Assembly (NCBI GenBank): GCA_049322915.1
Contig: JBMOPW010000014.1
Location: 96,001 to 160,000 of the forward strand
From: Candidatus Zhuqueibacterota bacterium
GTDB taxonomy: Bacteria; Zhuqueibacterota; Zhuqueibacteria; Thermofontimicrobiales; Thermofontimicrobiaceae
Reading direction: 5' to 3'
Length of the DNA stretch: 64,000 bases
This document shows, one piece after another, positions 1-64,000 of this stretch. A program made the position numbers and the translations under genes. The notes under the pieces were generated by a model that had not been told where the DNA came from, did not search any database, and worked only from the letters and a program-made list of their open reading frames with translations. Within the stretch, counting starts at the first letter, position 1; the number at the start of each line of letters is the position of its first letter.

Positions 1-1
1 C

Positions 2-679
2 GCGCTTTCGCTGGCGCCCAGTTCCATGGTGCTGCAACTATGCCTGGAGAAGGGCGGGCGTTTTGTGAACGCGGATAACTGGATGCCAAAAATCGCAGCG
101 TTCGGGAATCCGGATTTGAACAATGCCCAGCTCGACCTGCCCTTTGCGGAGAAAGAAGTTGAGAGCGTGGAATTGTTGTATCCCGATGTGACAGCGTATC
201 TGCGGGGAAAAGCAACGGAGACGCAATTCATACAATCGAGCCGGCAATCGCAGGTCGTTCTGATGTCCTGCCACGGTGAGTTTGACGCGGCAAATCCCTT
301 ATTCTCTTCCCTGCTCCTGGCTCCGGACCAGACCAATGATGGACGATTGGAAGCGCATGAAATTTTCGGGCTGGAGATGGATAGCTATCTCATTGCCATG
401 AGCGCCTGTGAAACAGGGATGGCCTCGATTTCGGTGGGCGATGAAGTGATCGGATTGTCGCGCAGTTTCATTTATGCCGGCGCGTCATCGCTGTTATCCA
501 GTCTGTGGAAGGTCGATGATCTGGCCACCGCCGTGATGGTGAAGCGCTTTTTCCGCTATTTGAAAGAAGGAAAATCGCGGGCCGAATCCCTGAGGCTGGC
601 CATGAATTTCGTCAGTTCCACCATCAACGCGCATCCGGCGTACTGGGCGGCGTTTAATTTGACCGGCGATTTCAGATAA
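2..679 (+). CDS. CHAT-domain (caspase-like) protein, C-terminal part; 5' end outside window
   Basis: Frame open from base 2; CHAT motifs FGNP, LPFAEKEV, SCHG (catalytic His), SACETG (catalytic Cys), SLWKVDD, HPAYWAAF. Confidence 0.9.
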   Translation, partial: ALSLAPSSMVLQLCLEKGGRFVNADNWMPKIAAFGNPDLNNAQLDLPFAEKEVESVELLYPDVTAYLRGKATETQFIQSSRQSQVVLMSCHGEFDAANPLFSSLLLAPDQTNDGRLEAHEIFGLEMDSYLIAMSACETGMASISVGDEVIGLSRSFIYAGASSLLSSLWKVDDLATAVMVKRFFRYLKEGKSRAESLRLAMNFVSSTINAHPAYWAAFNLTGDFR

Positions 680-1092
680 ATCGAAGCTGATTCCATCGGC
701 TCGGTTTCAGCAACGCCCCGGGGAAGCTATTGTATGGATCCCCGGCAACTTAGCCGTAACTGGTACACGGCATGGTGCTAACCGTAATTACACTTTGAAC
801 GGAAAGAGTTCATCTTTCTGTTTTTCATTTCTGACCATGTGCTTCGTCACGCGATGTTTTGCTGGTCATTCTTCTTATGAATTCCCGCTACAAATTACTT
901 CAACTCCCTGCACTCTGGCAACATGAAAAAATCTTCCAAATATAAGATTCTATTGCACTGAAATGGTTAACATTTCGCGGCTGCGTGTCGATACATAGAG
1001 GTGAGGTAAATCCCATTGGGAATCGGCCTCGGCGCTAGGGTGTAATTCCACGAATCGCACTATTAGCCGGAGACGATTTCCTGAAACGAAAA

Positions 1093-2591
1093 TTGCCAAG
1101 CCAGGTCAAGGCCGCTATGCATCAATATTCAAAATCATCTTCTGATGTGAAGTATCATTCAGCGTCAAAGACGATATTTGCCACCGGCGGTATTTGGGAC
1201 GATAGTTTTGTGAACGACCGCAACGCCTGCGTCGGCATTGAACTGGGCGCCACCGGGATCAAGCTCGCTGCCTTGTGGAAATTGAATACGTGCATAGAAC
1301 TGGTGAATTGGGGAATTTATGAGTTGCCGGATAATACCTACTCCTCAAACATCCAGAGCAATATGGCGGCCCTGGAGACGCTTCTTGATAAGCTGAAAGT
1401 CAAGCGACTCAGGGCGGCCCTCGCATTGAATAATGGCGTGTTTCTCCAGTATGTTGCCATGCCGGTTCTTTCGGATGCCAAATTTATTTCCCGCGTTCCG
1501 GTGTATGTTAGTCCCGGTTACCTCGGCAATGGCGAAAAAGACATCTATTACGCAAAGCCATATAGCATCACGCGGGACAGCGCCGGCACTGTGTTGAAAG
1601 AAGGCCTGGCGATCATCGTCGATGAGAGATATTTCGCGCACACAGTTGAGTCCGCAAAAAAGCATGCGATCAATGTCATTCGGGTGGAGCCATCGTGCCT
1701 GGCGTTCGTGGATCTCTTTGCCGTTCCGCTGAACTATCTGGAGCCGTTTTGTGTGATCGATTTAGGCGCTTCGTCAGTTCGGATCACCATCGTTCAGAAC
1801 AAGAAAATTATCTTTCACAGAACAGCGTATTCGATTGATCGGGCCTCGATAAATTCATTCATCAAAGCATTGGGGCCGATGTTGAAACAGGAAATGTACT
1901 TACGAAAATCAAGCTACATGAATCGGTGGATCAGGCGCAGTTTGTCATGCAGGCAAATCGGCTGGCTTCGGCCATCGGGGCTGCCAGAAATGAATTGCTG
2001 AACGAAGGGAAATGCAACATCAACTTAATTGGTGGAAACATGTCAAAAGAAAAACAGGAGCAAAAAACGTGGAAGGCAGCGGCGATTTTATTGATCATTC
2101 TGCTGACAGGCTTCTTCATCGGACAAAACCTGCGGGCGCGGAATAAGGTGTATAGTGAGAACATCATTGCCGGCAGTCGCATTTTGAACGAATTGCAGAA
2201 TAAAATAGATACCCGATTGGACGCAAAGGCACAAGTCGCTGCGGATGTCCCGGGGGTCAATCGGCCGCAGGCGCTGCGCATGAGTCAAATTCTTCAGCAG
2301 GTCGGCAAGGAAGCCCCCTCATCCCTGTGGTTGGAGAGCATTCAACTGGAAACGGAGAAAGTTGGATCCAGAAGCAATCTGGTTAAAATTTCGACATCGC
2401 CGGACAGGCAGAAGTCCGAGAAAGAAATACTTTATTTCGACGGCCGCGCTGTGGATCGGGAAGCGATCAAAAATTTTCTGCATCAGGTTGAAGGAACCAA
2501 CCAATGGGAGAAAGTGACGCTCTCCCATATTGAGTGGATTGGGTCGAATCAAAATGGAATTTGGGAATTCACTATTCAGCTCATCCGTTGA
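1093..2591 (+). pseudogene. PilM-PilN-like (type IV pilus/T2SS alignment) gene with internal deletion and frameshift near 1830-1839
   Basis: First frame has PilM motifs VGIELG and CVIDLGASS...FHR. A second frame opening at 1839 reads SGLDKFIHQSIGADVETGN...RLASAIGAAR (PilM C-terminus) directly into NINLI, a TM helix and a PilN-like domain (PSSLWLESI...DGRA). Confidence 0.7.
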
Positions 2592-2652
2592 AATGACTGA
2601 GTGTTCCATAGTCACGGGGAGTTACATTCTGCTCGGAAAAAGGAAAAATGTG

Positions 2653-3153
2653 ATGAGAAAAAAAGTAATACGTTTGAGTGTGTCAATCGTGGGGATTATA
2701 GCTTTCATTGCATGGAGCATAATACCGCAGGCAATAACATTGAGACAACAGAAACAGGAAGTCCTACAATTAGAAGAACAGATAACGGACAAATTTCAGG
2801 AGCTTAAAGCATTGGAACAGGTAAGAATGAAGGTCAATAAAACTGCTGATCTCAAAAGGACGTCACAGGATGACATCGCATCTCTGGAAAAAATATTGAC
2901 AACAAAAGAAAATTTTCCGGATATCAAATTTGAATCGGTTCAAATTTTTGAACCAGGCAATGGCAACAATGTGGTGACTAAAAAATACCCCATTAAGATG
3001 AAGATGAAAGCGCAGTTCAGTAAAATAGGGGAATACCTGGTTTACCTGGAAAGTTCTTTTTCAGCCATACAAATTGACAAGCTGGATGTTTTCCCGGTGG
3101 TCGAGGATAAAAATCTGATTTGCGCGAATTTATCGGGTTGGGTAAGTTTTTAA
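2653..3153 (+). CDS. PilO/GspM-like inner-membrane pilus assembly protein
   Basis: N-terminal TM, coiled coil, C-terminal ferredoxin-like pattern (YPIKMKMKAQFSKIGEYLVYLE); follows PilN-like ORF. Confidence 0.65.
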   Translation: MRKKVIRLSVSIVGIIAFIAWSIIPQAITLRQQKQEVLQLEEQITDKFQELKALEQVRMKVNKTADLKRTSQDDIASLEKILTTKENFPDIKFESVQIFEPGNGNNVVTKKYPIKMKMKAQFSKIGEYLVYLESSFSAIQIDKLDVFPVVEDKNLICANLSGWVSF

Positions 3154-3191
3154 CGCACGTGATAAAAACGATGGTATTTTAAAGGTGCTCC

Positions 3192-3680
3192 ATGAAAGGT
3201 AATGCAGGAAAATTAGTTGAATTCATATTGCGGCCAGCCCTGTGTCAGGGCTGGCTGATGATTTTCAGCGTTATGATGCTTATTACGCAAAGTGCGGCGC
3301 AGGATGCAGGGAAAGACAGTGCAGCCACGGCCCCACTCAGCGTGGCTGAGAATGACTCGGATATTGTGCTGTCTGATTTGGAATTTCATGTGCAGGAAAT
3401 CCTGTCGGAGGAGTGCTGGGGACGAAATCCGTTTTTGCCCTATGCCAATCTGCAGGCCGCGCATGTTAGCCGGCTGAATCCTGTCCAGGCCGGAGTGAAT
3501 GATAAGGTGTTCGTGCTGGAAAAAATCCATTGGAATCGAGGCGGACGATCGGCGATTATCAACCATAAAAAATTGGCGACGGGCGATGCGCTCAATGACT
3601 ACACGGTGGTTTACATTGGCGAGGCGGTTGTCATTCTCCAATTGAAAGATGATTATGTTGTGCTTTCGTTGAATGAATAG
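3192..3680 (+). CDS. PilP/MshK-like small periplasmic pilus protein
   Basis: Hydrophobic N-terminus, GRNPF motif, SAIINHKKLATGD...VVYIGEAVVIL pattern; operon position. Confidence 0.55.
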   Translation: MKGNAGKLVEFILRPALCQGWLMIFSVMMLITQSAAQDAGKDSAATAPLSVAENDSDIVLSDLEFHVQEILSEECWGRNPFLPYANLQAAHVSRLNPVQAGVNDKVFVLEKIHWNRGGRSAIINHKKLATGDALNDYTVVYIGEAVVILQLKDDYVVLSLNE

Positions 3681-3699
3681 AAAGTGAACGGAAGAACCA

Positions 3700-4782
3700 A
3701 TGGCATCTCAGCATGATAGCGATAAAAGCGCTTCCAGTAAGAAATTCGACTATTTCGAAAAGTTCGAAGACCTCTGCCGGATCTATGAAGTCGGCTGCAA
3801 TTTAATCGACAAAGTGAACGACCAGCAGGGACTGATGGACGCCATACTGGACGAGTACATACACCGATTGAATGAAATTCCCGGGCAGGACATCAATCAG
3901 ATCAACAAGGAAAACAGCGATTCCGAAATGAGAAGCAAGCTGAAATCGCTTGTCATGTTTGCAACTCAGGCAGTAGCGCTCAGGGAAAAGGCCATTCTCT
4001 ACAAAGAGCTCGAATTGAAAAATGATCAATTGATTCGGACGAATCAGCAATTATTGGAGAAAAATGAACAGCTCATTTTGTTGAACGAACACTATCTGAA
4101 TATGCTGTCCTTTGTATCGCATGAGTTGAGAAGTCCGTTGATTTCGGTGCTGGGTTACACGGAATTATTGAATGACAACTTGCTGGGTGAGATAAATAAA
4201 GATCAGAATGATGCGCTACAGGTTATCCGGCGGATTGTCAAAAACCTGCTGAACATGATAAAAAATTATCTTGACCTGTCCAAGATGGAGGTCGGCAAGG
4301 TCAGGCTGCACCGGGAACGATGCAATCTGACGAGCAGTATTATTGAACCTGTTCTTGTGGAGATGAAAGAACAGTTCTCGCAGAAAGAGATGACAATCAT
4401 CTGCGCCTCGGCACAGGCAAAGACCAGCTATCCGATTACCGTGGACCGCGAGATGATGAAAGCAGTCTTCACCAATGTGTTCAGCAATGCGATCAAATAT
4501 GGCACGCGCGGAAGTGAAATTTCATACTCCATCAACGGCGATGATGAATATCATACAATCGAAGTTTTCAATCATGGCCCGGGCGTGTCTCACGACAAGC
4601 TGGATAAACTGTTCGAAAAATTTTCCCGATTCAGCGAATCGTTCGATGCGGAGTCCGGAAGAGGCGCCGGATTGGGCCTGTTTATTTCGAAGACCATTGT
4701 TGAGATGCACCACGGCGAAGTGCACGCTGATTCCAGAAAGGGCGAATGGTTCAAGATTATCATCCAATTGCCAAAGTATTGA
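3700..4782 (+). CDS. Cytoplasmic sensor histidine kinase (HisKA + HATPase_c)
   Basis: H-box SHELRSPL, N-box NVFSNAIKY, G1 NHGPG, G2 GAGLGL; no TM segment. Confidence 0.93.
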   Translation: MASQHDSDKSASSKKFDYFEKFEDLCRIYEVGCNLIDKVNDQQGLMDAILDEYIHRLNEIPGQDINQINKENSDSEMRSKLKSLVMFATQAVALREKAILYKELELKNDQLIRTNQQLLEKNEQLILLNEHYLNMLSFVSHELRSPLISVLGYTELLNDNLLGEINKDQNDALQVIRRIVKNLLNMIKNYLDLSKMEVGKVRLHRERCNLTSSIIEPVLVEMKEQFSQKEMTIICASAQAKTSYPITVDREMMKAVFTNVFSNAIKYGTRGSEISYSINGDDEYHTIEVFNHGPGVSHDKLDKLFEKFSRFSESFDAESGRGAGLGLFISKTIVEMHHGEVHADSRKGEWFKIIIQLPKY

Positions 4783-4874
4783 AATGAAGCTTGTTTTGGG
4801 GACTGCGCCACGGAATTCGCCAATGGTTCCTGGCGGAAAAGCGTGAGACAAGGCCAGGGCTGCAACGACGGGAA

Positions 4875-6383
4875 ATGATGACTCATAAGAGGAACTTTAC
4901 GGTGAAACAGCGACGAGTATTTATCATAGATGATGATACGGCGACATTGGAATTGTTGAAAAATGTATTCGAGGGAGAGAATTATTTTGTCGTCATCGAC
5001 GAGGGCAAAAAAGACGTCTGTGGGCGAATTAAAAAATGCGAGCCGGATATTATTTTGCTCGATCTGCTCATGCCTGAAAATAATGGACTGGAAATTTACA
5101 AGGAATTGCGCCAGGATCCTGCGTGTGTCTCGATTCCAGTCGTGGTACTCACATCGCATCAAAATTTCAATAGCAAAATTGAACTGTTGAGAGAAGGCGT
5201 GCTGGATTATATTTACAAGCCATTTCGAAAACAGGAGTTATTGTATCGCGTCAAAAATTATATTGCCTATTGTTCTCCTGGACAGAAGACGATCACGGAC
5301 GACGAACTCTTATTTAATCAATTGAAGGAAATTCTGTCGCATCGGAACGTGGTGTGGATCGAGCCCAACGTCGACAAGACGAGTCTGAACGGCTATGTTT
5401 ATCCCGACGTTCAGATTGTCATGAACCATTCGGCGCCGAGCAGGGAACGCGAGCTACTGGAAAAGTGGGTGAGTGACGGTAAAATGCAAAAACATCTCGT
5501 TGATGTAATTGAACTGTGTCCTGTATGCTCGCATTATACGGTATCCTTACGCAACGTGTGTCCGCAATGCCATTCCGTGAATTTCAGCCGGAATAATGTT
5601 GGAAAAATGCAACCGGAGCAATCGGACAGGACGCTGAGGGAAGCGCCCTCCTTTGAATGTAATGAATGCAGGACGGCATTTGAGTCCCCTTCAATAGGGT
5701 GTCATTGCCTGAATTGCAATGAAAAATTTGGCCATGAAAAGATCATCGCGCAGAGAATTTACAAATACAAAATAGTCGATAATGCGGCAGATGCTGTTGC
5801 TGAACCTGAGAAAGCGCAGGACGAACAGGTTCTGGCGCAGGGGCTATCTCGCCCCAAACGTGTCGATCAACTGCCGGAGTCCATTGGACTGCAACCTGAA
5901 TGTCTGATTGTGGATTGCATTCCAAAGGCCTTTGCACAGGCTCAGGTCGATTACATCGGGTATCCTCAGTTGAAAGAACATCTATCGAAGCTGATCAAAA
6001 ATGCAGCGCCGGATGGTACGAATATCACAGTTATGTCGTTGGGAATAGAGAAGCTGGAAAGTTATTATCGCCGATACAATGCGGAGATTATGGTGCGGCT
6101 CTTCAAAAATATCATTGCTGTGATTCGCAGCCATGTCCGGAATTTTGATGTTCTGAGTTACAGCGCCGACCAAAAACACATCTTGCTCTTGCTGCCGAAT
6201 ACGCATCTCACACTGGCCAAAATTATAGCAGATAGAATTCAGAGCCGGCTGAGCAGAATTCAATCTACATTTCAACTGGAGATACAGCTTGCCAGCTATC
6301 CTCAGGATGGCCGCAACGCGGACGAAATTCTCACAATGATGGAGATGGGAATTGAAAAAATCAACTCTGATGTCATTGTCTGA
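4875..6383 (+). CDS. Response regulator: REC + multi-CxxC Zn-ribbon (TackOD1-like) + degenerate GGDEF-like domain
   Basis: REC residues IIDDD, LLDLLMP, LTS, KPF intact; GYVYP followed by CPVC, CPQC, CNEC, CLNC; C-terminal GGDEF-fold pattern (RNFDVL...LLLPNT...ASYPQDG) lacking GG(D/E)EF. Start chosen at ATG 4875. Confidence 0.8.
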   Translation: MMTHKRNFTVKQRRVFIIDDDTATLELLKNVFEGENYFVVIDEGKKDVCGRIKKCEPDIILLDLLMPENNGLEIYKELRQDPACVSIPVVVLTSHQNFNSKIELLREGVLDYIYKPFRKQELLYRVKNYIAYCSPGQKTITDDELLFNQLKEILSHRNVVWIEPNVDKTSLNGYVYPDVQIVMNHSAPSRERELLEKWVSDGKMQKHLVDVIELCPVCSHYTVSLRNVCPQCHSVNFSRNNVGKMQPEQSDRTLREAPSFECNECRTAFESPSIGCHCLNCNEKFGHEKIIAQRIYKYKIVDNAADAVAEPEKAQDEQVLAQGLSRPKRVDQLPESIGLQPECLIVDCIPKAFAQAQVDYIGYPQLKEHLSKLIKNAAPDGTNITVMSLGIEKLESYYRRYNAEIMVRLFKNIIAVIRSHVRNFDVLSYSADQKHILLLLPNTHLTLAKIIADRIQSRLSRIQSTFQLEIQLASYPQDGRNADEILTMMEMGIEKINSDVIV

Positions 6384-6739
6384 TCACCTTTCCGGGCCGA
6401 CTCGATGCGCTCCGAGTTGCGTGCACCATTGCGCCGATCAACTGGAGTCGAAAATCCATCCACGCGGTTAACCTGGTCTCACCTCAGTGGAGATTTTTTC
6501 TTTGCACCGGCCAATTCATAAAATCACTGCCAGGTACAAAACCGGCACTTGTTTTCTTATTGAGCTACAGTTAAACCCGCCGTTCACTTCTACGTGTTCA
6601 ATGCCTGCCAGGCTGCAAATATGAACTACTTTTTACTTTGAATTCAACAATAATTTTTGTACATTGTTTCGCCGTTGCCTTGAATGGGATGGTAGCTGTC
6701 AATGCGTGGCAGGATGCTAATATTTTTCAGCGACGATCG

Positions 6740-7642
6740 ATGATGACTTCAACAGAACGAATTGCGGTGATTGGGGCCGGCCGGTTGGGAGCAGCGCTAT
6801 CCAAGGCGCTTGCCCGACTTCCGCATTTTCGCGTTTCGAGCATCATCGACAAAGATATCCAACGCGCCGCCAACTGTGCCCGCCAGGTGAATGCATCACA
6901 TTTTTCAGATACAATATCAGAATTAAAATCCGTTGATCTTATTTTTGTGGCTGTTTCTGATGATGCCATCCCCCTGGTCGCTGACGACCTGGTCACGCTG
7001 GCTCGCGGAACAAAAATTGCCCATTTTGTCTTTCATACGTCCGGCGCTCTGTCGATGGATGTGTTCAATGGATTGCGGCCATTCGATATTGAAATTGGCA
7101 GCCTGCACCCTATCCAGACTTTTGCCGGTCGTTCGGATGAGGCAGCAAAACTTCAGCACATCTATTTTGGCATTGAGGGCACTGAAAAAGGGATTGCCCG
7201 GTTAATCGAAATGGTCACTGCGCTGAACTCGAACTATCTGGTCATTCCAGCCGATGAGAAGCCATTGTACCACGCGGCGTGCCTGTTTGCATCCAATTAT
7301 GTGGTTGCATTGATGAAACCAGTCGTGGCAATTTTCAATCACCTGGGTTTTGATGAAATGGAGAGCCAATCGATTGTCTATCCGCTCGCGTTGAACACAC
7401 TTGAAAACATGAAAGAGAATGGATTGGGGGCGGCGCTGACCGGGCCGTTGTCGCGAGGTGACATAGGCACTATTACCAGGCATATTCAATTAATTAAAAA
7501 ACATTTCCCTGAATACGAAGCTGCTTACAAAGAATTAGGGCGGATTGCCCTGAAATTTAAATCGGTCCAGACGGCGCTTCCGGCAGAGGTCTTCAGGCAA
7601 ATACGACAACTTTTGAGCGACAAGGATGAAGACGATGATTGA
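6740..7642 (+). CDS. Rossmann-like + DUF2520 oxidoreductase (PanG-like ketopantoate reductase candidate)
   Basis: IGAGRLG, HTSGA, HPIQTF, YHAAC..ASNY, ALTGPLSRGD..T...H. Confidence 0.85.
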   Translation: MMTSTERIAVIGAGRLGAALSKALARLPHFRVSSIIDKDIQRAANCARQVNASHFSDTISELKSVDLIFVAVSDDAIPLVADDLVTLARGTKIAHFVFHTSGALSMDVFNGLRPFDIEIGSLHPIQTFAGRSDEAAKLQHIYFGIEGTEKGIARLIEMVTALNSNYLVIPADEKPLYHAACLFASNYVVALMKPVVAIFNHLGFDEMESQSIVYPLALNTLENMKENGLGAALTGPLSRGDIGTITRHIQLIKKHFPEYEAAYKELGRIALKFKSVQTALPAEVFRQIRQLLSDKDEDDD

Positions 7643-8438
7643 GACATTGGCTGACTATCACATTCATACATCATTTTGCAATCATGCATCCGGAACGATG
7701 CGGCAGTATGTCGAATCCGCCATTCAAACGGGCCTGCGTGAAATGGGATTTTCCGATCACAATCCGTTTCTCGATAATTACGTGAGCGCGTATCGCATGC
7801 GTCCCCAGGATTTTGAAATCTACATGAACACGATTGAAGAATTGCAGGAAACCTTCCCGGAGATTGCAATTAAAAAAGGGATCGAACTCGATTTTATCCC
7901 CAGCGCCATGGATTATATCGAGGCTTTTTCCAAAAAGTATCCGTTCGATTATATCATCGGGAGCGTTCATTATCTGGAGTTGAATGGGCTGAAACACGTC
8001 ACCTATCTCAATGATCTGAAAGAAAGGAACTTGCCCGATTTGTTCAGGAAGTATTTTAACTCGATTGCCCGGGCAGCGAGCACGGGTATTTTTAATATCA
8101 TTGCTCATTTCGATTTGCCGCGACGATTTTGGGGCGATCTGCCGGCCGAGAGTTATCGCGATGCAGAAAATGCCCTGCGCGCCATCAAAGAACATGATGT
8201 ATCTGTGGAAATTAACACCTCCGGATTCCGGACAAAACATATCGAAGAGCCGTTTCCGGGCAACCATATTCTGGAAATGGTGAAGCAGATGGAAATCCCG
8301 ATCACCCTGGGTTCGGACTCTCACACCCCGGACGATGTGGCGAGTTATTTTTCTGAGACCGTTATCATGTTGAAAAGTCTCGGTTTTAAATATATCAATA
8401 AATTTTCCAGTCAAAAAAGATCGATTGTTCCTCTTTAA
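7626..8438 (+). CDS. PHP-family histidinol-phosphatase (HisJ/HisK-like)
   Basis: DYHIHT, GFSDH, GIE, IGSVH, AHFD, EINTSG, GSDSH metal ligands. Confidence 0.88.
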   Translation: MKTMIETLADYHIHTSFCNHASGTMRQYVESAIQTGLREMGFSDHNPFLDNYVSAYRMRPQDFEIYMNTIEELQETFPEIAIKKGIELDFIPSAMDYIEAFSKKYPFDYIIGSVHYLELNGLKHVTYLNDLKERNLPDLFRKYFNSIARAASTGIFNIIAHFDLPRRFWGDLPAESYRDAENALRAIKEHDVSVEINTSGFRTKHIEEPFPGNHILEMVKQMEIPITLGSDSHTPDDVASYFSETVIMLKSLGFKYINKFSSQKRSIVPL

Positions 8439-8467
8439 CAAGAGTGAATCATCATTTTGGAGGGAGT

Positions 8468-10330
8468 ATGTTTGTACGAAAGATAGTGCCGTTTTTTCTC
8501 ATAGCTTTTATCCTCTTCAGTTGCTCGAAACAGGTGGACACCCTGGTGGATTGGCGTCCATCCCAGCCTAAAGCCGGCGATGCAGTGACAATTCATTTCC
8601 ATCCAAAGAAGTCGGAACATCTCAGCGCCAACACGGATTCACTGTATATTGTGTATCAAATTCAAAATACGCTGCGGGAGCAGATATCCCGTGCGCCGAT
8701 GAGCCTTCGGAATGGTGTATGGACAACCGAAATTCAAACCGGCTCGGAGTTCCTGGTCCTGAATTTCAAGTTTGAAGACAATCAGGGCCGCGCTGAAGAC
8801 AATGCCGGAAAAAGGTGGTCGATTTTTCTTCGCGATTCAGATGGACGCGTTCAAAAAGATAGCCATTACCTGGTTGGCGATTTCCTCAACCGAATGGATC
8901 CCACGCAATACGCATTTAGCAGCGCCTATGCCATGGCAGAGTTCGAAAAAGAACTCGAGCGATACCCCCTGAATTACAGCGTCTGGTTCGATTTCTGGTT
9001 CACCCAATTGATGAATACAGAACAGAAAATGGCGACCCTGGCGCGCATCAGACATCAATTCGATAGTCTCAGGACGACTGCTCAGGATAATCCCGAATTC
9101 CTTCATCTTGGATTCCGGACGAATTCGATGTTGCTCAAAGATATTCCAACAGCCATCGGATTTGGGGAACGGCTCGTGGCAGAGTACAAAGAATATCCTC
9201 AGGCTGAAGAGACAGCGCTTTCGCTCATTTACCTGAAACACGGGGGATCGGTGACTGACGTTGTCGCCGGCCTGAAGAAGTTGGCGGAGTCGGCAAAGGA
9301 CGAGAAAATTTTGAAAAGCCTGAACTATCAATTGGGCAACATTTTTCAGCAGCATCGGGATGTCGACAATGCAATTAAATATTTAAAACGGGTGATTGAA
9401 ATTGATAAAACCGAAATACCGGTTCGGTTGTCCCTTGCCCGGCTTTATCTTCAAAAAAAGGATTTTGATGCAGCGGACAGAATGATCCAACAGGCGGCGG
9501 CCAATTTCACAACGGACAATTTCATTCGATCAAATCCGTGGGAGCATCCCTCACAACGCTTATCATGGCTGAATTTGAATCGCTGCCAGGTTCATTCGAT
9601 GCGGGCCGCACTCGATTTTGAATTGGGTGAATACCACCAAGCCATTGAAAATCGAAAGATCACATTGTCGCTGGGAACGCCGTTCCCGGCATTCGAATGG
9701 ACACAAATCGGCGACGCTTACATGAAGACGAACGAAATGGATAGCGCCATGTTCGCCTATCTGCGGGCCGTGAGCATCAACAATGCCCAGGAAGACGCGA
9801 TTCAGTCTTTGAAAAATATCTATCAGAAAATGAATGGCGCGCCGGATCATTTTGAAGCGTGGATGCTGGAAGAAGTCGAGAAGATAAATAAGGCCGCAGC
9901 GAAGAAAGCGCCGGAGTTTGAACTGACTGATTTGGCAGGTGAGCGAGCTCGATTGGCTGACCAGCGGGGTAAGGTAGTCGTTCTGACCTTCTGGGATAGC
10001 TGGAGCCGGGAGTGTCAATTGGAGTTGCCGCAACTCAACACGCTGACCAATTCTTTCAAAGATGATCAGTCCGTTGTGTTCTGGGCCATCTCAGTGGAAG
10101 CCCCTGTTTCCGTGACGGCATTTATTAAAAAGAATCCCTTCACGTTCAGGTTGTTCCCATCAGGATTAGACGTGAAAAAAATGTACGAAATCATTGGCTA
10201 TCCAACTCATATAATCATCGATAAAAACGGCTCGATCCGATACACCCAAATCGGTTTTTCCGGGGATATCCATAACAAATTGCAACAGGAAATTCAGCGA
10301 TTGTCAGATGAAAATGAGGTCGCGTCCTGA
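8468..10330 (+). CDS. Lipoprotein with TPR repeats and C-terminal TlpA/redoxin domain (SxxC)
   Basis: GGGAG RBS, lipobox LFSC, TPR-like helices, APEFELTDLAG...GKVVVLTFWDSWSRECQLELP...GYPTHIIIDKNG. Confidence 0.8.
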   Translation: MFVRKIVPFFLIAFILFSCSKQVDTLVDWRPSQPKAGDAVTIHFHPKKSEHLSANTDSLYIVYQIQNTLREQISRAPMSLRNGVWTTEIQTGSEFLVLNFKFEDNQGRAEDNAGKRWSIFLRDSDGRVQKDSHYLVGDFLNRMDPTQYAFSSAYAMAEFEKELERYPLNYSVWFDFWFTQLMNTEQKMATLARIRHQFDSLRTTAQDNPEFLHLGFRTNSMLLKDIPTAIGFGERLVAEYKEYPQAEETALSLIYLKHGGSVTDVVAGLKKLAESAKDEKILKSLNYQLGNIFQQHRDVDNAIKYLKRVIEIDKTEIPVRLSLARLYLQKKDFDAADRMIQQAAANFTTDNFIRSNPWEHPSQRLSWLNLNRCQVHSMRAALDFELGEYHQAIENRKITLSLGTPFPAFEWTQIGDAYMKTNEMDSAMFAYLRAVSINNAQEDAIQSLKNIYQKMNGAPDHFEAWMLEEVEKINKAAAKKAPEFELTDLAGERARLADQRGKVVVLTFWDSWSRECQLELPQLNTLTNSFKDDQSVVFWAISVEAPVSVTAFIKKNPFTFRLFPSGLDVKKMYEIIGYPTHIIIDKNGSIRYTQIGFSGDIHNKLQQEIQRLSDENEVAS

Positions 10331-10414
10331 GGAATGATTCGTACCCATGAACTGTACGCGGGATGAGCACTGGCCGGATTTTCCCGGCGATTGAACCAAG
10401 AAAAATTGTTTGCG

Positions 10415-11668
10415 ATGAAATTTGAAATCAGAAACCGAGACCATTACGAAGAACTTGAAAATAAAATATTAGCTCCCTTTGCCACAAAAAGCCAGGGAGC
10501 GCATGCCACGCGTATCCACGCAGAGGACGAACATCCCTATCGAACCGCTTTCCAGCGCGACCGCGACCGAATCATCCATTCCCGCGCATTCCGACGACTC
10601 AAGCACAAGCAGCAAGTATTTCTCATCAGCGATGGCGATCATTATCGCACCCGACTAACCCACACGCTGGAAGTGTCGCAATTATCGAGAACATTGGCCA
10701 AGGCGCTGGGATTGAACGAGGAGTTGGTCGAGGCGATTGCGTTGGGCCATGACCTGGGGCATACACCTTTCGGGCACATCGGCGAAGTGGTGCTCAATGC
10801 CATCCTGTCCGGCAAGGATGATCTGAATGGTCTGCTTCCCGGCGAAAATCTGGGCGGCTTCAAGCACAATTACCAGAGCGTGCGGGTGGTTGATTGGATT
10901 GAAAAAAAATATCATTTCGCCGGACTCAATCTGACTTCCTCTGTGCGGGAAGGAATTCTCAAGCATACGCGCTTGTTGCGCGATTTATATTCGTATCCGA
11001 AAATGGAAATGCGAGGTCTGAATTTTCAGATCGATGTCGCTACGACGCTGGAAGGGCAGGTGGTGGCCGTCTGCGATGAGATCGCCCAGCGCACCCATGA
11101 TCTCGAGGATGGGATTATTGCCAAACTGGTCAGCCTCGAACAGGTCAGGCAGGTGGAAATCATCCAAAGGGTTGAGGCGAAAATGGCTGCTGCCGCGGTA
11201 AACACCAATGATGAATTTAGTTATAAAAATTATCTCATCAATGGATTGATCAATCTGCTCATCGATGATGTCATCACGACGACTTTGGACAATATCAGAA
11301 AATTCTATGATCGGACGCAGCGGCTGGAGTATTTTGATGTGGAAATTGTTCGCTTCAGTGAAGATATAGAACCGCTTCAATTTCAATTAGATCGGTTCAT
11401 CCACAAGGAAATTATTTTCAAGCGCAACGCCGATGAGCTCAATGCGCACAATAAAAATATCGTGCGAGAACTTTTCATCCACTTTGTGAAGAATCCGGAA
11501 CGAACTCCCGGTTACATTCGAAAGCAATTTGTGGTGGATCCCGCTCACACGTTATGTTCAGAAGACATCGCCGGGAATCCGATGAATATCCGAACCATTG
11601 CAGATTATGTGGCTGGTATGACCGATCGGTATGCACTGGCGGAATTGAATAACATTGCCAAACGATGA
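10415..11668 (+). CDS. dgt: dNTP (dGTP) triphosphohydrolase, HD superfamily
   Basis: RTAFQRDRDRIIHSRAFRRL, RTRLTHTLEV, GHDLGHTPFGH, DYVAGMTDRYA. Confidence 0.93.
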   Translation: MKFEIRNRDHYEELENKILAPFATKSQGAHATRIHAEDEHPYRTAFQRDRDRIIHSRAFRRLKHKQQVFLISDGDHYRTRLTHTLEVSQLSRTLAKALGLNEELVEAIALGHDLGHTPFGHIGEVVLNAILSGKDDLNGLLPGENLGGFKHNYQSVRVVDWIEKKYHFAGLNLTSSVREGILKHTRLLRDLYSYPKMEMRGLNFQIDVATTLEGQVVAVCDEIAQRTHDLEDGIIAKLVSLEQVRQVEIIQRVEAKMAAAAVNTNDEFSYKNYLINGLINLLIDDVITTTLDNIRKFYDRTQRLEYFDVEIVRFSEDIEPLQFQLDRFIHKEIIFKRNADELNAHNKNIVRELFIHFVKNPERTPGYIRKQFVVDPAHTLCSEDIAGNPMNIRTIADYVAGMTDRYALAELNNIAKR

Positions 11669-11731
11669 AGCGAGTGGGGCATATCAGCAAAAAATTAAAA
11701 TTGGAATTAGCTCCGTCAGGATTGAAATAAC

Positions 11732-12598
11732 ATGACTATTAAATTTGAGAATATCAGCTACGCATACGATGGTAATTTGCCGCAGAAACGGCACGTATTA
11801 AAAAACATCGATCTGGAAATCAGAGACGGTGAGTTTGTTGGTATCATTGGGCCGACCGGATCGGGAAAGACAACGCTGCTGCAGCATTTCACCGGGTTAT
11901 TGCAACCGGCGTCCGGTAAGATATTTGTGAATGGGGAAGATATCTGGAGCAAGAAATATCCACTGAACGAACTGAGAAAAAAAATCGGGCTTGTGTTTCA
12001 ATTTCCAGAATCACAATTATTCGAAGAGACAGTGGCTGAGGATGTAGCCTTTGGACCGAAATCGCTGGGCTTGAGCGAACAGGAAATTGAACAGCGGGTT
12101 CAACAGGCGCTGGAAATGGTGGGACTGGTCGGTGAAGAGATAAACAACAGGTCCCCCCATCAATTGAGTGAAGGTGAAAAGCGGCGAGTTGCGATAGCGG
12201 GCGTACTGGCCATGGCGCCGGAAGTCTTGATTTTGGATGAACCCACGGCCTGTCTGGACCCGTCCGGTATCAAATCAATTATGAAAATACTGAGGCATCT
12301 TCACAAAGACGGGACGACCATTGTGATGATCACGCACAATATGGATGTGATCACACAACTGGCCGAGCGCATCATCATTCTGAACCTGGGGATGAAGTAC
12401 TTCGATGGTGCAATTTCTGAAATCTACACCGATGAACATATATTCAACGATATCGACCTTGAGATCCCGCGCATCGTGCGATTGAGCCGGTATTTGGCCG
12501 CACAAGGATTAATAGATACAAAAAATATAGGCACTTTGGATGAGTTGAAGGGCAAAATTAAGCAGTTACAGAGCCTGACCGACGTTTGTTCAGGTTGA
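11732..12598 (+). CDS. Energy-coupling-factor (ECF) transporter ATPase, EcfA2/CbiO-like
   Basis: GPTGSGKT, VFQFPESQLFEETV..DVAFGP, LSEGEKRRVAIAGVLAM, DEPT, THNMD. Confidence 0.9.
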   Translation: MTIKFENISYAYDGNLPQKRHVLKNIDLEIRDGEFVGIIGPTGSGKTTLLQHFTGLLQPASGKIFVNGEDIWSKKYPLNELRKKIGLVFQFPESQLFEETVAEDVAFGPKSLGLSEQEIEQRVQQALEMVGLVGEEINNRSPHQLSEGEKRRVAIAGVLAMAPEVLILDEPTACLDPSGIKSIMKILRHLHKDGTTIVMITHNMDVITQLAERIIILNLGMKYFDGAISEIYTDEHIFNDIDLEIPRIVRLSRYLAAQGLIDTKNIGTLDELKGKIKQLQSLTDVCSG

Positions 12599-12811
12599 AT
12601 TATTTTCGAACAAGAAGTGATCGAATTATGGTCAACATCATTTTTCGATCAGTAGGGTAATTTTGGACAGTGGCCGGCATTCTTTTCTTGCTAATACTTA
12701 ATAGATGTAATGATAATTATAATAATAATAACATAGTTAAAAAGAATAAATATACTTAGAAAATTCCAAAACAATGAGATAGGATTGTAATAAATTATCT
12801 GAACTAAAAAC

Positions 12812-12827
12812 TGGCATGATTGTTGTT
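12812..12827 (+). promoter_or_regulatory. Putative sigma-54 (-24/-12) promoter, GT variant at -12
   Basis: TGGCATGATTGTTGTT: GG(12813-14)-N10-GT in AT-rich DNA upstream of a sigma-54 activator gene. Confidence 0.5.
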
Positions 12828-13048
12828 AAGGTTAGCATGAATTTAAACACATACTCTGAATGTTAAAGTAAATTAGCTATTGGCCGATATTTGTTTTAGG
12901 GTAAGCATCTTTGGTCAGGCAACTTAACAGCCCCAACGAAGTTTTGCAGTATAGGCATCATTGGAATCGCAACCTAAACTTGGTTGGGGTTGTCTTTTTT
13001 TAACTGGAGTTTGAAAGAAATTTGAGTTAAAAAGGAAACGGGGCCAGC

Positions 13049-14137
13049 ATGAATAATTTTGCTGAGGAACTTGATCTGAGCTGGGCGGAAACCAGCTTAG
13101 AGGCTCCTGAGGAAATAACGCAGAGTTGGGGTAAAAATTTTGGCTTTGACTATTATTATCCATTGGTTAGCCGAAGTTTGCAAATAAAAGAAATCTTACG
13201 ACTCATTAAAAAGGTCGCCAAGAGCAACGCCAGCATTTTAATACAGGGTGAAACCGGAACCGGAAAGGAATTGATAGCGGGATTAATTCAATTCATAAGT
13301 TTGCGATCAAATAAGCCCTACGTAAAAGTCAATTGTGCCGCCTTACCTGAAAATCTGTTGGAGAGCGAGCTATTCGGACATGAGAAAGGCTCTTTCACCG
13401 GCGCGTATCAGACTCGAATTGGTAAATTTGAGCAGGCCAATAATGGCACGCTATTCCTCGATGAAATTGGCGATATGAATTTTTCCACCCAGGCAAAGAT
13501 ACTCCGGGTTTTGCAGGATCAGGAATTCTCCCGGGTCGGTGGAAATAAAACGATTAGTGTGGATGTGAGAATTATCACCGCCACCAATAAAGACCTCTGG
13601 AAACAAATCGAAATGGGCAATTTTCGGGACGACCTGTATTATCGATTGAATGTCGTTACGATTAATGTGCCGCCGTTGCGCGAACGTAAAGAGGACATCC
13701 CGCTCATTGCGGAGTTTTTTCGGAGAAAATTTAGCAGTGAATTGAGAAAGCACACCCGTGGTTTCACCGAAGATACCATGAAGCTGATCAAGAACCACCA
13801 ATGGCCAGGGAACATCCGCGAGCTCAAAAACATCATCGAACGCGCGGTGCTCGTCGTGGAGGAAGGCGAAATGATCACTGCGGACGATCTCTCTCTCACA
13901 GGTAAAGACTACTTTGCAGCTGGAGGACGTGATCGACGAAAAAATATTGGAGAGAACTGGGGCTTCAATACGTTGAAATTAGAGGAACTCGAACGCGAGG
14001 CAATTCTCCAGGCTTTGGAGATCAGCCATTGGGTTCAGAAAGAAGCGGCAAAATTGCTGGGTGTTTCACCGCGGTCTCTCAACTACAAGGTCAAATTCCA
14101 CGGTATTACGCATACAAGCTGGAAAAAGAATATCTGA
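13049..14137 (+). CDS. Sigma-54-dependent enhancer-binding protein (AAA+ and Fis HTH) without N-terminal sensor domain
   Basis: GETGTGKE, ESELFGHEKGSFTGA, LFLDEIG, FRDDLYYRL, WPGNIREL, AAKLLGVS; only ~38 aa precede the AAA+ core. Confidence 0.95.
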   Translation: MNNFAEELDLSWAETSLEAPEEITQSWGKNFGFDYYYPLVSRSLQIKEILRLIKKVAKSNASILIQGETGTGKELIAGLIQFISLRSNKPYVKVNCAALPENLLESELFGHEKGSFTGAYQTRIGKFEQANNGTLFLDEIGDMNFSTQAKILRVLQDQEFSRVGGNKTISVDVRIITATNKDLWKQIEMGNFRDDLYYRLNVVTINVPPLRERKEDIPLIAEFFRRKFSSELRKHTRGFTEDTMKLIKNHQWPGNIRELKNIIERAVLVVEEGEMITADDLSLTGKDYFAAGGRDRRKNIGENWGFNTLKLEELEREAILQALEISHWVQKEAAKLLGVSPRSLNYKVKFHGITHTSWKKNI

Positions 14138-14157
14138 GAAATTCATATACATACATT

Positions 14158-14190
14158 GAAAAGCCTTCCAACGAGAAGGCTTTTTTTATT
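14158..14190 (+). terminator. Rho-independent terminator
   Basis: AAGCCTTC-loop-GAAGGCTT followed by T-run. Confidence 0.8.
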
Positions 14191-14932
14191 TCTCCTTTCA
14201 TCTTCAAACAAACACCACCTGAAATTATTCTGCTATTCTAAAAGTCGTCCGGAACGTTTCCAAACGGGCGACGACTTCAATCAAATCCATCAGCACATAT
14301 TTCGGAGTCGTGGTATTTTTACAACTGGCCGACGACGATTGATACTTCCGTCTGGTAAAAAGTATCGATGTAAAGCAAATGCCTGTTGGCCTTGATTTGA
14401 TGAGCGCCGCGCGTGAGCCCTGTCCGGTGAAATTACGGTTACCCGACCAGCGACTGACTCAGCCGCGTGTTCGTTGTATTTTTACAGGCGAGTGCTACGA
14501 ACAGTCAGCTCCCAGTCGGTCCTTTTTTCTGCATTCGCGGAACTGAGAAAGATACTTTAAATTGGGTGCGTGCACTATTACAACCGCTCCACTACCTCAT
14601 TTTATAATTGTCAGATTTCCTGCCGGGGACAAAACCACTTATTGAAATAATCCAAGTACCAATGTTACTATTTTATTTTATTCACCAGAATCAGGATAAA
14701 ATTTTAATGATTGCCTGCCATTAATAAAAAATATTACATGACGATAATATTAGTAACTGATGTTACAGAATAGAATCATTTCCTGATCTTTTCTCGGGTC
14801 ATGAAAAAGCATAACCCATTATTAAAACGTTTCAATTCTGAATTACTAACATGTAATGAAATGATTAACAAGCAAATAACATTGAATAGATATATTATTT
14901 AAAATAAATCAATTACAAAGACCAAAAATAAA

Positions 14933-14948
14933 TGGCACGCATATTGTG
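14933..14948 (+). promoter_or_regulatory. Putative sigma-54 (-24/-12) promoter for the Ig/FN3 surface protein
   Basis: TGGCACGCATATTGTG: consensus TGGCACG -24 box, GG-N10-GT, ~130 bp upstream of ATG 15079. Confidence 0.65.
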
Positions 14949-15078
14949 AATAACAGGAAACGGGTATAACGCCATTTACATGGATGTTACTTTTTTCTCT
15001 CAAACGATTCGAAATTGATTTCAAGATTTAAACGGGGGAACTGGAATTAATCTGGGTGAAGTTCTAAGGGCTGCTACT

Positions 15079-17694
15079 ATGAGTAAAACGAGACGAGTGG
15101 TGAAATGGCTTCGGGGGATGGTCGTAGTGTTTATTTTTCTGGCGAGAATAACGCACGCCGGGGAATTGACAGTTAGCTGGAATGCCAACACAGAAAGCGA
15201 TTTGAAGGGCTACAAAATTTATTATGGAACCGCCTCGCAGAATTACAATACTGTCGTGGATGTGGGCAACGTCGTGAACTATTCGTTGAATGGTCTTGCT
15301 GAAGGTCAGGTTTACTTTTTTGCGGTGACAGCATACGACACGGCTCATAATGAAAGCGGCTTTTCCGAAGAAGTGAGCGCGCAGGTGCAAGTCAACGATG
15401 TTACGCCGCCCACATTATATGCCGTAGATGTGGTCAATGCCTCTTTATTATATCTCACCTTCAGCGAGGAAGTCGAACGGGCATCGGCGGAAAACGTGAG
15501 CAATTACCAGATCAATAACAATGTGACTATTCTTTCCGTTCGATTGGCGCAGGGCAATCGCATTGTACACATTGAGACTGCTCCGCATCAGGCTGGCGCG
15601 TATTCAATCGTTGTCAATAACATCAGGGACCTGGCGACGAGTCCCAACTCCATCGCAGCCAACAGTTCCCTCAGCTACGAATACATTCCGGATGATTTCA
15701 CGCCGCCGTCAATGACGGAAGTCCGAAGTGTCGATGAAACTCATGTGGATGTCACGTTCAGCGAGGAAATCGAACGATCGACGGCTGAGACTACCGGGAA
15801 TTTCAAGATCAACAATGGGATCACTATTCAGCAGGTCAGTCTGGATCAAAATAACAGAACGGTGCACCTCGTTACCAACGCCCATGAAAATGGAGTGACA
15901 TACATTCTCACGGTCAATAAAGTCCGTGACGTTTCAGTTCAACATAACGAGATACCGGCGAATTCGTCCCTTTCATACACCTATTATGCTGATGACAATG
16001 TCAGACCCTACATCTATTCGGTCACGATCCGAAATGAAAATTTGGTCGATGTTGTATTTTCTGAGAAAATAACTGAGGCGTCGGCTGAGGCAATATCAAA
16101 TTTTCAAATTAATAACAACATAGCTGTCCTCGTGGCAATACTGGACAATGATCAGAAAACGGTTCATCTGTCCACAACCTCACACCTTGCCGGGGGCAAT
16201 TATGTTCTGACGGTCAACAATATCATGGACATGGCGCAGGTACCCAATTCGATTTTGCCGAACAGCATTGTCAGTTACAGCTATAATCCGGATGATACAG
16301 CGCCACCTCAAATCTCCCTGACAGAGTCGGTGGACGCCACGCATTTGCGCCTCACCTTTTCAGAGGCTCTGGACCGCGAGAGCGCTGAACTTGAGAATAA
16401 TTATAAGATCAATAAAGGGGTCAGCGTCATCGAGGCTGTGCTGGATGCGAGCGCTAAAATTATCCAGCTTGTAACCACAGCGCATACCAGTGGAGAGACG
16501 TATGTCCTGACGATTAACAATGTGAAGGATCAGGCGCCGGCGCCCAATGCTATTGCAGCAAATACTACGGCGGAGTATACTTACATCTATCAGGATGTGG
16601 AACCGCCACAGGTGACCAATGTGGATTTGATCGATCTCACCCATCTGGAAATCACATTTAACGAAATCGTGGAAAGAGAGTCGGCGGAGTTGGTGGCAAA
16701 CTATTCCATTTCCGATGATATCCTGATTTTCGGCGCAGTGCTGGATAACGATTTGAAGATTGTCCAGTTGACAACGTCCGCGCATGAAGAAAATAAAACG
16801 TATACATTAACGGTGAATAAGGTGCGGGATCGCTCGGATCATCGGAATGAAATTGTCCCGAATTCTAATTTCATTTACTCGTTGGAATCGGTCACGGAAG
16901 AAAGGGTGGCGTACTTGAATAAAGAATCGTATCAGTTGGCCTATCTCAATGTGGGCGATGCCTATTATATCGACAGGGATTATACCATCACATCCATTCC
17001 GGACGCGATGACCGGGTTCATGTGGATTTCAACAGCCAATGACGATCGGGGGGAAAAGGAAGAGGGCTTCCTGTCTTTCAAGCTGAGTGAGACGTCAAAA
17101 GTCTATGTCGCCTATGACAGCCGGGCGGCGAATTATCCCAACTGGTTAGTCCGTGATTTTCATCGCGTTGGTAAAAGCATCGGCGTCAGTGAATACGCGA
17201 AAAACCTGGACCTGTGGGAGGGGGAATTTGATTCCGGCATGGTTGTGCTGGGCGGAAATATGGCTGAAGGATCCCAGGGAGTGGAGAGCATGTATGTCGT
17301 CCTGATTGAATCGGAAAATTCGCTACGACCGCAGACACCTGAAAATATGAGCGATCCGTCATCGCTGGGACCGGCGGATATGTTTTTGCTCTATCAGAAT
17401 TATCCCAATCCGTTCAATGCCGGAACCGAAATACGATTTCAGCTTCCGAAGAATGTGTATGTTGAGCTGACCATTTATAATATTCTTGGGCAAACGATTC
17501 GCACCCTGGTTCAGGGCCACAAAAACGCTGGCCATCATTTACTGCAATGGGACGGCAAAAACAGCGATGGCTTAATCGTGCCCAGTGGTGTTTACTTTTC
17601 ACGGCTCATCATCAAACGGCAGGAACTTCTCAAGGGACGTAATATCGACAGAATTCTTTATAATAATGTGCGCAAAATGCTGATGGTGAAATAG
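15079..17694 (+). CDS. Secreted protein: FN3 + 5 tandem Ig-like repeats + FlgD-Ig/T9SS-like C-terminal domain
   Basis: Signal peptide; FN3 (SWNAN..DLKGYKIYYG...YFFAVTAYD); five ~100-aa D..P(P)...(T/V)F(S/N)E repeats; tail QNYPNPFN...WDGKN..G..VPSGVY...KMLMVK. Confidence 0.85.
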   Translation: MSKTRRVVKWLRGMVVVFIFLARITHAGELTVSWNANTESDLKGYKIYYGTASQNYNTVVDVGNVVNYSLNGLAEGQVYFFAVTAYDTAHNESGFSEEVSAQVQVNDVTPPTLYAVDVVNASLLYLTFSEEVERASAENVSNYQINNNVTILSVRLAQGNRIVHIETAPHQAGAYSIVVNNIRDLATSPNSIAANSSLSYEYIPDDFTPPSMTEVRSVDETHVDVTFSEEIERSTAETTGNFKINNGITIQQVSLDQNNRTVHLVTNAHENGVTYILTVNKVRDVSVQHNEIPANSSLSYTYYADDNVRPYIYSVTIRNENLVDVVFSEKITEASAEAISNFQINNNIAVLVAILDNDQKTVHLSTTSHLAGGNYVLTVNNIMDMAQVPNSILPNSIVSYSYNPDDTAPPQISLTESVDATHLRLTFSEALDRESAELENNYKINKGVSVIEAVLDASAKIIQLVTTAHTSGETYVLTINNVKDQAPAPNAIAANTTAEYTYIYQDVEPPQVTNVDLIDLTHLEITFNEIVERESAELVANYSISDDILIFGAVLDNDLKIVQLTTSAHEENKTYTLTVNKVRDRSDHRNEIVPNSNFIYSLESVTEERVAYLNKESYQLAYLNVGDAYYIDRDYTITSIPDAMTGFMWISTANDDRGEKEEGFLSFKLSETSKVYVAYDSRAANYPNWLVRDFHRVGKSIGVSEYAKNLDLWEGEFDSGMVVLGGNMAEGSQGVESMYVVLIESENSLRPQTPENMSDPSSLGPADMFLLYQNYPNPFNAGTEIRFQLPKNVYVELTIYNILGQTIRTLVQGHKNAGHHLLQWDGKNSDGLIVPSGVYFSRLIIKRQELLKGRNIDRILYNNVRKMLMVK

Positions 17695-17832
17695 CATGAA
17701 AAATGATTATGTCCATTTGATAATCAATGAATTAACATATTTCACCCGATTAACATATTAAATTTAAATACTGCAAAGTAGGATCGAAACCCTCAACATT
17801 GCAACTCCAATCAATCTCCCAATCATAATAGA

Positions 17833-17865
17833 AAGACCTGGGGCAGGATGCTCCAGGTTTTTCTA
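17833..17865 (+). terminator. Rho-independent terminator
   Basis: ACCTGGGGC-loop-GCTCCAGGT followed by T-run. Confidence 0.7.
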
Positions 17866-17920
17866 TGACCGCAATTAAATTTATTTCACAATAATGTAAT
17901 ATAATTTTGATAAAAAAACG

Positions 17921-17949
17921 TTGACTAATAATATTTTATTTTCTATATT
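17921..17949 (+). promoter_or_regulatory. Sigma-70-type promoter of the polysaccharide operon
   Basis: TTGACT-17 bp-TATATT with upstream A-tract. Confidence 0.7.
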
Positions 17950-18137
17950 TTTACACTGTTTTGAAAAAAAATCATCTCTCGGAAAAACCACGTTCAGTGT
18001 GTTGGGCTCAATCAGCTTTTTTGATGAGACATATTTTAATTGCTCCTCAAATTTCAGATGATTGGATCAATGAAAATCGGTGCGAGCCCATTCCCAATAA
18101 AAGAAACAATTAATCGTAATTATCGCAAGAACAAACA

Positions 18138-20108
18138 ATGAAAAAAAATCAATTGAAAATCAGTGTTTTTGTATTGGCCATTATACACCTCGTGTCGTCC
18201 TTGCTTATGATAACCGATGCGCTTTCTCAAGAACCGTCCATTGTTCAGCAGGGCACCATGGAAGCAATTAGCAATCAAATGGCAATCCCCCAGACTCCTG
18301 TTCAGCAGCAGGAGGCGCTTTCAATTTTCGGTTATTCGTTTTTTCATTCGCCCCAGAATATCGATCGAATTCGGGCATTCAGCGGGCGCATGTTCCCGGA
18401 CGATTATCGGCTCGGGCCCGGAGATAGACTGGGCATATATTTGCTGGGAAAGACTCAGTTAAATTTCGACGTTGTCGTCAATGTGGAAGGTAAAATTTTC
18501 ATTCCGACGGTCGGGGTGCTTTTTGTCACCGGACTTTCAATCTCGGAATTTCAGGATGTCCTGAACCGGCACCTGGTAAAATACTATGATAATTTTTCAC
18601 TCAACATCATGCTCATCGAACCGAAGCAAGTCCCGGTCACTGTGGTGGGCGATGTTGAACGACCCGGGAAATACTACTTAAGTTCGTTGAATACAGTCCT
18701 CGATGCGGTGCTTGTGGCCGGTGGGCCGACACGAAGAGGCTCGCTGCGGAATATTCACGTTTACCGACAGGACAGCCTGTTCACAGTGGTGGACCTTTAC
18801 AAATTTTTAATGGAAGGCGAGACCAAGCAGCAGATATTTCTTCAACCTCACGATAAAATTGTCGTGCCGCTCATCGAGGCCATAGTTGCAGTTCGAGGCG
18901 AGGTGAAACGACCCGCCCGGTTCGAACTGAAGTTTGACGGAAAAGAACGACTCTCTGATCTGCTGACCCTGGCTGGAAATTTCACGGACCTGGCGTTCAA
19001 AGATAAAATTGAAATCAGCCGGCTCCTGAACAACGGGGAACGATTGGTGATGTATGTGGACTTTCGGCAGATTCAGGATGATGAGAATAACGCAGCCAAT
19101 ATCATCCTGAAGAATGAGGATCAAATTCAGGTTTTCTCCATTCTCGAACAGAGGTACCCGAAAAGTGTTTACATTCACGGTGAAGTGAAACGGCCGGGAC
19201 ACTATTCGTTTGAAGAAAATCTGCATCTGCTGGATCTGTTGCTCAAAGCCGGAAATTTAACCCGCAGCGCGTACATGCTCCGTTGCGAAGTCGCCAAAGT
19301 GGATCCCAAAGCGCCCACCGATATTCTCGCCATTGATTTACAGCAGGTGATCAATAATCCTTCGTCGCCGCAAAATATTTTACTGGAAGAGGACGACCGC
19401 GTTTTTATTCGGAGAATACCGGAATGGGAAGTAGGGCCAGTCATCGAAATAACCGGCGAAGTGCAGTTTGCCGGCATCTATGCCATTACCGAAGATAGCA
19501 CCACATTGTTCGACGTGATGACGCAAGCCGGCGGCTTCACGGACGAAGCACTGATCAGGGAAGCGAGTCTGATTCGGCGCAGCTCGACAATTAGCATTGA
19601 CAAAGAGTACGAACGCTTGAAGCAACTCCCCCGCGATCAGATGTCCGATACCGAGTACGAGTACCTGGTGATGAAGCAAAATAACCAGGACATCGGTCGC
19701 ATCGTCGTGGACTTTTTTCGATTGTGTATCAGCAAAGACCTGTCCGAAGACGTCCTGCTGGAAGATGGGGATATCATTCATGTGCCGAAAGCGCCCAAAG
19801 TGGTGTACGTGACCGGGAGGGTGTCGCGGCCGGGCGGCGTCGTCTATGTCCCGGGCAAAAATATCAAATATTATATCAAGAAGGCCGGCGGTGTCACCTG
19901 GGACGCCAAACGAAGGAGCACGAAAGTGACAAAAGTGACCGGCGAAATCCTGGACGATGAGGATGTATCCGACCTTCTGGCCGGCGATATCATCTGGGTG
20001 CCGCGCAAACCGGACCGGGATTGGTGGGAATTATTCCGCTACACAATCGCTGTCGTCGCTCAATTGGCCACAGTGTACATCGTGGTGGATAGTGCAGTCA
20101 ATAATTAA
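18138..20108 (+). CDS. Polysaccharide export protein with SLBB repeats (Wza/KpsD-like)
   Basis: DYRLGPGD, EGKIFIPTVG, repeated V.GEV..PG.Y SLBB units. Confidence 0.9.
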   Translation: MKKNQLKISVFVLAIIHLVSSLLMITDALSQEPSIVQQGTMEAISNQMAIPQTPVQQQEALSIFGYSFFHSPQNIDRIRAFSGRMFPDDYRLGPGDRLGIYLLGKTQLNFDVVVNVEGKIFIPTVGVLFVTGLSISEFQDVLNRHLVKYYDNFSLNIMLIEPKQVPVTVVGDVERPGKYYLSSLNTVLDAVLVAGGPTRRGSLRNIHVYRQDSLFTVVDLYKFLMEGETKQQIFLQPHDKIVVPLIEAIVAVRGEVKRPARFELKFDGKERLSDLLTLAGNFTDLAFKDKIEISRLLNNGERLVMYVDFRQIQDDENNAANIILKNEDQIQVFSILEQRYPKSVYIHGEVKRPGHYSFEENLHLLDLLLKAGNLTRSAYMLRCEVAKVDPKAPTDILAIDLQQVINNPSSPQNILLEEDDRVFIRRIPEWEVGPVIEITGEVQFAGIYAITEDSTTLFDVMTQAGGFTDEALIREASLIRRSSTISIDKEYERLKQLPRDQMSDTEYEYLVMKQNNQDIGRIVVDFFRLCISKDLSEDVLLEDGDIIHVPKAPKVVYVTGRVSRPGGVVYVPGKNIKYYIKKAGGVTWDAKRRSTKVTKVTGEILDDEDVSDLLAGDIIWVPRKPDRDWWELFRYTIAVVAQLATVYIVVDSAVNN

Positions 20109-20123
20109 GAAAACATACGAATT

Positions 20124-21431
20124 ATGGATCATGAACAGAAAAAAGAAGTCGATTTGCTGGATTACCTCAATGTCATTGTGAAGCACAGAAGAGCCATCAT
20201 GAGGAATGTGCTCGTCGTTGCGTTGTTCATTGGTGTTGTGAGTTTTTTGCTGCCATCGACCTACACGGCGCGAACAACCATTTTGCCGCCAGAAGATCTT
20301 CAATCCCCCAGTATTCTGACTGAGCTTTCCAGTTCACCGTCGTTATCGAACCTGCTATTTACCGGCGCTGGAACGACGTCCGACCTCTACGTTGAAATTC
20401 TGAAGAGTCGTAGCGTGCTGGACGCTGTGCTGCAGAAAGAATTCAGTTACAGGAAAAGCAGTAAAAATCCCGGACAGCGGAAGCTCCTTTCCATTTTAAA
20501 ACAAAAGAGCCTGGAAAAAGGGCGGCTGCGACTTGCTTCCCGAATCCATGTGAAGTCATCCGCTGAGGGAATTATCACCCTCGACGTGGAATTAGGCGAT
20601 CGTCATTTAGCATCGGACGTTGCCAATGCGCTGGTAGTGGAATTGGATAAGATCAATAAGGAGAAGAATACCTCTCGCTCGAAAAATTCCAGAATCTATC
20701 TTGAAAACCAATTGAAGGACACGAAAGCCAAACTCAAGGACGCGTCCGAAGCGTTGGTCAAATTTAAAGAGAAATACAAAGCCATTGCCCTGGAAGAGCA
20801 GACGCAGACCGCGATCGAAAGCATCGGTGAGTTGAAAGGTCGCATCGTCGCCAAGAATGTTGAATTGGGAGTGGCGCGGCAGTCGATGAAGTCGGACAAT
20901 GTGGTGGTCGTGAAGATCAGAAAAGAAATCGAAGAACTGGAAAAGCAGTACAGAAATTTGCAGTTCGGCGACGACGATTCAACGACGTCCGAAAGAGAAA
21001 TTTATATTCCCATCGCTGATGTGCCGGCTGTGGGCCTGGAACTGGCCGAATTGGTTCGCGAGGAAAAAGTCCAGGAGACAGTTTGGGAATTGTTGAATCA
21101 ACAATATTATCAGGCAAAGCTGCAGGAAGCGCGGGATACGCCAACGATTCAGGTGCTGGACGAAGCGGTTCCACCGGAGCAGCGCACTAAGCCGAAGCGA
21201 AAAATCCTGGTTCTCGTCGGCAGCTTTCTGGCGTTAATATTGAGCATTTTTGGCGCCTTTGTCGTGGAGTTCGTCCATAACCTGAAGCAGGATGATTCGG
21301 CGCAGGGCAAGGCCATCGGTATTTCCAGCGCGCTCACATCGGATTGGATCCACATGAAGAACTACTCGCGTGCATTCATCCAGAAACTGAAATTCCGAAA
21401 AAAGAGCCGCTTCTCAGGATTGGATAGTTGA
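20124..21431 (+). CDS. Polysaccharide chain-length determinant (Wzz/Wzc N-terminal, GumC-like; no kinase domain)
   Basis: EVDLLDY, TM1, Y.ARTTILPP, coiled coil, VLDEAVPP..RTKPKR, TM2. Confidence 0.88.
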   Translation: MDHEQKKEVDLLDYLNVIVKHRRAIMRNVLVVALFIGVVSFLLPSTYTARTTILPPEDLQSPSILTELSSSPSLSNLLFTGAGTTSDLYVEILKSRSVLDAVLQKEFSYRKSSKNPGQRKLLSILKQKSLEKGRLRLASRIHVKSSAEGIITLDVELGDRHLASDVANALVVELDKINKEKNTSRSKNSRIYLENQLKDTKAKLKDASEALVKFKEKYKAIALEEQTQTAIESIGELKGRIVAKNVELGVARQSMKSDNVVVVKIRKEIEELEKQYRNLQFGDDDSTTSEREIYIPIADVPAVGLELAELVREEKVQETVWELLNQQYYQAKLQEARDTPTIQVLDEAVPPEQRTKPKRKILVLVGSFLALILSIFGAFVVEFVHNLKQDDSAQGKAIGISSALTSDWIHMKNYSRAFIQKLKFRKKSRFSGLDS

Positions 21432-21591
21432 ACCCCGGCAGGCCGGCGCAGTCAGTCCTGACAGTAAAAACCATTTGACCGATCCAATGGTTCGGGCGGA
21501 TGAATTGATGTGTCGAGCTTAAAATTAAGTCGGAAGAAGATTCCGGCTCAGATTGATTGTTACTTAAATTTCTAAAATGGATTTCTATAAT

Positions 21592-21743
21592 AGTATCAGC
21601 TCAATAAAAGATGGAAATGTCATTGCGAGGAACGTTTTTTGTGACGAAGCAATCCCTGGTTTACCCCGGGAGATTGCTTCGTCCCGATAAATCGGGACTT
21701 CGCAATGACACGTTTTCTTACCATAACTTATTGAGCAGATACT
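21592..21743. mobile_element. MITE-like element (TIR AGTATC(A/T)GCTCAATAA, TATAAT flanks) enclosing a GTCATTGCGAG...CGCAATGAC palindrome
   Basis: 16-bp inverted ends with 1 mismatch; TATAAT at 21586-21591 and 21744-21749. Confidence 0.8.
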
Positions 21744-21749
21744 TATAAT

Positions 21750-21906
21750 AGTATCCACTCAATAAAATATGGTGGAATCCGTCTTGCCCGAATGCTTTTA
21801 TCGGGCATCCATTGAATCAGCGTGGATTCCCGCTAAGAGCATGCGGGAAAGACAACTATCACGTTATTTGTAACTTATAATTGCCCGAAAATATTGAGCA
21901 GATACT
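21750..21906. mobile_element. Second tandem MITE-like element with the same TIR, enclosing a GTCTTGCCCG...GCGGGAAAGAC palindrome
   Basis: AGTATCCACTCAATAA ... ATATTGAGCAGATACT; TATAAT at 21744-21749 and 21907-21912. Confidence 0.75.
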
Positions 21907-21929
21907 TATAATAAAATTTAGCTATTTAA

Positions 21930-22029
21930 CCCTACAACGTCACTTAGAATTATTAGTACAATATATCGTATTTTCTGACAACATAACATACAATATATTG
22001 TGCAGAACTTTCTAAATGACGTAGTAGGG
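21930..22029. mobile_element. 100-bp MITE-like element with CCCTAC...GTAGGG ends and TTAA flanks
   Basis: CCCTACAACGTCACTTAGAA and TTCTAAATGACGTAGTAGGG form a 20-bp inverted repeat with 2 mismatches; TTAA on both sides. Confidence 0.7.
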
Positions 22030-22206
22030 TTAATTTCTAAAGACATATGGAGTGAAGCATCGACACAGTCGATGCACTCCATACTAAAATAATTCGTTAC
22101 ACGCTCATTTGACATTTCATTATTGAAATTCAGGTGTTAAATAATTCCGTAAAAACAGGCTTTGCCTGTAAATACTATTTTACCTTGACAATGGAATCGA
22201 TGTTTT

Positions 22207-22959
22207 ATGAAAGATCAGTTCATTGACAGTACCGTTAAAATTGGCTCGGAGACTACACTTGGCCACTTTGTCGTGATTGAGAAACAAGTTGAAATTGGAA
22301 AAAGCTGTACAATCGGCAGTCATGTTGTCATCCATGAAGGCACAGTGATTGGGGACAATGTCCGCATTGATGACAACACCGTAATAGGCAAGCAACCGAT
22401 GCGGGCGAAGCGGAGCATTTTCAAATCGGAGCCTGTTCCCCCTGCGAAAATCGGAAATCAATGCCTCATCGGCGCCCAGGCGGTCATTTACGCCGGGTGC
22501 GACATTGGTGATTTCGTGCTGGTGGCGGACACAGCCGCCATCCGCGAGAACGTGACGATCGGCGAATCGACCATCATTGGCCGGGGCGCCACAGTGGAGA
22601 ATGTGTGCAAAGTCGGTAAAAAATGCAAGCTGGAAACCGGCAGTTACATCACCGCCTACTCGGAGATTGGCGATTACTGCTTCATTGCTCCCTACGTGGT
22701 GACGACCAATGACAATTATCTGGGACGAAGCGAGGAGAGGTTCAAGCATTTTAAGGGCGTCACAGTGAAAAAAGGCGGCAGAATTGGCGGCGGCGCTGTT
22801 ATTCTGCCCGGTCGGGTGATTGGCGAAGATGCCGTGGTCGGCGCCGGATCCGTGGTGACGCGCGATGTGCCAGCGGGGCAAATATTTGTCGGCGCGCCGG
22901 CGAAATATTTCGGCGATACGCCGGAAGAGCAATTGTTGAAAAACCAGGGATGGGAGTGA
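22207..22959 (+). CDS. Hexapeptide-repeat sugar N-acetyltransferase (WbpD-like)
   Basis: Left-handed beta-helix repeats; IGDYCFIAPYVVTTND, GAGSVVTRDVP. Confidence 0.8.
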   Translation: MKDQFIDSTVKIGSETTLGHFVVIEKQVEIGKSCTIGSHVVIHEGTVIGDNVRIDDNTVIGKQPMRAKRSIFKSEPVPPAKIGNQCLIGAQAVIYAGCDIGDFVLVADTAAIRENVTIGESTIIGRGATVENVCKVGKKCKLETGSYITAYSEIGDYCFIAPYVVTTNDNYLGRSEERFKHFKGVTVKKGGRIGGGAVILPGRVIGEDAVVGAGSVVTRDVPAGQIFVGAPAKYFGDTPEEQLLKNQGWE

Positions 22960-22960
22960 C

Positions 22961-24031
22961 ATGAAAATTGTGACCATCGTGGGCGCGCGACCGCAGTTCG
23001 TCAAGGCGGCGCCGGTATCTCAGGCCCTGCGCCGGCAATTCACCGAACTGATTTTGCACACGGGCCAGCATTATGATGAAAATATGTCCCGCGTGTTTTT
23101 CGATGAATTGGGAATTCCCCGGCCGGATAAAAATCTGGAAATTGGTTCGGATAGCCATGCGCGACAGACAGCAGCCATACTGGTTGGCGTGGAGCAATAT
23201 CTCGTGCAGGAAATGCCGGACCTCGTCATCGTGTACGGCGATACCAATTCCACACTGGCTGGCGCCGTGGCCGCAAGCAAGATGGGCGTCAGGATTGCGC
23301 ACATCGAAGCCGGGCTGCGGAGCTTCAACCGCGTCATGCCCGAAGAGATCAACAGAATTGTGGCCGATCGACTGGCCGATCTGCTTTTCTGTCCCACTCA
23401 GACTTCAGTGGAAAATCTGAGACACGAGGGCATGGTCACGGGCGTGCACAATGTCGGCGATGTGATGTTCGACGCGGCGCTGAAATTTTCTCCGCTCGCA
23501 GAATCGCGAAGCGCGATTCTCACCCGGCTGGAACTCAGTTCCAAACAATACTCGCTGTTGACGCTGCATCGGGCGGAAAATACCGACTCCCAAGAGCGAC
23601 TGACGGCCATTGTCTCCGCCATCCTTGCAGCAGAAGAAACCACTGTTTTTCCAGTCCACCCACGGACTGTCAAATATTTGAAACAGTATCAGTTGTATCA
23701 AAAACTGGAACAGTCGGATAATGTGCTGCTGACAGAGCCGGTAAGTTTTCTGGATATGATTTGCCTCGAGAAAAATGCCCGGCAGATACTGACCGATTCC
23801 GGGGGAGTGCAGAAAGAGGCGTATTTTTACCAGGTCCCCTGCATCACGCTGCGGGAGGAGACCGAATGGGTCGAAACCGTGACCGATGGCTGGAACTGCC
23901 TGGTAGGCGCAGATGCACAAAAGATCATTTCGGCGATTCAGAGCTTTTCCCCGAATACACCCCAAAAGGGACATTACGGCGATGGAACAGCAAGCGATAA
24001 AATTGTGGCTACGTTGAACTCCTGCGCTTAA
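22961..24031 (+). CDS. wecB: Non-hydrolysing UDP-GlcNAc-type 2-epimerase (WecB/WbpI-like)
   Basis: GARPQFVK, HTGQHYD, YGDTNSTLAGA, HIEAGLRS, PEEINR, TDSGGVQKEA. Confidence 0.9.
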   Translation: MKIVTIVGARPQFVKAAPVSQALRRQFTELILHTGQHYDENMSRVFFDELGIPRPDKNLEIGSDSHARQTAAILVGVEQYLVQEMPDLVIVYGDTNSTLAGAVAASKMGVRIAHIEAGLRSFNRVMPEEINRIVADRLADLLFCPTQTSVENLRHEGMVTGVHNVGDVMFDAALKFSPLAESRSAILTRLELSSKQYSLLTLHRAENTDSQERLTAIVSAILAAEETTVFPVHPRTVKYLKQYQLYQKLEQSDNVLLTEPVSFLDMICLEKNARQILTDSGGVQKEAYFYQVPCITLREETEWVETVTDGWNCLVGADAQKIISAIQSFSPNTPQKGHYGDGTASDKIVATLNSCA

Positions 24032-24401
24032 TTCATGATGTTGTTGATAAATCCCATTTCTCGAAAATTTATAATGTGTAAGGCCAATATTTAAGTTATG
24101 AAAATTGTAAAAAAGGGACTAAATCAACTACATCATTCACGTGTGGTTCACAAAATACCTGACTTGAATTTGAGAAAGTTTGCCTGACAGATTGATTGTG
24201 AAATGAATCCGGCGCGTGATGCTTTTATGCATCGCACGGCAGCCAAAACGTGGATAAAGGCGATGCGCTCCATAATTAACAATTTATTATGGCCAATAAA
24301 TTTTTGTTGTTTTGATAACTAACTATCACGGCACATCAATTAATACATCACATCAGAGATCATGCAAACCGATGTCCATTATTAAAATTGATGGAGGATG
24401 T

Positions 24402-25511
24402 ATGGCAACACACATTCCATTTTTGGACTTGAAGGCGCAATATCAAAAAATCAAACATGAGGTCGATGAAGAAATTCAAAAGGTGGTCGAGAGCTGTGCC
24501 TTCATCAAGGGCCCGGCCACGCACGAATTTGTAAAAAACTTTGCCGCCTTTTGTCACGTCAACCACGGCGTTGGAGTGGGTAACGGGACAGACGCCATTT
24601 TCCTCGCCCTGCGGGCGCTGGACATTGGCCCGGGGCACGAAGTCATTACATCCCCGAACACGTTCATCGCCACGACCGAAGCGATTTCCCTCACCGGAGC
24701 GCGACCGGTATTTGTCGATATTCACCCGACCACCTACAATATCGATGTGTCCAAAATTGAAGAGAAAATTACAGAAAAAACCCGGGCTATTGTTGCCGTC
24801 CATCTGTTCGGACAGCCGGCCGATATGTCCCCAATCCTGGATATCGCCAAACGCCATAACCTGAAGGTGATCGAAGACTCAGCTCAGGCTCACGGCGCAA
24901 CTTACAAGGGAAGGCCCGTCGGCTGCTTTGGTCATGTCGCCTGCTTCAGCTTTTACCCTGGCAAAAATTTGGGCGCTTACGGCGATGGCGGCGCCGTGTT
25001 GACCAACGACGAGAATGTGGCGCGGAAAGTCGCCATGCTGGCCGATCATGGCAGCAGCAACAAATACGAACATGTCTTCGAAGGCGTCAACTCACGGCTG
25101 GATACCATTCAGGCGGCTGTGCTGAATGTGAAACTGAAGTATATCAACGAATGGAATGAACAGCGCCGGCAGAATGCCTATACCTACAACAAAATGTTGA
25201 GAGACGTGCCGGGCGTGGTCATCCCATCGGAATTGAAAGAGACAAAGCCTGTGTATCACCTCTACGTGATTCAGGTGGAACAGCGCGATAAAATGAGGGA
25301 ATTGCTGGCTGCGGACGGCGTCGCCACCGGCATTCACTATCCCACAGCGCTGCACCAACAGCCAGCGTATGCGCATCTGAAAAATCCGGAGGGAAGTTAC
25401 CCGGTGGCTGAAGCGGCGGTGGCCAGATACATCAGCCTGCCCATGTACCCGGAACTGACCGAATCGATGATTGACCATGTTTGTACGAGCATCAAAAAAC
25501 ATGTTGGATGA
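24402..25511 (+). CDS. DegT/DnrJ/EryC1/StrS PLP-dependent sugar aminotransferase (WbpE-like)
   Basis: GGAGG RBS; NGTDA, EDSAQAHGA, FSFYPGKNLGAYGDGG, NSRLD.IQAA. Confidence 0.92.
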   Translation: MATHIPFLDLKAQYQKIKHEVDEEIQKVVESCAFIKGPATHEFVKNFAAFCHVNHGVGVGNGTDAIFLALRALDIGPGHEVITSPNTFIATTEAISLTGARPVFVDIHPTTYNIDVSKIEEKITEKTRAIVAVHLFGQPADMSPILDIAKRHNLKVIEDSAQAHGATYKGRPVGCFGHVACFSFYPGKNLGAYGDGGAVLTNDENVARKVAMLADHGSSNKYEHVFEGVNSRLDTIQAAVLNVKLKYINEWNEQRRQNAYTYNKMLRDVPGVVIPSELKETKPVYHLYVIQVEQRDKMRELLAADGVATGIHYPTALHQQPAYAHLKNPEGSYPVAEAAVARYISLPMYPELTESMIDHVCTSIKKHVG

Positions 25512-27219
25512 GCGACAGGCCCGGCGATTCATTTTCGCGGCGCTGGTCGGCTGTTTCCTGATTGGCAATTCCGCAACGCTGTTTTCGCAGACGACGTTTG
25601 CGCCGCTCAATCACCGGGTGTACCATTTTCTGGAGCGACAGGAGTCAAAGCATGTATTTCGCCACGGCCTGTTGGGAACGAGGCCGCTCACGCGGATGCA
25701 GGTGGCCGGCTACCTGGCTGAAATTCATCAATGGCTGGAACGCGGGCATCAGCTTCATCCGGTCGAACAGAAACAATTAAATTTTCTCAACAATGAGTTT
25801 CAAGAGGAACTCAGTAAATTTTTGATTCATTCAATTGAATGCGAATCGAAAATAGGCAACCTTTTTAAAAACAGATATATTAAAAAATTTACACCCGATT
25901 TCGTCTATAGAAATCAAAGAAATATGCTGAGCTGGCGCGAGGAACACGTCCAGGTCTGGCTTGATCCCATTCTTGGACGTAGCGCGCGCTTCAGCACATC
26001 CGACACGTCGCAGGAGCAGCAACGAAATTTTTCAGCCACCAATGGCGCGCGACTGCGGGGTAGCATCGGCGAGCATGTGGGATTTTGGGTTGATGTCCGC
26101 GATACAAAGGAGTGGGGCACAACCGATTACCCGTTGGGCAATTACACGCTGCCCGGCCTGGGATTCGTTCGGGCCACGTCGCCGGAATACGTGTATCACG
26201 ATGAAACCGAAGCCTACGTGGCTTTCAATTATAAATATGTTGGACTGGTCTTTGGAAAATTCAAAAACGACTGGGGGCCGGCCTGTCGCGCCGGCCTGAT
26301 ACTTTCGGACAATGCCACTTCGTACGATCAGTTGCGGCTGGAATTGAACTTCGCCAGATTTCGTTTCACCAGCGTGTACGCGTTTCTGATTGATTACCAC
26401 AAAAACGAAATGGATATTTTGCAGGAGAAAAAATATCTCGCGGCGCACCGTCTCGAACTCGCGCCGTGGCGCTGGCTCAATGTGGGCCTGTCCGAAACAG
26501 TGATTTTCAAAGGCCGCAGTTACGAGCCGGCCTATCTCAATCCGATCATGTTCTTTCGAAGCGCCGAGCATTATCTGGGCAGCCCGGATAACATGATGCT
26601 GGGCCTGGACGCAACGCTGAACGTCATCCCGGCGCTCAAGCTGTACGGCGAGTTGCTGATTGATGACGTCACGACCACCCGGCTGGGAACCGAATGGTAC
26701 GGCAATAAATTGGCGTACATCGCCGGCATGTATCTTGTTGATCCTCTCCGGCTGCCCAATTCGGAATTCAGGATGGAGTACGCCCGGCTCCGGCCGTATC
26801 TGTACACGCACGATGGCGGGATCAACTATTCCCACTACGGCACCCAACTGGGCCACTGGCTCAGCCCCAATTCGGACGACCTGTATGTGGAATGGGGCTG
26901 GCAGGCCACGGCCTCGGCGCGGTACAGCGTGTTTGCGGATTTCCAGCGGCATGGCGCAAATCCGCAGGGCAGGAATGTCGGCGGAGACAGCGAGCAGAAT
27001 CACAGTGAGTCCGATGCGATTGATGCCGGGTTTTTGGATGGGGAGCTGGAAAAAAGTATCTGTTATGGTGTGACTCTTTCCTATGAAATAATTCAGGAAA
27101 TGATATTTCAGATAGCATTAGAAAATACAAGACATGATACAAGGGTTTCGAAAAAGCAAAATGTCAATGAAATTTTGGTAGCTTTGTCATTTAATTTTTC
27201 GGACGTTAAGTTTCGATGA
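25501..27219 (+). CDS. Capsule assembly Wzi-family outer-membrane protein
   Basis: Signal peptide; WGP...LILSDNA, AAHRLE, GLSETVIF, YLNP, DNMMLGLD, YGELLIDD; barrel-like alternating strands. Confidence 0.75.
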   Translation: MLDERQARRFIFAALVGCFLIGNSATLFSQTTFAPLNHRVYHFLERQESKHVFRHGLLGTRPLTRMQVAGYLAEIHQWLERGHQLHPVEQKQLNFLNNEFQEELSKFLIHSIECESKIGNLFKNRYIKKFTPDFVYRNQRNMLSWREEHVQVWLDPILGRSARFSTSDTSQEQQRNFSATNGARLRGSIGEHVGFWVDVRDTKEWGTTDYPLGNYTLPGLGFVRATSPEYVYHDETEAYVAFNYKYVGLVFGKFKNDWGPACRAGLILSDNATSYDQLRLELNFARFRFTSVYAFLIDYHKNEMDILQEKKYLAAHRLELAPWRWLNVGLSETVIFKGRSYEPAYLNPIMFFRSAEHYLGSPDNMMLGLDATLNVIPALKLYGELLIDDVTTTRLGTEWYGNKLAYIAGMYLVDPLRLPNSEFRMEYARLRPYLYTHDGGINYSHYGTQLGHWLSPNSDDLYVEWGWQATASARYSVFADFQRHGANPQGRNVGGDSEQNHSESDAIDAGFLDGELEKSICYGVTLSYEIIQEMIFQIALENTRHDTRVSKKQNVNEILVALSFNFSDVKFR

Positions 27220-27264
27220 ACGCAGAGTTAATTTTGACTTTTGCCTATTGAATTTAGGTCGTTT

Positions 27265-28728
27265 ATGTCAGCATCGTGGCGGAGAATAAAAAGTTCTTTT
27301 ACATCAAAAGAACTGTACTTTAGCTTGATAATGTTATTAACATTAGTAGCGGTCGTGCTTAATTATTATGGTATATCATTTATCATAACGATAGGATTAC
27401 TATTAGTCCTTGCAATCATTTTGCTCGTTTTTAGATACCCCAAGTTAGGCCTGTATTTGTTAATATTTAACCTCCCGCTAAATAGATATATTCCAATATT
27501 CGGTGTAGATGGAGATAACTTTTCAGTCTCAGTGAATGAGTTATTATTGCTCTTGCTTCTTTCGTCTTTAATCTTAAATAAGCTTCTGATTGGAAAGCTT
27601 ACGTTTCCAAATTCTCGCTTGAATCGGCCAATCTTTCTGTTAATAGTTTTTAATGCATTAGGCTTAATGAGGGCATTTGCTGACCTGTCACAGTTTGACT
27701 ATTTAAAATGTTGGCTTTATTTCTTTTTGTGGGTCGAATATTTTTTAATTTATTTTTTAATTCTCGATTTAGTAAGCAAGAAACAGGAAGTGAAAACAAT
27801 ATTATTCCTGATGGTTTTCTCCGGGATAATAACCGTGATCTCTTCTCTGAATCAGCAGATTGAAGGAACCGCTTTGAGATCCATCGGCTACATTTCAGAA
27901 AGCGGAAAAACGAGCTATCGGTTGATTTCAGCATTCGGTTTTTTCTCGAATGATTATGGAGCTTATCTACAAATTATACTATCGATATTAATAAATTTAT
28001 ATTTCTATGTTCAACGAAAGAGAAGAAAATATATTTTGCTCCTGATTTTACCGACATTGTACACGCTGTTCTTTACCTTTTCGAGAAGCGCTACGATGGG
28101 AATACTGGTAATGATCATATTTCTGGCGCTGGTTCGAAAGGATCATGGAAAGACAATTTTCATTTCTTCGTTAACCGTTATCCTTGTCTCCTTTTTAATT
28201 TTGAATCCGGTATTTAAGCGGTGGAAAACCGATTCGTATGTAAAAAAAGGAGGTAAACTCGTTTTGATAAAAAATATCAGTGAACGGTTGGCGCAATGGG
28301 AAGCAGGAGTAGATGAGTTCATAAAACATCCTCTGATTGGAAGAGGTTTTCACACGTATCATTTCCGAGAAGTGGATTTCGAATCACACTTCGGCATACT
28401 CAAATATATTGGGCATGCACATAATGTGTATTTGAGATTATCGATAGAATCCGGGGTTTTCGGTTTAGCTTCCTTCATTGCACTGATTTATCTTGTTTAT
28501 AAGTATGGTTTTCAACTATTGAAATACAGGACTAACAAAGATTTCGAGTTGATAGTTTATATAGCACTCAGTTCATTTAGCGCTTTTCTGGTAGTGGCCA
28601 TGACTGAGAGCATTTTAACAGTTGGAAGAGTGACTGGACCTATCTTCACTCTCATTGGTCTTTTGGTTGTCATGTCAAGAATAGAGATTTCTCAGAATGA
28701 AAAATTGATCCACATGAAAACTATTTAG
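27265..28728 (+). CDS. O-antigen ligase/polymerase family (Wzy_C) membrane protein, AT-rich
   Basis: Many TM helices; TFSRSA, ERLAQW, HPLIGRG, HAHNVYL..SIESG. Confidence 0.85.
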   Translation: MSASWRRIKSSFTSKELYFSLIMLLTLVAVVLNYYGISFIITIGLLLVLAIILLVFRYPKLGLYLLIFNLPLNRYIPIFGVDGDNFSVSVNELLLLLLLSSLILNKLLIGKLTFPNSRLNRPIFLLIVFNALGLMRAFADLSQFDYLKCWLYFFLWVEYFLIYFLILDLVSKKQEVKTILFLMVFSGIITVISSLNQQIEGTALRSIGYISESGKTSYRLISAFGFFSNDYGAYLQIILSILINLYFYVQRKRRKYILLLILPTLYTLFFTFSRSATMGILVMIIFLALVRKDHGKTIFISSLTVILVSFLILNPVFKRWKTDSYVKKGGKLVLIKNISERLAQWEAGVDEFIKHPLIGRGFHTYHFREVDFESHFGILKYIGHAHNVYLRLSIESGVFGLASFIALIYLVYKYGFQLLKYRTNKDFELIVYIALSSFSAFLVVAMTESILTVGRVTGPIFTLIGLLVVMSRIEISQNEKLIHMKTI

Positions 28729-28783
28729 AACCGCATCGGCGATGGCGAATTATTATAATGGTAGAATTCGAAATTATTAAAGG

Positions 28784-30316
28784 GTGGACCAGGTAGTGTC
28801 TCTTGCAGTTAGCGTTTCAAGAGCTTTTTTTTGGAATCATGCAAATAAAGTCGTGGGGTTCTTTCTCGATTTTGTTTTGTCGATTGTTCTTGCTCGAGGT
28901 TTGGGGACTCATGTCTATGGCGTTTATTCAGAGATTATCAATGTGACTGTTTTTTTTTCACTCATCTGCTCACTCGGCCTTGATACAGCATTAAATGTTT
29001 TTATACCGAAATACAGAGACAACCACGCAGAGTTATCCGCTCTGATAAAGAAGACGCTAGTTGCTTTTGCATTGATCGCCGTGTTGGTATGTTTGAGCAT
29101 CTATTTTTTTGGTCAGTTTATAAGCGATGTTATAAATTCTCCTGAAATCAAGAATCATCTTATTTTTGTTTCATCGTACATATTTTTCTACACTTTCGTT
29201 ATCATCGCTCAGTCAATTTTGTTGAGCATGTTTGATACGAAGTTCCTGTTTTATGCTAATACGCTCTATAAGTTATTTATCATCTTGGCGTCGTTTTTAT
29301 TAATTCGATATGGCTTAAATATCAGAGAGATTTTTATCGCTTTTATTTTATTGAGCGTTTTGGTAAGCATTGCTTATTTGATTAATTTCCAGAGATTCAT
29401 TCAGGCGAAGACTGCAATCATTGATGCTTACAATTATTTTAAATTTGGGATAATCATTCTATTCACGAAGTTCCTGAATTATGTATTAGGAAGATATTTC
29501 GACATTTTTTTACTTGGCTATTTCAGCGTGGAGAAGGAGCAGATAGGATTCTATAATATTGCTTTTTCCAATATATTAGCATTGTCTTTTATGTTTACTT
29601 CTGGGTTTACGGGAATTGCGCTATCGGCTTTTTCGGATCTTGCCATCAAGAAAAATTATTCAGGTGTTTCAAAAGGATGGATAACTTTAACCAAGATTTC
29701 AATTTTTTTCTGTCTGCCGATATTCCTGTTTGTATTGATTAATGCCAAAGCAATATTAGCCCTGGCATATTCGAATGCATTTGTCGGTTCGACTATTTTG
29801 CTCCAGGTTTTCGGAAGCTTGTTCTTGGTTTCAATCTTGTTAGGTAGTGGCGCAAATTCCACAGTTCTTTATTCGCTCAACAAAGAGAAAGTTGTTCTAA
29901 CGTTAAGAGCGATAATGGGAAGCGTAAATATTGTCCTGGATATTATTCTGATACCACATTATGAAGCTCTCGGGGCGGTCATTGCAACGGGTGTTTCCAC
30001 GGTGCTCATCATATTATCCGAGTACATTTTTTTAAAAAGAGAAATTAACTTAAACTACCCCAGGACATTCTTGATAAAAATGTTTGGCGCTTCTCTATTG
30101 GCAATGGGTGCAATAATTTTTGTACCGATTGCCGGTTTATTGGGATTGATGGCTAAGCTGGTCATTTCTTCGATAGTATTTATGGTTATCATTTATGTGC
30201 TAAAACCATTCTCTTACGAGGACTATGGAATCGCTGAAAAGGTGTTTGGAACCAATGCAAAATATTTAAAACCATTCATTATGCACGATGCAGAAGATTA
30301 TCATTTAGGCGATTGA
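28784..30316 (+). CDS. Wzx-type oligosaccharide flippase, AT-rich
   Basis: LARGLG...YGVY, D.FLLGYF...IGFY, LIPHY..LGAVIAT; multi-TM. Confidence 0.85.
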   Translation: MDQVVSLAVSVSRAFFWNHANKVVGFFLDFVLSIVLARGLGTHVYGVYSEIINVTVFFSLICSLGLDTALNVFIPKYRDNHAELSALIKKTLVAFALIAVLVCLSIYFFGQFISDVINSPEIKNHLIFVSSYIFFYTFVIIAQSILLSMFDTKFLFYANTLYKLFIILASFLLIRYGLNIREIFIAFILLSVLVSIAYLINFQRFIQAKTAIIDAYNYFKFGIIILFTKFLNYVLGRYFDIFLLGYFSVEKEQIGFYNIAFSNILALSFMFTSGFTGIALSAFSDLAIKKNYSGVSKGWITLTKISIFFCLPIFLFVLINAKAILALAYSNAFVGSTILLQVFGSLFLVSILLGSGANSTVLYSLNKEKVVLTLRAIMGSVNIVLDIILIPHYEALGAVIATGVSTVLIILSEYIFLKREINLNYPRTFLIKMFGASLLAMGAIIFVPIAGLLGLMAKLVISSIVFMVIIYVLKPFSYEDYGIAEKVFGTNAKYLKPFIMHDAEDYHLGD

Positions 30317-30383
30317 ATGAAATGAACAAATTTTGATTCCTTCCCGGTCTTTCCAATAAGATTCAGAAATGGGTGTTTAAAAT

Positions 30384-31280
30384 ATGAATGCGAAGAAATT
30401 TGATATTGCTATTGCATATAGAGTGTATCCAAAGGTATCAAAAAGAACGTATGTTTTCCAATATGATAAATTCAAATTGGTAAAACTGTGTTTAAAGTCC
30501 TTTAAAAAATCTCTTGGTGATTTGAAAGTAAAATTATTCGTGTTATTGGATGGTTGCCCGGATGAATACGAAACACTGTTTCGATCACTCTTTAGTGAAG
30601 ATGAAATTAAGATATACAGATTTGATGGGATTGGTAATAAAGCGACTTTCGAAAAACAGATTGATATTCTTTTGAATCAAAATTTTTCAGATACAATTTA
30701 TTTTGCTGAAGATGATTATTTTTATCTTCCCGGTCAATTTAAAAATTTGCTCGAGTTTTTAAAAGGCTTGCCCGGAGGAGCTTTTATTTCTCCTTATGAT
30801 CATCCGGATTATTATTCTTTACTTTTTCATAGAAATAAACACAAAGTGCATGTAATAGAAAATCGTCATTGGAGAACGGCGAATTCGACATGCCTGACTT
30901 TTTTGACGACAAAAGATGTCTTATTAAAAACACAAAGCGTCTTTAGAACCTATGCACATAACAACTTCGATTCGAGTTTATGGTTGAGTCTTACAAAAAA
31001 TAACCTGTATAATCCCGTATTGATGGTGAGGTTTTTGGCGAGCGAGCCATTCTATTTGAAATCGATATATAAATCGTGGTTACACTGTTGGAGACAAATT
31101 CTCTTCGGTAGAAAATGGGATTTGTGGATTCCAATCCCGACAATTGCGACGCACATGGATGAAGTTTATTTATCGAATGGAATTAATTGGAAAACCATCA
31201 TCGATCCTGAAGTTGAAAAAATCGAAGCTGAGTATAAAAAATTATCATCAAACTTGAGTATTGGTGACTATTTATCATAA
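30384..31280 (+). CDS. Glycosyltransferase, GT-A fold (GT2-like)
   Basis: LLDGC, GN..TF, YFAEDDY (DxD-type); position in locus. Confidence 0.65.
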   Translation: MNAKKFDIAIAYRVYPKVSKRTYVFQYDKFKLVKLCLKSFKKSLGDLKVKLFVLLDGCPDEYETLFRSLFSEDEIKIYRFDGIGNKATFEKQIDILLNQNFSDTIYFAEDDYFYLPGQFKNLLEFLKGLPGGAFISPYDHPDYYSLLFHRNKHKVHVIENRHWRTANSTCLTFLTTKDVLLKTQSVFRTYAHNNFDSSLWLSLTKNNLYNPVLMVRFLASEPFYLKSIYKSWLHCWRQILFGRKWDLWIPIPTIATHMDEVYLSNGINWKTIIDPEVEKIEAEYKKLSSNLSIGDYLS

Positions 31281-31456
31281 GACTGAAACATAAAATTTGT
31301 CCGTGATGCGCCGGTATTGGCAGTGCGTTTGAGTTTGAACGCCTTTTTCCAATGGTCTCTGGTTTCGTTATTCTCTACAGGCATGAAAATAGATGTGCCT
31401 GAAGCGAACCCGTCGAGTGGCCGAACAAGCGGCACTGACTTGAATGGATTTCTGAT

Positions 31457-32419
31457 ATGAACGAAATGGCTTCGCCCTCGGTAGCGATCATTATTTTGAA
31501 CTGGAACAACTGGCAGGATACAGTCGAATGCCTGGAATCGATTTCCCTGAACGATTATCTCAATTACCGGATCATCGTCGTCGATAACGGCTCTGCCGAC
31601 GATTCGGTGGCGCAGATTGGGCAGCGATTCAAATCCATTCAACTGCTGGAGACTGGAAAAAATCTTGGTTTTAGCGGCGGGGTCAATTTTGGCATCGAGC
31701 GGGCTAAGGCCACTGATTTGATTCTGCTTTTGAATAACGACACGCTGGTTGACCGCAGTTTTCTGACAGAACTGGTGCGGAAGATAGCCAGCGATCCGGC
31801 CATCGGTTTGGTCGGCGGAAAGATTTATCATTACGACAGCGAGCAGTGCCACGCCGGTTTTTCACGTTCGAACCAATGTAAAATCTGGTCCGCCGGCGGC
31901 GGCATTCATCAATTTACCAAGCGGACATTCCAGTACGGTGAGGGCAAAATCGACCGCGGCCAATGGGACAGGGAACGCGAGGTCGACTTCCTGTCCGGCT
32001 GTTGCCTGCTGGTCAGGCGGGATGTCATTGAAAAGATTGGGCTGCTGGATCCTGATTATTTCATGTATTACGAGGATGTGGATTTTTGTGTCCGGGCGAA
32101 GAAGGCCGGCTTTAAAATTTGCTTCACCCCGAAGTCGGTGATCTGGCATAAAGTAAGTAAAAGCTCAGATAAAAGCGAACGAGATTTTTATAGAATTCGA
32201 AATGCGATCATCATCTTGAGGAAGCAGTTTGGTTTCTCAAAGCTAAAAATTGTAATGGTTGTTGCCATCATTTCAATGGAACGTCTGCTCAGAATGCTCG
32301 CTCGAAAATTTATCTTATTCGATAAAGATAGTATCACAAAAAGAGCCGTACAGCTTTTTAGCGGGACTTTAAATGGCCTTAGATTTATCTCAACGCTTCA
32401 GACGAGATTCGAAAAATGA
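31457..32419 (+). CDS. Glycosyltransferase family 2 (rhamnosyltransferase-like)
   Basis: IILNWN, VVDNGSAD, NLGFSGGVN, LLNNDT, GCCLLVR, FMYYEDVD. Confidence 0.9.
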   Translation: MNEMASPSVAIIILNWNNWQDTVECLESISLNDYLNYRIIVVDNGSADDSVAQIGQRFKSIQLLETGKNLGFSGGVNFGIERAKATDLILLLNNDTLVDRSFLTELVRKIASDPAIGLVGGKIYHYDSEQCHAGFSRSNQCKIWSAGGGIHQFTKRTFQYGEGKIDRGQWDREREVDFLSGCCLLVRRDVIEKIGLLDPDYFMYYEDVDFCVRAKKAGFKICFTPKSVIWHKVSKSSDKSERDFYRIRNAIIILRKQFGFSKLKIVMVVAIISMERLLRMLARKFILFDKDSITKRAVQLFSGTLNGLRFISTLQTRFEK

Positions 32420-32486
32420 CGTCGCGTCAGTTCGACTTTTAATTTGGATTCATCACTCACGAAATCGATGAATTTCACAAAAGGTA

Positions 32487-33632
32487 ATGTTGATGAAGAT
32501 TTGCTTCGACGCCAGAGTTATCATCAATGAAAAAACTGGTATTGGAAATTATTCTTTGAATCTATTGAGGTCGCTGCTTGAGTTGGATCAACAGAATCTC
32601 TATACAGTCCTTGTAAATAGCCGGCTCGATGACGATCATGAAATCTATACACTGAACTACCCCAATCTGGTCAGAGAGAAGGTGAATATTCCGCCAGTCT
32701 CTATTCATCAGCAATACTTGATACCGTTCTTGCTCAGGAAAATTAAACCGGATATCTATCATTATCCAAATTGGGATGTTCCGATATTTCATCGATATAA
32801 GACAATTGTCACAATCCATGACTTGACCTATGTGTTGCACAGGAACCTGTACAAACGGTTTTATCATGCAAAGAAACTATATACCAGACTTAATATTTAC
32901 TGGGGACTGAAACAGGCTGAAAAAGTCATTGTCGTTTCAAAAAGCACGAAGGAAGATCTGGTCAAATATTTTCAGACACCTGAGCATAAAATTGAAGTCA
33001 TCTACGAAGCGATGAATCATCATTTCCTGAAAAATGGAAGTGCAAAAAATGAAATACGTGTCGATAGTCAAGACCTTTTTCAAAATAATAATTATTTTCT
33101 GTATGTTGGCGAAAGAAGGCCGCATAAAAATCTGGTTCGAATGATTGAAGCGTTCGCGCTGTTCAAGGAGCAGTCTCCGGGCAACTTCAAATTTTTAATT
33201 GGAGGCAAAGATTACAATCATTATGACGAACCGGAAAAAAAGGTGAACGAATTGGGGCTGTCCGGCGACGTTAATTTCATCGGCTACATCCCGGACGAGA
33301 AGTTGAAGCCCCTCTATTCGAAAGCGACCTGCTTCATGTTCGCGTCGATTTATGAAGGATTTGGCATTCCAATTCTGGAGGCGATGTCGTGCGGGACGCC
33401 GGTTATAACCTCCAATATTTCGTCCATGCCGGAGATCGCTGATAATGCGGCGATCAAAGTGAATCCGTATGATGTCGATGAAATCGCGAATGCCATGCTT
33501 GCCGTTGTCCGGGATGAAAACATAAGATCTGATTATGTCGAACGGGGAAAGGCCCGGGCAAGGGAATTCAGTTGGGAAAAAGCTGCAAAACAGACATTAG
33601 CGTTGTACGAAAAAATGAGAGTGGCTGATTAG
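32487..33632 (+). CDS. Glycosyltransferase family 4 (MtfB-like)
   Basis: TGIGNY, TIHDL, PHKN, EGFGIPILEAM. Confidence 0.9.
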   Translation: MLMKICFDARVIINEKTGIGNYSLNLLRSLLELDQQNLYTVLVNSRLDDDHEIYTLNYPNLVREKVNIPPVSIHQQYLIPFLLRKIKPDIYHYPNWDVPIFHRYKTIVTIHDLTYVLHRNLYKRFYHAKKLYTRLNIYWGLKQAEKVIVVSKSTKEDLVKYFQTPEHKIEVIYEAMNHHFLKNGSAKNEIRVDSQDLFQNNNYFLYVGERRPHKNLVRMIEAFALFKEQSPGNFKFLIGGKDYNHYDEPEKKVNELGLSGDVNFIGYIPDEKLKPLYSKATCFMFASIYEGFGIPILEAMSCGTPVITSNISSMPEIADNAAIKVNPYDVDEIANAMLAVVRDENIRSDYVERGKARAREFSWEKAAKQTLALYEKMRVAD

Positions 33633-33660
33633 CAAGTCGAAAGCCAGAGTTTAGTGGACA

Positions 33661-34818
33661 ATGAGAAAAATTAGAATTCTCCATATTCAGGTTCTGCCAA
33701 TTCTTAGCGGCGTTCAAAAGGCAATGTACGATATTTTGATTCGGTTGGACAGATCGAAATATGATATTACGGTGCTATGCCAATCCGAAGGCGAATTGAC
33801 TGAAGCCTTGAAACGTCAGCAAATTCGTTGCATCATTTTAAATGAATTGAAACGAGAGATCAATCCCTATTTTGATTTTGTGGCGTGTCTCAAGCTTTAC
33901 CGAATATTACGAAATGAAAAAATAGACATAATTCATACCCATTCTTCCAAGCCTGGTTTTGTTGGGCGTCTGGCTGCGAAAGCTGCCGGAATCAAATGTA
34001 TTGTTCATACGGTTCAGGGCTTTGCCTTTCATGAGCAATCTTCAAAGCTGTCGGTGCTGCTGTTCGGGATGATGGAGCGAATTGCCGGTTTGGCGTCAGA
34101 TCGGGTTATCATTGTCAATGACAAGGATCGCTTCGTTGCCGATCAGATGCGATTGGTTCCATCGAAAAAGATAACGACTATTTATAATGGAATTGATGTT
34201 GAATCCCTGAATTCAAAAGTCAGGAATGTCAGTCTCGATGAACTCATTGGCATCAAAAAAAATGGTGCGCTGGTTGGTATGGTCGCCCGTTTGTGGAAAC
34301 AGAAATCGCCACAGGATTTTATTCGTTCCATCCCGATTGTCGTGCGGGAAATACCGTCCGCAAGATTTCTTGTCATTGGTGATGGCCCGCTTCAGCCAGA
34401 GTTAGCCGAATTGAGTCGCGAATTAGGCGTTCAAGATAACGTCAGCTTTTTGGGCTGGCGAACGGATGTCCAGGATATTGTAAAGCAACTCGATGTCATG
34501 GTTTTGACGTCCCTGTGGGAAGGGCTGCCATTGACTCTCCTAGAGGGAATGGCGTTGTCAAAGCCGATTGTGGCAACAAATATCAAAGGCAACAACGAGT
34601 TAGTTGTCCATGAAATTACAGGCTTTTTAGCGTCACCGCGAGACTATCAGAAAATTGGTGAGTATACGTTAACACTATTAAAAAACAAACCGCTTGCAAG
34701 AAGCATGGGAGAACGAGCTTTTATTCGGGTGAAAGAAAAATTCGATATTCGAAATATTGTCGAGCAAATTAACTCGGAGTATCTGAAGCTATTAAAAAGC
34801 AAAGAAAAAGAGCTGTAG
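33661..34818 (+). CDS. Glycosyltransferase family 4
   Basis: HTHSSKPG, IYNGID, GDGPL, SLWEGLP..LLEGM. Confidence 0.9.
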   Translation: MRKIRILHIQVLPILSGVQKAMYDILIRLDRSKYDITVLCQSEGELTEALKRQQIRCIILNELKREINPYFDFVACLKLYRILRNEKIDIIHTHSSKPGFVGRLAAKAAGIKCIVHTVQGFAFHEQSSKLSVLLFGMMERIAGLASDRVIIVNDKDRFVADQMRLVPSKKITTIYNGIDVESLNSKVRNVSLDELIGIKKNGALVGMVARLWKQKSPQDFIRSIPIVVREIPSARFLVIGDGPLQPELAELSRELGVQDNVSFLGWRTDVQDIVKQLDVMVLTSLWEGLPLTLLEGMALSKPIVATNIKGNNELVVHEITGFLASPRDYQKIGEYTLTLLKNKPLARSMGERAFIRVKEKFDIRNIVEQINSEYLKLLKSKEKEL

Positions 34819-34855
34819 TCGAATAAAAAATATATTTAGTTAAGAGAGGCAGATT

Positions 34856-35914
34856 ATGATTTTGCTCCTTGGCACGTTGCTGCTTGCCTTTTCTGTTTCC
34901 ATTGGTTTTACACCGATGGTGCGTAAACTGGCTTTCAAAGTGAATGCGTGCGCAGTCCCAAATCATCGAACCATTCACGAGAGCGTCATGCCTAAGCTGG
35001 GAGGGGTTGCAATTTTCATGGCATTTTTGATCGGGCTGAGTATGGTCTTTCTTTTCACCGATCAATCATTCCAACCATTGAAGCGGGAAGCGTTGGTCTT
35101 TTTAGCCGCTTCCGTACTGATTTTGCTATTGGGCATTTACGATGACATCAAAGGCGCCAATGCCTATGAAAAATTTTCCATCCAATTGCTGGCGTCCATC
35201 ATTGTCATTGCCTTTGGCTACAAAGTGGAATCCGTGGTGAATCCATTTGGCGCCCCGATTTCGCTGGGAATTTTCAGCGTTCCATTCACCATCCTCTGGA
35301 TTGTTGGCATCAGCAACGCCGTCAATCTGATCGATGGCCTGGACGGTCTGGCCGCCGGCATCGGCCTGGGCGCGTCGCTCATCATGCTGGGAATTTCCCT
35401 GTATTTCGGCAACATCATGTCCGCATTTCCGGCCGCAATCCTGGCGGGCAGCATTGCCGGCTTTCTGATTTTCAATTACAATCCGGCGAAAATATTTTTA
35501 GGCGATTCAGGTAGTCTGCTCATCGGATTCCTGCTGGCGTGCTTCTCCATCAATGGGACATTTCGCAGCGATTCGGCGGTGGCTATTTATATCCCCATGG
35601 TTGTGCTGGGCATCCCCATTGTCGATACGCTTTTGGCGATGTTGCGCCGGCTGCGCAAAGGCATTCACCTGTTTCAGGCGGACCGGGAGCACATCCATCA
35701 TCGCCTGCTGCAAATGGGCCTGAGCCACCGGCAGGCCGTTCTGGCGCTGCACAGCGTGAGCCTGTTCTGGGGCCTGGTTGGTTTTGGCATGATGCTGTTC
35801 GATTATCACTACAGCATTTTTCTCCTCACCATTGTGCTGCTGTCGATTATTTTCGGCCTGAAGAAACTGGGCTTTGGAAAATATTTCGTGATGAAGACCT
35901 TGCGGCGCTCATAG
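34856..35914 (+). CDS. MraY/WecA-family polyprenyl-phosphate HexNAc-1-P transferase (copy 1)
   Basis: P.LGG.AI, GIYDD, NAVNLIDGLDGLA, IFLGDSG, DREHIHH. Confidence 0.92.
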   Translation: MILLLGTLLLAFSVSIGFTPMVRKLAFKVNACAVPNHRTIHESVMPKLGGVAIFMAFLIGLSMVFLFTDQSFQPLKREALVFLAASVLILLLGIYDDIKGANAYEKFSIQLLASIIVIAFGYKVESVVNPFGAPISLGIFSVPFTILWIVGISNAVNLIDGLDGLAAGIGLGASLIMLGISLYFGNIMSAFPAAILAGSIAGFLIFNYNPAKIFLGDSGSLLIGFLLACFSINGTFRSDSAVAIYIPMVVLGIPIVDTLLAMLRRLRKGIHLFQADREHIHHRLLQMGLSHRQAVLALHSVSLFWGLVGFGMMLFDYHYSIFLLTIVLLSIIFGLKKLGFGKYFVMKTLRRS

Positions 35915-36027
35915 TCCGCAATGGAAGCGCTCTGTCCTGCGGAGAATCAGCGCGTTGAGGCGAGCCGGATGGAGGGTGACAGATAGTGTGGCAATTCACT
36001 GAAAAAGTAAAAAGTGAGACAACGTGC

Positions 36028-36088
36028 ATAGCCCCGACTTTTAAGTCGGGGAACAGAAATTCATCTCTGATTTTCGGGCTTCAGCCCA
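36028..36088. repeat. REP-like double-hairpin element
   Basis: CCCCGACTT-TT-AAGTCGGGG followed by GGGCT-TC-AGCCC. Confidence 0.55.
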
Positions 36089-36220
36089 TTGTTAGCGCAG
36101 ACTCACTCTTAGCATGTGAAATTCAATTTTGTTTTACAACGAGATACATTTTTTCAGAATTGAAAAACTTCGACACAACTTATCTTTTGTGTCTTAGAAA
36201 CTTGTATGTTAAAAGTAATA

Positions 36221-36354
36221 ATATGAATGACCAGTTAAAGTTTTGTCGCCTATATTTTTATTCGACATACGCGTAGTGAACGGTCGCGACCGTCCACTAC
36301 AGATACAAAAAATTATCGAATTTATTGTACATGGTTTCGACTGGTCATTCATAT
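36221..36354. mobile_element. MITE-like element (TIR ATATGAATGACCAGT, TAATA flanks) enclosing a GTAG...CTAC REP-type palindrome
   Basis: Perfect 15-bp inverted ends; TAATA at 36216-36220 and 36355-36359; internal GTAGTGAACGGTCGCGACCGTCCACTAC at 36273-36300. Confidence 0.8.
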
Positions 36355-36504
36355 TAATAGTTAAAATCTTCGTGGCTGAATAGTCACAAATGGAGAAGTG
36401 ACGTTCGATGCGAACGCTGAACCGGGGGATTTATTCGGGATAGAATTGATGCGCGCCATGGGGCGCGAATTTTGGGCAGGGTAACTCTACATTTTATCAG
36501 TCAC

Positions 36505-39500
36505 ATGAAATCGAATCGATGCACCGGCGCGCCGGGATACCTTACACTTTTGTTGGCATTGTTATTCATTCCGCACCTGGCAACGGCCACGGCGGACTCC
36601 CCGGTTGTGGATATTCTCGAAAGCACACCGGCGCGGATTGTGTTTTCAGTCCGGCCGTTTCAGGTCACCTTTCAGCCGAAAACCGTGGACGGCGTTGTTT
36701 ATTCGCTGCCCTCGATTCCGGGCTATTCTCTTTCGCAGGCGCCCGGCAAACCACAACTTCCTCATTACGGACTGCTGGTCGGCATTCCTGAAAACGCCGC
36801 GCCCTCAATCGAACAGCTCTCGCTTCAAACATCGCAAATGCCCCGGCAGAAAATTTATCCCTCGCCGGCATTGGAGCTCACTGGCGATGCCGGTCAGGAA
36901 TATCTGACCGAAAAATTCACCATCGATGAAGGCCTGTATTCGACCAACAGCTATCACCCGCAACAAGCAGTCACCATTTCTTCCATCGGCTATGTGCGCG
37001 GACAGCGCATTGCCCGGATTGAATTCAATCCGCTTTCGTATAACCCGATCAGCGATGATGTGAGAAAAATTGAATCATTGATATTCGCTGTCAATTTCAA
37101 TGCGCCGAATGCAGATCAACGCGTAACCCCGGCGACGCGGGGGAAGAGCGATCCATTCGATGCCATATCCGGCAGGCTGCTGACAAATTATTCGATTGCC
37201 AGGAACTGGAAAATACCGGGGGCAACAATGGGGGCGCAATTCGCCGAAGCCAAAAACATGATGGACTGGCACGATCCGAATAACACCTATTTTCAACTGA
37301 CAGTGAGCCAATCCGGGATCTACAGATTGGATCAGGCGTACCTGGTCAATAATGGGATCAACGTCGGAGCAATCAATCCGCAGACGATGAAAATCTTCAA
37401 CAGAGGAATAGAAATTCCCCTTTTCGTGAAAGGTGAAGAAGACGGCCGATTCGATGCCGAAGATTATGCGGCGTTTTACGGGAAAAAGAACCCCGGGGAC
37501 AGCACGTACTACGACCTTTACAGCGACGATAATGTCTATTGGCTGACCTGGGACGATACGCCCGGGTCCCGAATGGAAGTGCGCGCCAGCCTTGCTGCAA
37601 GCCGGCACGCACCGCAGGTCTACATTGAAAAAGTCTATCTGGAACAAGAAAATGTTTTTCATGAAGGCGATAATAGCATTGCAACACTCACCACGGATCT
37701 GGTGGACGGAGAGGGCTGGGTCTGGTGCTTTCTGTACGGCGGTGATAATCAGATTGCCAATTTCCAGGTGAGCCAAATTGCCGATACCGCCATTGACTGC
37801 ACGATTAAAGTCAAGCTACATGGCACAACGCGCGACCCGGTTTTTCCCGATCATCACGTGCAGATTGTCCTGAACGACGCTGTTCTGGATGACGTGTATC
37901 TGGACAATACCGAAACATTGTTTTATGCCAAAACTTTTGACAGGAGCCTGTTGCGGGAAGGTGAAAATGAAATCGAAGTGAAATCCGTCGGCGATACCGG
38001 GGCTGAGCTGGACCAGATTTATCTGGATCGGATCGAGGTAGAATATCCGCGCCAGTTGATCGCTGAAAAGAATCAGATCAGATACACATTCGCGCCGTCC
38101 GCGCCGACTTCCGCCCGGTTCGAACTGTGGGATTTTGCAAGCCCGAATCTAAAAGTCTTCGATGTGAGACATCAGGAGATCATCCAGCCGGAGATCATTG
38201 CGCCCGGAAAAAAAATCACTCTGCGCGTGCGCTCCGCCGGATTCGATGACGGCAATTCCGTCGCCATGTACATCAACGGCAAGTGGGTTTTTGGTAACCT
38301 GTCCCGCGGACACAATCTCATGGTGCTCGATGAGCGAACCGGCCAGGTGTTGGACAGGCGTGGTTATGATACATTTGACACAGCAGACGCTGCAGATAGT
38401 CTGGCCGCTTATATTCAGCGCATTCCCCCCGGGAGGCTGGTGCTGGCGGGCATCAAGGACGAGGGTTCTGTTCTGATGAACGAGGCGGCGCATCAGGCGC
38501 TGGAGAGTCTCGGGAGCCAGTTCACCCGCAATGTGAAATTTCGTGATTCGTGGGCGCTGATTGGACGAAAGGGAGCAGCCGCTGGCAGCGTGCCGGAAAA
38601 ACTGACGCCCACTGGTACCGGCGCGGCTGACCTGGTGAGCGTTCAAATTCTCCCCGGCGACGGATCGGAATACTACGTGGCCTTCAATGATTCGCTGGTG
38701 AATGAAAGAACCTATCTGGTTGTCAGCGAAGATTCCATGAGACACCCGGATCGCATGAAAGTTGCCCGGCCGTTCAGCCTGAGGGAGACGGAGCCCGGCG
38801 CGGATTACATCATCATCACCCATGAAAATTTTCTGAGCGGCGCCCATGCGCTGGCGCAATACCGGAGCGAACACAACGACCTCCGAACGAAAGTGATCAT
38901 GATTGACGACGTATACGATGAATTCAATTACGGCATTGTCGATCCCCGGGCGGTCAAAGATTTTCTGTACTATGCCTATAGCCATTGGCGCGAGCCGGCG
39001 CCGACGTATCTGGTTCTGTTCGGTGATGCGAGTTATGATTTCAAAAAAAATTCCGGCGAAACGGCCAAGGAAAATTTCGTCCCATCCTATGGCAGCCCGG
39101 TCAGCGATAACTGGTACGTCTGCTTCGATGGCCCGGACGATTTCCTGCCGGAGATGATTGTCGGGAGGATCCCGGTGGAGACTGCGGATCAGGCGGACAT
39201 CATTCTGGATAAGATTATGATTTACGAAAGCGCGCCCTCTGCCGGATGGAAGAAAGACATGCTGTTCATCACCGGCGGGTTCAATCAGGGGGAGCAAGCG
39301 ACGTTCATGGCGCAGACAAATACGTTGATTGAAAAATACATCGCTGTCCCGCCTTCGCTGTGCCATCCGTTTCAAATCAATAAACTGACAACCGGTTATA
39401 TCGCCGGCGAGAAAAGTCAGGAGATCATTCACGCGTTCGAAACCGGGAAGCTGTGGATCAACTTTCTGGGCCATGCCGGGAGCAATACCTGGGATTTGAT

Positions 39501-42363
39501 GTTCAACCACGAAGACATCGATGAATTGACCAATGAGGATAAATTTCCCATAATCACCAGCATGACCTGTCACACCGGCCGGTTTGCCAACCCGGATATC
39601 ACCAGTTTTGGCGAGCATTTTATTTTCGCGGACGCCAAAGGCGCTGTTGCCTTCTGGGGAACGACCGGCTGGGGCTATGTCTTTCAGGACAATATTTTGC
39701 TGAATCACCTGTTCAAGACGACCATGCTCGATACCTGCCATTTTATCGGCGTGGGAATGACCTATGCCAAGTATAAAATGTGGGAAGACCTGGGGCCGAG
39801 CGTTTACAATAACAATATCATCCATCAGTACACGCTGTTGGGCGACCCGCTGCTGGATCTGGCCCTGCCGGAAAAACCGGATGTGACGGTTCAGGCCGAG
39901 GATGTCGTTTTTTCGACGCCGTCCCCATCGGAGTCGGATTCGTCCATGAATGTCGGCGTCACCGTTCAAAACTGGGGACTGGCTGTGCCGGACAGTTATT
40001 TCGTTGAGGTGTTTGATCACTTCGAAAACAACAGCTCCCTGCTGGTCCGAGCCGCGCTTCCGCCGGAAACAACGCTGACCAGTCGTGTGGATTTTGACTG
40101 GAGCCTGGCCGGAAAAGCCGGGCCGCATCGCCTTCAGGTGACGGTCGATCCAGAAAATATCATTGATGAAGCGTCCGAAGCGAATAATACCTTTGAGAAT
40201 TCAATTTATATCTATTCATCAAAAGTGACAGTCTCCCGGCCGTTTGAATATCAGTTGCTCAATGCGTCGTCGGTGACTTTTCAGGTGAACAATCCTTTCG
40301 GGAATGGGAGCGACACTCCGCGCGCGTATGAATTTGAAATCGACACCACGTTTCTCTTCCAGAGTCTGATGCTGCGTAACATCTCCTCCATTCCGGAAGC
40401 CGATCTGGTGACGAAATGGGACCTGGCGGATTTGTTGGACAATACCTCTTATTTCTGGCGCTGCCGGATCAAAGAGGATGTTACGGTGGGCGACTGGACA
40501 GAATCCTCATTTCGAACCCAATTCTCCAGTCAGGGCACTATCTGGCGCCAAACAGCGCCGGCTCAATTTTTGAAAAACCCGATGAATAATTTGGTCGTTG
40601 CGAAACAAGGCATCATGTTGAAACCGCAATCCTTTGCCATGTGGGTGGAATCTGCCGGGTTTTCGGATGGCAACAACGCCCGGATACTGGTAAATTCCGT
40701 CCCTGTTCTGGAAAATCACCGCGGCCACAATCTGGTCATTATCTCGTCGGCCACGGGCCAGGTGACGCAGTCCATCGCGTTCGATACATTCGAGTCCTCG
40801 GACGACGCCAATGCCATGGCTGAATTCATCGGCGCAGTGCCGCCAGGCTGGTACGTCCTGGGCGCGATTCAGGATGAGGGCAGTATGAACATGACAGAAG
40901 CCGCGTATCAGGCGCTGGAGAGTATCGGAAGCAGGTACTGCCGTGAAGTGGCTTTTCGGGATTCGTGGGCCATCGTCGGAAGAAAGGGCGCGCCCATTGG
41001 CAGCGTCGTGGAAAAGCGAATCCCGTCCGGCCAGGGTATGGCGATTGTTCAGGACACGCTGAAGAATTATAGCACCACCGGCTCCATCACGTCCGGCGCC
41101 ATCGGCCCATCAAACGGCTGGAATGCGGTGCTGTTGGACGTGGAAAAATCGGCTGCCAGTTCAAGTCTGTCTCTGGACGTGCTGGGATTCAATAAAAAGA
41201 CAGCAGTCTGGGACACGCTGCTCGCCGGGCAGTCGGACAATACTATCGACCTGAGTGCCATCGATGCGCGCGTTCATTCCGCTGTAAAATTGCGGGCGAG
41301 GCTTGCCGACGTCGACGGAGTGAATACGCCGGTCTTGAAAAAATGGTCTGTTTCGTACGATCCGGTGGCTGACCCGGCCATTGCGCCGGAGGTGATCTCC
41401 TTCAGCGCAGATTCGGTGCTGGTGGGTGAAGCGCTTCAGGTTTCCGTGGATGTGCATAACGTCGGGATGGCTGCATCGGATAGCGTGTTGTGCCGGCTGA
41501 GTTCGGTTCTGGTGAGCGGAACAGCGCCGGAAGCGCCGCAGGAAAAATATGCGTTGACTGTGCCTGTTGATAGCTTCCGCACCGTGGATTTTGTGTGGAA
41601 CGCCCCGTCTCATCCGGGACGATATGCGCTCAAGTTCGAAATTGATCCGGAGAACGTCGTCAATGAACTGTCTGAAATGAACAATTATTTCTCCCGCGAA
41701 ATTCAGGTGCTTCCGGATACGACCGATCCGCGTTTCACAATCACCTATGATGGCAAGCAGATACTGGACGGCGACTTCATCGCGTACCGGCCGACGATCG
41801 TCGTCAGCATATACGATAACAGCTCGTTGCAGTTCAAAGATGACACCACCCGCGTCCGGCTGGTGCTGGATAATGCGCCGGTTCCCTATGCCGGCGCGCA
41901 GAGCCGGCTCACGGTGCTGGCCGTTCCGAGCGACGGCGACTCGTCGCTGAAAACCCGGATTCGGTTCAATCCGGAATTGTCCGATGGCAGCCATGTGCTG
42001 GAGCTATTCATTCAGGACGCCAGCGATAATCTGATCTACGAGCACGATGAATTTCGCGTCGCCAATGAGCTGCGATTGGTGGATGTTCTGAACTTCCCGA
42101 ATCCATTTTCGGAACACACCGACTTCACATTCTTCCTGACGAAAAACGCGGAGCGGCTCTCCATTAAAATCTACACAATCGCCGGGCGACTGATTCGAAC
42201 GATGGAGGAATTTCATCTGGAACCGGGATTCTGCCAAATCCACTGGGATGGCCGGGATCAGGACGGGGATGAAATTGCCAATGGCGTTTATCTGTACAAA
42301 GTCATCGCCCGAAGCAGCAGCGAACAGGTGGAGACCCTGGGAAAGCTGGTCATGATGAAATGA
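36505..42363 (+). CDS. C25-family (gingipain/PorU-like) cysteine peptidase with propeptide, two ILEI/GG-lectin domains, CARDB domains and FlgD-Ig C-terminal domain
   Basis: GKPQLP propeptide; ADYIIITH, YDEFNYG, LFGDASYD, SDNWY, VGRIPV, FLGHAG (His), MTCHTG (Cys), YTLLGDP; two RGHNL...DT(F)...DEGS...FRDSWA..GRKG repeats; VDPEN...E..E.NN CARDB motifs; NFPNPF...WDGRD...NGVY...KLVMMK tail. Confidence 0.88.
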   Translation: MKSNRCTGAPGYLTLLLALLFIPHLATATADSPVVDILESTPARIVFSVRPFQVTFQPKTVDGVVYSLPSIPGYSLSQAPGKPQLPHYGLLVGIPENAAPSIEQLSLQTSQMPRQKIYPSPALELTGDAGQEYLTEKFTIDEGLYSTNSYHPQQAVTISSIGYVRGQRIARIEFNPLSYNPISDDVRKIESLIFAVNFNAPNADQRVTPATRGKSDPFDAISGRLLTNYSIARNWKIPGATMGAQFAEAKNMMDWHDPNNTYFQLTVSQSGIYRLDQAYLVNNGINVGAINPQTMKIFNRGIEIPLFVKGEEDGRFDAEDYAAFYGKKNPGDSTYYDLYSDDNVYWLTWDDTPGSRMEVRASLAASRHAPQVYIEKVYLEQENVFHEGDNSIATLTTDLVDGEGWVWCFLYGGDNQIANFQVSQIADTAIDCTIKVKLHGTTRDPVFPDHHVQIVLNDAVLDDVYLDNTETLFYAKTFDRSLLREGENEIEVKSVGDTGAELDQIYLDRIEVEYPRQLIAEKNQIRYTFAPSAPTSARFELWDFASPNLKVFDVRHQEIIQPEIIAPGKKITLRVRSAGFDDGNSVAMYINGKWVFGNLSRGHNLMVLDERTGQVLDRRGYDTFDTADAADSLAAYIQRIPPGRLVLAGIKDEGSVLMNEAAHQALESLGSQFTRNVKFRDSWALIGRKGAAAGSVPEKLTPTGTGAADLVSVQILPGDGSEYYVAFNDSLVNERTYLVVSEDSMRHPDRMKVARPFSLRETEPGADYIIITHENFLSGAHALAQYRSEHNDLRTKVIMIDDVYDEFNYGIVDPRAVKDFLYYAYSHWREPAPTYLVLFGDASYDFKKNSGETAKENFVPSYGSPVSDNWYVCFDGPDDFLPEMIVGRIPVETADQADIILDKIMIYESAPSAGWKKDMLFITGGFNQGEQATFMAQTNTLIEKYIAVPPSLCHPFQINKLTTGYIAGEKSQEIIHAFETGKLWINFLGHAGSNTWDLMFNHEDIDELTNEDKFPIITSMTCHTGRFANPDITSFGEHFIFADAKGAVAFWGTTGWGYVFQDNILLNHLFKTTMLDTCHFIGVGMTYAKYKMWEDLGPSVYNNNIIHQYTLLGDPLLDLALPEKPDVTVQAEDVVFSTPSPSESDSSMNVGVTVQNWGLAVPDSYFVEVFDHFENNSSLLVRAALPPETTLTSRVDFDWSLAGKAGPHRLQVTVDPENIIDEASEANNTFENSIYIYSSKVTVSRPFEYQLLNASSVTFQVNNPFGNGSDTPRAYEFEIDTTFLFQSLMLRNISSIPEADLVTKWDLADLLDNTSYFWRCRIKEDVTVGDWTESSFRTQFSSQGTIWRQTAPAQFLKNPMNNLVVAKQGIMLKPQSFAMWVESAGFSDGNNARILVNSVPVLENHRGHNLVIISSATGQVTQSIAFDTFESSDDANAMAEFIGAVPPGWYVLGAIQDEGSMNMTEAAYQALESIGSRYCREVAFRDSWAIVGRKGAPIGSVVEKRIPSGQGMAIVQDTLKNYSTTGSITSGAIGPSNGWNAVLLDVEKSAASSSLSLDVLGFNKKTAVWDTLLAGQSDNTIDLSAIDARVHSAVKLRARLADVDGVNTPVLKKWSVSYDPVADPAIAPEVISFSADSVLVGEALQVSVDVHNVGMAASDSVLCRLSSVLVSGTAPEAPQEKYALTVPVDSFRTVDFVWNAPSHPGRYALKFEIDPENVVNELSEMNNYFSREIQVLPDTTDPRFTITYDGKQILDGDFIAYRPTIVVSIYDNSSLQFKDDTTRVRLVLDNAPVPYAGAQSRLTVLAVPSDGDSSLKTRIRFNPELSDGSHVLELFIQDASDNLIYEHDEFRVANELRLVDVLNFPNPFSEHTDFTFFLTKNAERLSIKIYTIAGRLIRTMEEFHLEPGFCQIHWDGRDQDGDEIANGVYLYKVIARSSSEQVETLGKLVMMK

Positions 42364-42695
42364 CAGGCGCGTCGGCGATTTATTGAAGCATGTCCCTTCC
42401 TGTTGGCAGTGATGACCTGCTGGATTCCCCCTGTGCAACTTGAGTGACTTCCGAATAAATTACCGGCATCGATCGTCATCCCGCTTTACGGAGACCTGCG
42501 CCTGTCGCTGCAGTTGGCAGTTCGTTCGGCTATCTCGCATCTTTTCCTGCAACGACTCCCGCCCGTTGTCCGCGCTCTGAGCATGTGAAAAAGGGATGAA
42601 GTGCATCGCTTCGGCGCGTTTCAATCCTTGGAAAAACCATCCGATCATGATGAAAAAACATCGTTGCTCAAAATCGAGGAATTCGTATTTAGTCA

Positions 42696-42724
42696 TTGAA
42701 TTTTACAAATCTGTTTTTTATATT
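42696..42724 (+). promoter_or_regulatory. Putative sigma-70 promoter for the second glycan sub-operon
   Basis: TTGAAT-17 bp-TATATT about 110 bp upstream of 42836. Confidence 0.5.
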
Positions 42725-42835
42725 AGCCACAATTCTTTGGGGAGTTAGCGGGCAATTTCTGTGGCTGCTTCGGACAGGAAATGCGATGCAACCCGTTTTG
42801 TCAGTCGACTGGTTCGGCGTTGAATAAGCCGGGAG

Positions 42836-44104
42836 ATGAGAAAATTAGCCGGGACATTCGGGCTACCCCGCCATGCCCTGAAAACGAAATCATTGTGGGA
42901 GAACGCTTTGCAAGTAAATCATGTGGAATCCAACTGGCACACGACCCTATATATTCTGATCCTCATCTTCATCGCTTTTTCGCTGATCTCAATCGCCGGC
43001 ACCCATATCACCCTGGGGCTAATCGCTCTGGTCTGGCTGGCGCAGATGATTCTTTCGCGACAGATGACCATTGAAAAGACGTCGCTGGAAATTGCATTTG
43101 GAATTTTCGTCCTGGCGCTGCTGGTCGCTTCGGCTTTTTCGGCGCAACCGCGGGAGAGTTTCATCAACCTGAAAAATGTGCTGCTCATCAGCGTGGTTTA
43201 TATCGTGTCGTCCAATCTGCTCCGGCAGCGCGAAATCATCACGGCCATCGATGTTTTTGTCGGCGTTGCCACAGTGATGGCTGCGATTGGATTGCTCAGC
43301 ACGGACATTCTCGGCGGCAAGCGGGTGATGGGATTCAAATCCACCACCATGACCTGGGGCGCCATGTCGGCTATTTTCACCAGCATCACCGGAAGCCTGT
43401 TTTTGTTCGTGAAGAATTCGAAAAAGCGGTGGCTTTATCTGGGCGCGTTTGTGATTCAATTTGTGAGCATGTTGTTCTCCTACGTCCGCGGCTCCTGGCT
43501 TGGCTTTCTGGCCAGCGTCCTGATTCTGATCCTTGTGAAGAATAAAAAATTACTCCTCTTTTTCATTGTGCTCATGGTGATCGTCTTCATCGCTGCGCCG
43601 GATTCCATTCAGAACAGAGTATTGAGCATCACGGACATGAACGTCGGTTCCACCAAAGTCCGATTCACCCAATGGGGCAACGCCGTGAAAATTCTCAAAG
43701 ACCATCCCATCGTCGGTGTCGGCTGGATCGATCTGGGCGAGATTCACCGGGCCTATGCGCCGGAGGGTGCGGATTTGAATTATCAGGCATATCGCATCGG
43801 GCACTTTCACAATAATTTCGTGATGATCGCGGTCTGTTTTGGCCTGGTCGGACTGGCGGCAGTGCTGTTCATGGTATTCAAAATATTTCAGATTGAACTG
43901 AAGATACACCGGGCTCTGCATGAGAAAAATTCAGTCCTGTCCGGCTGGGTGATTGGCAGCGTTGCCGCGTATGCCGGATTCTGGGTGAACGGCCTCTTCG
44001 ATTGGACGTTCGGCGATGCGGAACCGGCCACGCTCATCTGGCTGACAATTGGCCTTTCCATCGCCATTGGAAAACGCATCGCAAAGCCGTCCAACGGAAA
44101 TTGA
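42836..44104 (+). CDS. O-antigen ligase family protein (WaaL/Wzy_C-like)
   Basis: Multi-TM; SYVRGSWLG, RFTQW, HPIVGVG, HFHNNF. Confidence 0.85.
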   Translation: MRKLAGTFGLPRHALKTKSLWENALQVNHVESNWHTTLYILILIFIAFSLISIAGTHITLGLIALVWLAQMILSRQMTIEKTSLEIAFGIFVLALLVASAFSAQPRESFINLKNVLLISVVYIVSSNLLRQREIITAIDVFVGVATVMAAIGLLSTDILGGKRVMGFKSTTMTWGAMSAIFTSITGSLFLFVKNSKKRWLYLGAFVIQFVSMLFSYVRGSWLGFLASVLILILVKNKKLLLFFIVLMVIVFIAAPDSIQNRVLSITDMNVGSTKVRFTQWGNAVKILKDHPIVGVGWIDLGEIHRAYAPEGADLNYQAYRIGHFHNNFVMIAVCFGLVGLAAVLFMVFKIFQIELKIHRALHEKNSVLSGWVIGSVAAYAGFWVNGLFDWTFGDAEPATLIWLTIGLSIAIGKRIAKPSNGN

Positions 44105-44106
44105 TT

Positions 44107-45372
44107 ATGGGAATTGTTAAAATATTTTCGGTGAGTTTAATCGCAGAAGGCCTGGTGATTCTGACCGGCTTTGTCAACAGCATTATCATCACACGCAACC
44201 TGGACCTGCCTGGCCGCGGCAAATACGCGCTGACAATGAATATCATCACCATGCTGAGCCTCATTTTCGGCGACGGAATTTACCGCGCTAATACGTATTT
44301 GCTGAGCGTCGACAGGAAGAAATTGTCGGTGCTTTTCAGCAACAGCATCGTCGCCATCACCGCCGTAGGCGCGTTGCTGCTGGTCGGTGTGTTGCTGCTG
44401 ACCGAGGGGCTCATTCAAACGCTGGTGCCGGGGATGAACTTCAGCCTGTTGCTTGTGGCAATTTCCAGCGTCATCCCCTATTTGTTCATTCGCAGTTACA
44501 GCGGGCTTTTTTTGGGATTGCAGCATTATTACACTTACAATTTCTTCGTCGTCGCTCCGTTGGTTTTGTACTGTTTTTTCAACGTCGGCCTTTACTTCTG
44601 GGCTGATTTCACGCCGATGATGGTGATGCAGAATTATCTGATCTCCCTGACCGTGATTTTTATTTATTCCACCATAAAGATGTTGCGCGTGGGAACGTTG
44701 CAGTTACGGCCGGATTGGACAGTGGGCAAGGAGACGCTGGCGATTGGCTTCCGATCCGGCGCATCGAGCATTCCGCTGTACCTGCTTTTCCGCGTGGATG
44801 TTTTTCTCATCAACTATTTTCTGGGAATTGACCAGGCTGGTATCTATTCCGTGGCAGTGATACTTTCAGAACTGCTTCAAAAATTTGCCAATACCTCCGG
44901 CACCGTGATCTTTCCCAAGATTTCCGGGAAAGAGAAGTCGAAAAAAAGCAGAAGTCTTTCCATCAGGGTTGTGCTGTTTGTTCTATCCGTCGGTCTTGTC
45001 TTTGGACTGTTTCTGTGGTTCATGGGCGAAAAGATCATCGTCTTTTTGTACAAGGACAAATACCTCGCTGCCGCAGATGTCCTGTATTGGCTCCTGCCCG
45101 GGACGATTGTCATGGCTGCCGGAAAGATATTTCTATTTTCGCTCTGGGGAAAAGGATTCCCTCGGGTAACTGTGATTGTTCCAGTCATTGCGTTTATTCT
45201 GAACACCATTTTAAATCTATCGCTCATCCCAAAATACGGCATGATCGGTTCGGCAGTGAGCACGTCGATTTCGTACATCTTTTTCGGAGTGAGCCTGGCG
45301 CTTTACTTTTTCATTGCGGAGCGATTCGAAATGAGCGGCCAGATAGAGGATGTTCAGGCTGCCGAAGCGTGA
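44107..45372 (+). CDS. Wzx-type oligosaccharide flippase (copy 2)
   Basis: RNL...GRGKY, RVDVFLINYFLG..QAGIYSVA, LIPKYGMIGSA; real start ATG 44107. Confidence 0.85.
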   Translation: MGIVKIFSVSLIAEGLVILTGFVNSIIITRNLDLPGRGKYALTMNIITMLSLIFGDGIYRANTYLLSVDRKKLSVLFSNSIVAITAVGALLLVGVLLLTEGLIQTLVPGMNFSLLLVAISSVIPYLFIRSYSGLFLGLQHYYTYNFFVVAPLVLYCFFNVGLYFWADFTPMMVMQNYLISLTVIFIYSTIKMLRVGTLQLRPDWTVGKETLAIGFRSGASSIPLYLLFRVDVFLINYFLGIDQAGIYSVAVILSELLQKFANTSGTVIFPKISGKEKSKKSRSLSIRVVLFVLSVGLVFGLFLWFMGEKIIVFLYKDKYLAAADVLYWLLPGTIVMAAGKIFLFSLWGKGFPRVTVIVPVIAFILNTILNLSLIPKYGMIGSAVSTSISYIFFGVSLALYFFIAERFEMSGQIEDVQAAEA

Positions 45373-45479
45373 CGCGCATCGCCCCGGGCCGGGCGATTGT
45401 TACAGTCGCTTTCCCCGCTGATATTGTGAGAGCGCGCTACCATAGAAAAAAACAGCCGGAGTTGTTGCCCGAATTCCCC

Positions 45480-46607
45480 ATGAATACTGAGAAAACGATA
45501 AAACTCTGTCACATCACAACGGTTCATCCCGTCCGGGATGTCCGGATTTTTTTCAAAGAGTGCGTCAGCGCCGCAAGGTTCGGCTACGACACGCATCTGA
45601 TCGTCCGGCATGATCGGGATGAGACCGCGGATGGCGTTAAAATTCTCGCTCTGCCGCTGGCGCCGGCAAAGGGATTGCGGCGTCCGGTCAATATGTTCCG
45701 CGCTCTGAAACGGGCGCTGGCCGTGAAAGCGGACATCTACCAATTCCACGATCCGGAACTGCTCATCATTGGCATGCTGCTCAAAGTGCTGACGCGCGCG
45801 AAAATCATCTACGATGTTCACGAGGACATCCGGAAACAGACGCTGGGAAAATCATGGATAGCTCCCTGGCTGCGGCGGCCTGTCGCGTTCGGTTTGCATG
45901 CGTTGGAATCGTTGGGCGAGCAATTTTTCGATGCCATTATTGTGGCGGAAGATTCCTACATTCCAAATTTTTGTCGCGCGCCGGTTGTCATTTATAATTA
46001 TCCGATTTTAAAAGAATACCCGCACCGGCAAGGCGCGTCGCATGGCGCCAATCTCATCTATGTCGGCGCTATCACCAGGATGCGGGGCGCGTTTGAAATG
46101 ATCGCAGCGGTCGAGCTGCTGGCGCGGCGATTCCCCGACGTGAAACTGTATCTCATTGGACAATTTTTTCCGGCGTCGCTGGAGCGAGAGGTGAAAGAGC
46201 GGATTGCCCGGGCCGGGCTGGAGAAAAACATTGTCATCACCGGCCGGATGAATTACACCGACATGTTCGGCTATCTGCAAAACGCGGATATTGGTCTGGC
46301 TGTGCTGCATCCGGATGGCAACTACATCCATTCGCTTCCAACCAAGATGTTCGAGTATATGATGCTGGGAAAGCCGGTAGTTGTCTCGCATTTCCCGCTG
46401 TGGGAGGGGATTGTCCGTGAAGCCGGCTGCGGAGTCGTCGTCGATCCGCTTGCCCCGGAAGACATTGCAGAAAAAGTCGCCGTTCTGATAACGGATGAAA
46501 AGCGCCGGAACGAAATGGGCGAGAACGGGCGGAAAGCGGTTTTCGAAAAATTTAACTGGTCGAGTGAAGAGGAGAAGCTGATCGCATGCTATCGAAAATT
46601 GATCTGA
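45480..46607 (+). CDS. Glycosyltransferase family 4
   Basis: TTVHP..DVRIF.KEC, YQFHDPEL, YDVHED, PTKMFEYM; real start ATG 45480. Confidence 0.9.
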   Translation: MNTEKTIKLCHITTVHPVRDVRIFFKECVSAARFGYDTHLIVRHDRDETADGVKILALPLAPAKGLRRPVNMFRALKRALAVKADIYQFHDPELLIIGMLLKVLTRAKIIYDVHEDIRKQTLGKSWIAPWLRRPVAFGLHALESLGEQFFDAIIVAEDSYIPNFCRAPVVIYNYPILKEYPHRQGASHGANLIYVGAITRMRGAFEMIAAVELLARRFPDVKLYLIGQFFPASLEREVKERIARAGLEKNIVITGRMNYTDMFGYLQNADIGLAVLHPDGNYIHSLPTKMFEYMMLGKPVVVSHFPLWEGIVREAGCGVVVDPLAPEDIAEKVAVLITDEKRRNEMGENGRKAVFEKFNWSSEEEKLIACYRKLI

Positions 46608-47398
46608 ACGATATTGGCAATGAGCGAACCATCCGGTTCCTGAAGCAAATACAGCCGGATAGTGGAATCTATAAAAACAATTACGAATACGCGTGTTACA
46701 TCGCCTTGTACCTGTTTGCCCATCGGTTCTGCGCCGGCAAAAATGTGCTCGATGCAGCGTGCGGTTTGGGCTACGGAAGCTATCTGCTCGCCACCACAGC
46801 GTGCCATGTCGAGGGAATTGATATAGATGAGTCCCGCATTGCCTATGCCCGGGAAAAATATGGGAGCGGGAGTGTCCGGTACGCTGTTTCGGAAGTGACC
46901 GACACGCCGTTCGAAAACGATAGTTTCGATGTGGTTGTCTCCATCGAGACGTTCGAGCATCTCCGGCCGGAGCAGGCCGTCCTGTTTCTCTCGGAAGTGA
47001 AACGCATTTTAAAGCCTGACGGAATTTTTATCCTGTCCACGCCCAACAAGCCGGTGTTCGACCAGATAACCCGGGTGGAAGATCATATCAACGAAATGGA
47101 TGTGGATTCGCTCCGCGAATTGTTCGCCCGACATTTTACTTCGGTACAAATGTATCATCAGCGAAAGAATGTGCTGAACGACATGAAAGCCTACTACTCC
47201 GTGATCAAAATGGATAGATTCAAACTGCGGCAATTGTTTCCCAGGCGATTGCGGAAATTTGTCAATCGATTCGTCGCCAGGGACGTCACCCGGGAAATCG
47301 ACAGCATTTTGCCGACGGTGCTCGTGCAGAAGGCCGAGTCGCCGGACGAAGTGAAACAGGCGCCCATTCAGCTTGTGGTGTGCAGCCTGCCGAAATGA
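46586..47398 (+). CDS. Class I SAM-dependent methyltransferase (probably glycan-modifying)
   Basis: VLDAACGLGYG, FDVVVSIETFEH, ILSTPN. Confidence 0.85.
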   Translation: MLSKIDLNDIGNERTIRFLKQIQPDSGIYKNNYEYACYIALYLFAHRFCAGKNVLDAACGLGYGSYLLATTACHVEGIDIDESRIAYAREKYGSGSVRYAVSEVTDTPFENDSFDVVVSIETFEHLRPEQAVLFLSEVKRILKPDGIFILSTPNKPVFDQITRVEDHINEMDVDSLRELFARHFTSVQMYHQRKNVLNDMKAYYSVIKMDRFKLRQLFPRRLRKFVNRFVARDVTREIDSILPTVLVQKAESPDEVKQAPIQLVVCSLPK

Positions 47399-47547
47399 AG
47401 CCGGCCGGTTCGGGTGCGCGGGTATTTTCGACAGCGCGAATACGCCGCTCAAATGACAATACGGCCCAAAAAGACAGTGGCAATTTACTAATTTTTTTCT
47501 TATCTTCTCATCGCAGAATTAGTATCCATAAGATGGAGAACTCAAAG

Positions 47548-48282
47548 ATGGAATTATTTACTAATATCTATTTGGGAGATAGCAGAGAGGTATTGACTCA
47601 AATACCGGATAATTCAGTGGATTTAATTTTTACATCACCACCATACGCGGATAGACGGAAGGGTACGTATGGTGGCATTCATCCGGATCACTATGTTCAA
47701 TGGTTTTTGCCAATTTCAAAAGAATTGTTAAGAGTCATGAAACCAACCGGGACGTTCATTTTGAATATCAAGGAAAAAGCAGTTGATGGAGAACGTCATA
47801 CGTATGTCATTGAGCTTATTCTTGAAATGAGAAAGCAGGGCTGGTTTTGGACCGAAGAGTTTATCTGGCACAAGAAAAACTCGTACCCTGGCAAATGGCC
47901 GAATCGGTTCAGGGACGCGTGGGAACGATTAATCCAATTCAACAAACAAAAACAGTTTGCAATGTATCAGGAAAGAGTCATGGTTCCAGTGGGATCATGG
48001 TCTGAAAATAGACTCAGCCTGCATTATTCATAGTATTTTTAAAGGAGGCTGGCTAACCTGAATGGTGCTCTTTTTAGAATAAACGTATAAAAACTGAGTT
48101 TCAAAATAGCTTAGCCTTTAGCTAATTGAAAATCTGAATGTTGACTCAAATTCTGAGCAAGTTCATGAATAATTCAGGTTAAAAAACTGAGCGAAACGGA
48201 TAAAAAAAGGGACATATCAAAAGTCGGTAGCGGCTTTGGAAAAAGTAAAAATGGTTATTTACTTAATGAGTTAGCTGTGTGA
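47548..48282 (+). pseudogene. Amino-DNA methyltransferase (beta-class), interrupted by a MITE and truncated
   Basis: GDS..VL...PDNSVDLIFTSPPY, FIWHKKNSYPGKW; frame resumes after the insert as LKKLSETDKKRDISKVGSGFGK and stops before any SAM-binding DPFxGxG motif. Confidence 0.85.
48018..48178. mobile_element. 161-bp MITE inserted in the methyltransferase gene (ends resemble IS1380-type)
   Basis: CCTGCATTATTCAT ... ATGAATAATTCAGG (14-bp inverted repeat, 1 mismatch); removing it plus the 4-bp left flank restores the MTase frame. Confidence 0.75.
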
Positions 48283-48333
48283 TAGCTTTATTAATTTTAT
48301 GATTAATTGAAGTTATACATAATGATAAAAAAG

Positions 48334-49515
48334 ATGAAAGTTAAAAAAGATTTTACTGAGAGACTATTAAATCTCATTTCAGAACCCCAGTTTATTAAAT
48401 TTGAAAATATCTTAAGTGAGCCGAATTTTTTCAAAATTGTTGGAAGAGCACACTATGAAAGATGGCATTCGTGTTTTCTGGGCTGGTTACTCGATCCTGG
48501 TGGATCGCATTTACTGTCTCATTATACTTTATTGAGATTTTTATTAATTTTATTAGATGAGAGATGTTTAAAATCAATTCGTCATCATAATTATTTACTT
48601 CTTAAAATATTACCGACGGTCGAATTCTGGGATGTAGATGTAGTACCGAATGAAAATATTTCTAAGGAAACAAGTATTAGTGGTGTGGGTCGGTTCGACA
48701 TTTTTATTTCCACCAGATACAAAGGTATTGATAATCATGAGGGGAGACTGAATTGTATAATTGAATTGAAAATTGATTCTACTCCTGACGCAAATCAGTC
48801 GAAAAAATATGCAGATTGGTTAATCGACAATCATGAAAATGATGAGAATTTATTAGTATATCTCACACCAAATCTTTTAGATAATTCAAAAAATACTATT
48901 GGGGATGATCGATGGTATTGTATTGATTATCAGCTTCTTAATGATAAATTCTTATTGCCTTTGACAGACCATCCAAACTTGAATGAAAAAGTAAAACCCT
49001 TTATCATTCAGTATATTAAAAACTTGAAAATTAGATATAAGGGAATTAAGATGGCAATAACAAATGAAGAAAAAAAATTGGCGATAGCGCTATATGAAAA
49101 ATATAGCGACATATTCGATTCGATTTATGACGCTTTGGTTATAACGGGTACTGTCGATTACAGTACTTCAGATCTACAGAAAGATGTAGGAAGAGTATAT
49201 GGAAGAATTGCTGTAAAAGTAGATAAAAAAGTAATGTCAAATGATACGGTTAGATTATTATTTCTAGATGTTTTGAAATATTTAGTAGATGAAAATTTAG
49301 TACTAAAATTACCTTTGCCTTGGGGGTCTAGTAATAAAAGGTACCTTATCACTAACGAGACTGTTCCGAAACATCCGAATGGGCGAGATTTTTTTTATCC
49401 CGTCCGCTATTTAGAGTATACGATGGAGAGTCATTTTGCACGTGAAAGGGGATTGAAGGTATTAGCGGATTTATGCAGGAAACTAGAAGTTGAATTTGAA
49501 ATAATTGATACCTAA
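48334..49515 (+). CDS. PD-(D/E)XK nuclease family protein (PDDEXK_4-like), AT-rich
   Basis: NFFKIV...E.WHS.FLGWLLDP..SH, GRFDIFI...IIELKIDS...NQ..KY. Confidence 0.8.
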   Translation: MKVKKDFTERLLNLISEPQFIKFENILSEPNFFKIVGRAHYERWHSCFLGWLLDPGGSHLLSHYTLLRFLLILLDERCLKSIRHHNYLLLKILPTVEFWDVDVVPNENISKETSISGVGRFDIFISTRYKGIDNHEGRLNCIIELKIDSTPDANQSKKYADWLIDNHENDENLLVYLTPNLLDNSKNTIGDDRWYCIDYQLLNDKFLLPLTDHPNLNEKVKPFIIQYIKNLKIRYKGIKMAITNEEKKLAIALYEKYSDIFDSIYDALVITGTVDYSTSDLQKDVGRVYGRIAVKVDKKVMSNDTVRLLFLDVLKYLVDENLVLKLPLPWGSSNKRYLITNETVPKHPNGRDFFYPVRYLEYTMESHFARERGLKVLADLCRKLEVEFEIIDT

Positions 49516-49755
49516 CATATAATAGAAGATTTTACTTATCAAGTACAGTCTTTGATCAACATGTTAAATACAATTTTAATAGAACCTTTAGGATACAGAG
49601 CGAAACAAAAGAACGATGAATTTTGGAACAACTATTCTCAGATCCTGAATAAGCTGACTTTTGAATTTGGCAGGGAATTTTGTATTGATGGAATAATTGA
49701 CTGGAAAAAGTTAGTGCAGTTTAACTCATCCAATGATTTGAAGTTACAAGGCTAA
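49516..49755 (+). pseudogene. C-terminal remnant of a PmeII/EcoO109I-like type II restriction endonuclease
   Basis: IEPLGYRAKQKNDEF...YSQILNKLT.EF..EFC.DG.IDW.KLVQFNS resembles the C-terminus of this REase family (recognised by eye); no N-terminal part. Confidence 0.65.
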
Positions 49756-49935
49756 AAAACAGTTCGAATGCCCGCGGATAGCCTGTATGACTGGAGAGCG
49801 AAGTTACATAAATCCGCGGTGACTGAGCCCTGTTTGCCTGTTCAGAATGCCGCGCCGTTCGGGCCGCGCAGCCAGATCAGTGTCAGGTTCGGATCGTCAA
49901 CGCTCGATTCAATCAGGAAGCATGTTTCTTTCAGA

Positions 49936-51171
49936 ATGAATATTTTATACATCACACAATACTATCCGCCGGAGATTGGCGCAACGCAAACCCGCGCCGT
50001 GGAAATGGCCAAAAATCTGGTGCAGCGGGGGCATGCGGTCACCGTGCTGACAGAGTTTCCGAATCATCCCACTGGCGTGATCCCTGAAAAGTATCGGTTC
50101 AAATTATTTCAGCGCGAGACCGATTCCGGCATTGACGTCCTCCGAATGTGGGTCTACGCCAGACCCAAAAAGAATTTTGCAACGCGGATGCTGTTCTACC
50201 TCAGCTTTATGGTGACGGCGATTATTGGCGGACTGGCGCTTCGGAAAAAATTCGATGTGGTTTTTGCTACATCACCGCCTCTTTTTGTTGGCGCAGCCGG
50301 TGCTGTCATTTGTTTTTTCCGAAGAGCGAAGTTAGTCCTGGAAGTGCGGGATTTATGGCCGGAGACAGCGGTTATTCTCGGTGAATTATCCAATAAATAT
50401 TTTATAAACCTTTCCGAAAAACTGGAGCTATTCCTATATAATACATCTGAACGCATTGTCACAGTGACGTCCGGTTTTAAGAACCGTATCATCGAGCGGG
50501 CAAAAGTGCCTCCTGAGAAAATTATTGTCATTCCCAACGGCGCCAACACCGAGCTATATCGCCCGGGCGAAAAAGATACGACGGTTCTGCAGAACCTGGA
50601 CATTGACGCAGCGACATTCATCATCGGGTATACCGGGCTCCATGGCTTGATGCACGGATTGGATTTTGTCGTCGAGGTGGCCAATCAGTTAAGGGAAGAG
50701 AAAGATATCTTCTTTCTTTTCATCGGCGAGGGCGTGCGCAAAGCGCATTTAATTGAAACCGCCCGGAAATATGGGCTGGGCAACATGATGTTTTTAGAGG
50801 CTCAGGCTGAGGAACAACTGCCGCGTTATATTCAAACGTGCGACCTGGGATTGACGACCATTAAAAAAACAATCGTTTCCGATCGGGTCATCCCGGTCAA
50901 AGTCTTCACCTACATGGCCTGCGCGAAACCGGTGCTGCTCTGCGTGGATGGCGAGACCCGGGAGATCGTTGAGCAGGCCGGGGCCGGACTCTTTGCCGAG
51001 CCGGAAAATGTGGACCAGCTCAAGGATGCTATTCTTAAATTGAAGAACGATCCGGCGCGATGCAGAACCATGGGGCAAAATGGGCGGCGCCTTGTGGAGC
51101 AGCATTATTCCCGAGCCGCGCTCGCACAGAAATTGGAGCAGTGCCTGCTGGAGGCTTCTGCCGGTCGATAA
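49936..51171 (+). CDS. Glycosyltransferase family 4 (WbuB/WcaI-like)
   Basis: MNILYITQYYPPEIGA, FPNHP, TSPPLF, EVRDLWPE, PVKVFTYMA. Confidence 0.9.
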   Translation: MNILYITQYYPPEIGATQTRAVEMAKNLVQRGHAVTVLTEFPNHPTGVIPEKYRFKLFQRETDSGIDVLRMWVYARPKKNFATRMLFYLSFMVTAIIGGLALRKKFDVVFATSPPLFVGAAGAVICFFRRAKLVLEVRDLWPETAVILGELSNKYFINLSEKLELFLYNTSERIVTVTSGFKNRIIERAKVPPEKIIVIPNGANTELYRPGEKDTTVLQNLDIDAATFIIGYTGLHGLMHGLDFVVEVANQLREEKDIFFLFIGEGVRKAHLIETARKYGLGNMMFLEAQAEEQLPRYIQTCDLGLTTIKKTIVSDRVIPVKVFTYMACAKPVLLCVDGETREIVEQAGAGLFAEPENVDQLKDAILKLKNDPARCRTMGQNGRRLVEQHYSRAALAQKLEQCLLEASAGR

Positions 51172-51189
51172 ACGCAATCAGATAAAATT

Positions 51190-52284
51190 ATGTGGTATTA
51201 TCTTTTCGGATATATTTTCATTCTCACTTTCGCTGTCAGCTATGCGCTGGTTCCTGCCATTCGAACAATGGCTGAAAAGCTGGCTGTTTTAGATCATCCT
51301 GGGGAACGTAAAATTCACACGACTCCCAAGCCTCGAATGGGTGGATTGGCGTTTGTGTCTTCCTTTGTGCTCGTTATTATGCTGCACATTGCCGGTCTAT
51401 ACGTGTTCCGGGACAGCGATTTGATCGCACAGCATTTTCCAATGGTGGTTCGGGTGATGGATCGGCTCAGCAGCGTGCTGCCCAAACTTATGGTGATCCT
51501 GATCGGGGGAGTATTGATGACTGTGATCGGTCTGCTGGACGATTACTTTCGCGAGCAGTTTTCGTACCGGTTCAAATTTCTGGCTCAGTTTGCAGTGGCA
51601 GCGCTGGTGGTTTCATTCGGCATTCGGACGGAGTTTTTGCCCGGCGCCATTCTGGATATTCTCGTCTCGGTGATTTGGATTGTAGGGATGAGCAATTCCT
51701 TCAATCTGCTGGATAATATGGATGGTCTGGCGGCCGGGATTTCAGTGATTTCCGCTCTGTTATTTTTTATCATTTCCATTGTGCAGCAGCAGGTGTTTAT
51801 GGCGTTCATCTTCTGCGCGTTTGCCGGAAGTGTGTCAGGCTTTTTGCCGTATAATTTCAAGCCCGCCAAAATTTTTATGGGGGATACCGGCAGCCTGTTC
51901 ATCGGATTTTTGTTCGGCGCGTTGACGCTTCAGAGTTCCTATCGCGTGCCGGGGAGCCATTCGCTGATTACGGTCATTCTGCCGGTGATCATTCTGAGCA
52001 TCCCGATCTATGATACCCTGTCGGTGATCCTGATACGGATGAGAGAACGGCGCTCGATTTTCATTGGCGACAAATGCCATTTTTCACATCGATTGGTCAA
52101 TCTCGGTTTCTCGGAAAAATGGGCGGTCCTGTTCATCTATCTGATTTCGTTGTGCATCGGGATCGGTTCGCTGCTTTTGCCCTATACGCCGCTGTGGGGA
52201 AATATTCTGATTTTAATGCAAGCAATTTCCATTTATATCCTGATTACCGCCCTGATGGTTGTTGGACGAAATAACCATTGCTGA
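51190..52284 (+). CDS. MraY/WecA-family polyprenyl-phosphate HexNAc-1-P transferase (copy 2)
   Basis: DHPGERKIH..P.PRMGG, GLLDD, NSFNLLDNMDGLA, IFMGDTG, DKCHFSH. Confidence 0.92.
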   Translation: MWYYLFGYIFILTFAVSYALVPAIRTMAEKLAVLDHPGERKIHTTPKPRMGGLAFVSSFVLVIMLHIAGLYVFRDSDLIAQHFPMVVRVMDRLSSVLPKLMVILIGGVLMTVIGLLDDYFREQFSYRFKFLAQFAVAALVVSFGIRTEFLPGAILDILVSVIWIVGMSNSFNLLDNMDGLAAGISVISALLFFIISIVQQQVFMAFIFCAFAGSVSGFLPYNFKPAKIFMGDTGSLFIGFLFGALTLQSSYRVPGSHSLITVILPVIILSIPIYDTLSVILIRMRERRSIFIGDKCHFSHRLVNLGFSEKWAVLFIYLISLCIGIGSLLLPYTPLWGNILILMQAISIYILITALMVVGRNNHC

Positions 52285-52488
52285 GAGAGAAAAATTTTAG
52301 AGATATTTTTTTCTAATGTATTGATGTTTGATGTCGAGAGTCACATATAAAAAGTGGAGAAGCGAATAATTAATTTATAACATGTGCCGATACATGTAAA
52401 TAACCAACATGAAAACGAGACGATCCATCGTGGAGTAGAGCTAACGAATTACGGTTCAGACCAAAAATAAATTTTAAAGGAGCAATGT

Positions 52489-53463
52489 ATGAGAGCATTA
52501 ATCACTGGTGGCGCTGGTTTTATTGGGTCGCACCTGGCAGAAGAATTACTGCGTCGTGGCGACATGGTGTTTGTCATTGATGATCTGTCAACAGGGAGGT
52601 TGGAGAATGTGGAGCACTTAATGACCAGCCCCCGGTTTAATATTGCTGTGGAATCGATTTTAAATGAAACAGTGATGGATCGATTGGTCAGCGAGTGCGA
52701 TATCATTTATCATCTGGCTGCGGCAGTTGGGGTGGAATTGATTGTGAGCCGGCCGGTCGAGGTGATCGAGACGAATATTTTGGGCACCCACATGGTGCTG
52801 AAGGTAGCGAAGCGCTACCTCAAAAAAGTGCTGCTGACGTCGACGTCGGAAATCTATGGCAAAAGTGACAAGATTCCGTTCAAAGAAAATGATGACCGCG
52901 TATTAGGCCCCACGACAAAAAATCGGTGGAGTTATTCCAGTTCCAAGGCAATCGATGAGTTTCTGGCATTGGCCTATCACAAAGAGAAGGATCTGGAAGT
53001 TGTTCTTGTGCGATTATTCAATACGGTTGGACCGCGGCAAACAGGACGTTACGGGATGGTGATTCCGCGATTCGTCGTTCAGGCGCTCAAGGGCGAACCG
53101 ATTACAGTATACGGCTCCGGAAAACAGATCCGCTGCTTCACCTACGTTTCGGATGTGGTCGATGCCATCATCAATCTGGCGTACAATGCCGAAGCGGTCG
53201 GCCAAATTTTTAACGTCGGTAACACAGAGTCCATCAGCATCAATGACCTGGCTGTGAAAGTGAAAGAGATGACAAATTCCAGTTCCGAGATCGTGCACAT
53301 CCCCTACGACCAGGCGTACGAAGAAGGGTTCGAGGATATGACCATTCGCGTCCCGGATTTGTCAAAGATTAAAACGCTGATCGGTTATCAGCCGAGCGTT
53401 CAGCTAACAGAAATCCTGGAAAATGTCATTGAATATTTTACCAACGAGCGATTGAGGTATTGA
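52489..53463 (+). CDS. NAD-dependent nucleotide-sugar epimerase/dehydratase (extended SDR)
   Basis: TGGAGFIGSH, STSEIYG, YSSSK, RLFNTVGPRQ. Confidence 0.92.
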   Translation: MRALITGGAGFIGSHLAEELLRRGDMVFVIDDLSTGRLENVEHLMTSPRFNIAVESILNETVMDRLVSECDIIYHLAAAVGVELIVSRPVEVIETNILGTHMVLKVAKRYLKKVLLTSTSEIYGKSDKIPFKENDDRVLGPTTKNRWSYSSSKAIDEFLALAYHKEKDLEVVLVRLFNTVGPRQTGRYGMVIPRFVVQALKGEPITVYGSGKQIRCFTYVSDVVDAIINLAYNAEAVGQIFNVGNTESISINDLAVKVKEMTNSSSEIVHIPYDQAYEEGFEDMTIRVPDLSKIKTLIGYQPSVQLTEILENVIEYFTNERLRY

Positions 53464-53635
53464 CACGGCGGAGAACTCCTGTCTTTCGATTGCTGGCTAT
53501 CGTGTCCTCTTTAGCAGGCGAAGTCTTCTTCGTCAGATGGGGTGATTTTTATAAATTTGAATGAAGTGCTTTGCCCGTTTGAAATGTGTTGATACGATGT
53601 ATGATGGCGCCGCGCTTCAATTATAGGCTAAATTG

Positions 53636-53681
53636 AAAAAGGGAATTGCAACAGACAGCGGTCTGGCAATTCCCTTTTTTT
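53636..53681. terminator. Bidirectional intrinsic terminator between convergent operons
   Basis: AAAAAGGGAATTGC...GCAATTCCCTTTTTT. Confidence 0.8.
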
Positions 53682-53768
53682 GTGAATTTTGTTTCTGGCA
53701 GCGTGGGAAAGATGGGCGTTCTGGCCGGTGAAAAGGCATTCTTGAAATCCGGCCGGGAGTGTGCCGGT

Positions 53769-54173
53769 TTATTCAGCCTTCATTTTCGTCGCGATAATGA
53801 GCTTTTCCAATCCACTGAGTTTCGCGATGTCCATCACCTGAACGACGGTCCCGTGAGAGACATGCTTATCCGCTTTCAGGACGAGCGATTTATCCTTGAG
53901 TGAAGGAATCAATTGCTTGAATTTCGCGCTGAGGTCGTTCATGGCTACCTGTTCGTTGTTCAAGATCAGGATGTCGTCGTTGCGTATTTCCAAGATCAGT
54001 TCTTTAATTTTTTCAGAAGCAGCGGAAGCTGACTCAGGCAATTCCAGCTTCATGCCCTGCTGTTCAGTGAAAGAGGTGGAGACCATGAAAAAGATCAGCA
54101 GGATGAATTGCACGTCCACCAGGGATGTGATGTTGATGCTGACTTTGCGATTCCGGGTACTCTTCAGTTGCAT
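53769..54173 (-). CDS. exbD: ExbD/TolR biopolymer transport protein
   Basis: INITSLVDV..ILLIFFMV, LKADK.V.HG.VV.VMD. Confidence 0.9.
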   Translation of the reverse strand: MQLKSTRNRKVSINITSLVDVQFILLIFFMVSTSFTEQQGMKLELPESASAASEKIKELILEIRNDDILILNNEQVAMNDLSAKFKQLIPSLKDKSLVLKADKHVSHGTVVQVMDIAKLSGLEKLIIATKMKAE

Positions 54174-54180
54174 GGTTGAT

Positions 54181-54831
54181 TCATTCCTCGTTTCTGTTTT
54201 TTAACGGTTGCGCAGGCGATTTAAATCGGTTCAGTTTTCTGATCAGCGTCGATGTAAATTTTTCGATGTCCAGAATAAAATTTTCCGCTTTGTGCGTGAA
54301 GTAATTATACATGAACAAAGCCGGAATACCAATGAACAAACCGGCCACGGTTGTTATCAAAGCTTCTGCGATGCCGCCTGACAGGAGTTGCGCCTGTCCA
54401 ATGCCTTTTTCGGTGATCACTGTAAAAACGCTGACCATACCTAAAACCGTTCCGAGCAATCCCATGAGCGGAGCAATGCCGGCGATTGTTTCCAGCATGG
54501 CCAGTCCCTTTTCCAACTCCCGCACTTCCTGCCGACCCTGCTCCTCGATCAACTCCTTCAGTTCCGCTTTATCGAGATCGCTATTTTCCAGTCCGAGCAT
54601 GATGATGTTGGCGAAGGCGCCTTTGTTCTTGTTGCAAATGGAAATGGCTAAATGAATATCCTCCGGCCGTTGCAGCGTTTCAATGACATTGATGATCTCG
54701 GGAATCAGCACTTTCTTTCTTCTCAACGAAATCGATCGTTCGATAATAATGGCGAGAGCGATGATTGAACTAATGACGAGTGGAATCATCATGATCCCAC
54801 CGCGCTGTAATGTCGTCCAGGCTTCTTGCAT
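54181..54831 (-). CDS. exbB: ExbB/TolQ/MotA proton channel protein
   Basis: APLMGLLGTVLGM, GGIAEALITTVAGL. Confidence 0.9.
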   Translation of the reverse strand: MQEAWTTLQRGGIMMIPLVISSIIALAIIIERSISLRRKKVLIPEIINVIETLQRPEDIHLAISICNKNKGAFANIIMLGLENSDLDKAELKELIEEQGRQEVRELEKGLAMLETIAGIAPLMGLLGTVLGMVSVFTVITEKGIGQAQLLSGGIAEALITTVAGLFIGIPALFMYNYFTHKAENFILDIEKFTSTLIRKLNRFKSPAQPLKNRNEE

Positions 54832-55073
54832 CAGTTTCAGTTCCTGTCGTTATGAGTGATAATCGATTATGAGTTTAATAGGCATGACCAATTGGATTGA
54901 TCGATTGAAATATAAACCAGAATAGCTTCTGCTCAGGGCAAATATTCACTTCGCTCTTTCGTCATCGTTGACTGACGGGGAAAACAAAAATTCTACGATC
55001 GTGCCGCATCGTGGCAGGCAATTTCTCTCTTATTTTTTCAGAATTTAGCCTGTCGCGATCTGCGCGCAGTCTT

Positions 55074-55967
55074 TCACCGCTTAATGAAATACGTGAATGA
55101 TGCGGTGACCTCCAGATAATTTTCCGGAAAATCCGCCGGCAAATTTCTGAACGGCGAAGAAATCTGAATGGCTTTCAGGCTTGTCTCCATGAGTGATTCA
55201 TGCCCGTTGTATTTTAAAACCTCCAAATCTTTGACCTCGCCATTTGGCATCACTTTGAATCGCAGTATTGTTTCGCCGCTGATGAGCCCCATGTGCGTGA
55301 ATGCCGGCGGCGGGAACACGTTTTTTTCGACCTTGCGTTTCATCTCCAGCATGTAGGGCGCAAAGTCCCACTCATACGTGTTGAATGAAAAACCGCCCAA
55401 TTCATCTGCTGAAAATTTTGTATTTTCGTACAGCGGCTTCTGAGCGCTTCGCTGTTGCGGCGTCGGGGGCTCTGGTGTTCCATCGGCCATCAATTGCTTT
55501 CGGCTGAATTTTTCATGGGTATATTCCACCAACCCCAGCTCTTCCGGTTCGGACTCGGTTTTGTTTGCCATTTCGGATTCGTCGCGCTGAGACTGGTTCC
55601 TCTGTTGATTCGCCAGAGAGGACTGAGCTTCCGGCACTTCCTTGACATCAAAATCTCCCTCAGAATAAGGATTGCCGATGGGCAAAGAGGGATCGCTGTT
55701 CATATCCCGAGCGCGCGAGTTTTTATCGGAAACCAGATCGGTCTCCGAGGCCGGCGTTTCGTCCGGACTATTTTCAGGCGTCTCGACGAGCTCGAATTCG
55801 ATGCGCTTCTCAGGCTCCATCGCAGCGTTGTCCTGTGCAGGCTCGAGGCTATTAGCAGCTATCGGAAAAAGCTGAATTTCACTCAAATACCTGTAGGAAA
55901 AAAACAGCAGCAAGTGCAAGAGTAGTGAGAGTATAACCGCTATTTTTATCAGATGTTTCTTGAACAT
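55074..55967 (-). CDS. TonB/TolA-family energy transducer
   Basis: TM with SLLLH motif, Pro/Glu-rich linker, TonB_C-like tail (FKVMPNGEV...SSPFRNLP); adjacent to exbBD. Confidence 0.8.
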   Translation of the reverse strand: MFKKHLIKIAVILSLLLHLLLFFSYRYLSEIQLFPIAANSLEPAQDNAAMEPEKRIEFELVETPENSPDETPASETDLVSDKNSRARDMNSDPSLPIGNPYSEGDFDVKEVPEAQSSLANQQRNQSQRDESEMANKTESEPEELGLVEYTHEKFSRKQLMADGTPEPPTPQQRSAQKPLYENTKFSADELGGFSFNTYEWDFAPYMLEMKRKVEKNVFPPPAFTHMGLISGETILRFKVMPNGEVKDLEVLKYNGHESLMETSLKAIQISSPFRNLPADFPENYLEVTASFTYFIKR

Positions 55968-55986
55968 GGCTGTTGTGCAAATCCAT

Positions 55987-56748
55987 CTAAATTGTAATTC
56001 TCAGAAAATCCCGCGCAATGGAAATTTCGCTGTCGAAGATTGTTTTGCATCGAGTTCGGATTTCCATTTCAATTTTATCGAATGGCGGATAAAGATGCGT
56101 CAATACCAGGCGCCGACACCCGGCTCTGGCAGCGATGGTAGCGGCTGCTGTGGGAGTCAAATGACCTGCAACAGGGTGATCGTCGGTAAAGGAGCATTCC
56201 AGAATGAGGATATCGGCACGATGCGCAAGTTCGATAATTTCCTGACAAAATCCCGTGTCCCCGGAATAGACGATGGCTGCTCCGCTTTCGTCCTCAAGCC
56301 GATATCCAATGGCCGCATGGCTGTGATGCATTGGCGCCGTTCGAAGTCGGAACAGCGCCGTCGAAATCTGATCGGATAATAATTCATGAATGGAGAGAGG
56401 GAATTCTGGTGTCAGAACCCAGGTCCCATACGCCTGACTCAATAATCCCATAAACCTGGTGAACGATGATGGGCCATAGAGATGCAATTCCCTGGTTCGC
56501 TGAAAATCTGGTGTGGTGTGGAGCGCCTGAATGAGCGGAATTAAATCCGCTGTGTGGTCTGAATGAGTATGCGTCAAAAAGACATGATTGAGGTCAGTGT
56601 ACATAATACCGGCGCTCAACAAGCGAGTCAATGTGCCGGAGCCGCAGTCGAAAAGAAGGGGTTCAGTTCCAACTTTTATGAGAATTCCAGGAGCGCTTTT
56701 TTCGAGAGACGGTATCCCTGTCCCTGAGCCTAAGAAGGTAATTTCCAT
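55987..56748 (-). CDS. MBL-fold metallo-hydrolase (RNase Z/BN-like)
   Basis: LGSG, DCGSG, THTHSDH, YSGDT, HLTP, LTHLY. Confidence 0.85.
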   Translation of the reverse strand: MEITFLGSGTGIPSLEKSAPGILIKVGTEPLLFDCGSGTLTRLLSAGIMYTDLNHVFLTHTHSDHTADLIPLIQALHTTPDFQRTRELHLYGPSSFTRFMGLLSQAYGTWVLTPEFPLSIHELLSDQISTALFRLRTAPMHHSHAAIGYRLEDESGAAIVYSGDTGFCQEIIELAHRADILILECSFTDDHPVAGHLTPTAAATIAARAGCRRLVLTHLYPPFDKIEMEIRTRCKTIFDSEISIARDFLRITI

Positions 56749-56764
56749 TCACATTCAATAATTA

Positions 56765-57082
56765 TCATGTTTCACTGTTGACCCAGGCTACATAGTCATC
56801 TGCGCCGGCGATAATGGGCAGCGCAATTATCTCAGGTGTTTCATAACTATGAAGCGCTTTAATTTCCAGGGCTACCTCGTTGAATTTGCTGCGTCGGGTT
56901 TTTAGAATCATCAGGACTTCGTGTTCATGGTTGATTTTCCCCTGCCAGCGAAAAATTGAAAAAACCGGGCTGACCATTGAGCCACAGGCGATCAACTTTT
57001 TTTCTACTAAGGCGCTGGTTATTAGTTCCGCCTCCTGCTGGTTGGCGGCCGTGACAAAGATGACAATGATATCTTCGTTCAT
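56765..57082 (-). CDS. cutA: Divalent-cation tolerance protein CutA
   Basis: LVEKKLIAC, SIFRWQG, HSYETPEII. Confidence 0.92.
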   Translation of the reverse strand: MNEDIIVIFVTAANQQEAELITSALVEKKLIACGSMVSPVFSIFRWQGKINHEHEVLMILKTRRSKFNEVALEIKALHSYETPEIIALPIIAGADDYVAWVNSET

Positions 57083-57088
57083 TCCGCA

Positions 57089-57394
57089 TCACCTTTTCAA
57101 TTTTCTTCCCAATGCCTTTTCAATCGATTCAATTTTGCCGCGCAGCCGGAATTGTGCGCCCTCTCTGTCGTCGATAGAAATATGCGTGACGACGCGGTTG
57201 GAGTACATGCGCATGGTGATGTGGCAGAGTTTAATGACATCGAACACCTCATCCGTTGTGCCTTCGACGATGGTGCCCATGGCGGTCAATTGATATTCCA
57301 GTCCACTCTGGTCGATGATGTTCAGGATTTCAGCGACATAGCTGCTGACGCTTTCTCCCTTATCAGTCGGAACAACGCTGAATTCAGCTAACAT
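57089..57394 (-). CDS. MTH1187/YkoF-family thiamine-binding protein
   Basis: EFSVVP...SVSSYVA...SGLEYQLTAMGTIVEG...IDDR. Confidence 0.88.
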   Translation of the reverse strand: MLAEFSVVPTDKGESVSSYVAEILNIIDQSGLEYQLTAMGTIVEGTTDEVFDVIKLCHITMRMYSNRVVTHISIDDREGAQFRLRGKIESIEKALGRKLKR

Positions 57395-57523
57395 AGTGTA
57401 TGGGGTCCTTTTTTTGAATTTCCGGATTGAGAAATCCGCGACAAGGTTGCTCAGAAGTTAGACGATGCATTGAGTGGGATAGTTTGAAGGTGAAAAAAAA
57501 TAGGTTTGAAAACAGGTAAAAAG

Positions 57524-58459
57524 CTAACGGTTTTCAATGTTCACAGGCGAGGCCAGTAACTGGGTGAGCTTTTGTTTCGTGTCCTCGTCCTCCGGATCGA
57601 TTTTATTGGCAATGATGTATTCGCTGATGGCTTTTTCTTCGAGACCCTGAATTTCGAAAATCCGTCCCAGGAAATAATGGGCGATAAAATTATTCGGTTC
57701 AAATTCCAGAATGGCCTCATATTCCCGAACAGCATTATCCCAATACCCTAACCGCGTGTAGATTTCGGCCAGCCCCAGATGTTCTTCTTTTTGATTGCTA
57801 CCAAATTTGACGGCGTTAGAAAATGCATCGATGGCCAGTTGGTACTCGATTTTGCTTTTGTACACAATGCCGAGAAGGAAATATAGACTGCCCTCGTGGG
57901 GATACAAATCAAGGACGCGCTTGAAGCAGTATTCGGCCCGGTCCAGCATGCCCATTTGATAATACACCTTGCCGAGATGAATGCGCAGCGGCGCCGTATC
58001 GTAACCCTTCTGGATGGCGGTCTCCATGGCTTTGCGCGCCTGGGAATAGTTGCGTTTGATGAAATGGATCAAACCCAGTTCGTAGCAGAGCGACGGCGAC
58101 GGCGAATTCAATTGCTGGGCGTGCGTTAAATTTTCATAGGCTTCATCGATGCGATTCAAATCGCGCAAATTCCTCCCGATGATTTCATAGATTTCCGGGA
58201 GCAGCCTCTGATGCTTGCGCTTTCGATTGCAGATCGCGATGACCTGCTCGTACTTTTTCTGGGCTTCCAATCGCGCGACTTTTTTCCGCCATGAAACTGG
58301 GGATAGCGCCCAAATTTTGAAGTGATGCCATAGCCGGCTTTTTTTCCAGGTAATTTCGAAAAAGAGAAACAGGTTTTTGAAGTGCAACCGCATGTTCCAC
58401 AGCTTGAGGTAAAAGAGCGCCCATTTATTTCGTGAATTATTTTTGTTCATACCCGGCAA
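57524..58459 (-). CDS. Tetratricopeptide repeat protein
   Basis: Consecutive TPR motifs (YELGLIH, HLGKVYYQMG, FLLGIVY, HYFLGRIF). Confidence 0.85.
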   Translation of the reverse strand: MPGMNKNNSRNKWALFYLKLWNMRLHFKNLFLFFEITWKKSRLWHHFKIWALSPVSWRKKVARLEAQKKYEQVIAICNRKRKHQRLLPEIYEIIGRNLRDLNRIDEAYENLTHAQQLNSPSPSLCYELGLIHFIKRNYSQARKAMETAIQKGYDTAPLRIHLGKVYYQMGMLDRAEYCFKRVLDLYPHEGSLYFLLGIVYKSKIEYQLAIDAFSNAVKFGSNQKEEHLGLAEIYTRLGYWDNAVREYEAILEFEPNNFIAHYFLGRIFEIQGLEEKAISEYIIANKIDPEDEDTKQKLTQLLASPVNIENR

Positions 58460-58512
58460 TTGGATTACAAGCGTTATTGAGAATCGCCCTGATTAATTGG
58501 GAGTGTCGTGAA

Positions 58513-59337
58513 TTACCATGAAGGCATGCGTTTTAAAATTTCTTTCATCAATCGAACGAAGGTATCTTTGATCCGATCTGCTGTTTCCGTGACTTCTTCA
58601 TGACTGAGCTTTTTATCGCCGATGCCGGTCGCCAGGTTGGTAATGCAGGACATGCCAAGGACCCGTATTCGCATTTGACGCGCAACAATCACTTCGGGCA
58701 CGGTTGACATGGTCGCAGCGTCGCCGCCCAGAATGCGCGACATCCTTATCTCGGCGGCTGTTTCGTACGAAGGGCCTTTGGACGTGACCAGGATGCCGGT
58801 CTGAACTTTAATTCCCAGTTCCGCCGCGACCTGTTTGGCTCGCTGGATGAAAATACCGTCGTAAGCCTCGAACAAATCGACAAATCGTTCTTCCGCGGAA
58901 ATTGCGTTATTGCCGATGAGCGGATTGTCGAATAACAAGTTGATGTGATCGGTGATTATCATCAAATCGCCTGGCTGAAAATTTTTGTTAATTCCGCCAG
59001 CAGCATTGGTCACAACGAGATTCCGGACGCCCAATGTTGACAGCAGTCTGATGGGATATGTTGTCTCAAAAGCGGAGTAGCCCTCGTACGTGTGCACCCG
59101 TCCCTTCAGTGCGATGATGGACTGATCTCCCAGTTGGCCGATGATCCATTTCCCGGCATGGCCGGCGACTCGTGGTTTCGGGTAATGCGGTATCTGCTCG
59201 CAGTTGATTGTAATTTTGTTCTGGAGTTCATCGGCTAAAGATCCAAGACCGGAGCCAAGAACAATGGCCGTTGTGGGATTGGATTTTATTTTTGGTTTGA
59301 GAAATTCGAACGATTGATTCAATTTTTCCTGCATCAT
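58513..59337 (-). CDS. punA: Purine-nucleoside phosphorylase (trimeric PunA/XapA type)
   Basis: VLGSGLG, GRVHTYEG, TNAAGG, GPSYET.AE, MSTVPE, SCITN. Confidence 0.93.
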   Translation of the reverse strand: MMQEKLNQSFEFLKPKIKSNPTTAIVLGSGLGSLADELQNKITINCEQIPHYPKPRVAGHAGKWIIGQLGDQSIIALKGRVHTYEGYSAFETTYPIRLLSTLGVRNLVVTNAAGGINKNFQPGDLMIITDHINLLFDNPLIGNNAISAEERFVDLFEAYDGIFIQRAKQVAAELGIKVQTGILVTSKGPSYETAAEIRMSRILGGDAATMSTVPEVIVARQMRIRVLGMSCITNLATGIGDKKLSHEEVTETADRIKDTFVRLMKEILKRMPSW

Positions 59338-59558
59338 AAATCACCCCACCCTGTGTTGATAAAATACCCCTGTAGCCGCAGCCCTGACGATTGCCGCATT
59401 CCTCATGTTCGTCGCAGAGATGGCAAACAACGTGACCCGATGATTCAAGGAAATGAACCCGGGCAAAACACGAGCGGCGAAATTTGATTCAATTGGAAAT
59501 TGACCGGGATGCATGATCGGGCAGCGGCTGGAACAATTAGTACAATCGATGGAAACTG

Positions 59559-60107
59559 TTACGTCGGTGGCTGATAGCAATTCCAGCAAACCGGCGCGTA
59601 CAACTCTTTCCTCAATTCGATTTTCGGATCGTCTTTAGTAATTGGGATGCCATGTTCCTTATCGCGATAGCGCTGGGAAAAAAGAGCGGTTTGTTGTTTG
59701 CATTTTTCGCACACGCCCAGCAGCACTGTCACCTTTTCCGCGCAGCCCATCAAATCGATGATAGCGCCAAATGGTTCGGCAAAACTATTCAACTGCAATC
59801 CGGCAATGATGATATGAATTGATGATCGGTGCTTATTGCAAAAATTGATCAGATCCATTTTATCGAAAAGCTGGGCGTCGTCAATGGCCAGCGTGGCGAC
59901 ATCAGGCTCGAGGGAGGATTCAATTTCCGCGACTGATGGAACGGTGACGGCTTCGCTTTTAAAGCCGATTCGGGAGACAATTTTTTCCTGGTGAACCGGG
60001 TAAGCAAAAACCTGCACTTTCTTACCCATTAATTTTGCATCACTGATCAGTTTATACAGTAGCCAGGTTTTCCCCGCCTCCATGGCGCCGGTAATTACTT
60101 CTAACAT
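59559..60107 (-). CDS. Thymidine-kinase-fold protein with altered catalytic motif
   Basis: GAMEAGKT P-loop, IVSR.G, IDDAQL (canonical IDEAQF), AGL...F.EPF, two Zn CxxC pairs. Confidence 0.8.
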   Translation of the reverse strand: MLEVITGAMEAGKTWLLYKLISDAKLMGKKVQVFAYPVHQEKIVSRIGFKSEAVTVPSVAEIESSLEPDVATLAIDDAQLFDKMDLINFCNKHRSSIHIIIAGLQLNSFAEPFGAIIDLMGCAEKVTVLLGVCEKCKQQTALFSQRYRDKEHGIPITKDDPKIELRKELYAPVCWNCYQPPT

Positions 60108-60235
60108 AAGATCCCCAAATTAGAGTGTTAATGAACATAATAGCAGAATCTGTACCAGGCTCAACGCTTGAAAACCGAAGAAAGGCGTACTTTAGATAAT
60201 TATAGAAAGGTAAATCGATAGATGCCTGAAAGGAA

Positions 60236-60865
60236 TCAGTGACCGTGCTCTTTTAGCAGCGATCTGATTTTTGTCTTGAGCAAGTCAATTGCCACTAAAT
60301 TATAACCGCCCTCGGGAATGATAATATCGGCATAGCGTTTCGTCGGCTCGATGAATTGCAGGTGCATGGGACGAACGCTGTTCTCGTATTGTTCCAGAAT
60401 CGAATCGAGGGAACGACCGCGCTCATTCACATCGCGGCGAATTCTCCGGATGAGCCGAATGTCATCGGTCGTATCGACGAACACTTTGATATCCATGAGT
60501 TCCCGCAGTTCGGGCGTATGTAAAATGAGAATGCCTTCCAGGACGATGATGATGTGGCCGCCAACAGATTTGGTCTCAGTCTTCCGCGAATGCGATTGAA
60601 AATCGTAAATGGGCACTTCAATCGTCCGCCCGGCTAACAATCCCTTCAGATGGTCCAGAAGCAATGGCGTATCAAACGAATCAGGATGGTCGAAATTTTG
60701 CCGCGTTCGCTCTTCGAACGAAAGGTGGTTCAACTCTTTGTAATAGGAATCCTGTTGCAGGACAGTCACCTTTCTCGACCCGAGCTCTTTGAATATCCGT
60801 TCCGTAACCAGTGTCTTTCCAGAGCCGGAACCTCCGGCGATTCCGATTAAAATGACATCTTTCAT
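60236..60865 (-). CDS. udk: Uridine kinase
   Basis: GIAGGSGSGKT, DSYY, NFDHPDSFD, RRIRRDV.ERGR, IEPTKRYAD. Confidence 0.95.
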   Translation of the reverse strand: MKDVILIGIAGGSGSGKTLVTERIFKELGSRKVTVLQQDSYYKELNHLSFEERTRQNFDHPDSFDTPLLLDHLKGLLAGRTIEVPIYDFQSHSRKTETKSVGGHIIIVLEGILILHTPELRELMDIKVFVDTTDDIRLIRRIRRDVNERGRSLDSILEQYENSVRPMHLQFIEPTKRYADIIIPEGGYNLVAIDLLKTKIRSLLKEHGH

Positions 60866-60870
60866 AGAGA

Positions 60871-61278
60871 TCAGTATTTCCCCGGTAACGAGGTTTTATC
60901 AAAAACCATCGGCAGCAATGCGCTCAATTTTTCCTGTCTGAATTGTCCGAAGCGGTTGATCATCACCACATCAATGTCCCCGGCCAGATCCCATAATACC
61001 TGGCGACAGGCGCCGCAGGGCGATGTGATTTTCTCCGAGTCCGAAGCGATGTAAATGGATGTGAATTTGGTCTCGCCTTCCGAAACAGCTTTAAAGATGG
61101 CCACTCGCTCGGCGCAAATGGTCAGGCCGTACGAACTGATCTCGATATTGCAGCCGTGATACAGCCGATTCTCCGCCGTCACCAGCACCGCACCGACGCG
61201 AAATTTGGAGTAAATGGCGTATGCGCGTTCCCGGTTTTTCAAAGCGAGTTGGATGAGCTCATCTTCGGTCATGGACAA
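60871..61278 (-). CDS. cdd: Cytidine deaminase (homotetrameric type)
   Basis: YSKFRVGA, GCNIE, CAER, PCGACRQ. Confidence 0.95.
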   Translation of the reverse strand: MSMTEDELIQLALKNRERAYAIYSKFRVGAVLVTAENRLYHGCNIEISSYGLTICAERVAIFKAVSEGETKFTSIYIASDSEKITSPCGACRQVLWDLAGDIDVVMINRFGQFRQEKLSALLPMVFDKTSLPGKY

Positions 61279-61344
61279 TTCATCAGGTTGATTTTAGTCG
61301 AGTATTAATATAGGAAATTATTTATTAAAGGCAACTGTTTTAAT

Positions 61345-61375
61345 AAAAAAATCCGAGAAAATGATTTCTCGGATT
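61345..61375 (-). terminator. Intrinsic terminator after ssb
   Basis: AATCCGAGAAA-ATGA-TTTCTCGGATT with T-run on the minus strand. Confidence 0.75.
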
Positions 61376-61402
61376 AAAATGGTCCTGCTGGCAGATTGTT
61401 AA

Positions 61403-61846
61403 TTAAAACGGAAGATCGTCTTCAGCGCCTTCCTGGGGTTGAGCATCCGGTGGGAACTCGTCCGAATGAGGAGGAATTTCGCCGCTGTCCGTGGTGCGCT
61501 CGCCTTTCCCTCCTAACATTTGAAAATTTTCCACCACGACTTCGGTGGTATATCGGACGACTTCATTTTTATCCGTCCAACTCCGCGTTTCGAGCCGGCC
61601 TTCGACGAAAATCTGGCTGCCTTTCTTCAAATAGGTGTTGGCTATCTCCGCAGATTTCCGCCAGACGACAAGACGATGCCAGTCCGTTTTTTCCTGCGTG
61701 TTGCCATCCTGATCTTTCCAGACCCTATTCGTTGCCAGGCTGAAATTTGCAACGGCTGAACCGCTGGGCGTGTATTTCAATTCCGGATCCTGACCCAATC
61801 GACCGACGAGAATAACTTTGTTTACAGTGCCTTTACCCATTGCCAT
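61403..61846 (-). CDS. ssb: Single-stranded DNA-binding protein
   Basis: VNKVILVGRLGQDPE, VEGRL.TRSW, acidic tail DDLPF. Confidence 0.97.
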   Translation of the reverse strand: MAMGKGTVNKVILVGRLGQDPELKYTPSGSAVANFSLATNRVWKDQDGNTQEKTDWHRLVVWRKSAEIANTYLKKGSQIFVEGRLETRSWTDKNEVVRYTTEVVVENFQMLGGKGERTTDSGEIPPHSDEFPPDAQPQEGAEDDLPF

Positions 61847-61890
61847 AGGTAACCTCCTGAGTTAAGTTTTGGTCAATTAAAATTTAACTA

Positions 61891-61919
61891 ATTTTAACAA
61901 AAAATCACCACAATGTCAA
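61891..61919 (-). promoter_or_regulatory. Sigma-70 promoter of ssb
   Basis: Minus strand TTGACA-17 bp-TAAAAT. Confidence 0.75.
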
Positions 61920-62078
61920 GATGTTTTTTTGATTTATCTTATGTTTCGTGAAAAAACTGCATCGGAAATTTTGCTTGAAAGTTACGTTTAAAAATATTAC
62001 TTTCTGGTACTCGAAAATCATGATAGGGGGAAACAGAATCGGGTTTTCATATTTTGACCAATTTAATGCAGGTAGAAC

Positions 62079-62978
62079 ATGAAATTTTTTAGCTGTGGGC
62101 TTATCCTTTTGGTGATGATCGTGAGTTTTGCCGGCGCGGAAGAGTACGAACCGGTCACGATGATAGTGGCTAAATGGGGGAATGGGATCGGCGAGTTCGG
62201 ATTGAGACTCGAAGCAGAGGGCAATTGTCCTCAGTCAATCTCCGTGGACGCGCGAGGCAATCTGGCCATCCTCGATGCAGTGAACAGGCGGATTCAGCTC
62301 TATTCCACTCTGGGCAACTGGTTGAAAAGTATCCCTGTCACCATACAGGCGTTTGATGTGAAGTATGTCGACGATAGAATTTTCATTCTGGATCCTTATA
62401 ATTATTTCATCGAAGAATTCAATCACATTGGAAAGCATCTCCGGAAGGTTGAGATTAACCAAAAAATTGATATGATCGACGGCCTGCGATTTGATGGCAA
62501 TCAGGTGTGCATTCAGACTTATGAACAGAAGCAGTACTGTGTGGGAAGCAGTAATTCGAAGACTGTCCAGATTCAATCGGAGCGCGCCGGGTTATCCGGA
62601 AATAGTCGCGACGTTCGATTTCAAACCCGCTGGTTGAATCAACATGAGGGCGCGCTACTCATTGAAGACGACCAATCGAAAAACAACCGCACCATCCCGA
62701 TTCACTGCGATGAATCCATTGGCTCCATCATTTTTCTGGACACGGATAAATACGGTCATATTTTCATTCGGTTGGAATTGTTCGATCAAGTAGGCAAATC
62801 TATCTTTGAAATCCACAAACTGAATAGCAAGGGCGAACCTGTCTCTAAATTTCGGATTCAAAACAGCAACAGGGTGATGCCGTATCGGCCAATTGCCCTC
62901 GATAGCGAAGGCAATGTCTATTCCATGCAGATCCTGGACCATGGTTTTTTTGTGGTGAAATGGCGAGTGAAAAGGTGA
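62079..62978 (+). CDS. Secreted hypothetical protein with NHL/beta-propeller-like repeats
   Basis: Signal peptide; PQSISVDARGNLAILDAVNRRIQ and IALDSEGNVY NHL-like blades. Confidence 0.6.
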   Translation: MKFFSCGLILLVMIVSFAGAEEYEPVTMIVAKWGNGIGEFGLRLEAEGNCPQSISVDARGNLAILDAVNRRIQLYSTLGNWLKSIPVTIQAFDVKYVDDRIFILDPYNYFIEEFNHIGKHLRKVEINQKIDMIDGLRFDGNQVCIQTYEQKQYCVGSSNSKTVQIQSERAGLSGNSRDVRFQTRWLNQHEGALLIEDDQSKNNRTIPIHCDESIGSIIFLDTDKYGHIFIRLELFDQVGKSIFEIHKLNSKGEPVSKFRIQNSNRVMPYRPIALDSEGNVYSMQILDHGFFVVKWRVKR

Positions 62979-62985
62979 GCATCTC

Positions 62986-64000
62986 ATGAAAATTACATTC
63001 AGTTGTTCCGCAGTTCTACTGGTTATCATGGGCGCGGCTAATTCGCCGGCTCAAATCACACGGGATCAGATTATCACCACAGCAGAAACCTATATCGATG
63101 TGCAATGGTACTGCTCATCGGAGAATATCAACCATTCGGAATACATGGATTACGGCGGCATCCCCTGTGATTTTTCCATCGGCTGGCACACAGGCGAAGC
63201 CTATTCCTATGGCGGAAACGATAAAGTCAGCACATACCTGACTCGCATCGCGGCTGGCGACGGAGCCGGTTCCCACCTGGCTCATTATGAGGCTGCCGGC
63301 GGAACGCCGTGGTGGGCCACAGGGATAGATTGTTCCGCGTTCGTCTCGTGGTGCTGGGAAATTCCCAGGCAGAGCACACGGACGCTCCCCAATTATTCCA
63401 CTGAAATTCCCCGCGATGCATTGTTGGCCGGCGATATTTTGAATGTTCCGGCCAGTCATGTCCGACTGTTTGATAAGCGCGCAGCGGACGGCCGCCCCAT
63501 TGTGTACGAAGCTTCTGGCAGCGCCACAAAATGCGTGCATCGGACGGTGGACTGGGGCAGCTATACCCCGCTCCGGTTCAATGAACTGATGATTGCAATC
63601 CCGGAAATGATTGTAAAAAATGTCGGCAATTATTCCATTGAGGTGAGTTGGAGCGCTGTCGCCGATGCGAGCTCGTATCAGCTCTATTTCAGCACCGATG
63701 GCATCACGTACAGCGATATGGGCGCGACGACTGAATTAGCCCGCACATTCACCAATCTGTTGGATGGCCGGCAGTATTATTTCAGACTCAGCGCCCGCAA
63801 TGCACAGGGTGAAACCAGCGGCGACAGCGAAGTGCTGGGGACGCTGGTGGCCTCTGCGCCGTCGCAGATATTGATTGTCAATGGCTTCGACCGAATGTCC
63901 ACCGGGGATAACTCCCGGAATTACATCGTTCAACACGGCAAGGCGCTGGCCAGTTTGAACCAGAGTTTTGATTCGTGCTGCAATGAAGCAGTGATTCGGA
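62986..64000 (+). CDS. Secreted NlpC/P60-like cysteine hydrolase + FN3 protein, 3'-partial (absent from ORF track)
   Basis: Manual translation from ATG 62986: signal peptide, ITRDQII..A, YSYGG, GIDCSAFVSWCW, GDIL...SHVRLF..YEA, FN3 (VSWSAV...YQLY...YYFRLSA), LIVNGFDR; open to window end. Confidence 0.8.
   Translation, partial: MKITFSCSAVLLVIMGAANSPAQITRDQIITTAETYIDVQWYCSSENINHSEYMDYGGIPCDFSIGWHTGEAYSYGGNDKVSTYLTRIAAGDGAGSHLAHYEAAGGTPWWATGIDCSAFVSWCWEIPRQSTRTLPNYSTEIPRDALLAGDILNVPASHVRLFDKRAADGRPIVYEASGSATKCVHRTVDWGSYTPLRFNELMIAIPEMIVKNVGNYSIEVSWSAVADASSYQLYFSTDGITYSDMGATTELARTFTNLLDGRQYYFRLSARNAQGETSGDSEVLGTLVASAPSQILIVNGFDRMSTGDNSRNYIVQHGKALASLNQSFDSCCNEAVIR

Follow-up and report, generated by a model that had tools for sequence, protein, structure and literature searches.

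A conserved candidate surface-coat module with a PorU-like C25 peptidase, a sigma-54 activator and polysaccharide genes in a KSB1-type bacterium

The locus described here resembles two known systems in different respects. In Porphyromonas, the chemistry described for PorU consists of cutting off the CTD and transferring the cargo to a glycan (available text of PMC10202324), and the acceptor requires a free amine from the Wbp/Vim pathway (available text of PMC13086638 and PMC7468200). In exosortase (EpsH/XrtA)/PEP-CTERM loci with PrsK-PrsR, as far as the available text of Haft et al. (2006, PMC1569441) goes, EPS genes share a block of about 40 kb with genes for an enzyme of sorting type and for a sigma-54 activator, and a single cargo gene is preceded by a large intergenic region that bears an activator site and a sigma-54 motif.

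The present locus lies in the window, the 64,000-nt stretch analyzed as a whole (Candidatus Zhuqueibacterota bacterium, GCA_049322915.1, contig JBMOPW010000014.1, 96,001-160,000 of the forward strand). According to Pfam and NCBIfam profile searches, its block at 12812-53463 (~40 kb) carries all genes on the plus strand, where all features of the block given below lie as well. The order is sigma-54 promoter, activator, terminator, activator site with a further sigma-54 promoter, cargo, Wza/Wzz/Wzi/Wzy/Wzx and glycosyltransferase (GT) genes, WecA-type initiator and C25-ILEI peptidase. Each element that a sequence-only reading had named in this block was recovered by Pfam and NCBIfam, and the parallel it drew with exosortase/PEP-CTERM loci proved apt: a lone cargo gene stands behind a long intergenic region with activator and -24/-12 motifs, which matches the regulatory layout in the available text of PMC1569441. 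XrtA-system NCBIfam families are also the best, albeit sub-threshold, matches for several block genes. However, the cargo has a T9SS CTD at its end instead of PEP-CTERM, and no exosortase (PF09721) was found in the 96% complete genome. While exosortase is an inner-membrane protein, the enzyme of the window is a predicted secreted cysteine peptidase at the outer surface. In contrast to PrsR/PrsK, a receiver domain is missing from the activator, and it is not adjoined by a gene for a PrsK-type kinase. Our verdict from sequence comparison is that the system appears to be a variant of the PorU attachment system with an architecture like that of exosortase/PEP-CTERM loci. The block is best explained as one surface-coat module that KSB1-type bacteria have conserved in evolution, which points to dedicated machinery for making a protein-and-sugar surface coat in this uncultured organism.

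The activator (13049..14137) is a sensor-less bacterial enhancer-binding protein of 362 aa. Only 39 residues precede its AAA+ sigma-54 domain (238.9 bits, Pfam), which carries Walker A and a GSFTGA loop and is followed by a Fis-type HTH (HTH_8); Pfam and NCBIfam searches placed no sensor domain among its domains. PspF and HrpR/HrpS, which likewise consist of AAA+ sigma-54 domain and HTH with no N-terminal sensor, are examples of such proteins that are controlled in trans. Because it lacks a sensor, the activator would be controlled in trans as well. However, it stays under the PspF NCBIfam cut-off (303 versus 443.55), no PspA- or HrpV-like partner of it was identified, and its predicted target differs from theirs in being a T9SS cargo gene. 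About 240 nt 5' of the gene lies a sigma-54-type -24/-12 site, TGGCATGATTGTTGTT (12812..12827; score 16.5 out of 19.5), and comparable sites (scores 16-18) occur in the ECF-ATPase-to-activator gap of 13/14 orthologous loci. A terminator-like hairpin (14158..14185) with an 11-pair stem and a T tract behind it closes the transcription unit. The activator orthologues are 61-96% identical and stand immediately 5' of the cargo gene in 14 of the 15 contexts examined; rpoN is present in the genome.

The sigma-54-type promoter that had been claimed for the cargo gene, TGGCACGCATATTGTG (14933..14948, 146 nt 5' of the ATG), has the -12 element TTGT, with T in place of C at -12. It is among three sites scoring >=17 in the window on both strands, sites with <=2 mismatches number 25 in the window against 32.8 expected, and taken alone it is no better than chance. 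It is credible as a promoter solely because of its conservation: in 12/14 orthologous loci, the sigma-54-type site that scores highest in the gap is found 44-233 nt 5' of the first ATG, and in one more (G006) the site before the cargo is the second-best of the gap, so that the total is 12-13/14. A candidate activator-binding palindrome, TTACTAACATGTAA (TTAC-N6-GTAA; 14843..14856), is found 90 nt 5' of the -24 element. With <=1 mismatch, this motif recurs in the -170..-20 stretch of 11/13 loci versus 4.6% of 150-nt tiles, and none of 2000 shuffles attained 11 loci; both the promoter score and the motif were built for this analysis, the latter post hoc.

The predicted T9SS cargo itself (15079..17694; 871 aa) carries, behind a signal peptide, fn3 and some six Ig repeats of the Big_5 type, together with a beta-sandwich accessory domain and a type-A CTD (FlgD_ig) that scores 30 bits with TIGR04183 (cut-off 23). 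This CTD is 45-58% identical to many others and therefore gives no sign of a private substrate. The beta-sandwich domain (about residues 606-748; predicted model, pLDDT 78.8) aligns in VIA-align with the C-terminal domain of a GH2 beta-glucuronidase (6hpd, Z 19.9) and with GH138 (6hze, Z 11.4).

The polysaccharide genes, assigned by Pfam and in part by NCBIfam, begin behind the cargo with a Wza-like outer-membrane exporter (18138-20108) and a Wzz/PCP-like chain-length protein (20124-21431; both also NCBIfam). In the group 22207..25511, a hexapeptide N-acetyltransferase (start 22207) is followed by the UDP-GlcNAc 2-epimerase WecB (start 22961; TIGR00236, 330 bits, cut-off 210) and a DegT-type 3-aminotransferase (start 24312). 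The group 25471..30316 holds a Wzi-like outer-membrane protein (start 25471), a Wzy_C-family polymerase/ligase (start 27241) and a Wzx-type flippase (start 28784), all three with Pfam and NCBIfam matches. In the cassette 30384..35914, a candidate GT-A-like protein of 298 aa (30384-31280), whose GT assignment is only a lead, precedes a GT2 (start 31457), two GT4 (starts 32487 and 33661) and, directly 5' of the peptidase gene, a WecA-type initiating transferase (start 34856). Beyond the peptidase follow a second Wzy_C-family protein (start 42836; group 42836..47398), a second flippase (start 44002), a GT4 (start 45015) and a SAM methyltransferase (start 46586), and finally, in the group 49768..53463, a GT4 (start 49768), a second WecA-type transferase (start 51190) and, at the block end, a UDP-glucuronate decarboxylase-like (UXS-like) enzyme (start 52489). 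A plain epimerase was rejected for the last of these, whose best PDB match is UDP-glucuronate decarboxylase (9e-62).

In exporter, chain-length protein, Wzi-like protein, flippase, Wzy-family protein and initiating transferase, the block is akin to an E. coli group 1-type capsule locus (Wza-Wzc-Wzi, Wzx/Wzy). However, the Wzz-like protein lacks a kinase domain, the NCBIfam scores are all far under the cut-offs and the cluster includes peptidase and cargo genes. The second flippase/ligase/WecA set of the sequence-only reading is indeed in the window, and its Wzy_C/flippase group is shared by the closest relatives (loci L030 and L032); across 32 loci, however, flippase (5/32) and Wzy_C (4/32) are not conserved neighbors. 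The proposal of WbpD/E/I-like enzymes is weak, as acetyltransferase and aminotransferase match QdtC (PDB, 5e-26) and QdtB (2e-107) better than WlbB (5e-15) and WbpE (3e-85). With such enzymes, the amino sugar would be N-acetylated and non-nucleophilic, a point against cargo transfer as in Porphyromonas. No WbpA, WbpB or VimA-type gene turned up among the Pfam-annotated genes of the block; the genome's best VimA-like candidate is located ~290 kb off, in the vicinity of porZ.

The C25-ILEI peptidase (36472..42363; 1963 aa) consists of Propeptide_C25, two ILEI domains of GG-lectin type (about 605-720 and about 1410-1530; 176.5 bits in two stretches, Pfam), Peptidase_C25 (779-1130; 272.7 bits), two CARDB and a FlgD_ig tail (1884-1948). 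The PDB search paired its ILEI domains with the stem domain of POMGnT1 (1e-15) and with FAM3. The enzyme looks active: catalytic His and Cys are invariant in 18/18 aligned family members, and the Cys aligns with that of the PorU active-site motif in 6za2. The gingipains RgpB and Kgp belong to the same peptidase family and share the catalytic dyad, a propeptide-type N-terminal domain and T9SS secretion with a CTD. They are, however, far less similar to the window protein (Kgp 1e-7 and RgpB 1e-5; 32.6 and 25.9 bits) than is PorU (1.8e-31, 111.5 bits, in two stretches covering the C25 domain and the last 200 residues), and the PDB search returned no gingipain counterpart of the PorU-like C-terminal region. 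The NCBIfam PorU model spans N-terminal, catalytic and C-terminal parts, with 403.3 bits at a cut-off of 420. NF052324 (PorU2) is the top NCBIfam model, with 427.9 bits at a cut-off of 450, which 3/8 family members tested exceed while the window protein and 5/8 relatives fall below; the match is broken in two by the ILEI insert, at model position about 346. No paper on PorU2 was found by full-text literature search. By these pairwise and profile scores, the peptidase is PorU-like rather than gingipain-like, in line with the sequence-only reading.

Compared with P. gingivalis PorU (6za2) of the PorU-PorV-PorZ-PorQ attachment complex, the window peptidase has the C25 fold with its His/Cys pair, the N-terminal region, the catalytic domain and the C-terminal region/CTD in common. 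It differs in length (1963 aa versus 1156 in the PDB chain), in the insertion of two ILEI and several CARDB domains, in its sub-threshold NCBIfam PorU score and in being the third PorU-type paralogue of its genome. The two canonical PorU (868.7 and 818.5 bits) share its skeleton but contain neither ILEI nor CARDB. SprA, PorV and PorZ are also encoded, and 44 further matches are restricted to the CTD-like C-terminal part of the PorU model; as in P. gingivalis, many type-A CTD proteins accompany the secretion genes. By profile evidence, a complete, ordinary T9SS attachment set exists elsewhere in the genome, and it includes SprA and PorV, which the sequence-only reading had proposed to look for; a search for PorLM/GldLM-type motor genes found none in the genome but was uninformative. 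Moreover, the peptidase gene sits inside a Wzx/Wzy/Wza cluster whereas PorU of P. gingivalis works with LPS made elsewhere, the block is devoid of Wbp/Vim linker genes, and the host is KSB1, not Bacteroidota.

Taken together, we envision a surface-coat module in which the PorU paralogue couples the cargo to, or releases it into, the glycan of the locus, a tentative reading that in our judgment falls just short of an even bet. The activator would turn on the cargo gene via sigma-54, and cargo and peptidase would be exported by Sec and then, through their CTDs, by the T9SS. The intervening genes would make an undecaprenyl-linked glycan that is flipped, polymerized and exported. At the cell surface, the paralogue might grip this glycan with its pair of lectin-type ILEI domains, a task that falls to the separate PorZ in Porphyromonas, and cleave the cargo CTD with its His/Cys site. 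The new C terminus could then be transferred to the glycan in a sortase-like manner, or the cargo released into the glycan, where its beta-sandwich domain may help to retain it. Covalent attachment is what we infer by analogy; nothing in the sequence distinguishes transpeptidation from plain proteolysis. Alternatively, the C25 protein might act purely as a hydrolase: itself a T9SS cargo, it would dock on the polysaccharide via ILEI and bring the Ig-repeat protein to maturity, trim it or break down foreign proteins, while the cargo would be held non-covalently by its beta-sandwich domain. This fits the true proteases within the C25 family (the gingipains noted above), the type-A CTD of the peptidase itself, the likeness of the cargo domain to C-terminal accessory domains of glycoside hydrolases and the want of an amine-bearing linker pathway in the block. 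Nevertheless, we consider it unlikely, if seriously to be reckoned with: the full-length skeleton is that of PorU, including N- and C-terminal regions unmatched by gingipain entries, and a gene that is widely retained, mostly in single copy, and keeps its place beside one cargo gene is more in keeping with a processing partner than with a general protease.

Support for the surface-coat module comes from its conservation. The C25-ILEI family occurs in 97/145 genomes of the phylum, mostly in single copy, and is near-universal in families f1-f17. The proposed linkage to glycan genes is borne out by the neighborhood survey: a WecA-type gene lies <=1.5 kb upstream of the peptidase in 33/41 informative loci and downstream in 4 more, a GT4 lies within 3.5 kb in 25/33 loci, and downstream a UXS-like gene is found in 19/32 and a WecA-type gene in 12/32. 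Among the genomes with both listed matches on one contig, the cargo is upstream of and co-oriented with the peptidase in 16/16, at 0.3-37 kb and in 9 families, and the sensor-less activator likewise precedes it there, as had been suggested. The complete order, with Wza-like and Wzz-like genes following the cargo, was confirmed in nine genomes (G114, G083, G098, G119, G006, G079, G090, G057 and G106). Against the module, cargo-like proteins also occur in 27/28 genomes from families without the peptidase, and ~20 or more peptidase-bearing genomes have no cargo match at E 1e-40. In a quick tree, forms with one or no ILEI constitute one clade (support 99) nested in the two-ILEI forms, and the last ILEI was lost at least three separate times. 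The ILEI-less loci with usable flanks (G145, G134 and G148) have no adjoining GT, WecA or flippase gene; the ILEI domains thus track the glycan genes, a correlation over three loci only. It counts against the module that a one-ILEI form (G011) has no glycan gene in 11.7 kb upstream. On comparative sequence grounds, the module is genuine because of the WecA linkage, the upstream activator-cargo pair, the recurring promoter sites and the ILEI-less forms without glycan neighbors.

One might argue that gene order was merely inherited: the peptidase would be one more general PorU isoform, the third, or a structural component of the T9SS that serves many cargos, and its placement next to genes for envelope polysaccharide and a single cargo under sigma-54 control would be a frozen accident dating from the ancestor of the phylum. 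The near-universal, mostly single-copy gene, the ordinary cargo CTD and the solitary ILEI-less gene amid housekeeping genes in G145 agree with this, and the counts among relatives overstate independence since kin share gene order. However, the order persists at 32-40% protein identity though flanking genes vary, compact loci (G148, G133 and G134, the last with a Calx-beta protein in place of the Ig-repeat cargo) retain exactly activator, CTD protein and peptidase, domain loss parallels glycan-neighbor loss in three lineages, and two canonical PorU copies are already available, which makes this explanation improbable. We give equally little credence to a protein O-glycosylation cassette, in which Wzy_C-family proteins, relatives of WaaL and PglL, would move a WecA-initiated oligosaccharide in the periplasm onto the cargo and/or a peptidase that is a glycoprotein partner only: two Wzy_C-family genes and two WecA-type initiators lie in the window, and both Wzy_C proteins have as their best NCBIfam match 'putative O-glycosylation ligase, exosortase A system-associated' (44.8 and 69.1 bits, cut-off 188), but the second Wzy_C adjoins the peptidase in just those 4/32 loci, Wza, Wzz and Wzi indicate an exported polymer, and the His/Cys site and ILEI domains would be left without a role.

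The distal part of the block shows two further features. While the co-orientation described for the ~40 kb holds, its continuity does not: a DNA-methylase fragment and a PD-(D/E)XK nuclease at 47380..49515 (34% G+C) form an insertion foreign to the module, missing between the orthologous genes of the closest relative (L030). After the block end, ExbD/ExbB/TonB genes follow on the opposite strand.

We regard the block at 12812-53463 with high confidence as one functional module. Its likeliest working, which we put forward tentatively, is that sigma-54 and a sensor-less enhancer-binding activator would control production of a secreted Ig-repeat type IX secretion system (T9SS) protein (here the cargo), which would be processed by a dedicated lectin-bearing PorU paralogue and then be coupled to, or lodged in, the polysaccharide built by the intervening genes. 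The arrangement behind this proposal had been noticed from the DNA itself by a sequence-only reading and was borne out by the gene order obtained with Pfam and NCBIfam profiles: all sizeable genes from 13049 to 53463 lie on the plus strand, with a 2.1 kb insertion at 47380-49515 as one of two caveats, the other being the T at -12 in the sigma-54-type site before the cargo.

The activator (13049-14137, 362 aa by Pfam/NCBIfam) begins with a stretch of only 39 residues, after which the AAA+ sigma-54 domain starts; it matches Sigma54_activat with 238.9 bits and HTH_8 with 49.9 bits and has both the Walker A motif and the GSFTGA loop. A gap of 940 nt with a terminator-like hairpin at 14158-14185 separates it from the cargo (15079-17694), a secreted 871-aa protein that combines fn3 and Big_5 Ig repeats with a type-A T9SS tail. 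Then follow a Wza-like and a Wzz-like gene, an acetyltransferase/WecB/DegT trio, a Wzi-like protein, a Wzy_C protein, a flippase, four or five glycosyltransferases, a WecA-type initiator and the C25 peptidase (36472-42363, 1963 aa), while a second Wzy_C gene, a flippase, a GT4, a methyltransferase, another GT4, a WecA-type gene and a UDP-glucuronate-decarboxylase-like gene (PDB match 9e-62) lie 3' of it. A Wzx/Wzy pathway is represented by five components, namely the initiating transferase, a flippase, a protein of the Wzy family, the chain-length protein and the outer-membrane exporter; all exceed their Pfam gathering scores, and none of the five reaches an NCBIfam equivalog cut-off. An Rfam search over 12000-54000 gave no family at gathering score.

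The 5' flank of the block consists of housekeeping genes, the last being an ECF-transporter ATPase at 11732. This gene is a conserved neighbour, but since it passes the EcfA cut-off (342.7 against 330 bits) we treated it as housekeeping and set it aside as a member of the module. On the 3' side, ExbD/ExbB/TonB genes follow on the opposite strand. The insertion at 47380-49515 has 34% G+C and breaks the block between the methyltransferase and the GT4 gene, which are adjacent in the nearest related locus (L030), where the insertion is missing. It contains a DNA-methylase fragment (217 aa, covering positions 1-126 of 221 of N6_N4_Mtase) and a 402-aa PD-(D/E)XK (PDDEXK_4) protein, and resembles the remains of a restriction-modification or mobile insertion in decay. 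Another gene of the block, at 30384-31280, encodes a 298-aa protein that has no Pfam or NCBIfam match and is kept in several loci (L030, L039, L104); its placement among GT2-like glycosyltransferase clusters in the ESM Atlas (feature score 0.99, TM 0.9) provides a lead only.

The peptidase itself is a C25 enzyme (272.7 bits for Peptidase_C25) whose family is borderline for both curated models of its kind. With the PorU model NF033707 the window protein scored 403.3 bits, under the whole-protein cut-off of 420, and with the PorU2 model NF052324 it scored 427.9 bits, under the cut-off of 450; among eight relatives tested, two passed the former (435.5 and 428.4 bits) and three the latter (456.4, 475.3 and 457.4 bits). 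The window protein misses these thresholds by a few per cent. No paper on PorU2 was found in a literature search, and the members that we examined in public records are named 'C25 family cysteine peptidase', 'T9SS type A sorting domain-containing protein' or 'hypothetical protein' and nothing else.

By alignment, the skeleton is that of PorU. The window gene matches the N-terminal, catalytic and C-terminal parts of NF033707 (positions 5-312, 326-744 and 875-1094), and 6za2, to our knowledge the only solved PorU structure, is by far the best PDB match (E 1.8e-31), in two stretches, one over the catalytic domain and one over the C-terminal 200 residues; the latter (952-1151 of 6za2) aligns to residues 1766-1960 of the peptidase. 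The catalytic His and Cys are invariant in all 18 aligned relatives, and this Cys falls on the one in the PorU motif of 6za2. As to the degradative proteases of gingipain type, pairwise PDB scores place the enzyme nearer to PorU (111.5 bits) than to Kgp (32.6 bits, 1e-7) or RgpB (25.9 bits, 1e-5). A putative PorU-like role would be removal of the C-terminal domain (CTD) and transfer of the cargo to a glycolipid.

The source genome (6.25 Mb, 96% complete), in which the window is C14:96001-160000, holds two canonical, full-length PorU genes in tandem, about 1 kb apart, on another contig (C7:386485-394032; 868.7 and 818.5 bits), which share the skeleton of the window peptidase and have neither ILEI nor CARDB domains. 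The window peptidase is therefore an extra PorU-like paralogue beside two canonical ones. Of the T9SS genes that the sequence-only reading had asked for, SprA (893.6 bits summed) and PorV (258.3 bits, cut-off 250), together with many PorV-like barrels, were found; the genome also has PorZ (265.8 bits, cut-off 260) and 44 further PorU-model matches restricted to the CTD part of the model. GldM (TIGR03517) and GldL (TIGR03513) had no match in this genome, but these models matched no control genome either. Three further, more distant C25 paralogues lie at C7:201856, C44:176681 (with an in-frame TGA) and C34:135207. No paper joining type IX secretion with KSB1 or with Caldithrix was found.

What sets the window peptidase apart from the canonical pair are two ILEI domains, inserted before and after the catalytic domain (PF15711, 176.5 bits in two stretches, gathering cut-off 27). 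Their PDB matches include the stem domain of POMGnT1 (1e-15), FAM3B (5e-12), other FAM3 proteins and a cell-surface hyaluronidase; the POMGnT1 stem domain binds sugar. A literature search for ILEI together with peptidase C25 returned nothing relevant. The best hint that ILEI may read the glycan of the locus is the pattern of its loss in three lineages. Divergent members lack exactly ILEI-1 or both ILEI domains. In a quick maximum likelihood tree of the catalytic domains (47 rows, two pairs identical; SH-aLRT support only; partial genes among the 54 loci excluded; own-genome paralogues as outgroup, with the long outgroup branches L004, L008 and L082 unreliable), forms with one and with no ILEI domain make up one clade (support 99) within those with two, and the last ILEI domain was lost at least three times. 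Four genes lack ILEI altogether, and none of the three with readable flanks adjoins a glycosyltransferase, WecA or flippase gene: one lies among housekeeping genes (G145), one has only DegT (G134) and one has none (G148), while the contig of the fourth (G012) is too short. Of five distinct loci with a single ILEI domain, four have glycosyltransferase, WecA or flippase genes; in the fifth (G011), 11.7 kb of upstream sequence contain none, and nothing of the contig is left beyond the gene.

The main rival is a lectin-targeted protease, which would use these domains as well and perform no transfer. The PorU-like skeleton of the enzyme, with gingipains scoring far lower, fits this rival less comfortably; we consider it doubtful, although it stands ahead of the other alternatives. 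If the peptidase were only a protease, the block would still be a phylum-wide envelope gene cluster deserving proper annotation.

The reading of the block as one module draws on the constancy of the peptidase gene's neighbourhood. A word-seeded search, with 8000 candidates scored, gave 660 relatives at E <= 0.001; the best 120 of these all combine ILEI and C25, and those with a name are KSB1 or Calditrichaeota. A MAG labelled as Caldithrix (L034) also carries the cluster. In a survey of the phylum with one genome per species (145 genomes at least 80% complete, tallies including the unpublished G147, on which nothing specific here depends), the gene occurs in 97, mostly as one full-length match. 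It is near-universal in 17 families (f1-f17) and absent from all 28 genomes of seven others (f18-f24). Neighbours were counted in 54 public loci, 41 of which contain the 5' end of the gene and at least 1.5 kb upstream. The linkage to glycan genes that had been anticipated proved to be conserved: 33 of the 41 loci have a co-oriented WecA-type gene no more than 1.5 kb upstream, four more have one just downstream and four are without, and 25 of 33 loci have a GT4 gene in the 3.5 kb upstream. Downstream (32 loci), a UXS-like gene occurs in 19, a WecA-type gene in 12, a flippase in five, a Wzy_C gene in four and none of these in 13. Protein O-glycosylation through the Wzy_C proteins could draw on the two copies in the window, and with such a gene downstream in just four loci this alternative is very unlikely. 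One Neomarinimicrobiota gene (L082) was not counted as a member because of 30% identity in the catalytic domain and no ILEI match. In three of the 13 loci that have none of these downstream genes, a 500-aa membrane protein is encoded directly 3' of the peptidase gene (L057 16146-17675, L061 16159-17661, L069 16223-17725). DUF92 makes up the C-terminal half of this protein (about 220 bits), housekeeping genes (enolase, Omp85-family) come next, and the window has no counterpart.

The linkage also extends to the activator and the cargo. A cargo orthologue directly follows an activator orthologue (61-96% identical) in all five genomes first tested, three of which show the pair joined without a break to the Wza-Wzz-to-peptidase series. 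Among the matches listed, cargo and peptidase share one contig in at least 16 genomes of nine families, with the cargo upstream of the peptidase, co-oriented and 0.3-37 kb away in 16 of 16. The full gene order was confirmed from fetched regions of six genomes (G119, G006, which belongs to another class, G079, G090, G057 and G106). Compact loci reduce the module further: in G148 the activator is followed by a small fn3 protein, the cargo and the peptidase, with no other gene among them; in G133 the cargo comes straight after the activator, and DegT and an unknown gene stand before the peptidase; in G134 DegT, DUF4185 and a Calx-beta CTD protein fill the space from activator to peptidase. The constant trio of these compact loci is thus activator, a CTD protein and peptidase, and the proposed tie of the sensor-less activator to the C25 gene holds in these compact and in the full loci. 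The CTD protein of G134 (L116 13541-16570, 1009 aa, six Calx-beta domains and a T9SS tail) replaces the Ig-repeat protein, and the cargo slot seems exchangeable. Mere inherited gene order would likewise leave cargo and peptidase side by side, yet the same trio persists where the glycan genes between are gone, and this explanation is improbable.

Two findings speak against a private partnership of cargo and peptidase: cargo-like proteins are widespread (114 of 145 genomes, and 27 of the 28 whose families lack the peptidase), and the CTD of the cargo is an ordinary one (45-58% identical to many others). Because of these counts, phyletic co-occurrence of cargo and peptidase was dropped as evidence. 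Another part of the cargo, residues ~606-748, has no Pfam family. An AlphaFold model built from 15 orthologues (pLDDT 78.8) resembles the C-terminal domains of two enzymes, a GH2 beta-glucuronidase (6hpd; Foldseek 1.3e-8; VIA-align Z 19.9 with an rmsd of 2.3 across 138 residues) and a GH138 enzyme (Z 11.4), with the next match at Z 4.7. According to this model, the region is an accessory beta-sandwich of polysaccharide enzymes.

With respect to regulation, a sigma-54-type promoter had been proposed before the cargo, and its conserved position stood up, but the window site taken alone did not exceed chance. The candidate at 14933, TGGCACGCATATTGTG, has GG at -24 and TTGT at -12 (T for C). Consensus sites with up to two mismatches number 25 in the window against 32.8 expected, without enrichment, and consequently the case for the promoter lies in conservation. 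With a weighted -24/-12 consensus score of our own making, only three sites in 128 kb (both strands) reach the score of the 14933 site. The best site precedes the first ATG by 44-233 nt in 12 of the 14 orthologous gaps between activator and cargo; in G006 a promoter-like site is the second-best of its gap, and G083 has none. The position is thus kept in 12-13 of 14 loci, with rpoN present (438.8 bits in the source genome) and the activator adjacent. The sites take the form TGGYAY-N5-TTG(C/A/T), with per-locus chance values of 0.009-0.27, and the -12 element of 13 is TTGC in six, TTGA in four and TTGT in three. Through this conservation, 14933 is a credible candidate for the predicted sigma-54 promoter of the cargo.

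A palindrome, TTAC-N6-GTAA (at most one mismatch), lies 20-170 nt upstream of the -24/-12 element in 11 of 13 loci, in the window as a candidate at 14843-14856. It occurs in 4.6% of 150-nt background tiles, and a count of 11 was attained by 0 of 2000 shuffles, a statistic that is generous because the motif was found by inspecting the same sequences. A second conserved sigma-54-type site, at 12812, precedes the activator gene and coincides with the proposed start of the block; 13 of 14 loci have one. The palindrome precedes the activator's own promoter in only six of 13 loci and is absent there in the window, and autoregulation is therefore not claimed. Two weaker sigma-54-like candidates, 21612 TGGAAATGTCATTGCG and 21773 TGGAATCCGTCTTGCC (score 16 each), lie between the Wzz-like and acetyltransferase genes in a 776-nt stretch (21431-22207) with no ORF longer than 68 aa. 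A literature search for T9SS with sigma-54 found nothing on the regulation of T9SS cargo among the papers listed.

Which sugar would accept the cargo is a separate matter. Excerpts of work on Porphyromonas describe its acceptor as a seryl-amino sugar, for whose synthesis WbpA/B/E/D, VimA/E and WbpS are responsible (PMC13086638, PMC7468200). By Pfam, 12812-53463 contains no WbpA dehydrogenase, no WbpB oxidoreductase and no FemAB-type VimA gene. The only such enzymes of the block are an aminotransferase, an acetyltransferase and a 2-epimerase, of which the first is nearer to QdtB (2e-107) and 7b0d (8e-121) than to WbpE (3e-85), and the second nearer to QdtC (5e-26) than to WlbB (5e-15). The best VimA-like gene lies outside the window at C14:430099, on the same contig at a distance of about 290 kb and about 20 kb from porZ. 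The suggestion that the locus makes its own Wbp-type anchor is consequently unsupported; another amine-bearing acceptor, differing from the Wbp type, is possible.

T9SS surface attachment is known mainly from a few Bacteroidota, the best studied being Porphyromonas gingivalis, where PorU works with LPS from genes scattered over the genome. In contrast, enzyme, glycan pathway, one cargo and its switch here share a single conserved block in an uncultured phylum. The proposed working is alike, while the window peptidase lies below the curated PorU and PorU2 thresholds. The block offers a compact case of how a PorU-type enzyme chooses its acceptor glycan, and bears on whether private sortase-cargo pairs exist beside a general one in T9SS organisms.

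The likeness to exosortase/PEP-CTERM loci, also suggested beforehand, holds for layout only: both have EPS genes together with an activator of sigma-54 type, and sigma-54 motifs precede the cargo, but the cargo ends in a T9SS type-A sorting domain/FlgD_ig without a PEP-CTERM family among its NCBIfam matches, and exosortase (EpsH, PF09721) has no match in the 96.32% complete genome. The block is thus laid out like an exosortase locus and is not an exosortase system. For PEP-CTERM genes, an excerpt of Haft et al. (PMC1569441) describes a single cargo gene preceded by a long gap that contains an activator motif as well as a -24/-12 motif, and the layout seen here agrees with it. Whether such a combination of a sorting enzyme with EPS genes and a sigma-54-driven cargo was reached twice, by unrelated enzymes, is a question on which the block bears. 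One might speculate further that it is a self-contained 'glyco-sortase' coat, a T9SS counterpart of exosortase/PEP-CTERM in which the lectin-bearing PorU paralogue, in place of PorZ, would covalently couple one sigma-54-switched Ig-repeat protein to Wzx/Wzy-made, Wza-exported polysaccharide instead of LPS. We consider this unlikely. If true, much of the KSB1 phylum would have a switchable glycoprotein coat, and T9SS sortases could be specialised for particular pairs of glycan and cargo.

Three observations lie outside the block. On the chromosome of G004/G083, the cargo beta-sandwich (residues ~608-760) recurs in arrays of ~1100-aa proteins (about C1:4076793-4094807 and 4604065-4608537; a dozen or more matches in one genome, E 1e-26 to 1e-33), an expanded paralogous family. 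At 3700-6383 of the window, a histidine kinase gene stands before one for a response regulator that has TackOD1 and a weak GGDEF domain, and PilN-like and CHAT-domain genes precede them. Finally, an fn3-containing ORF at 62986-63999 continues past the window end, where another T9SS cargo gene probably begins, since a CTD-type match to the PorU model lies just beyond (C14:160597-160830).
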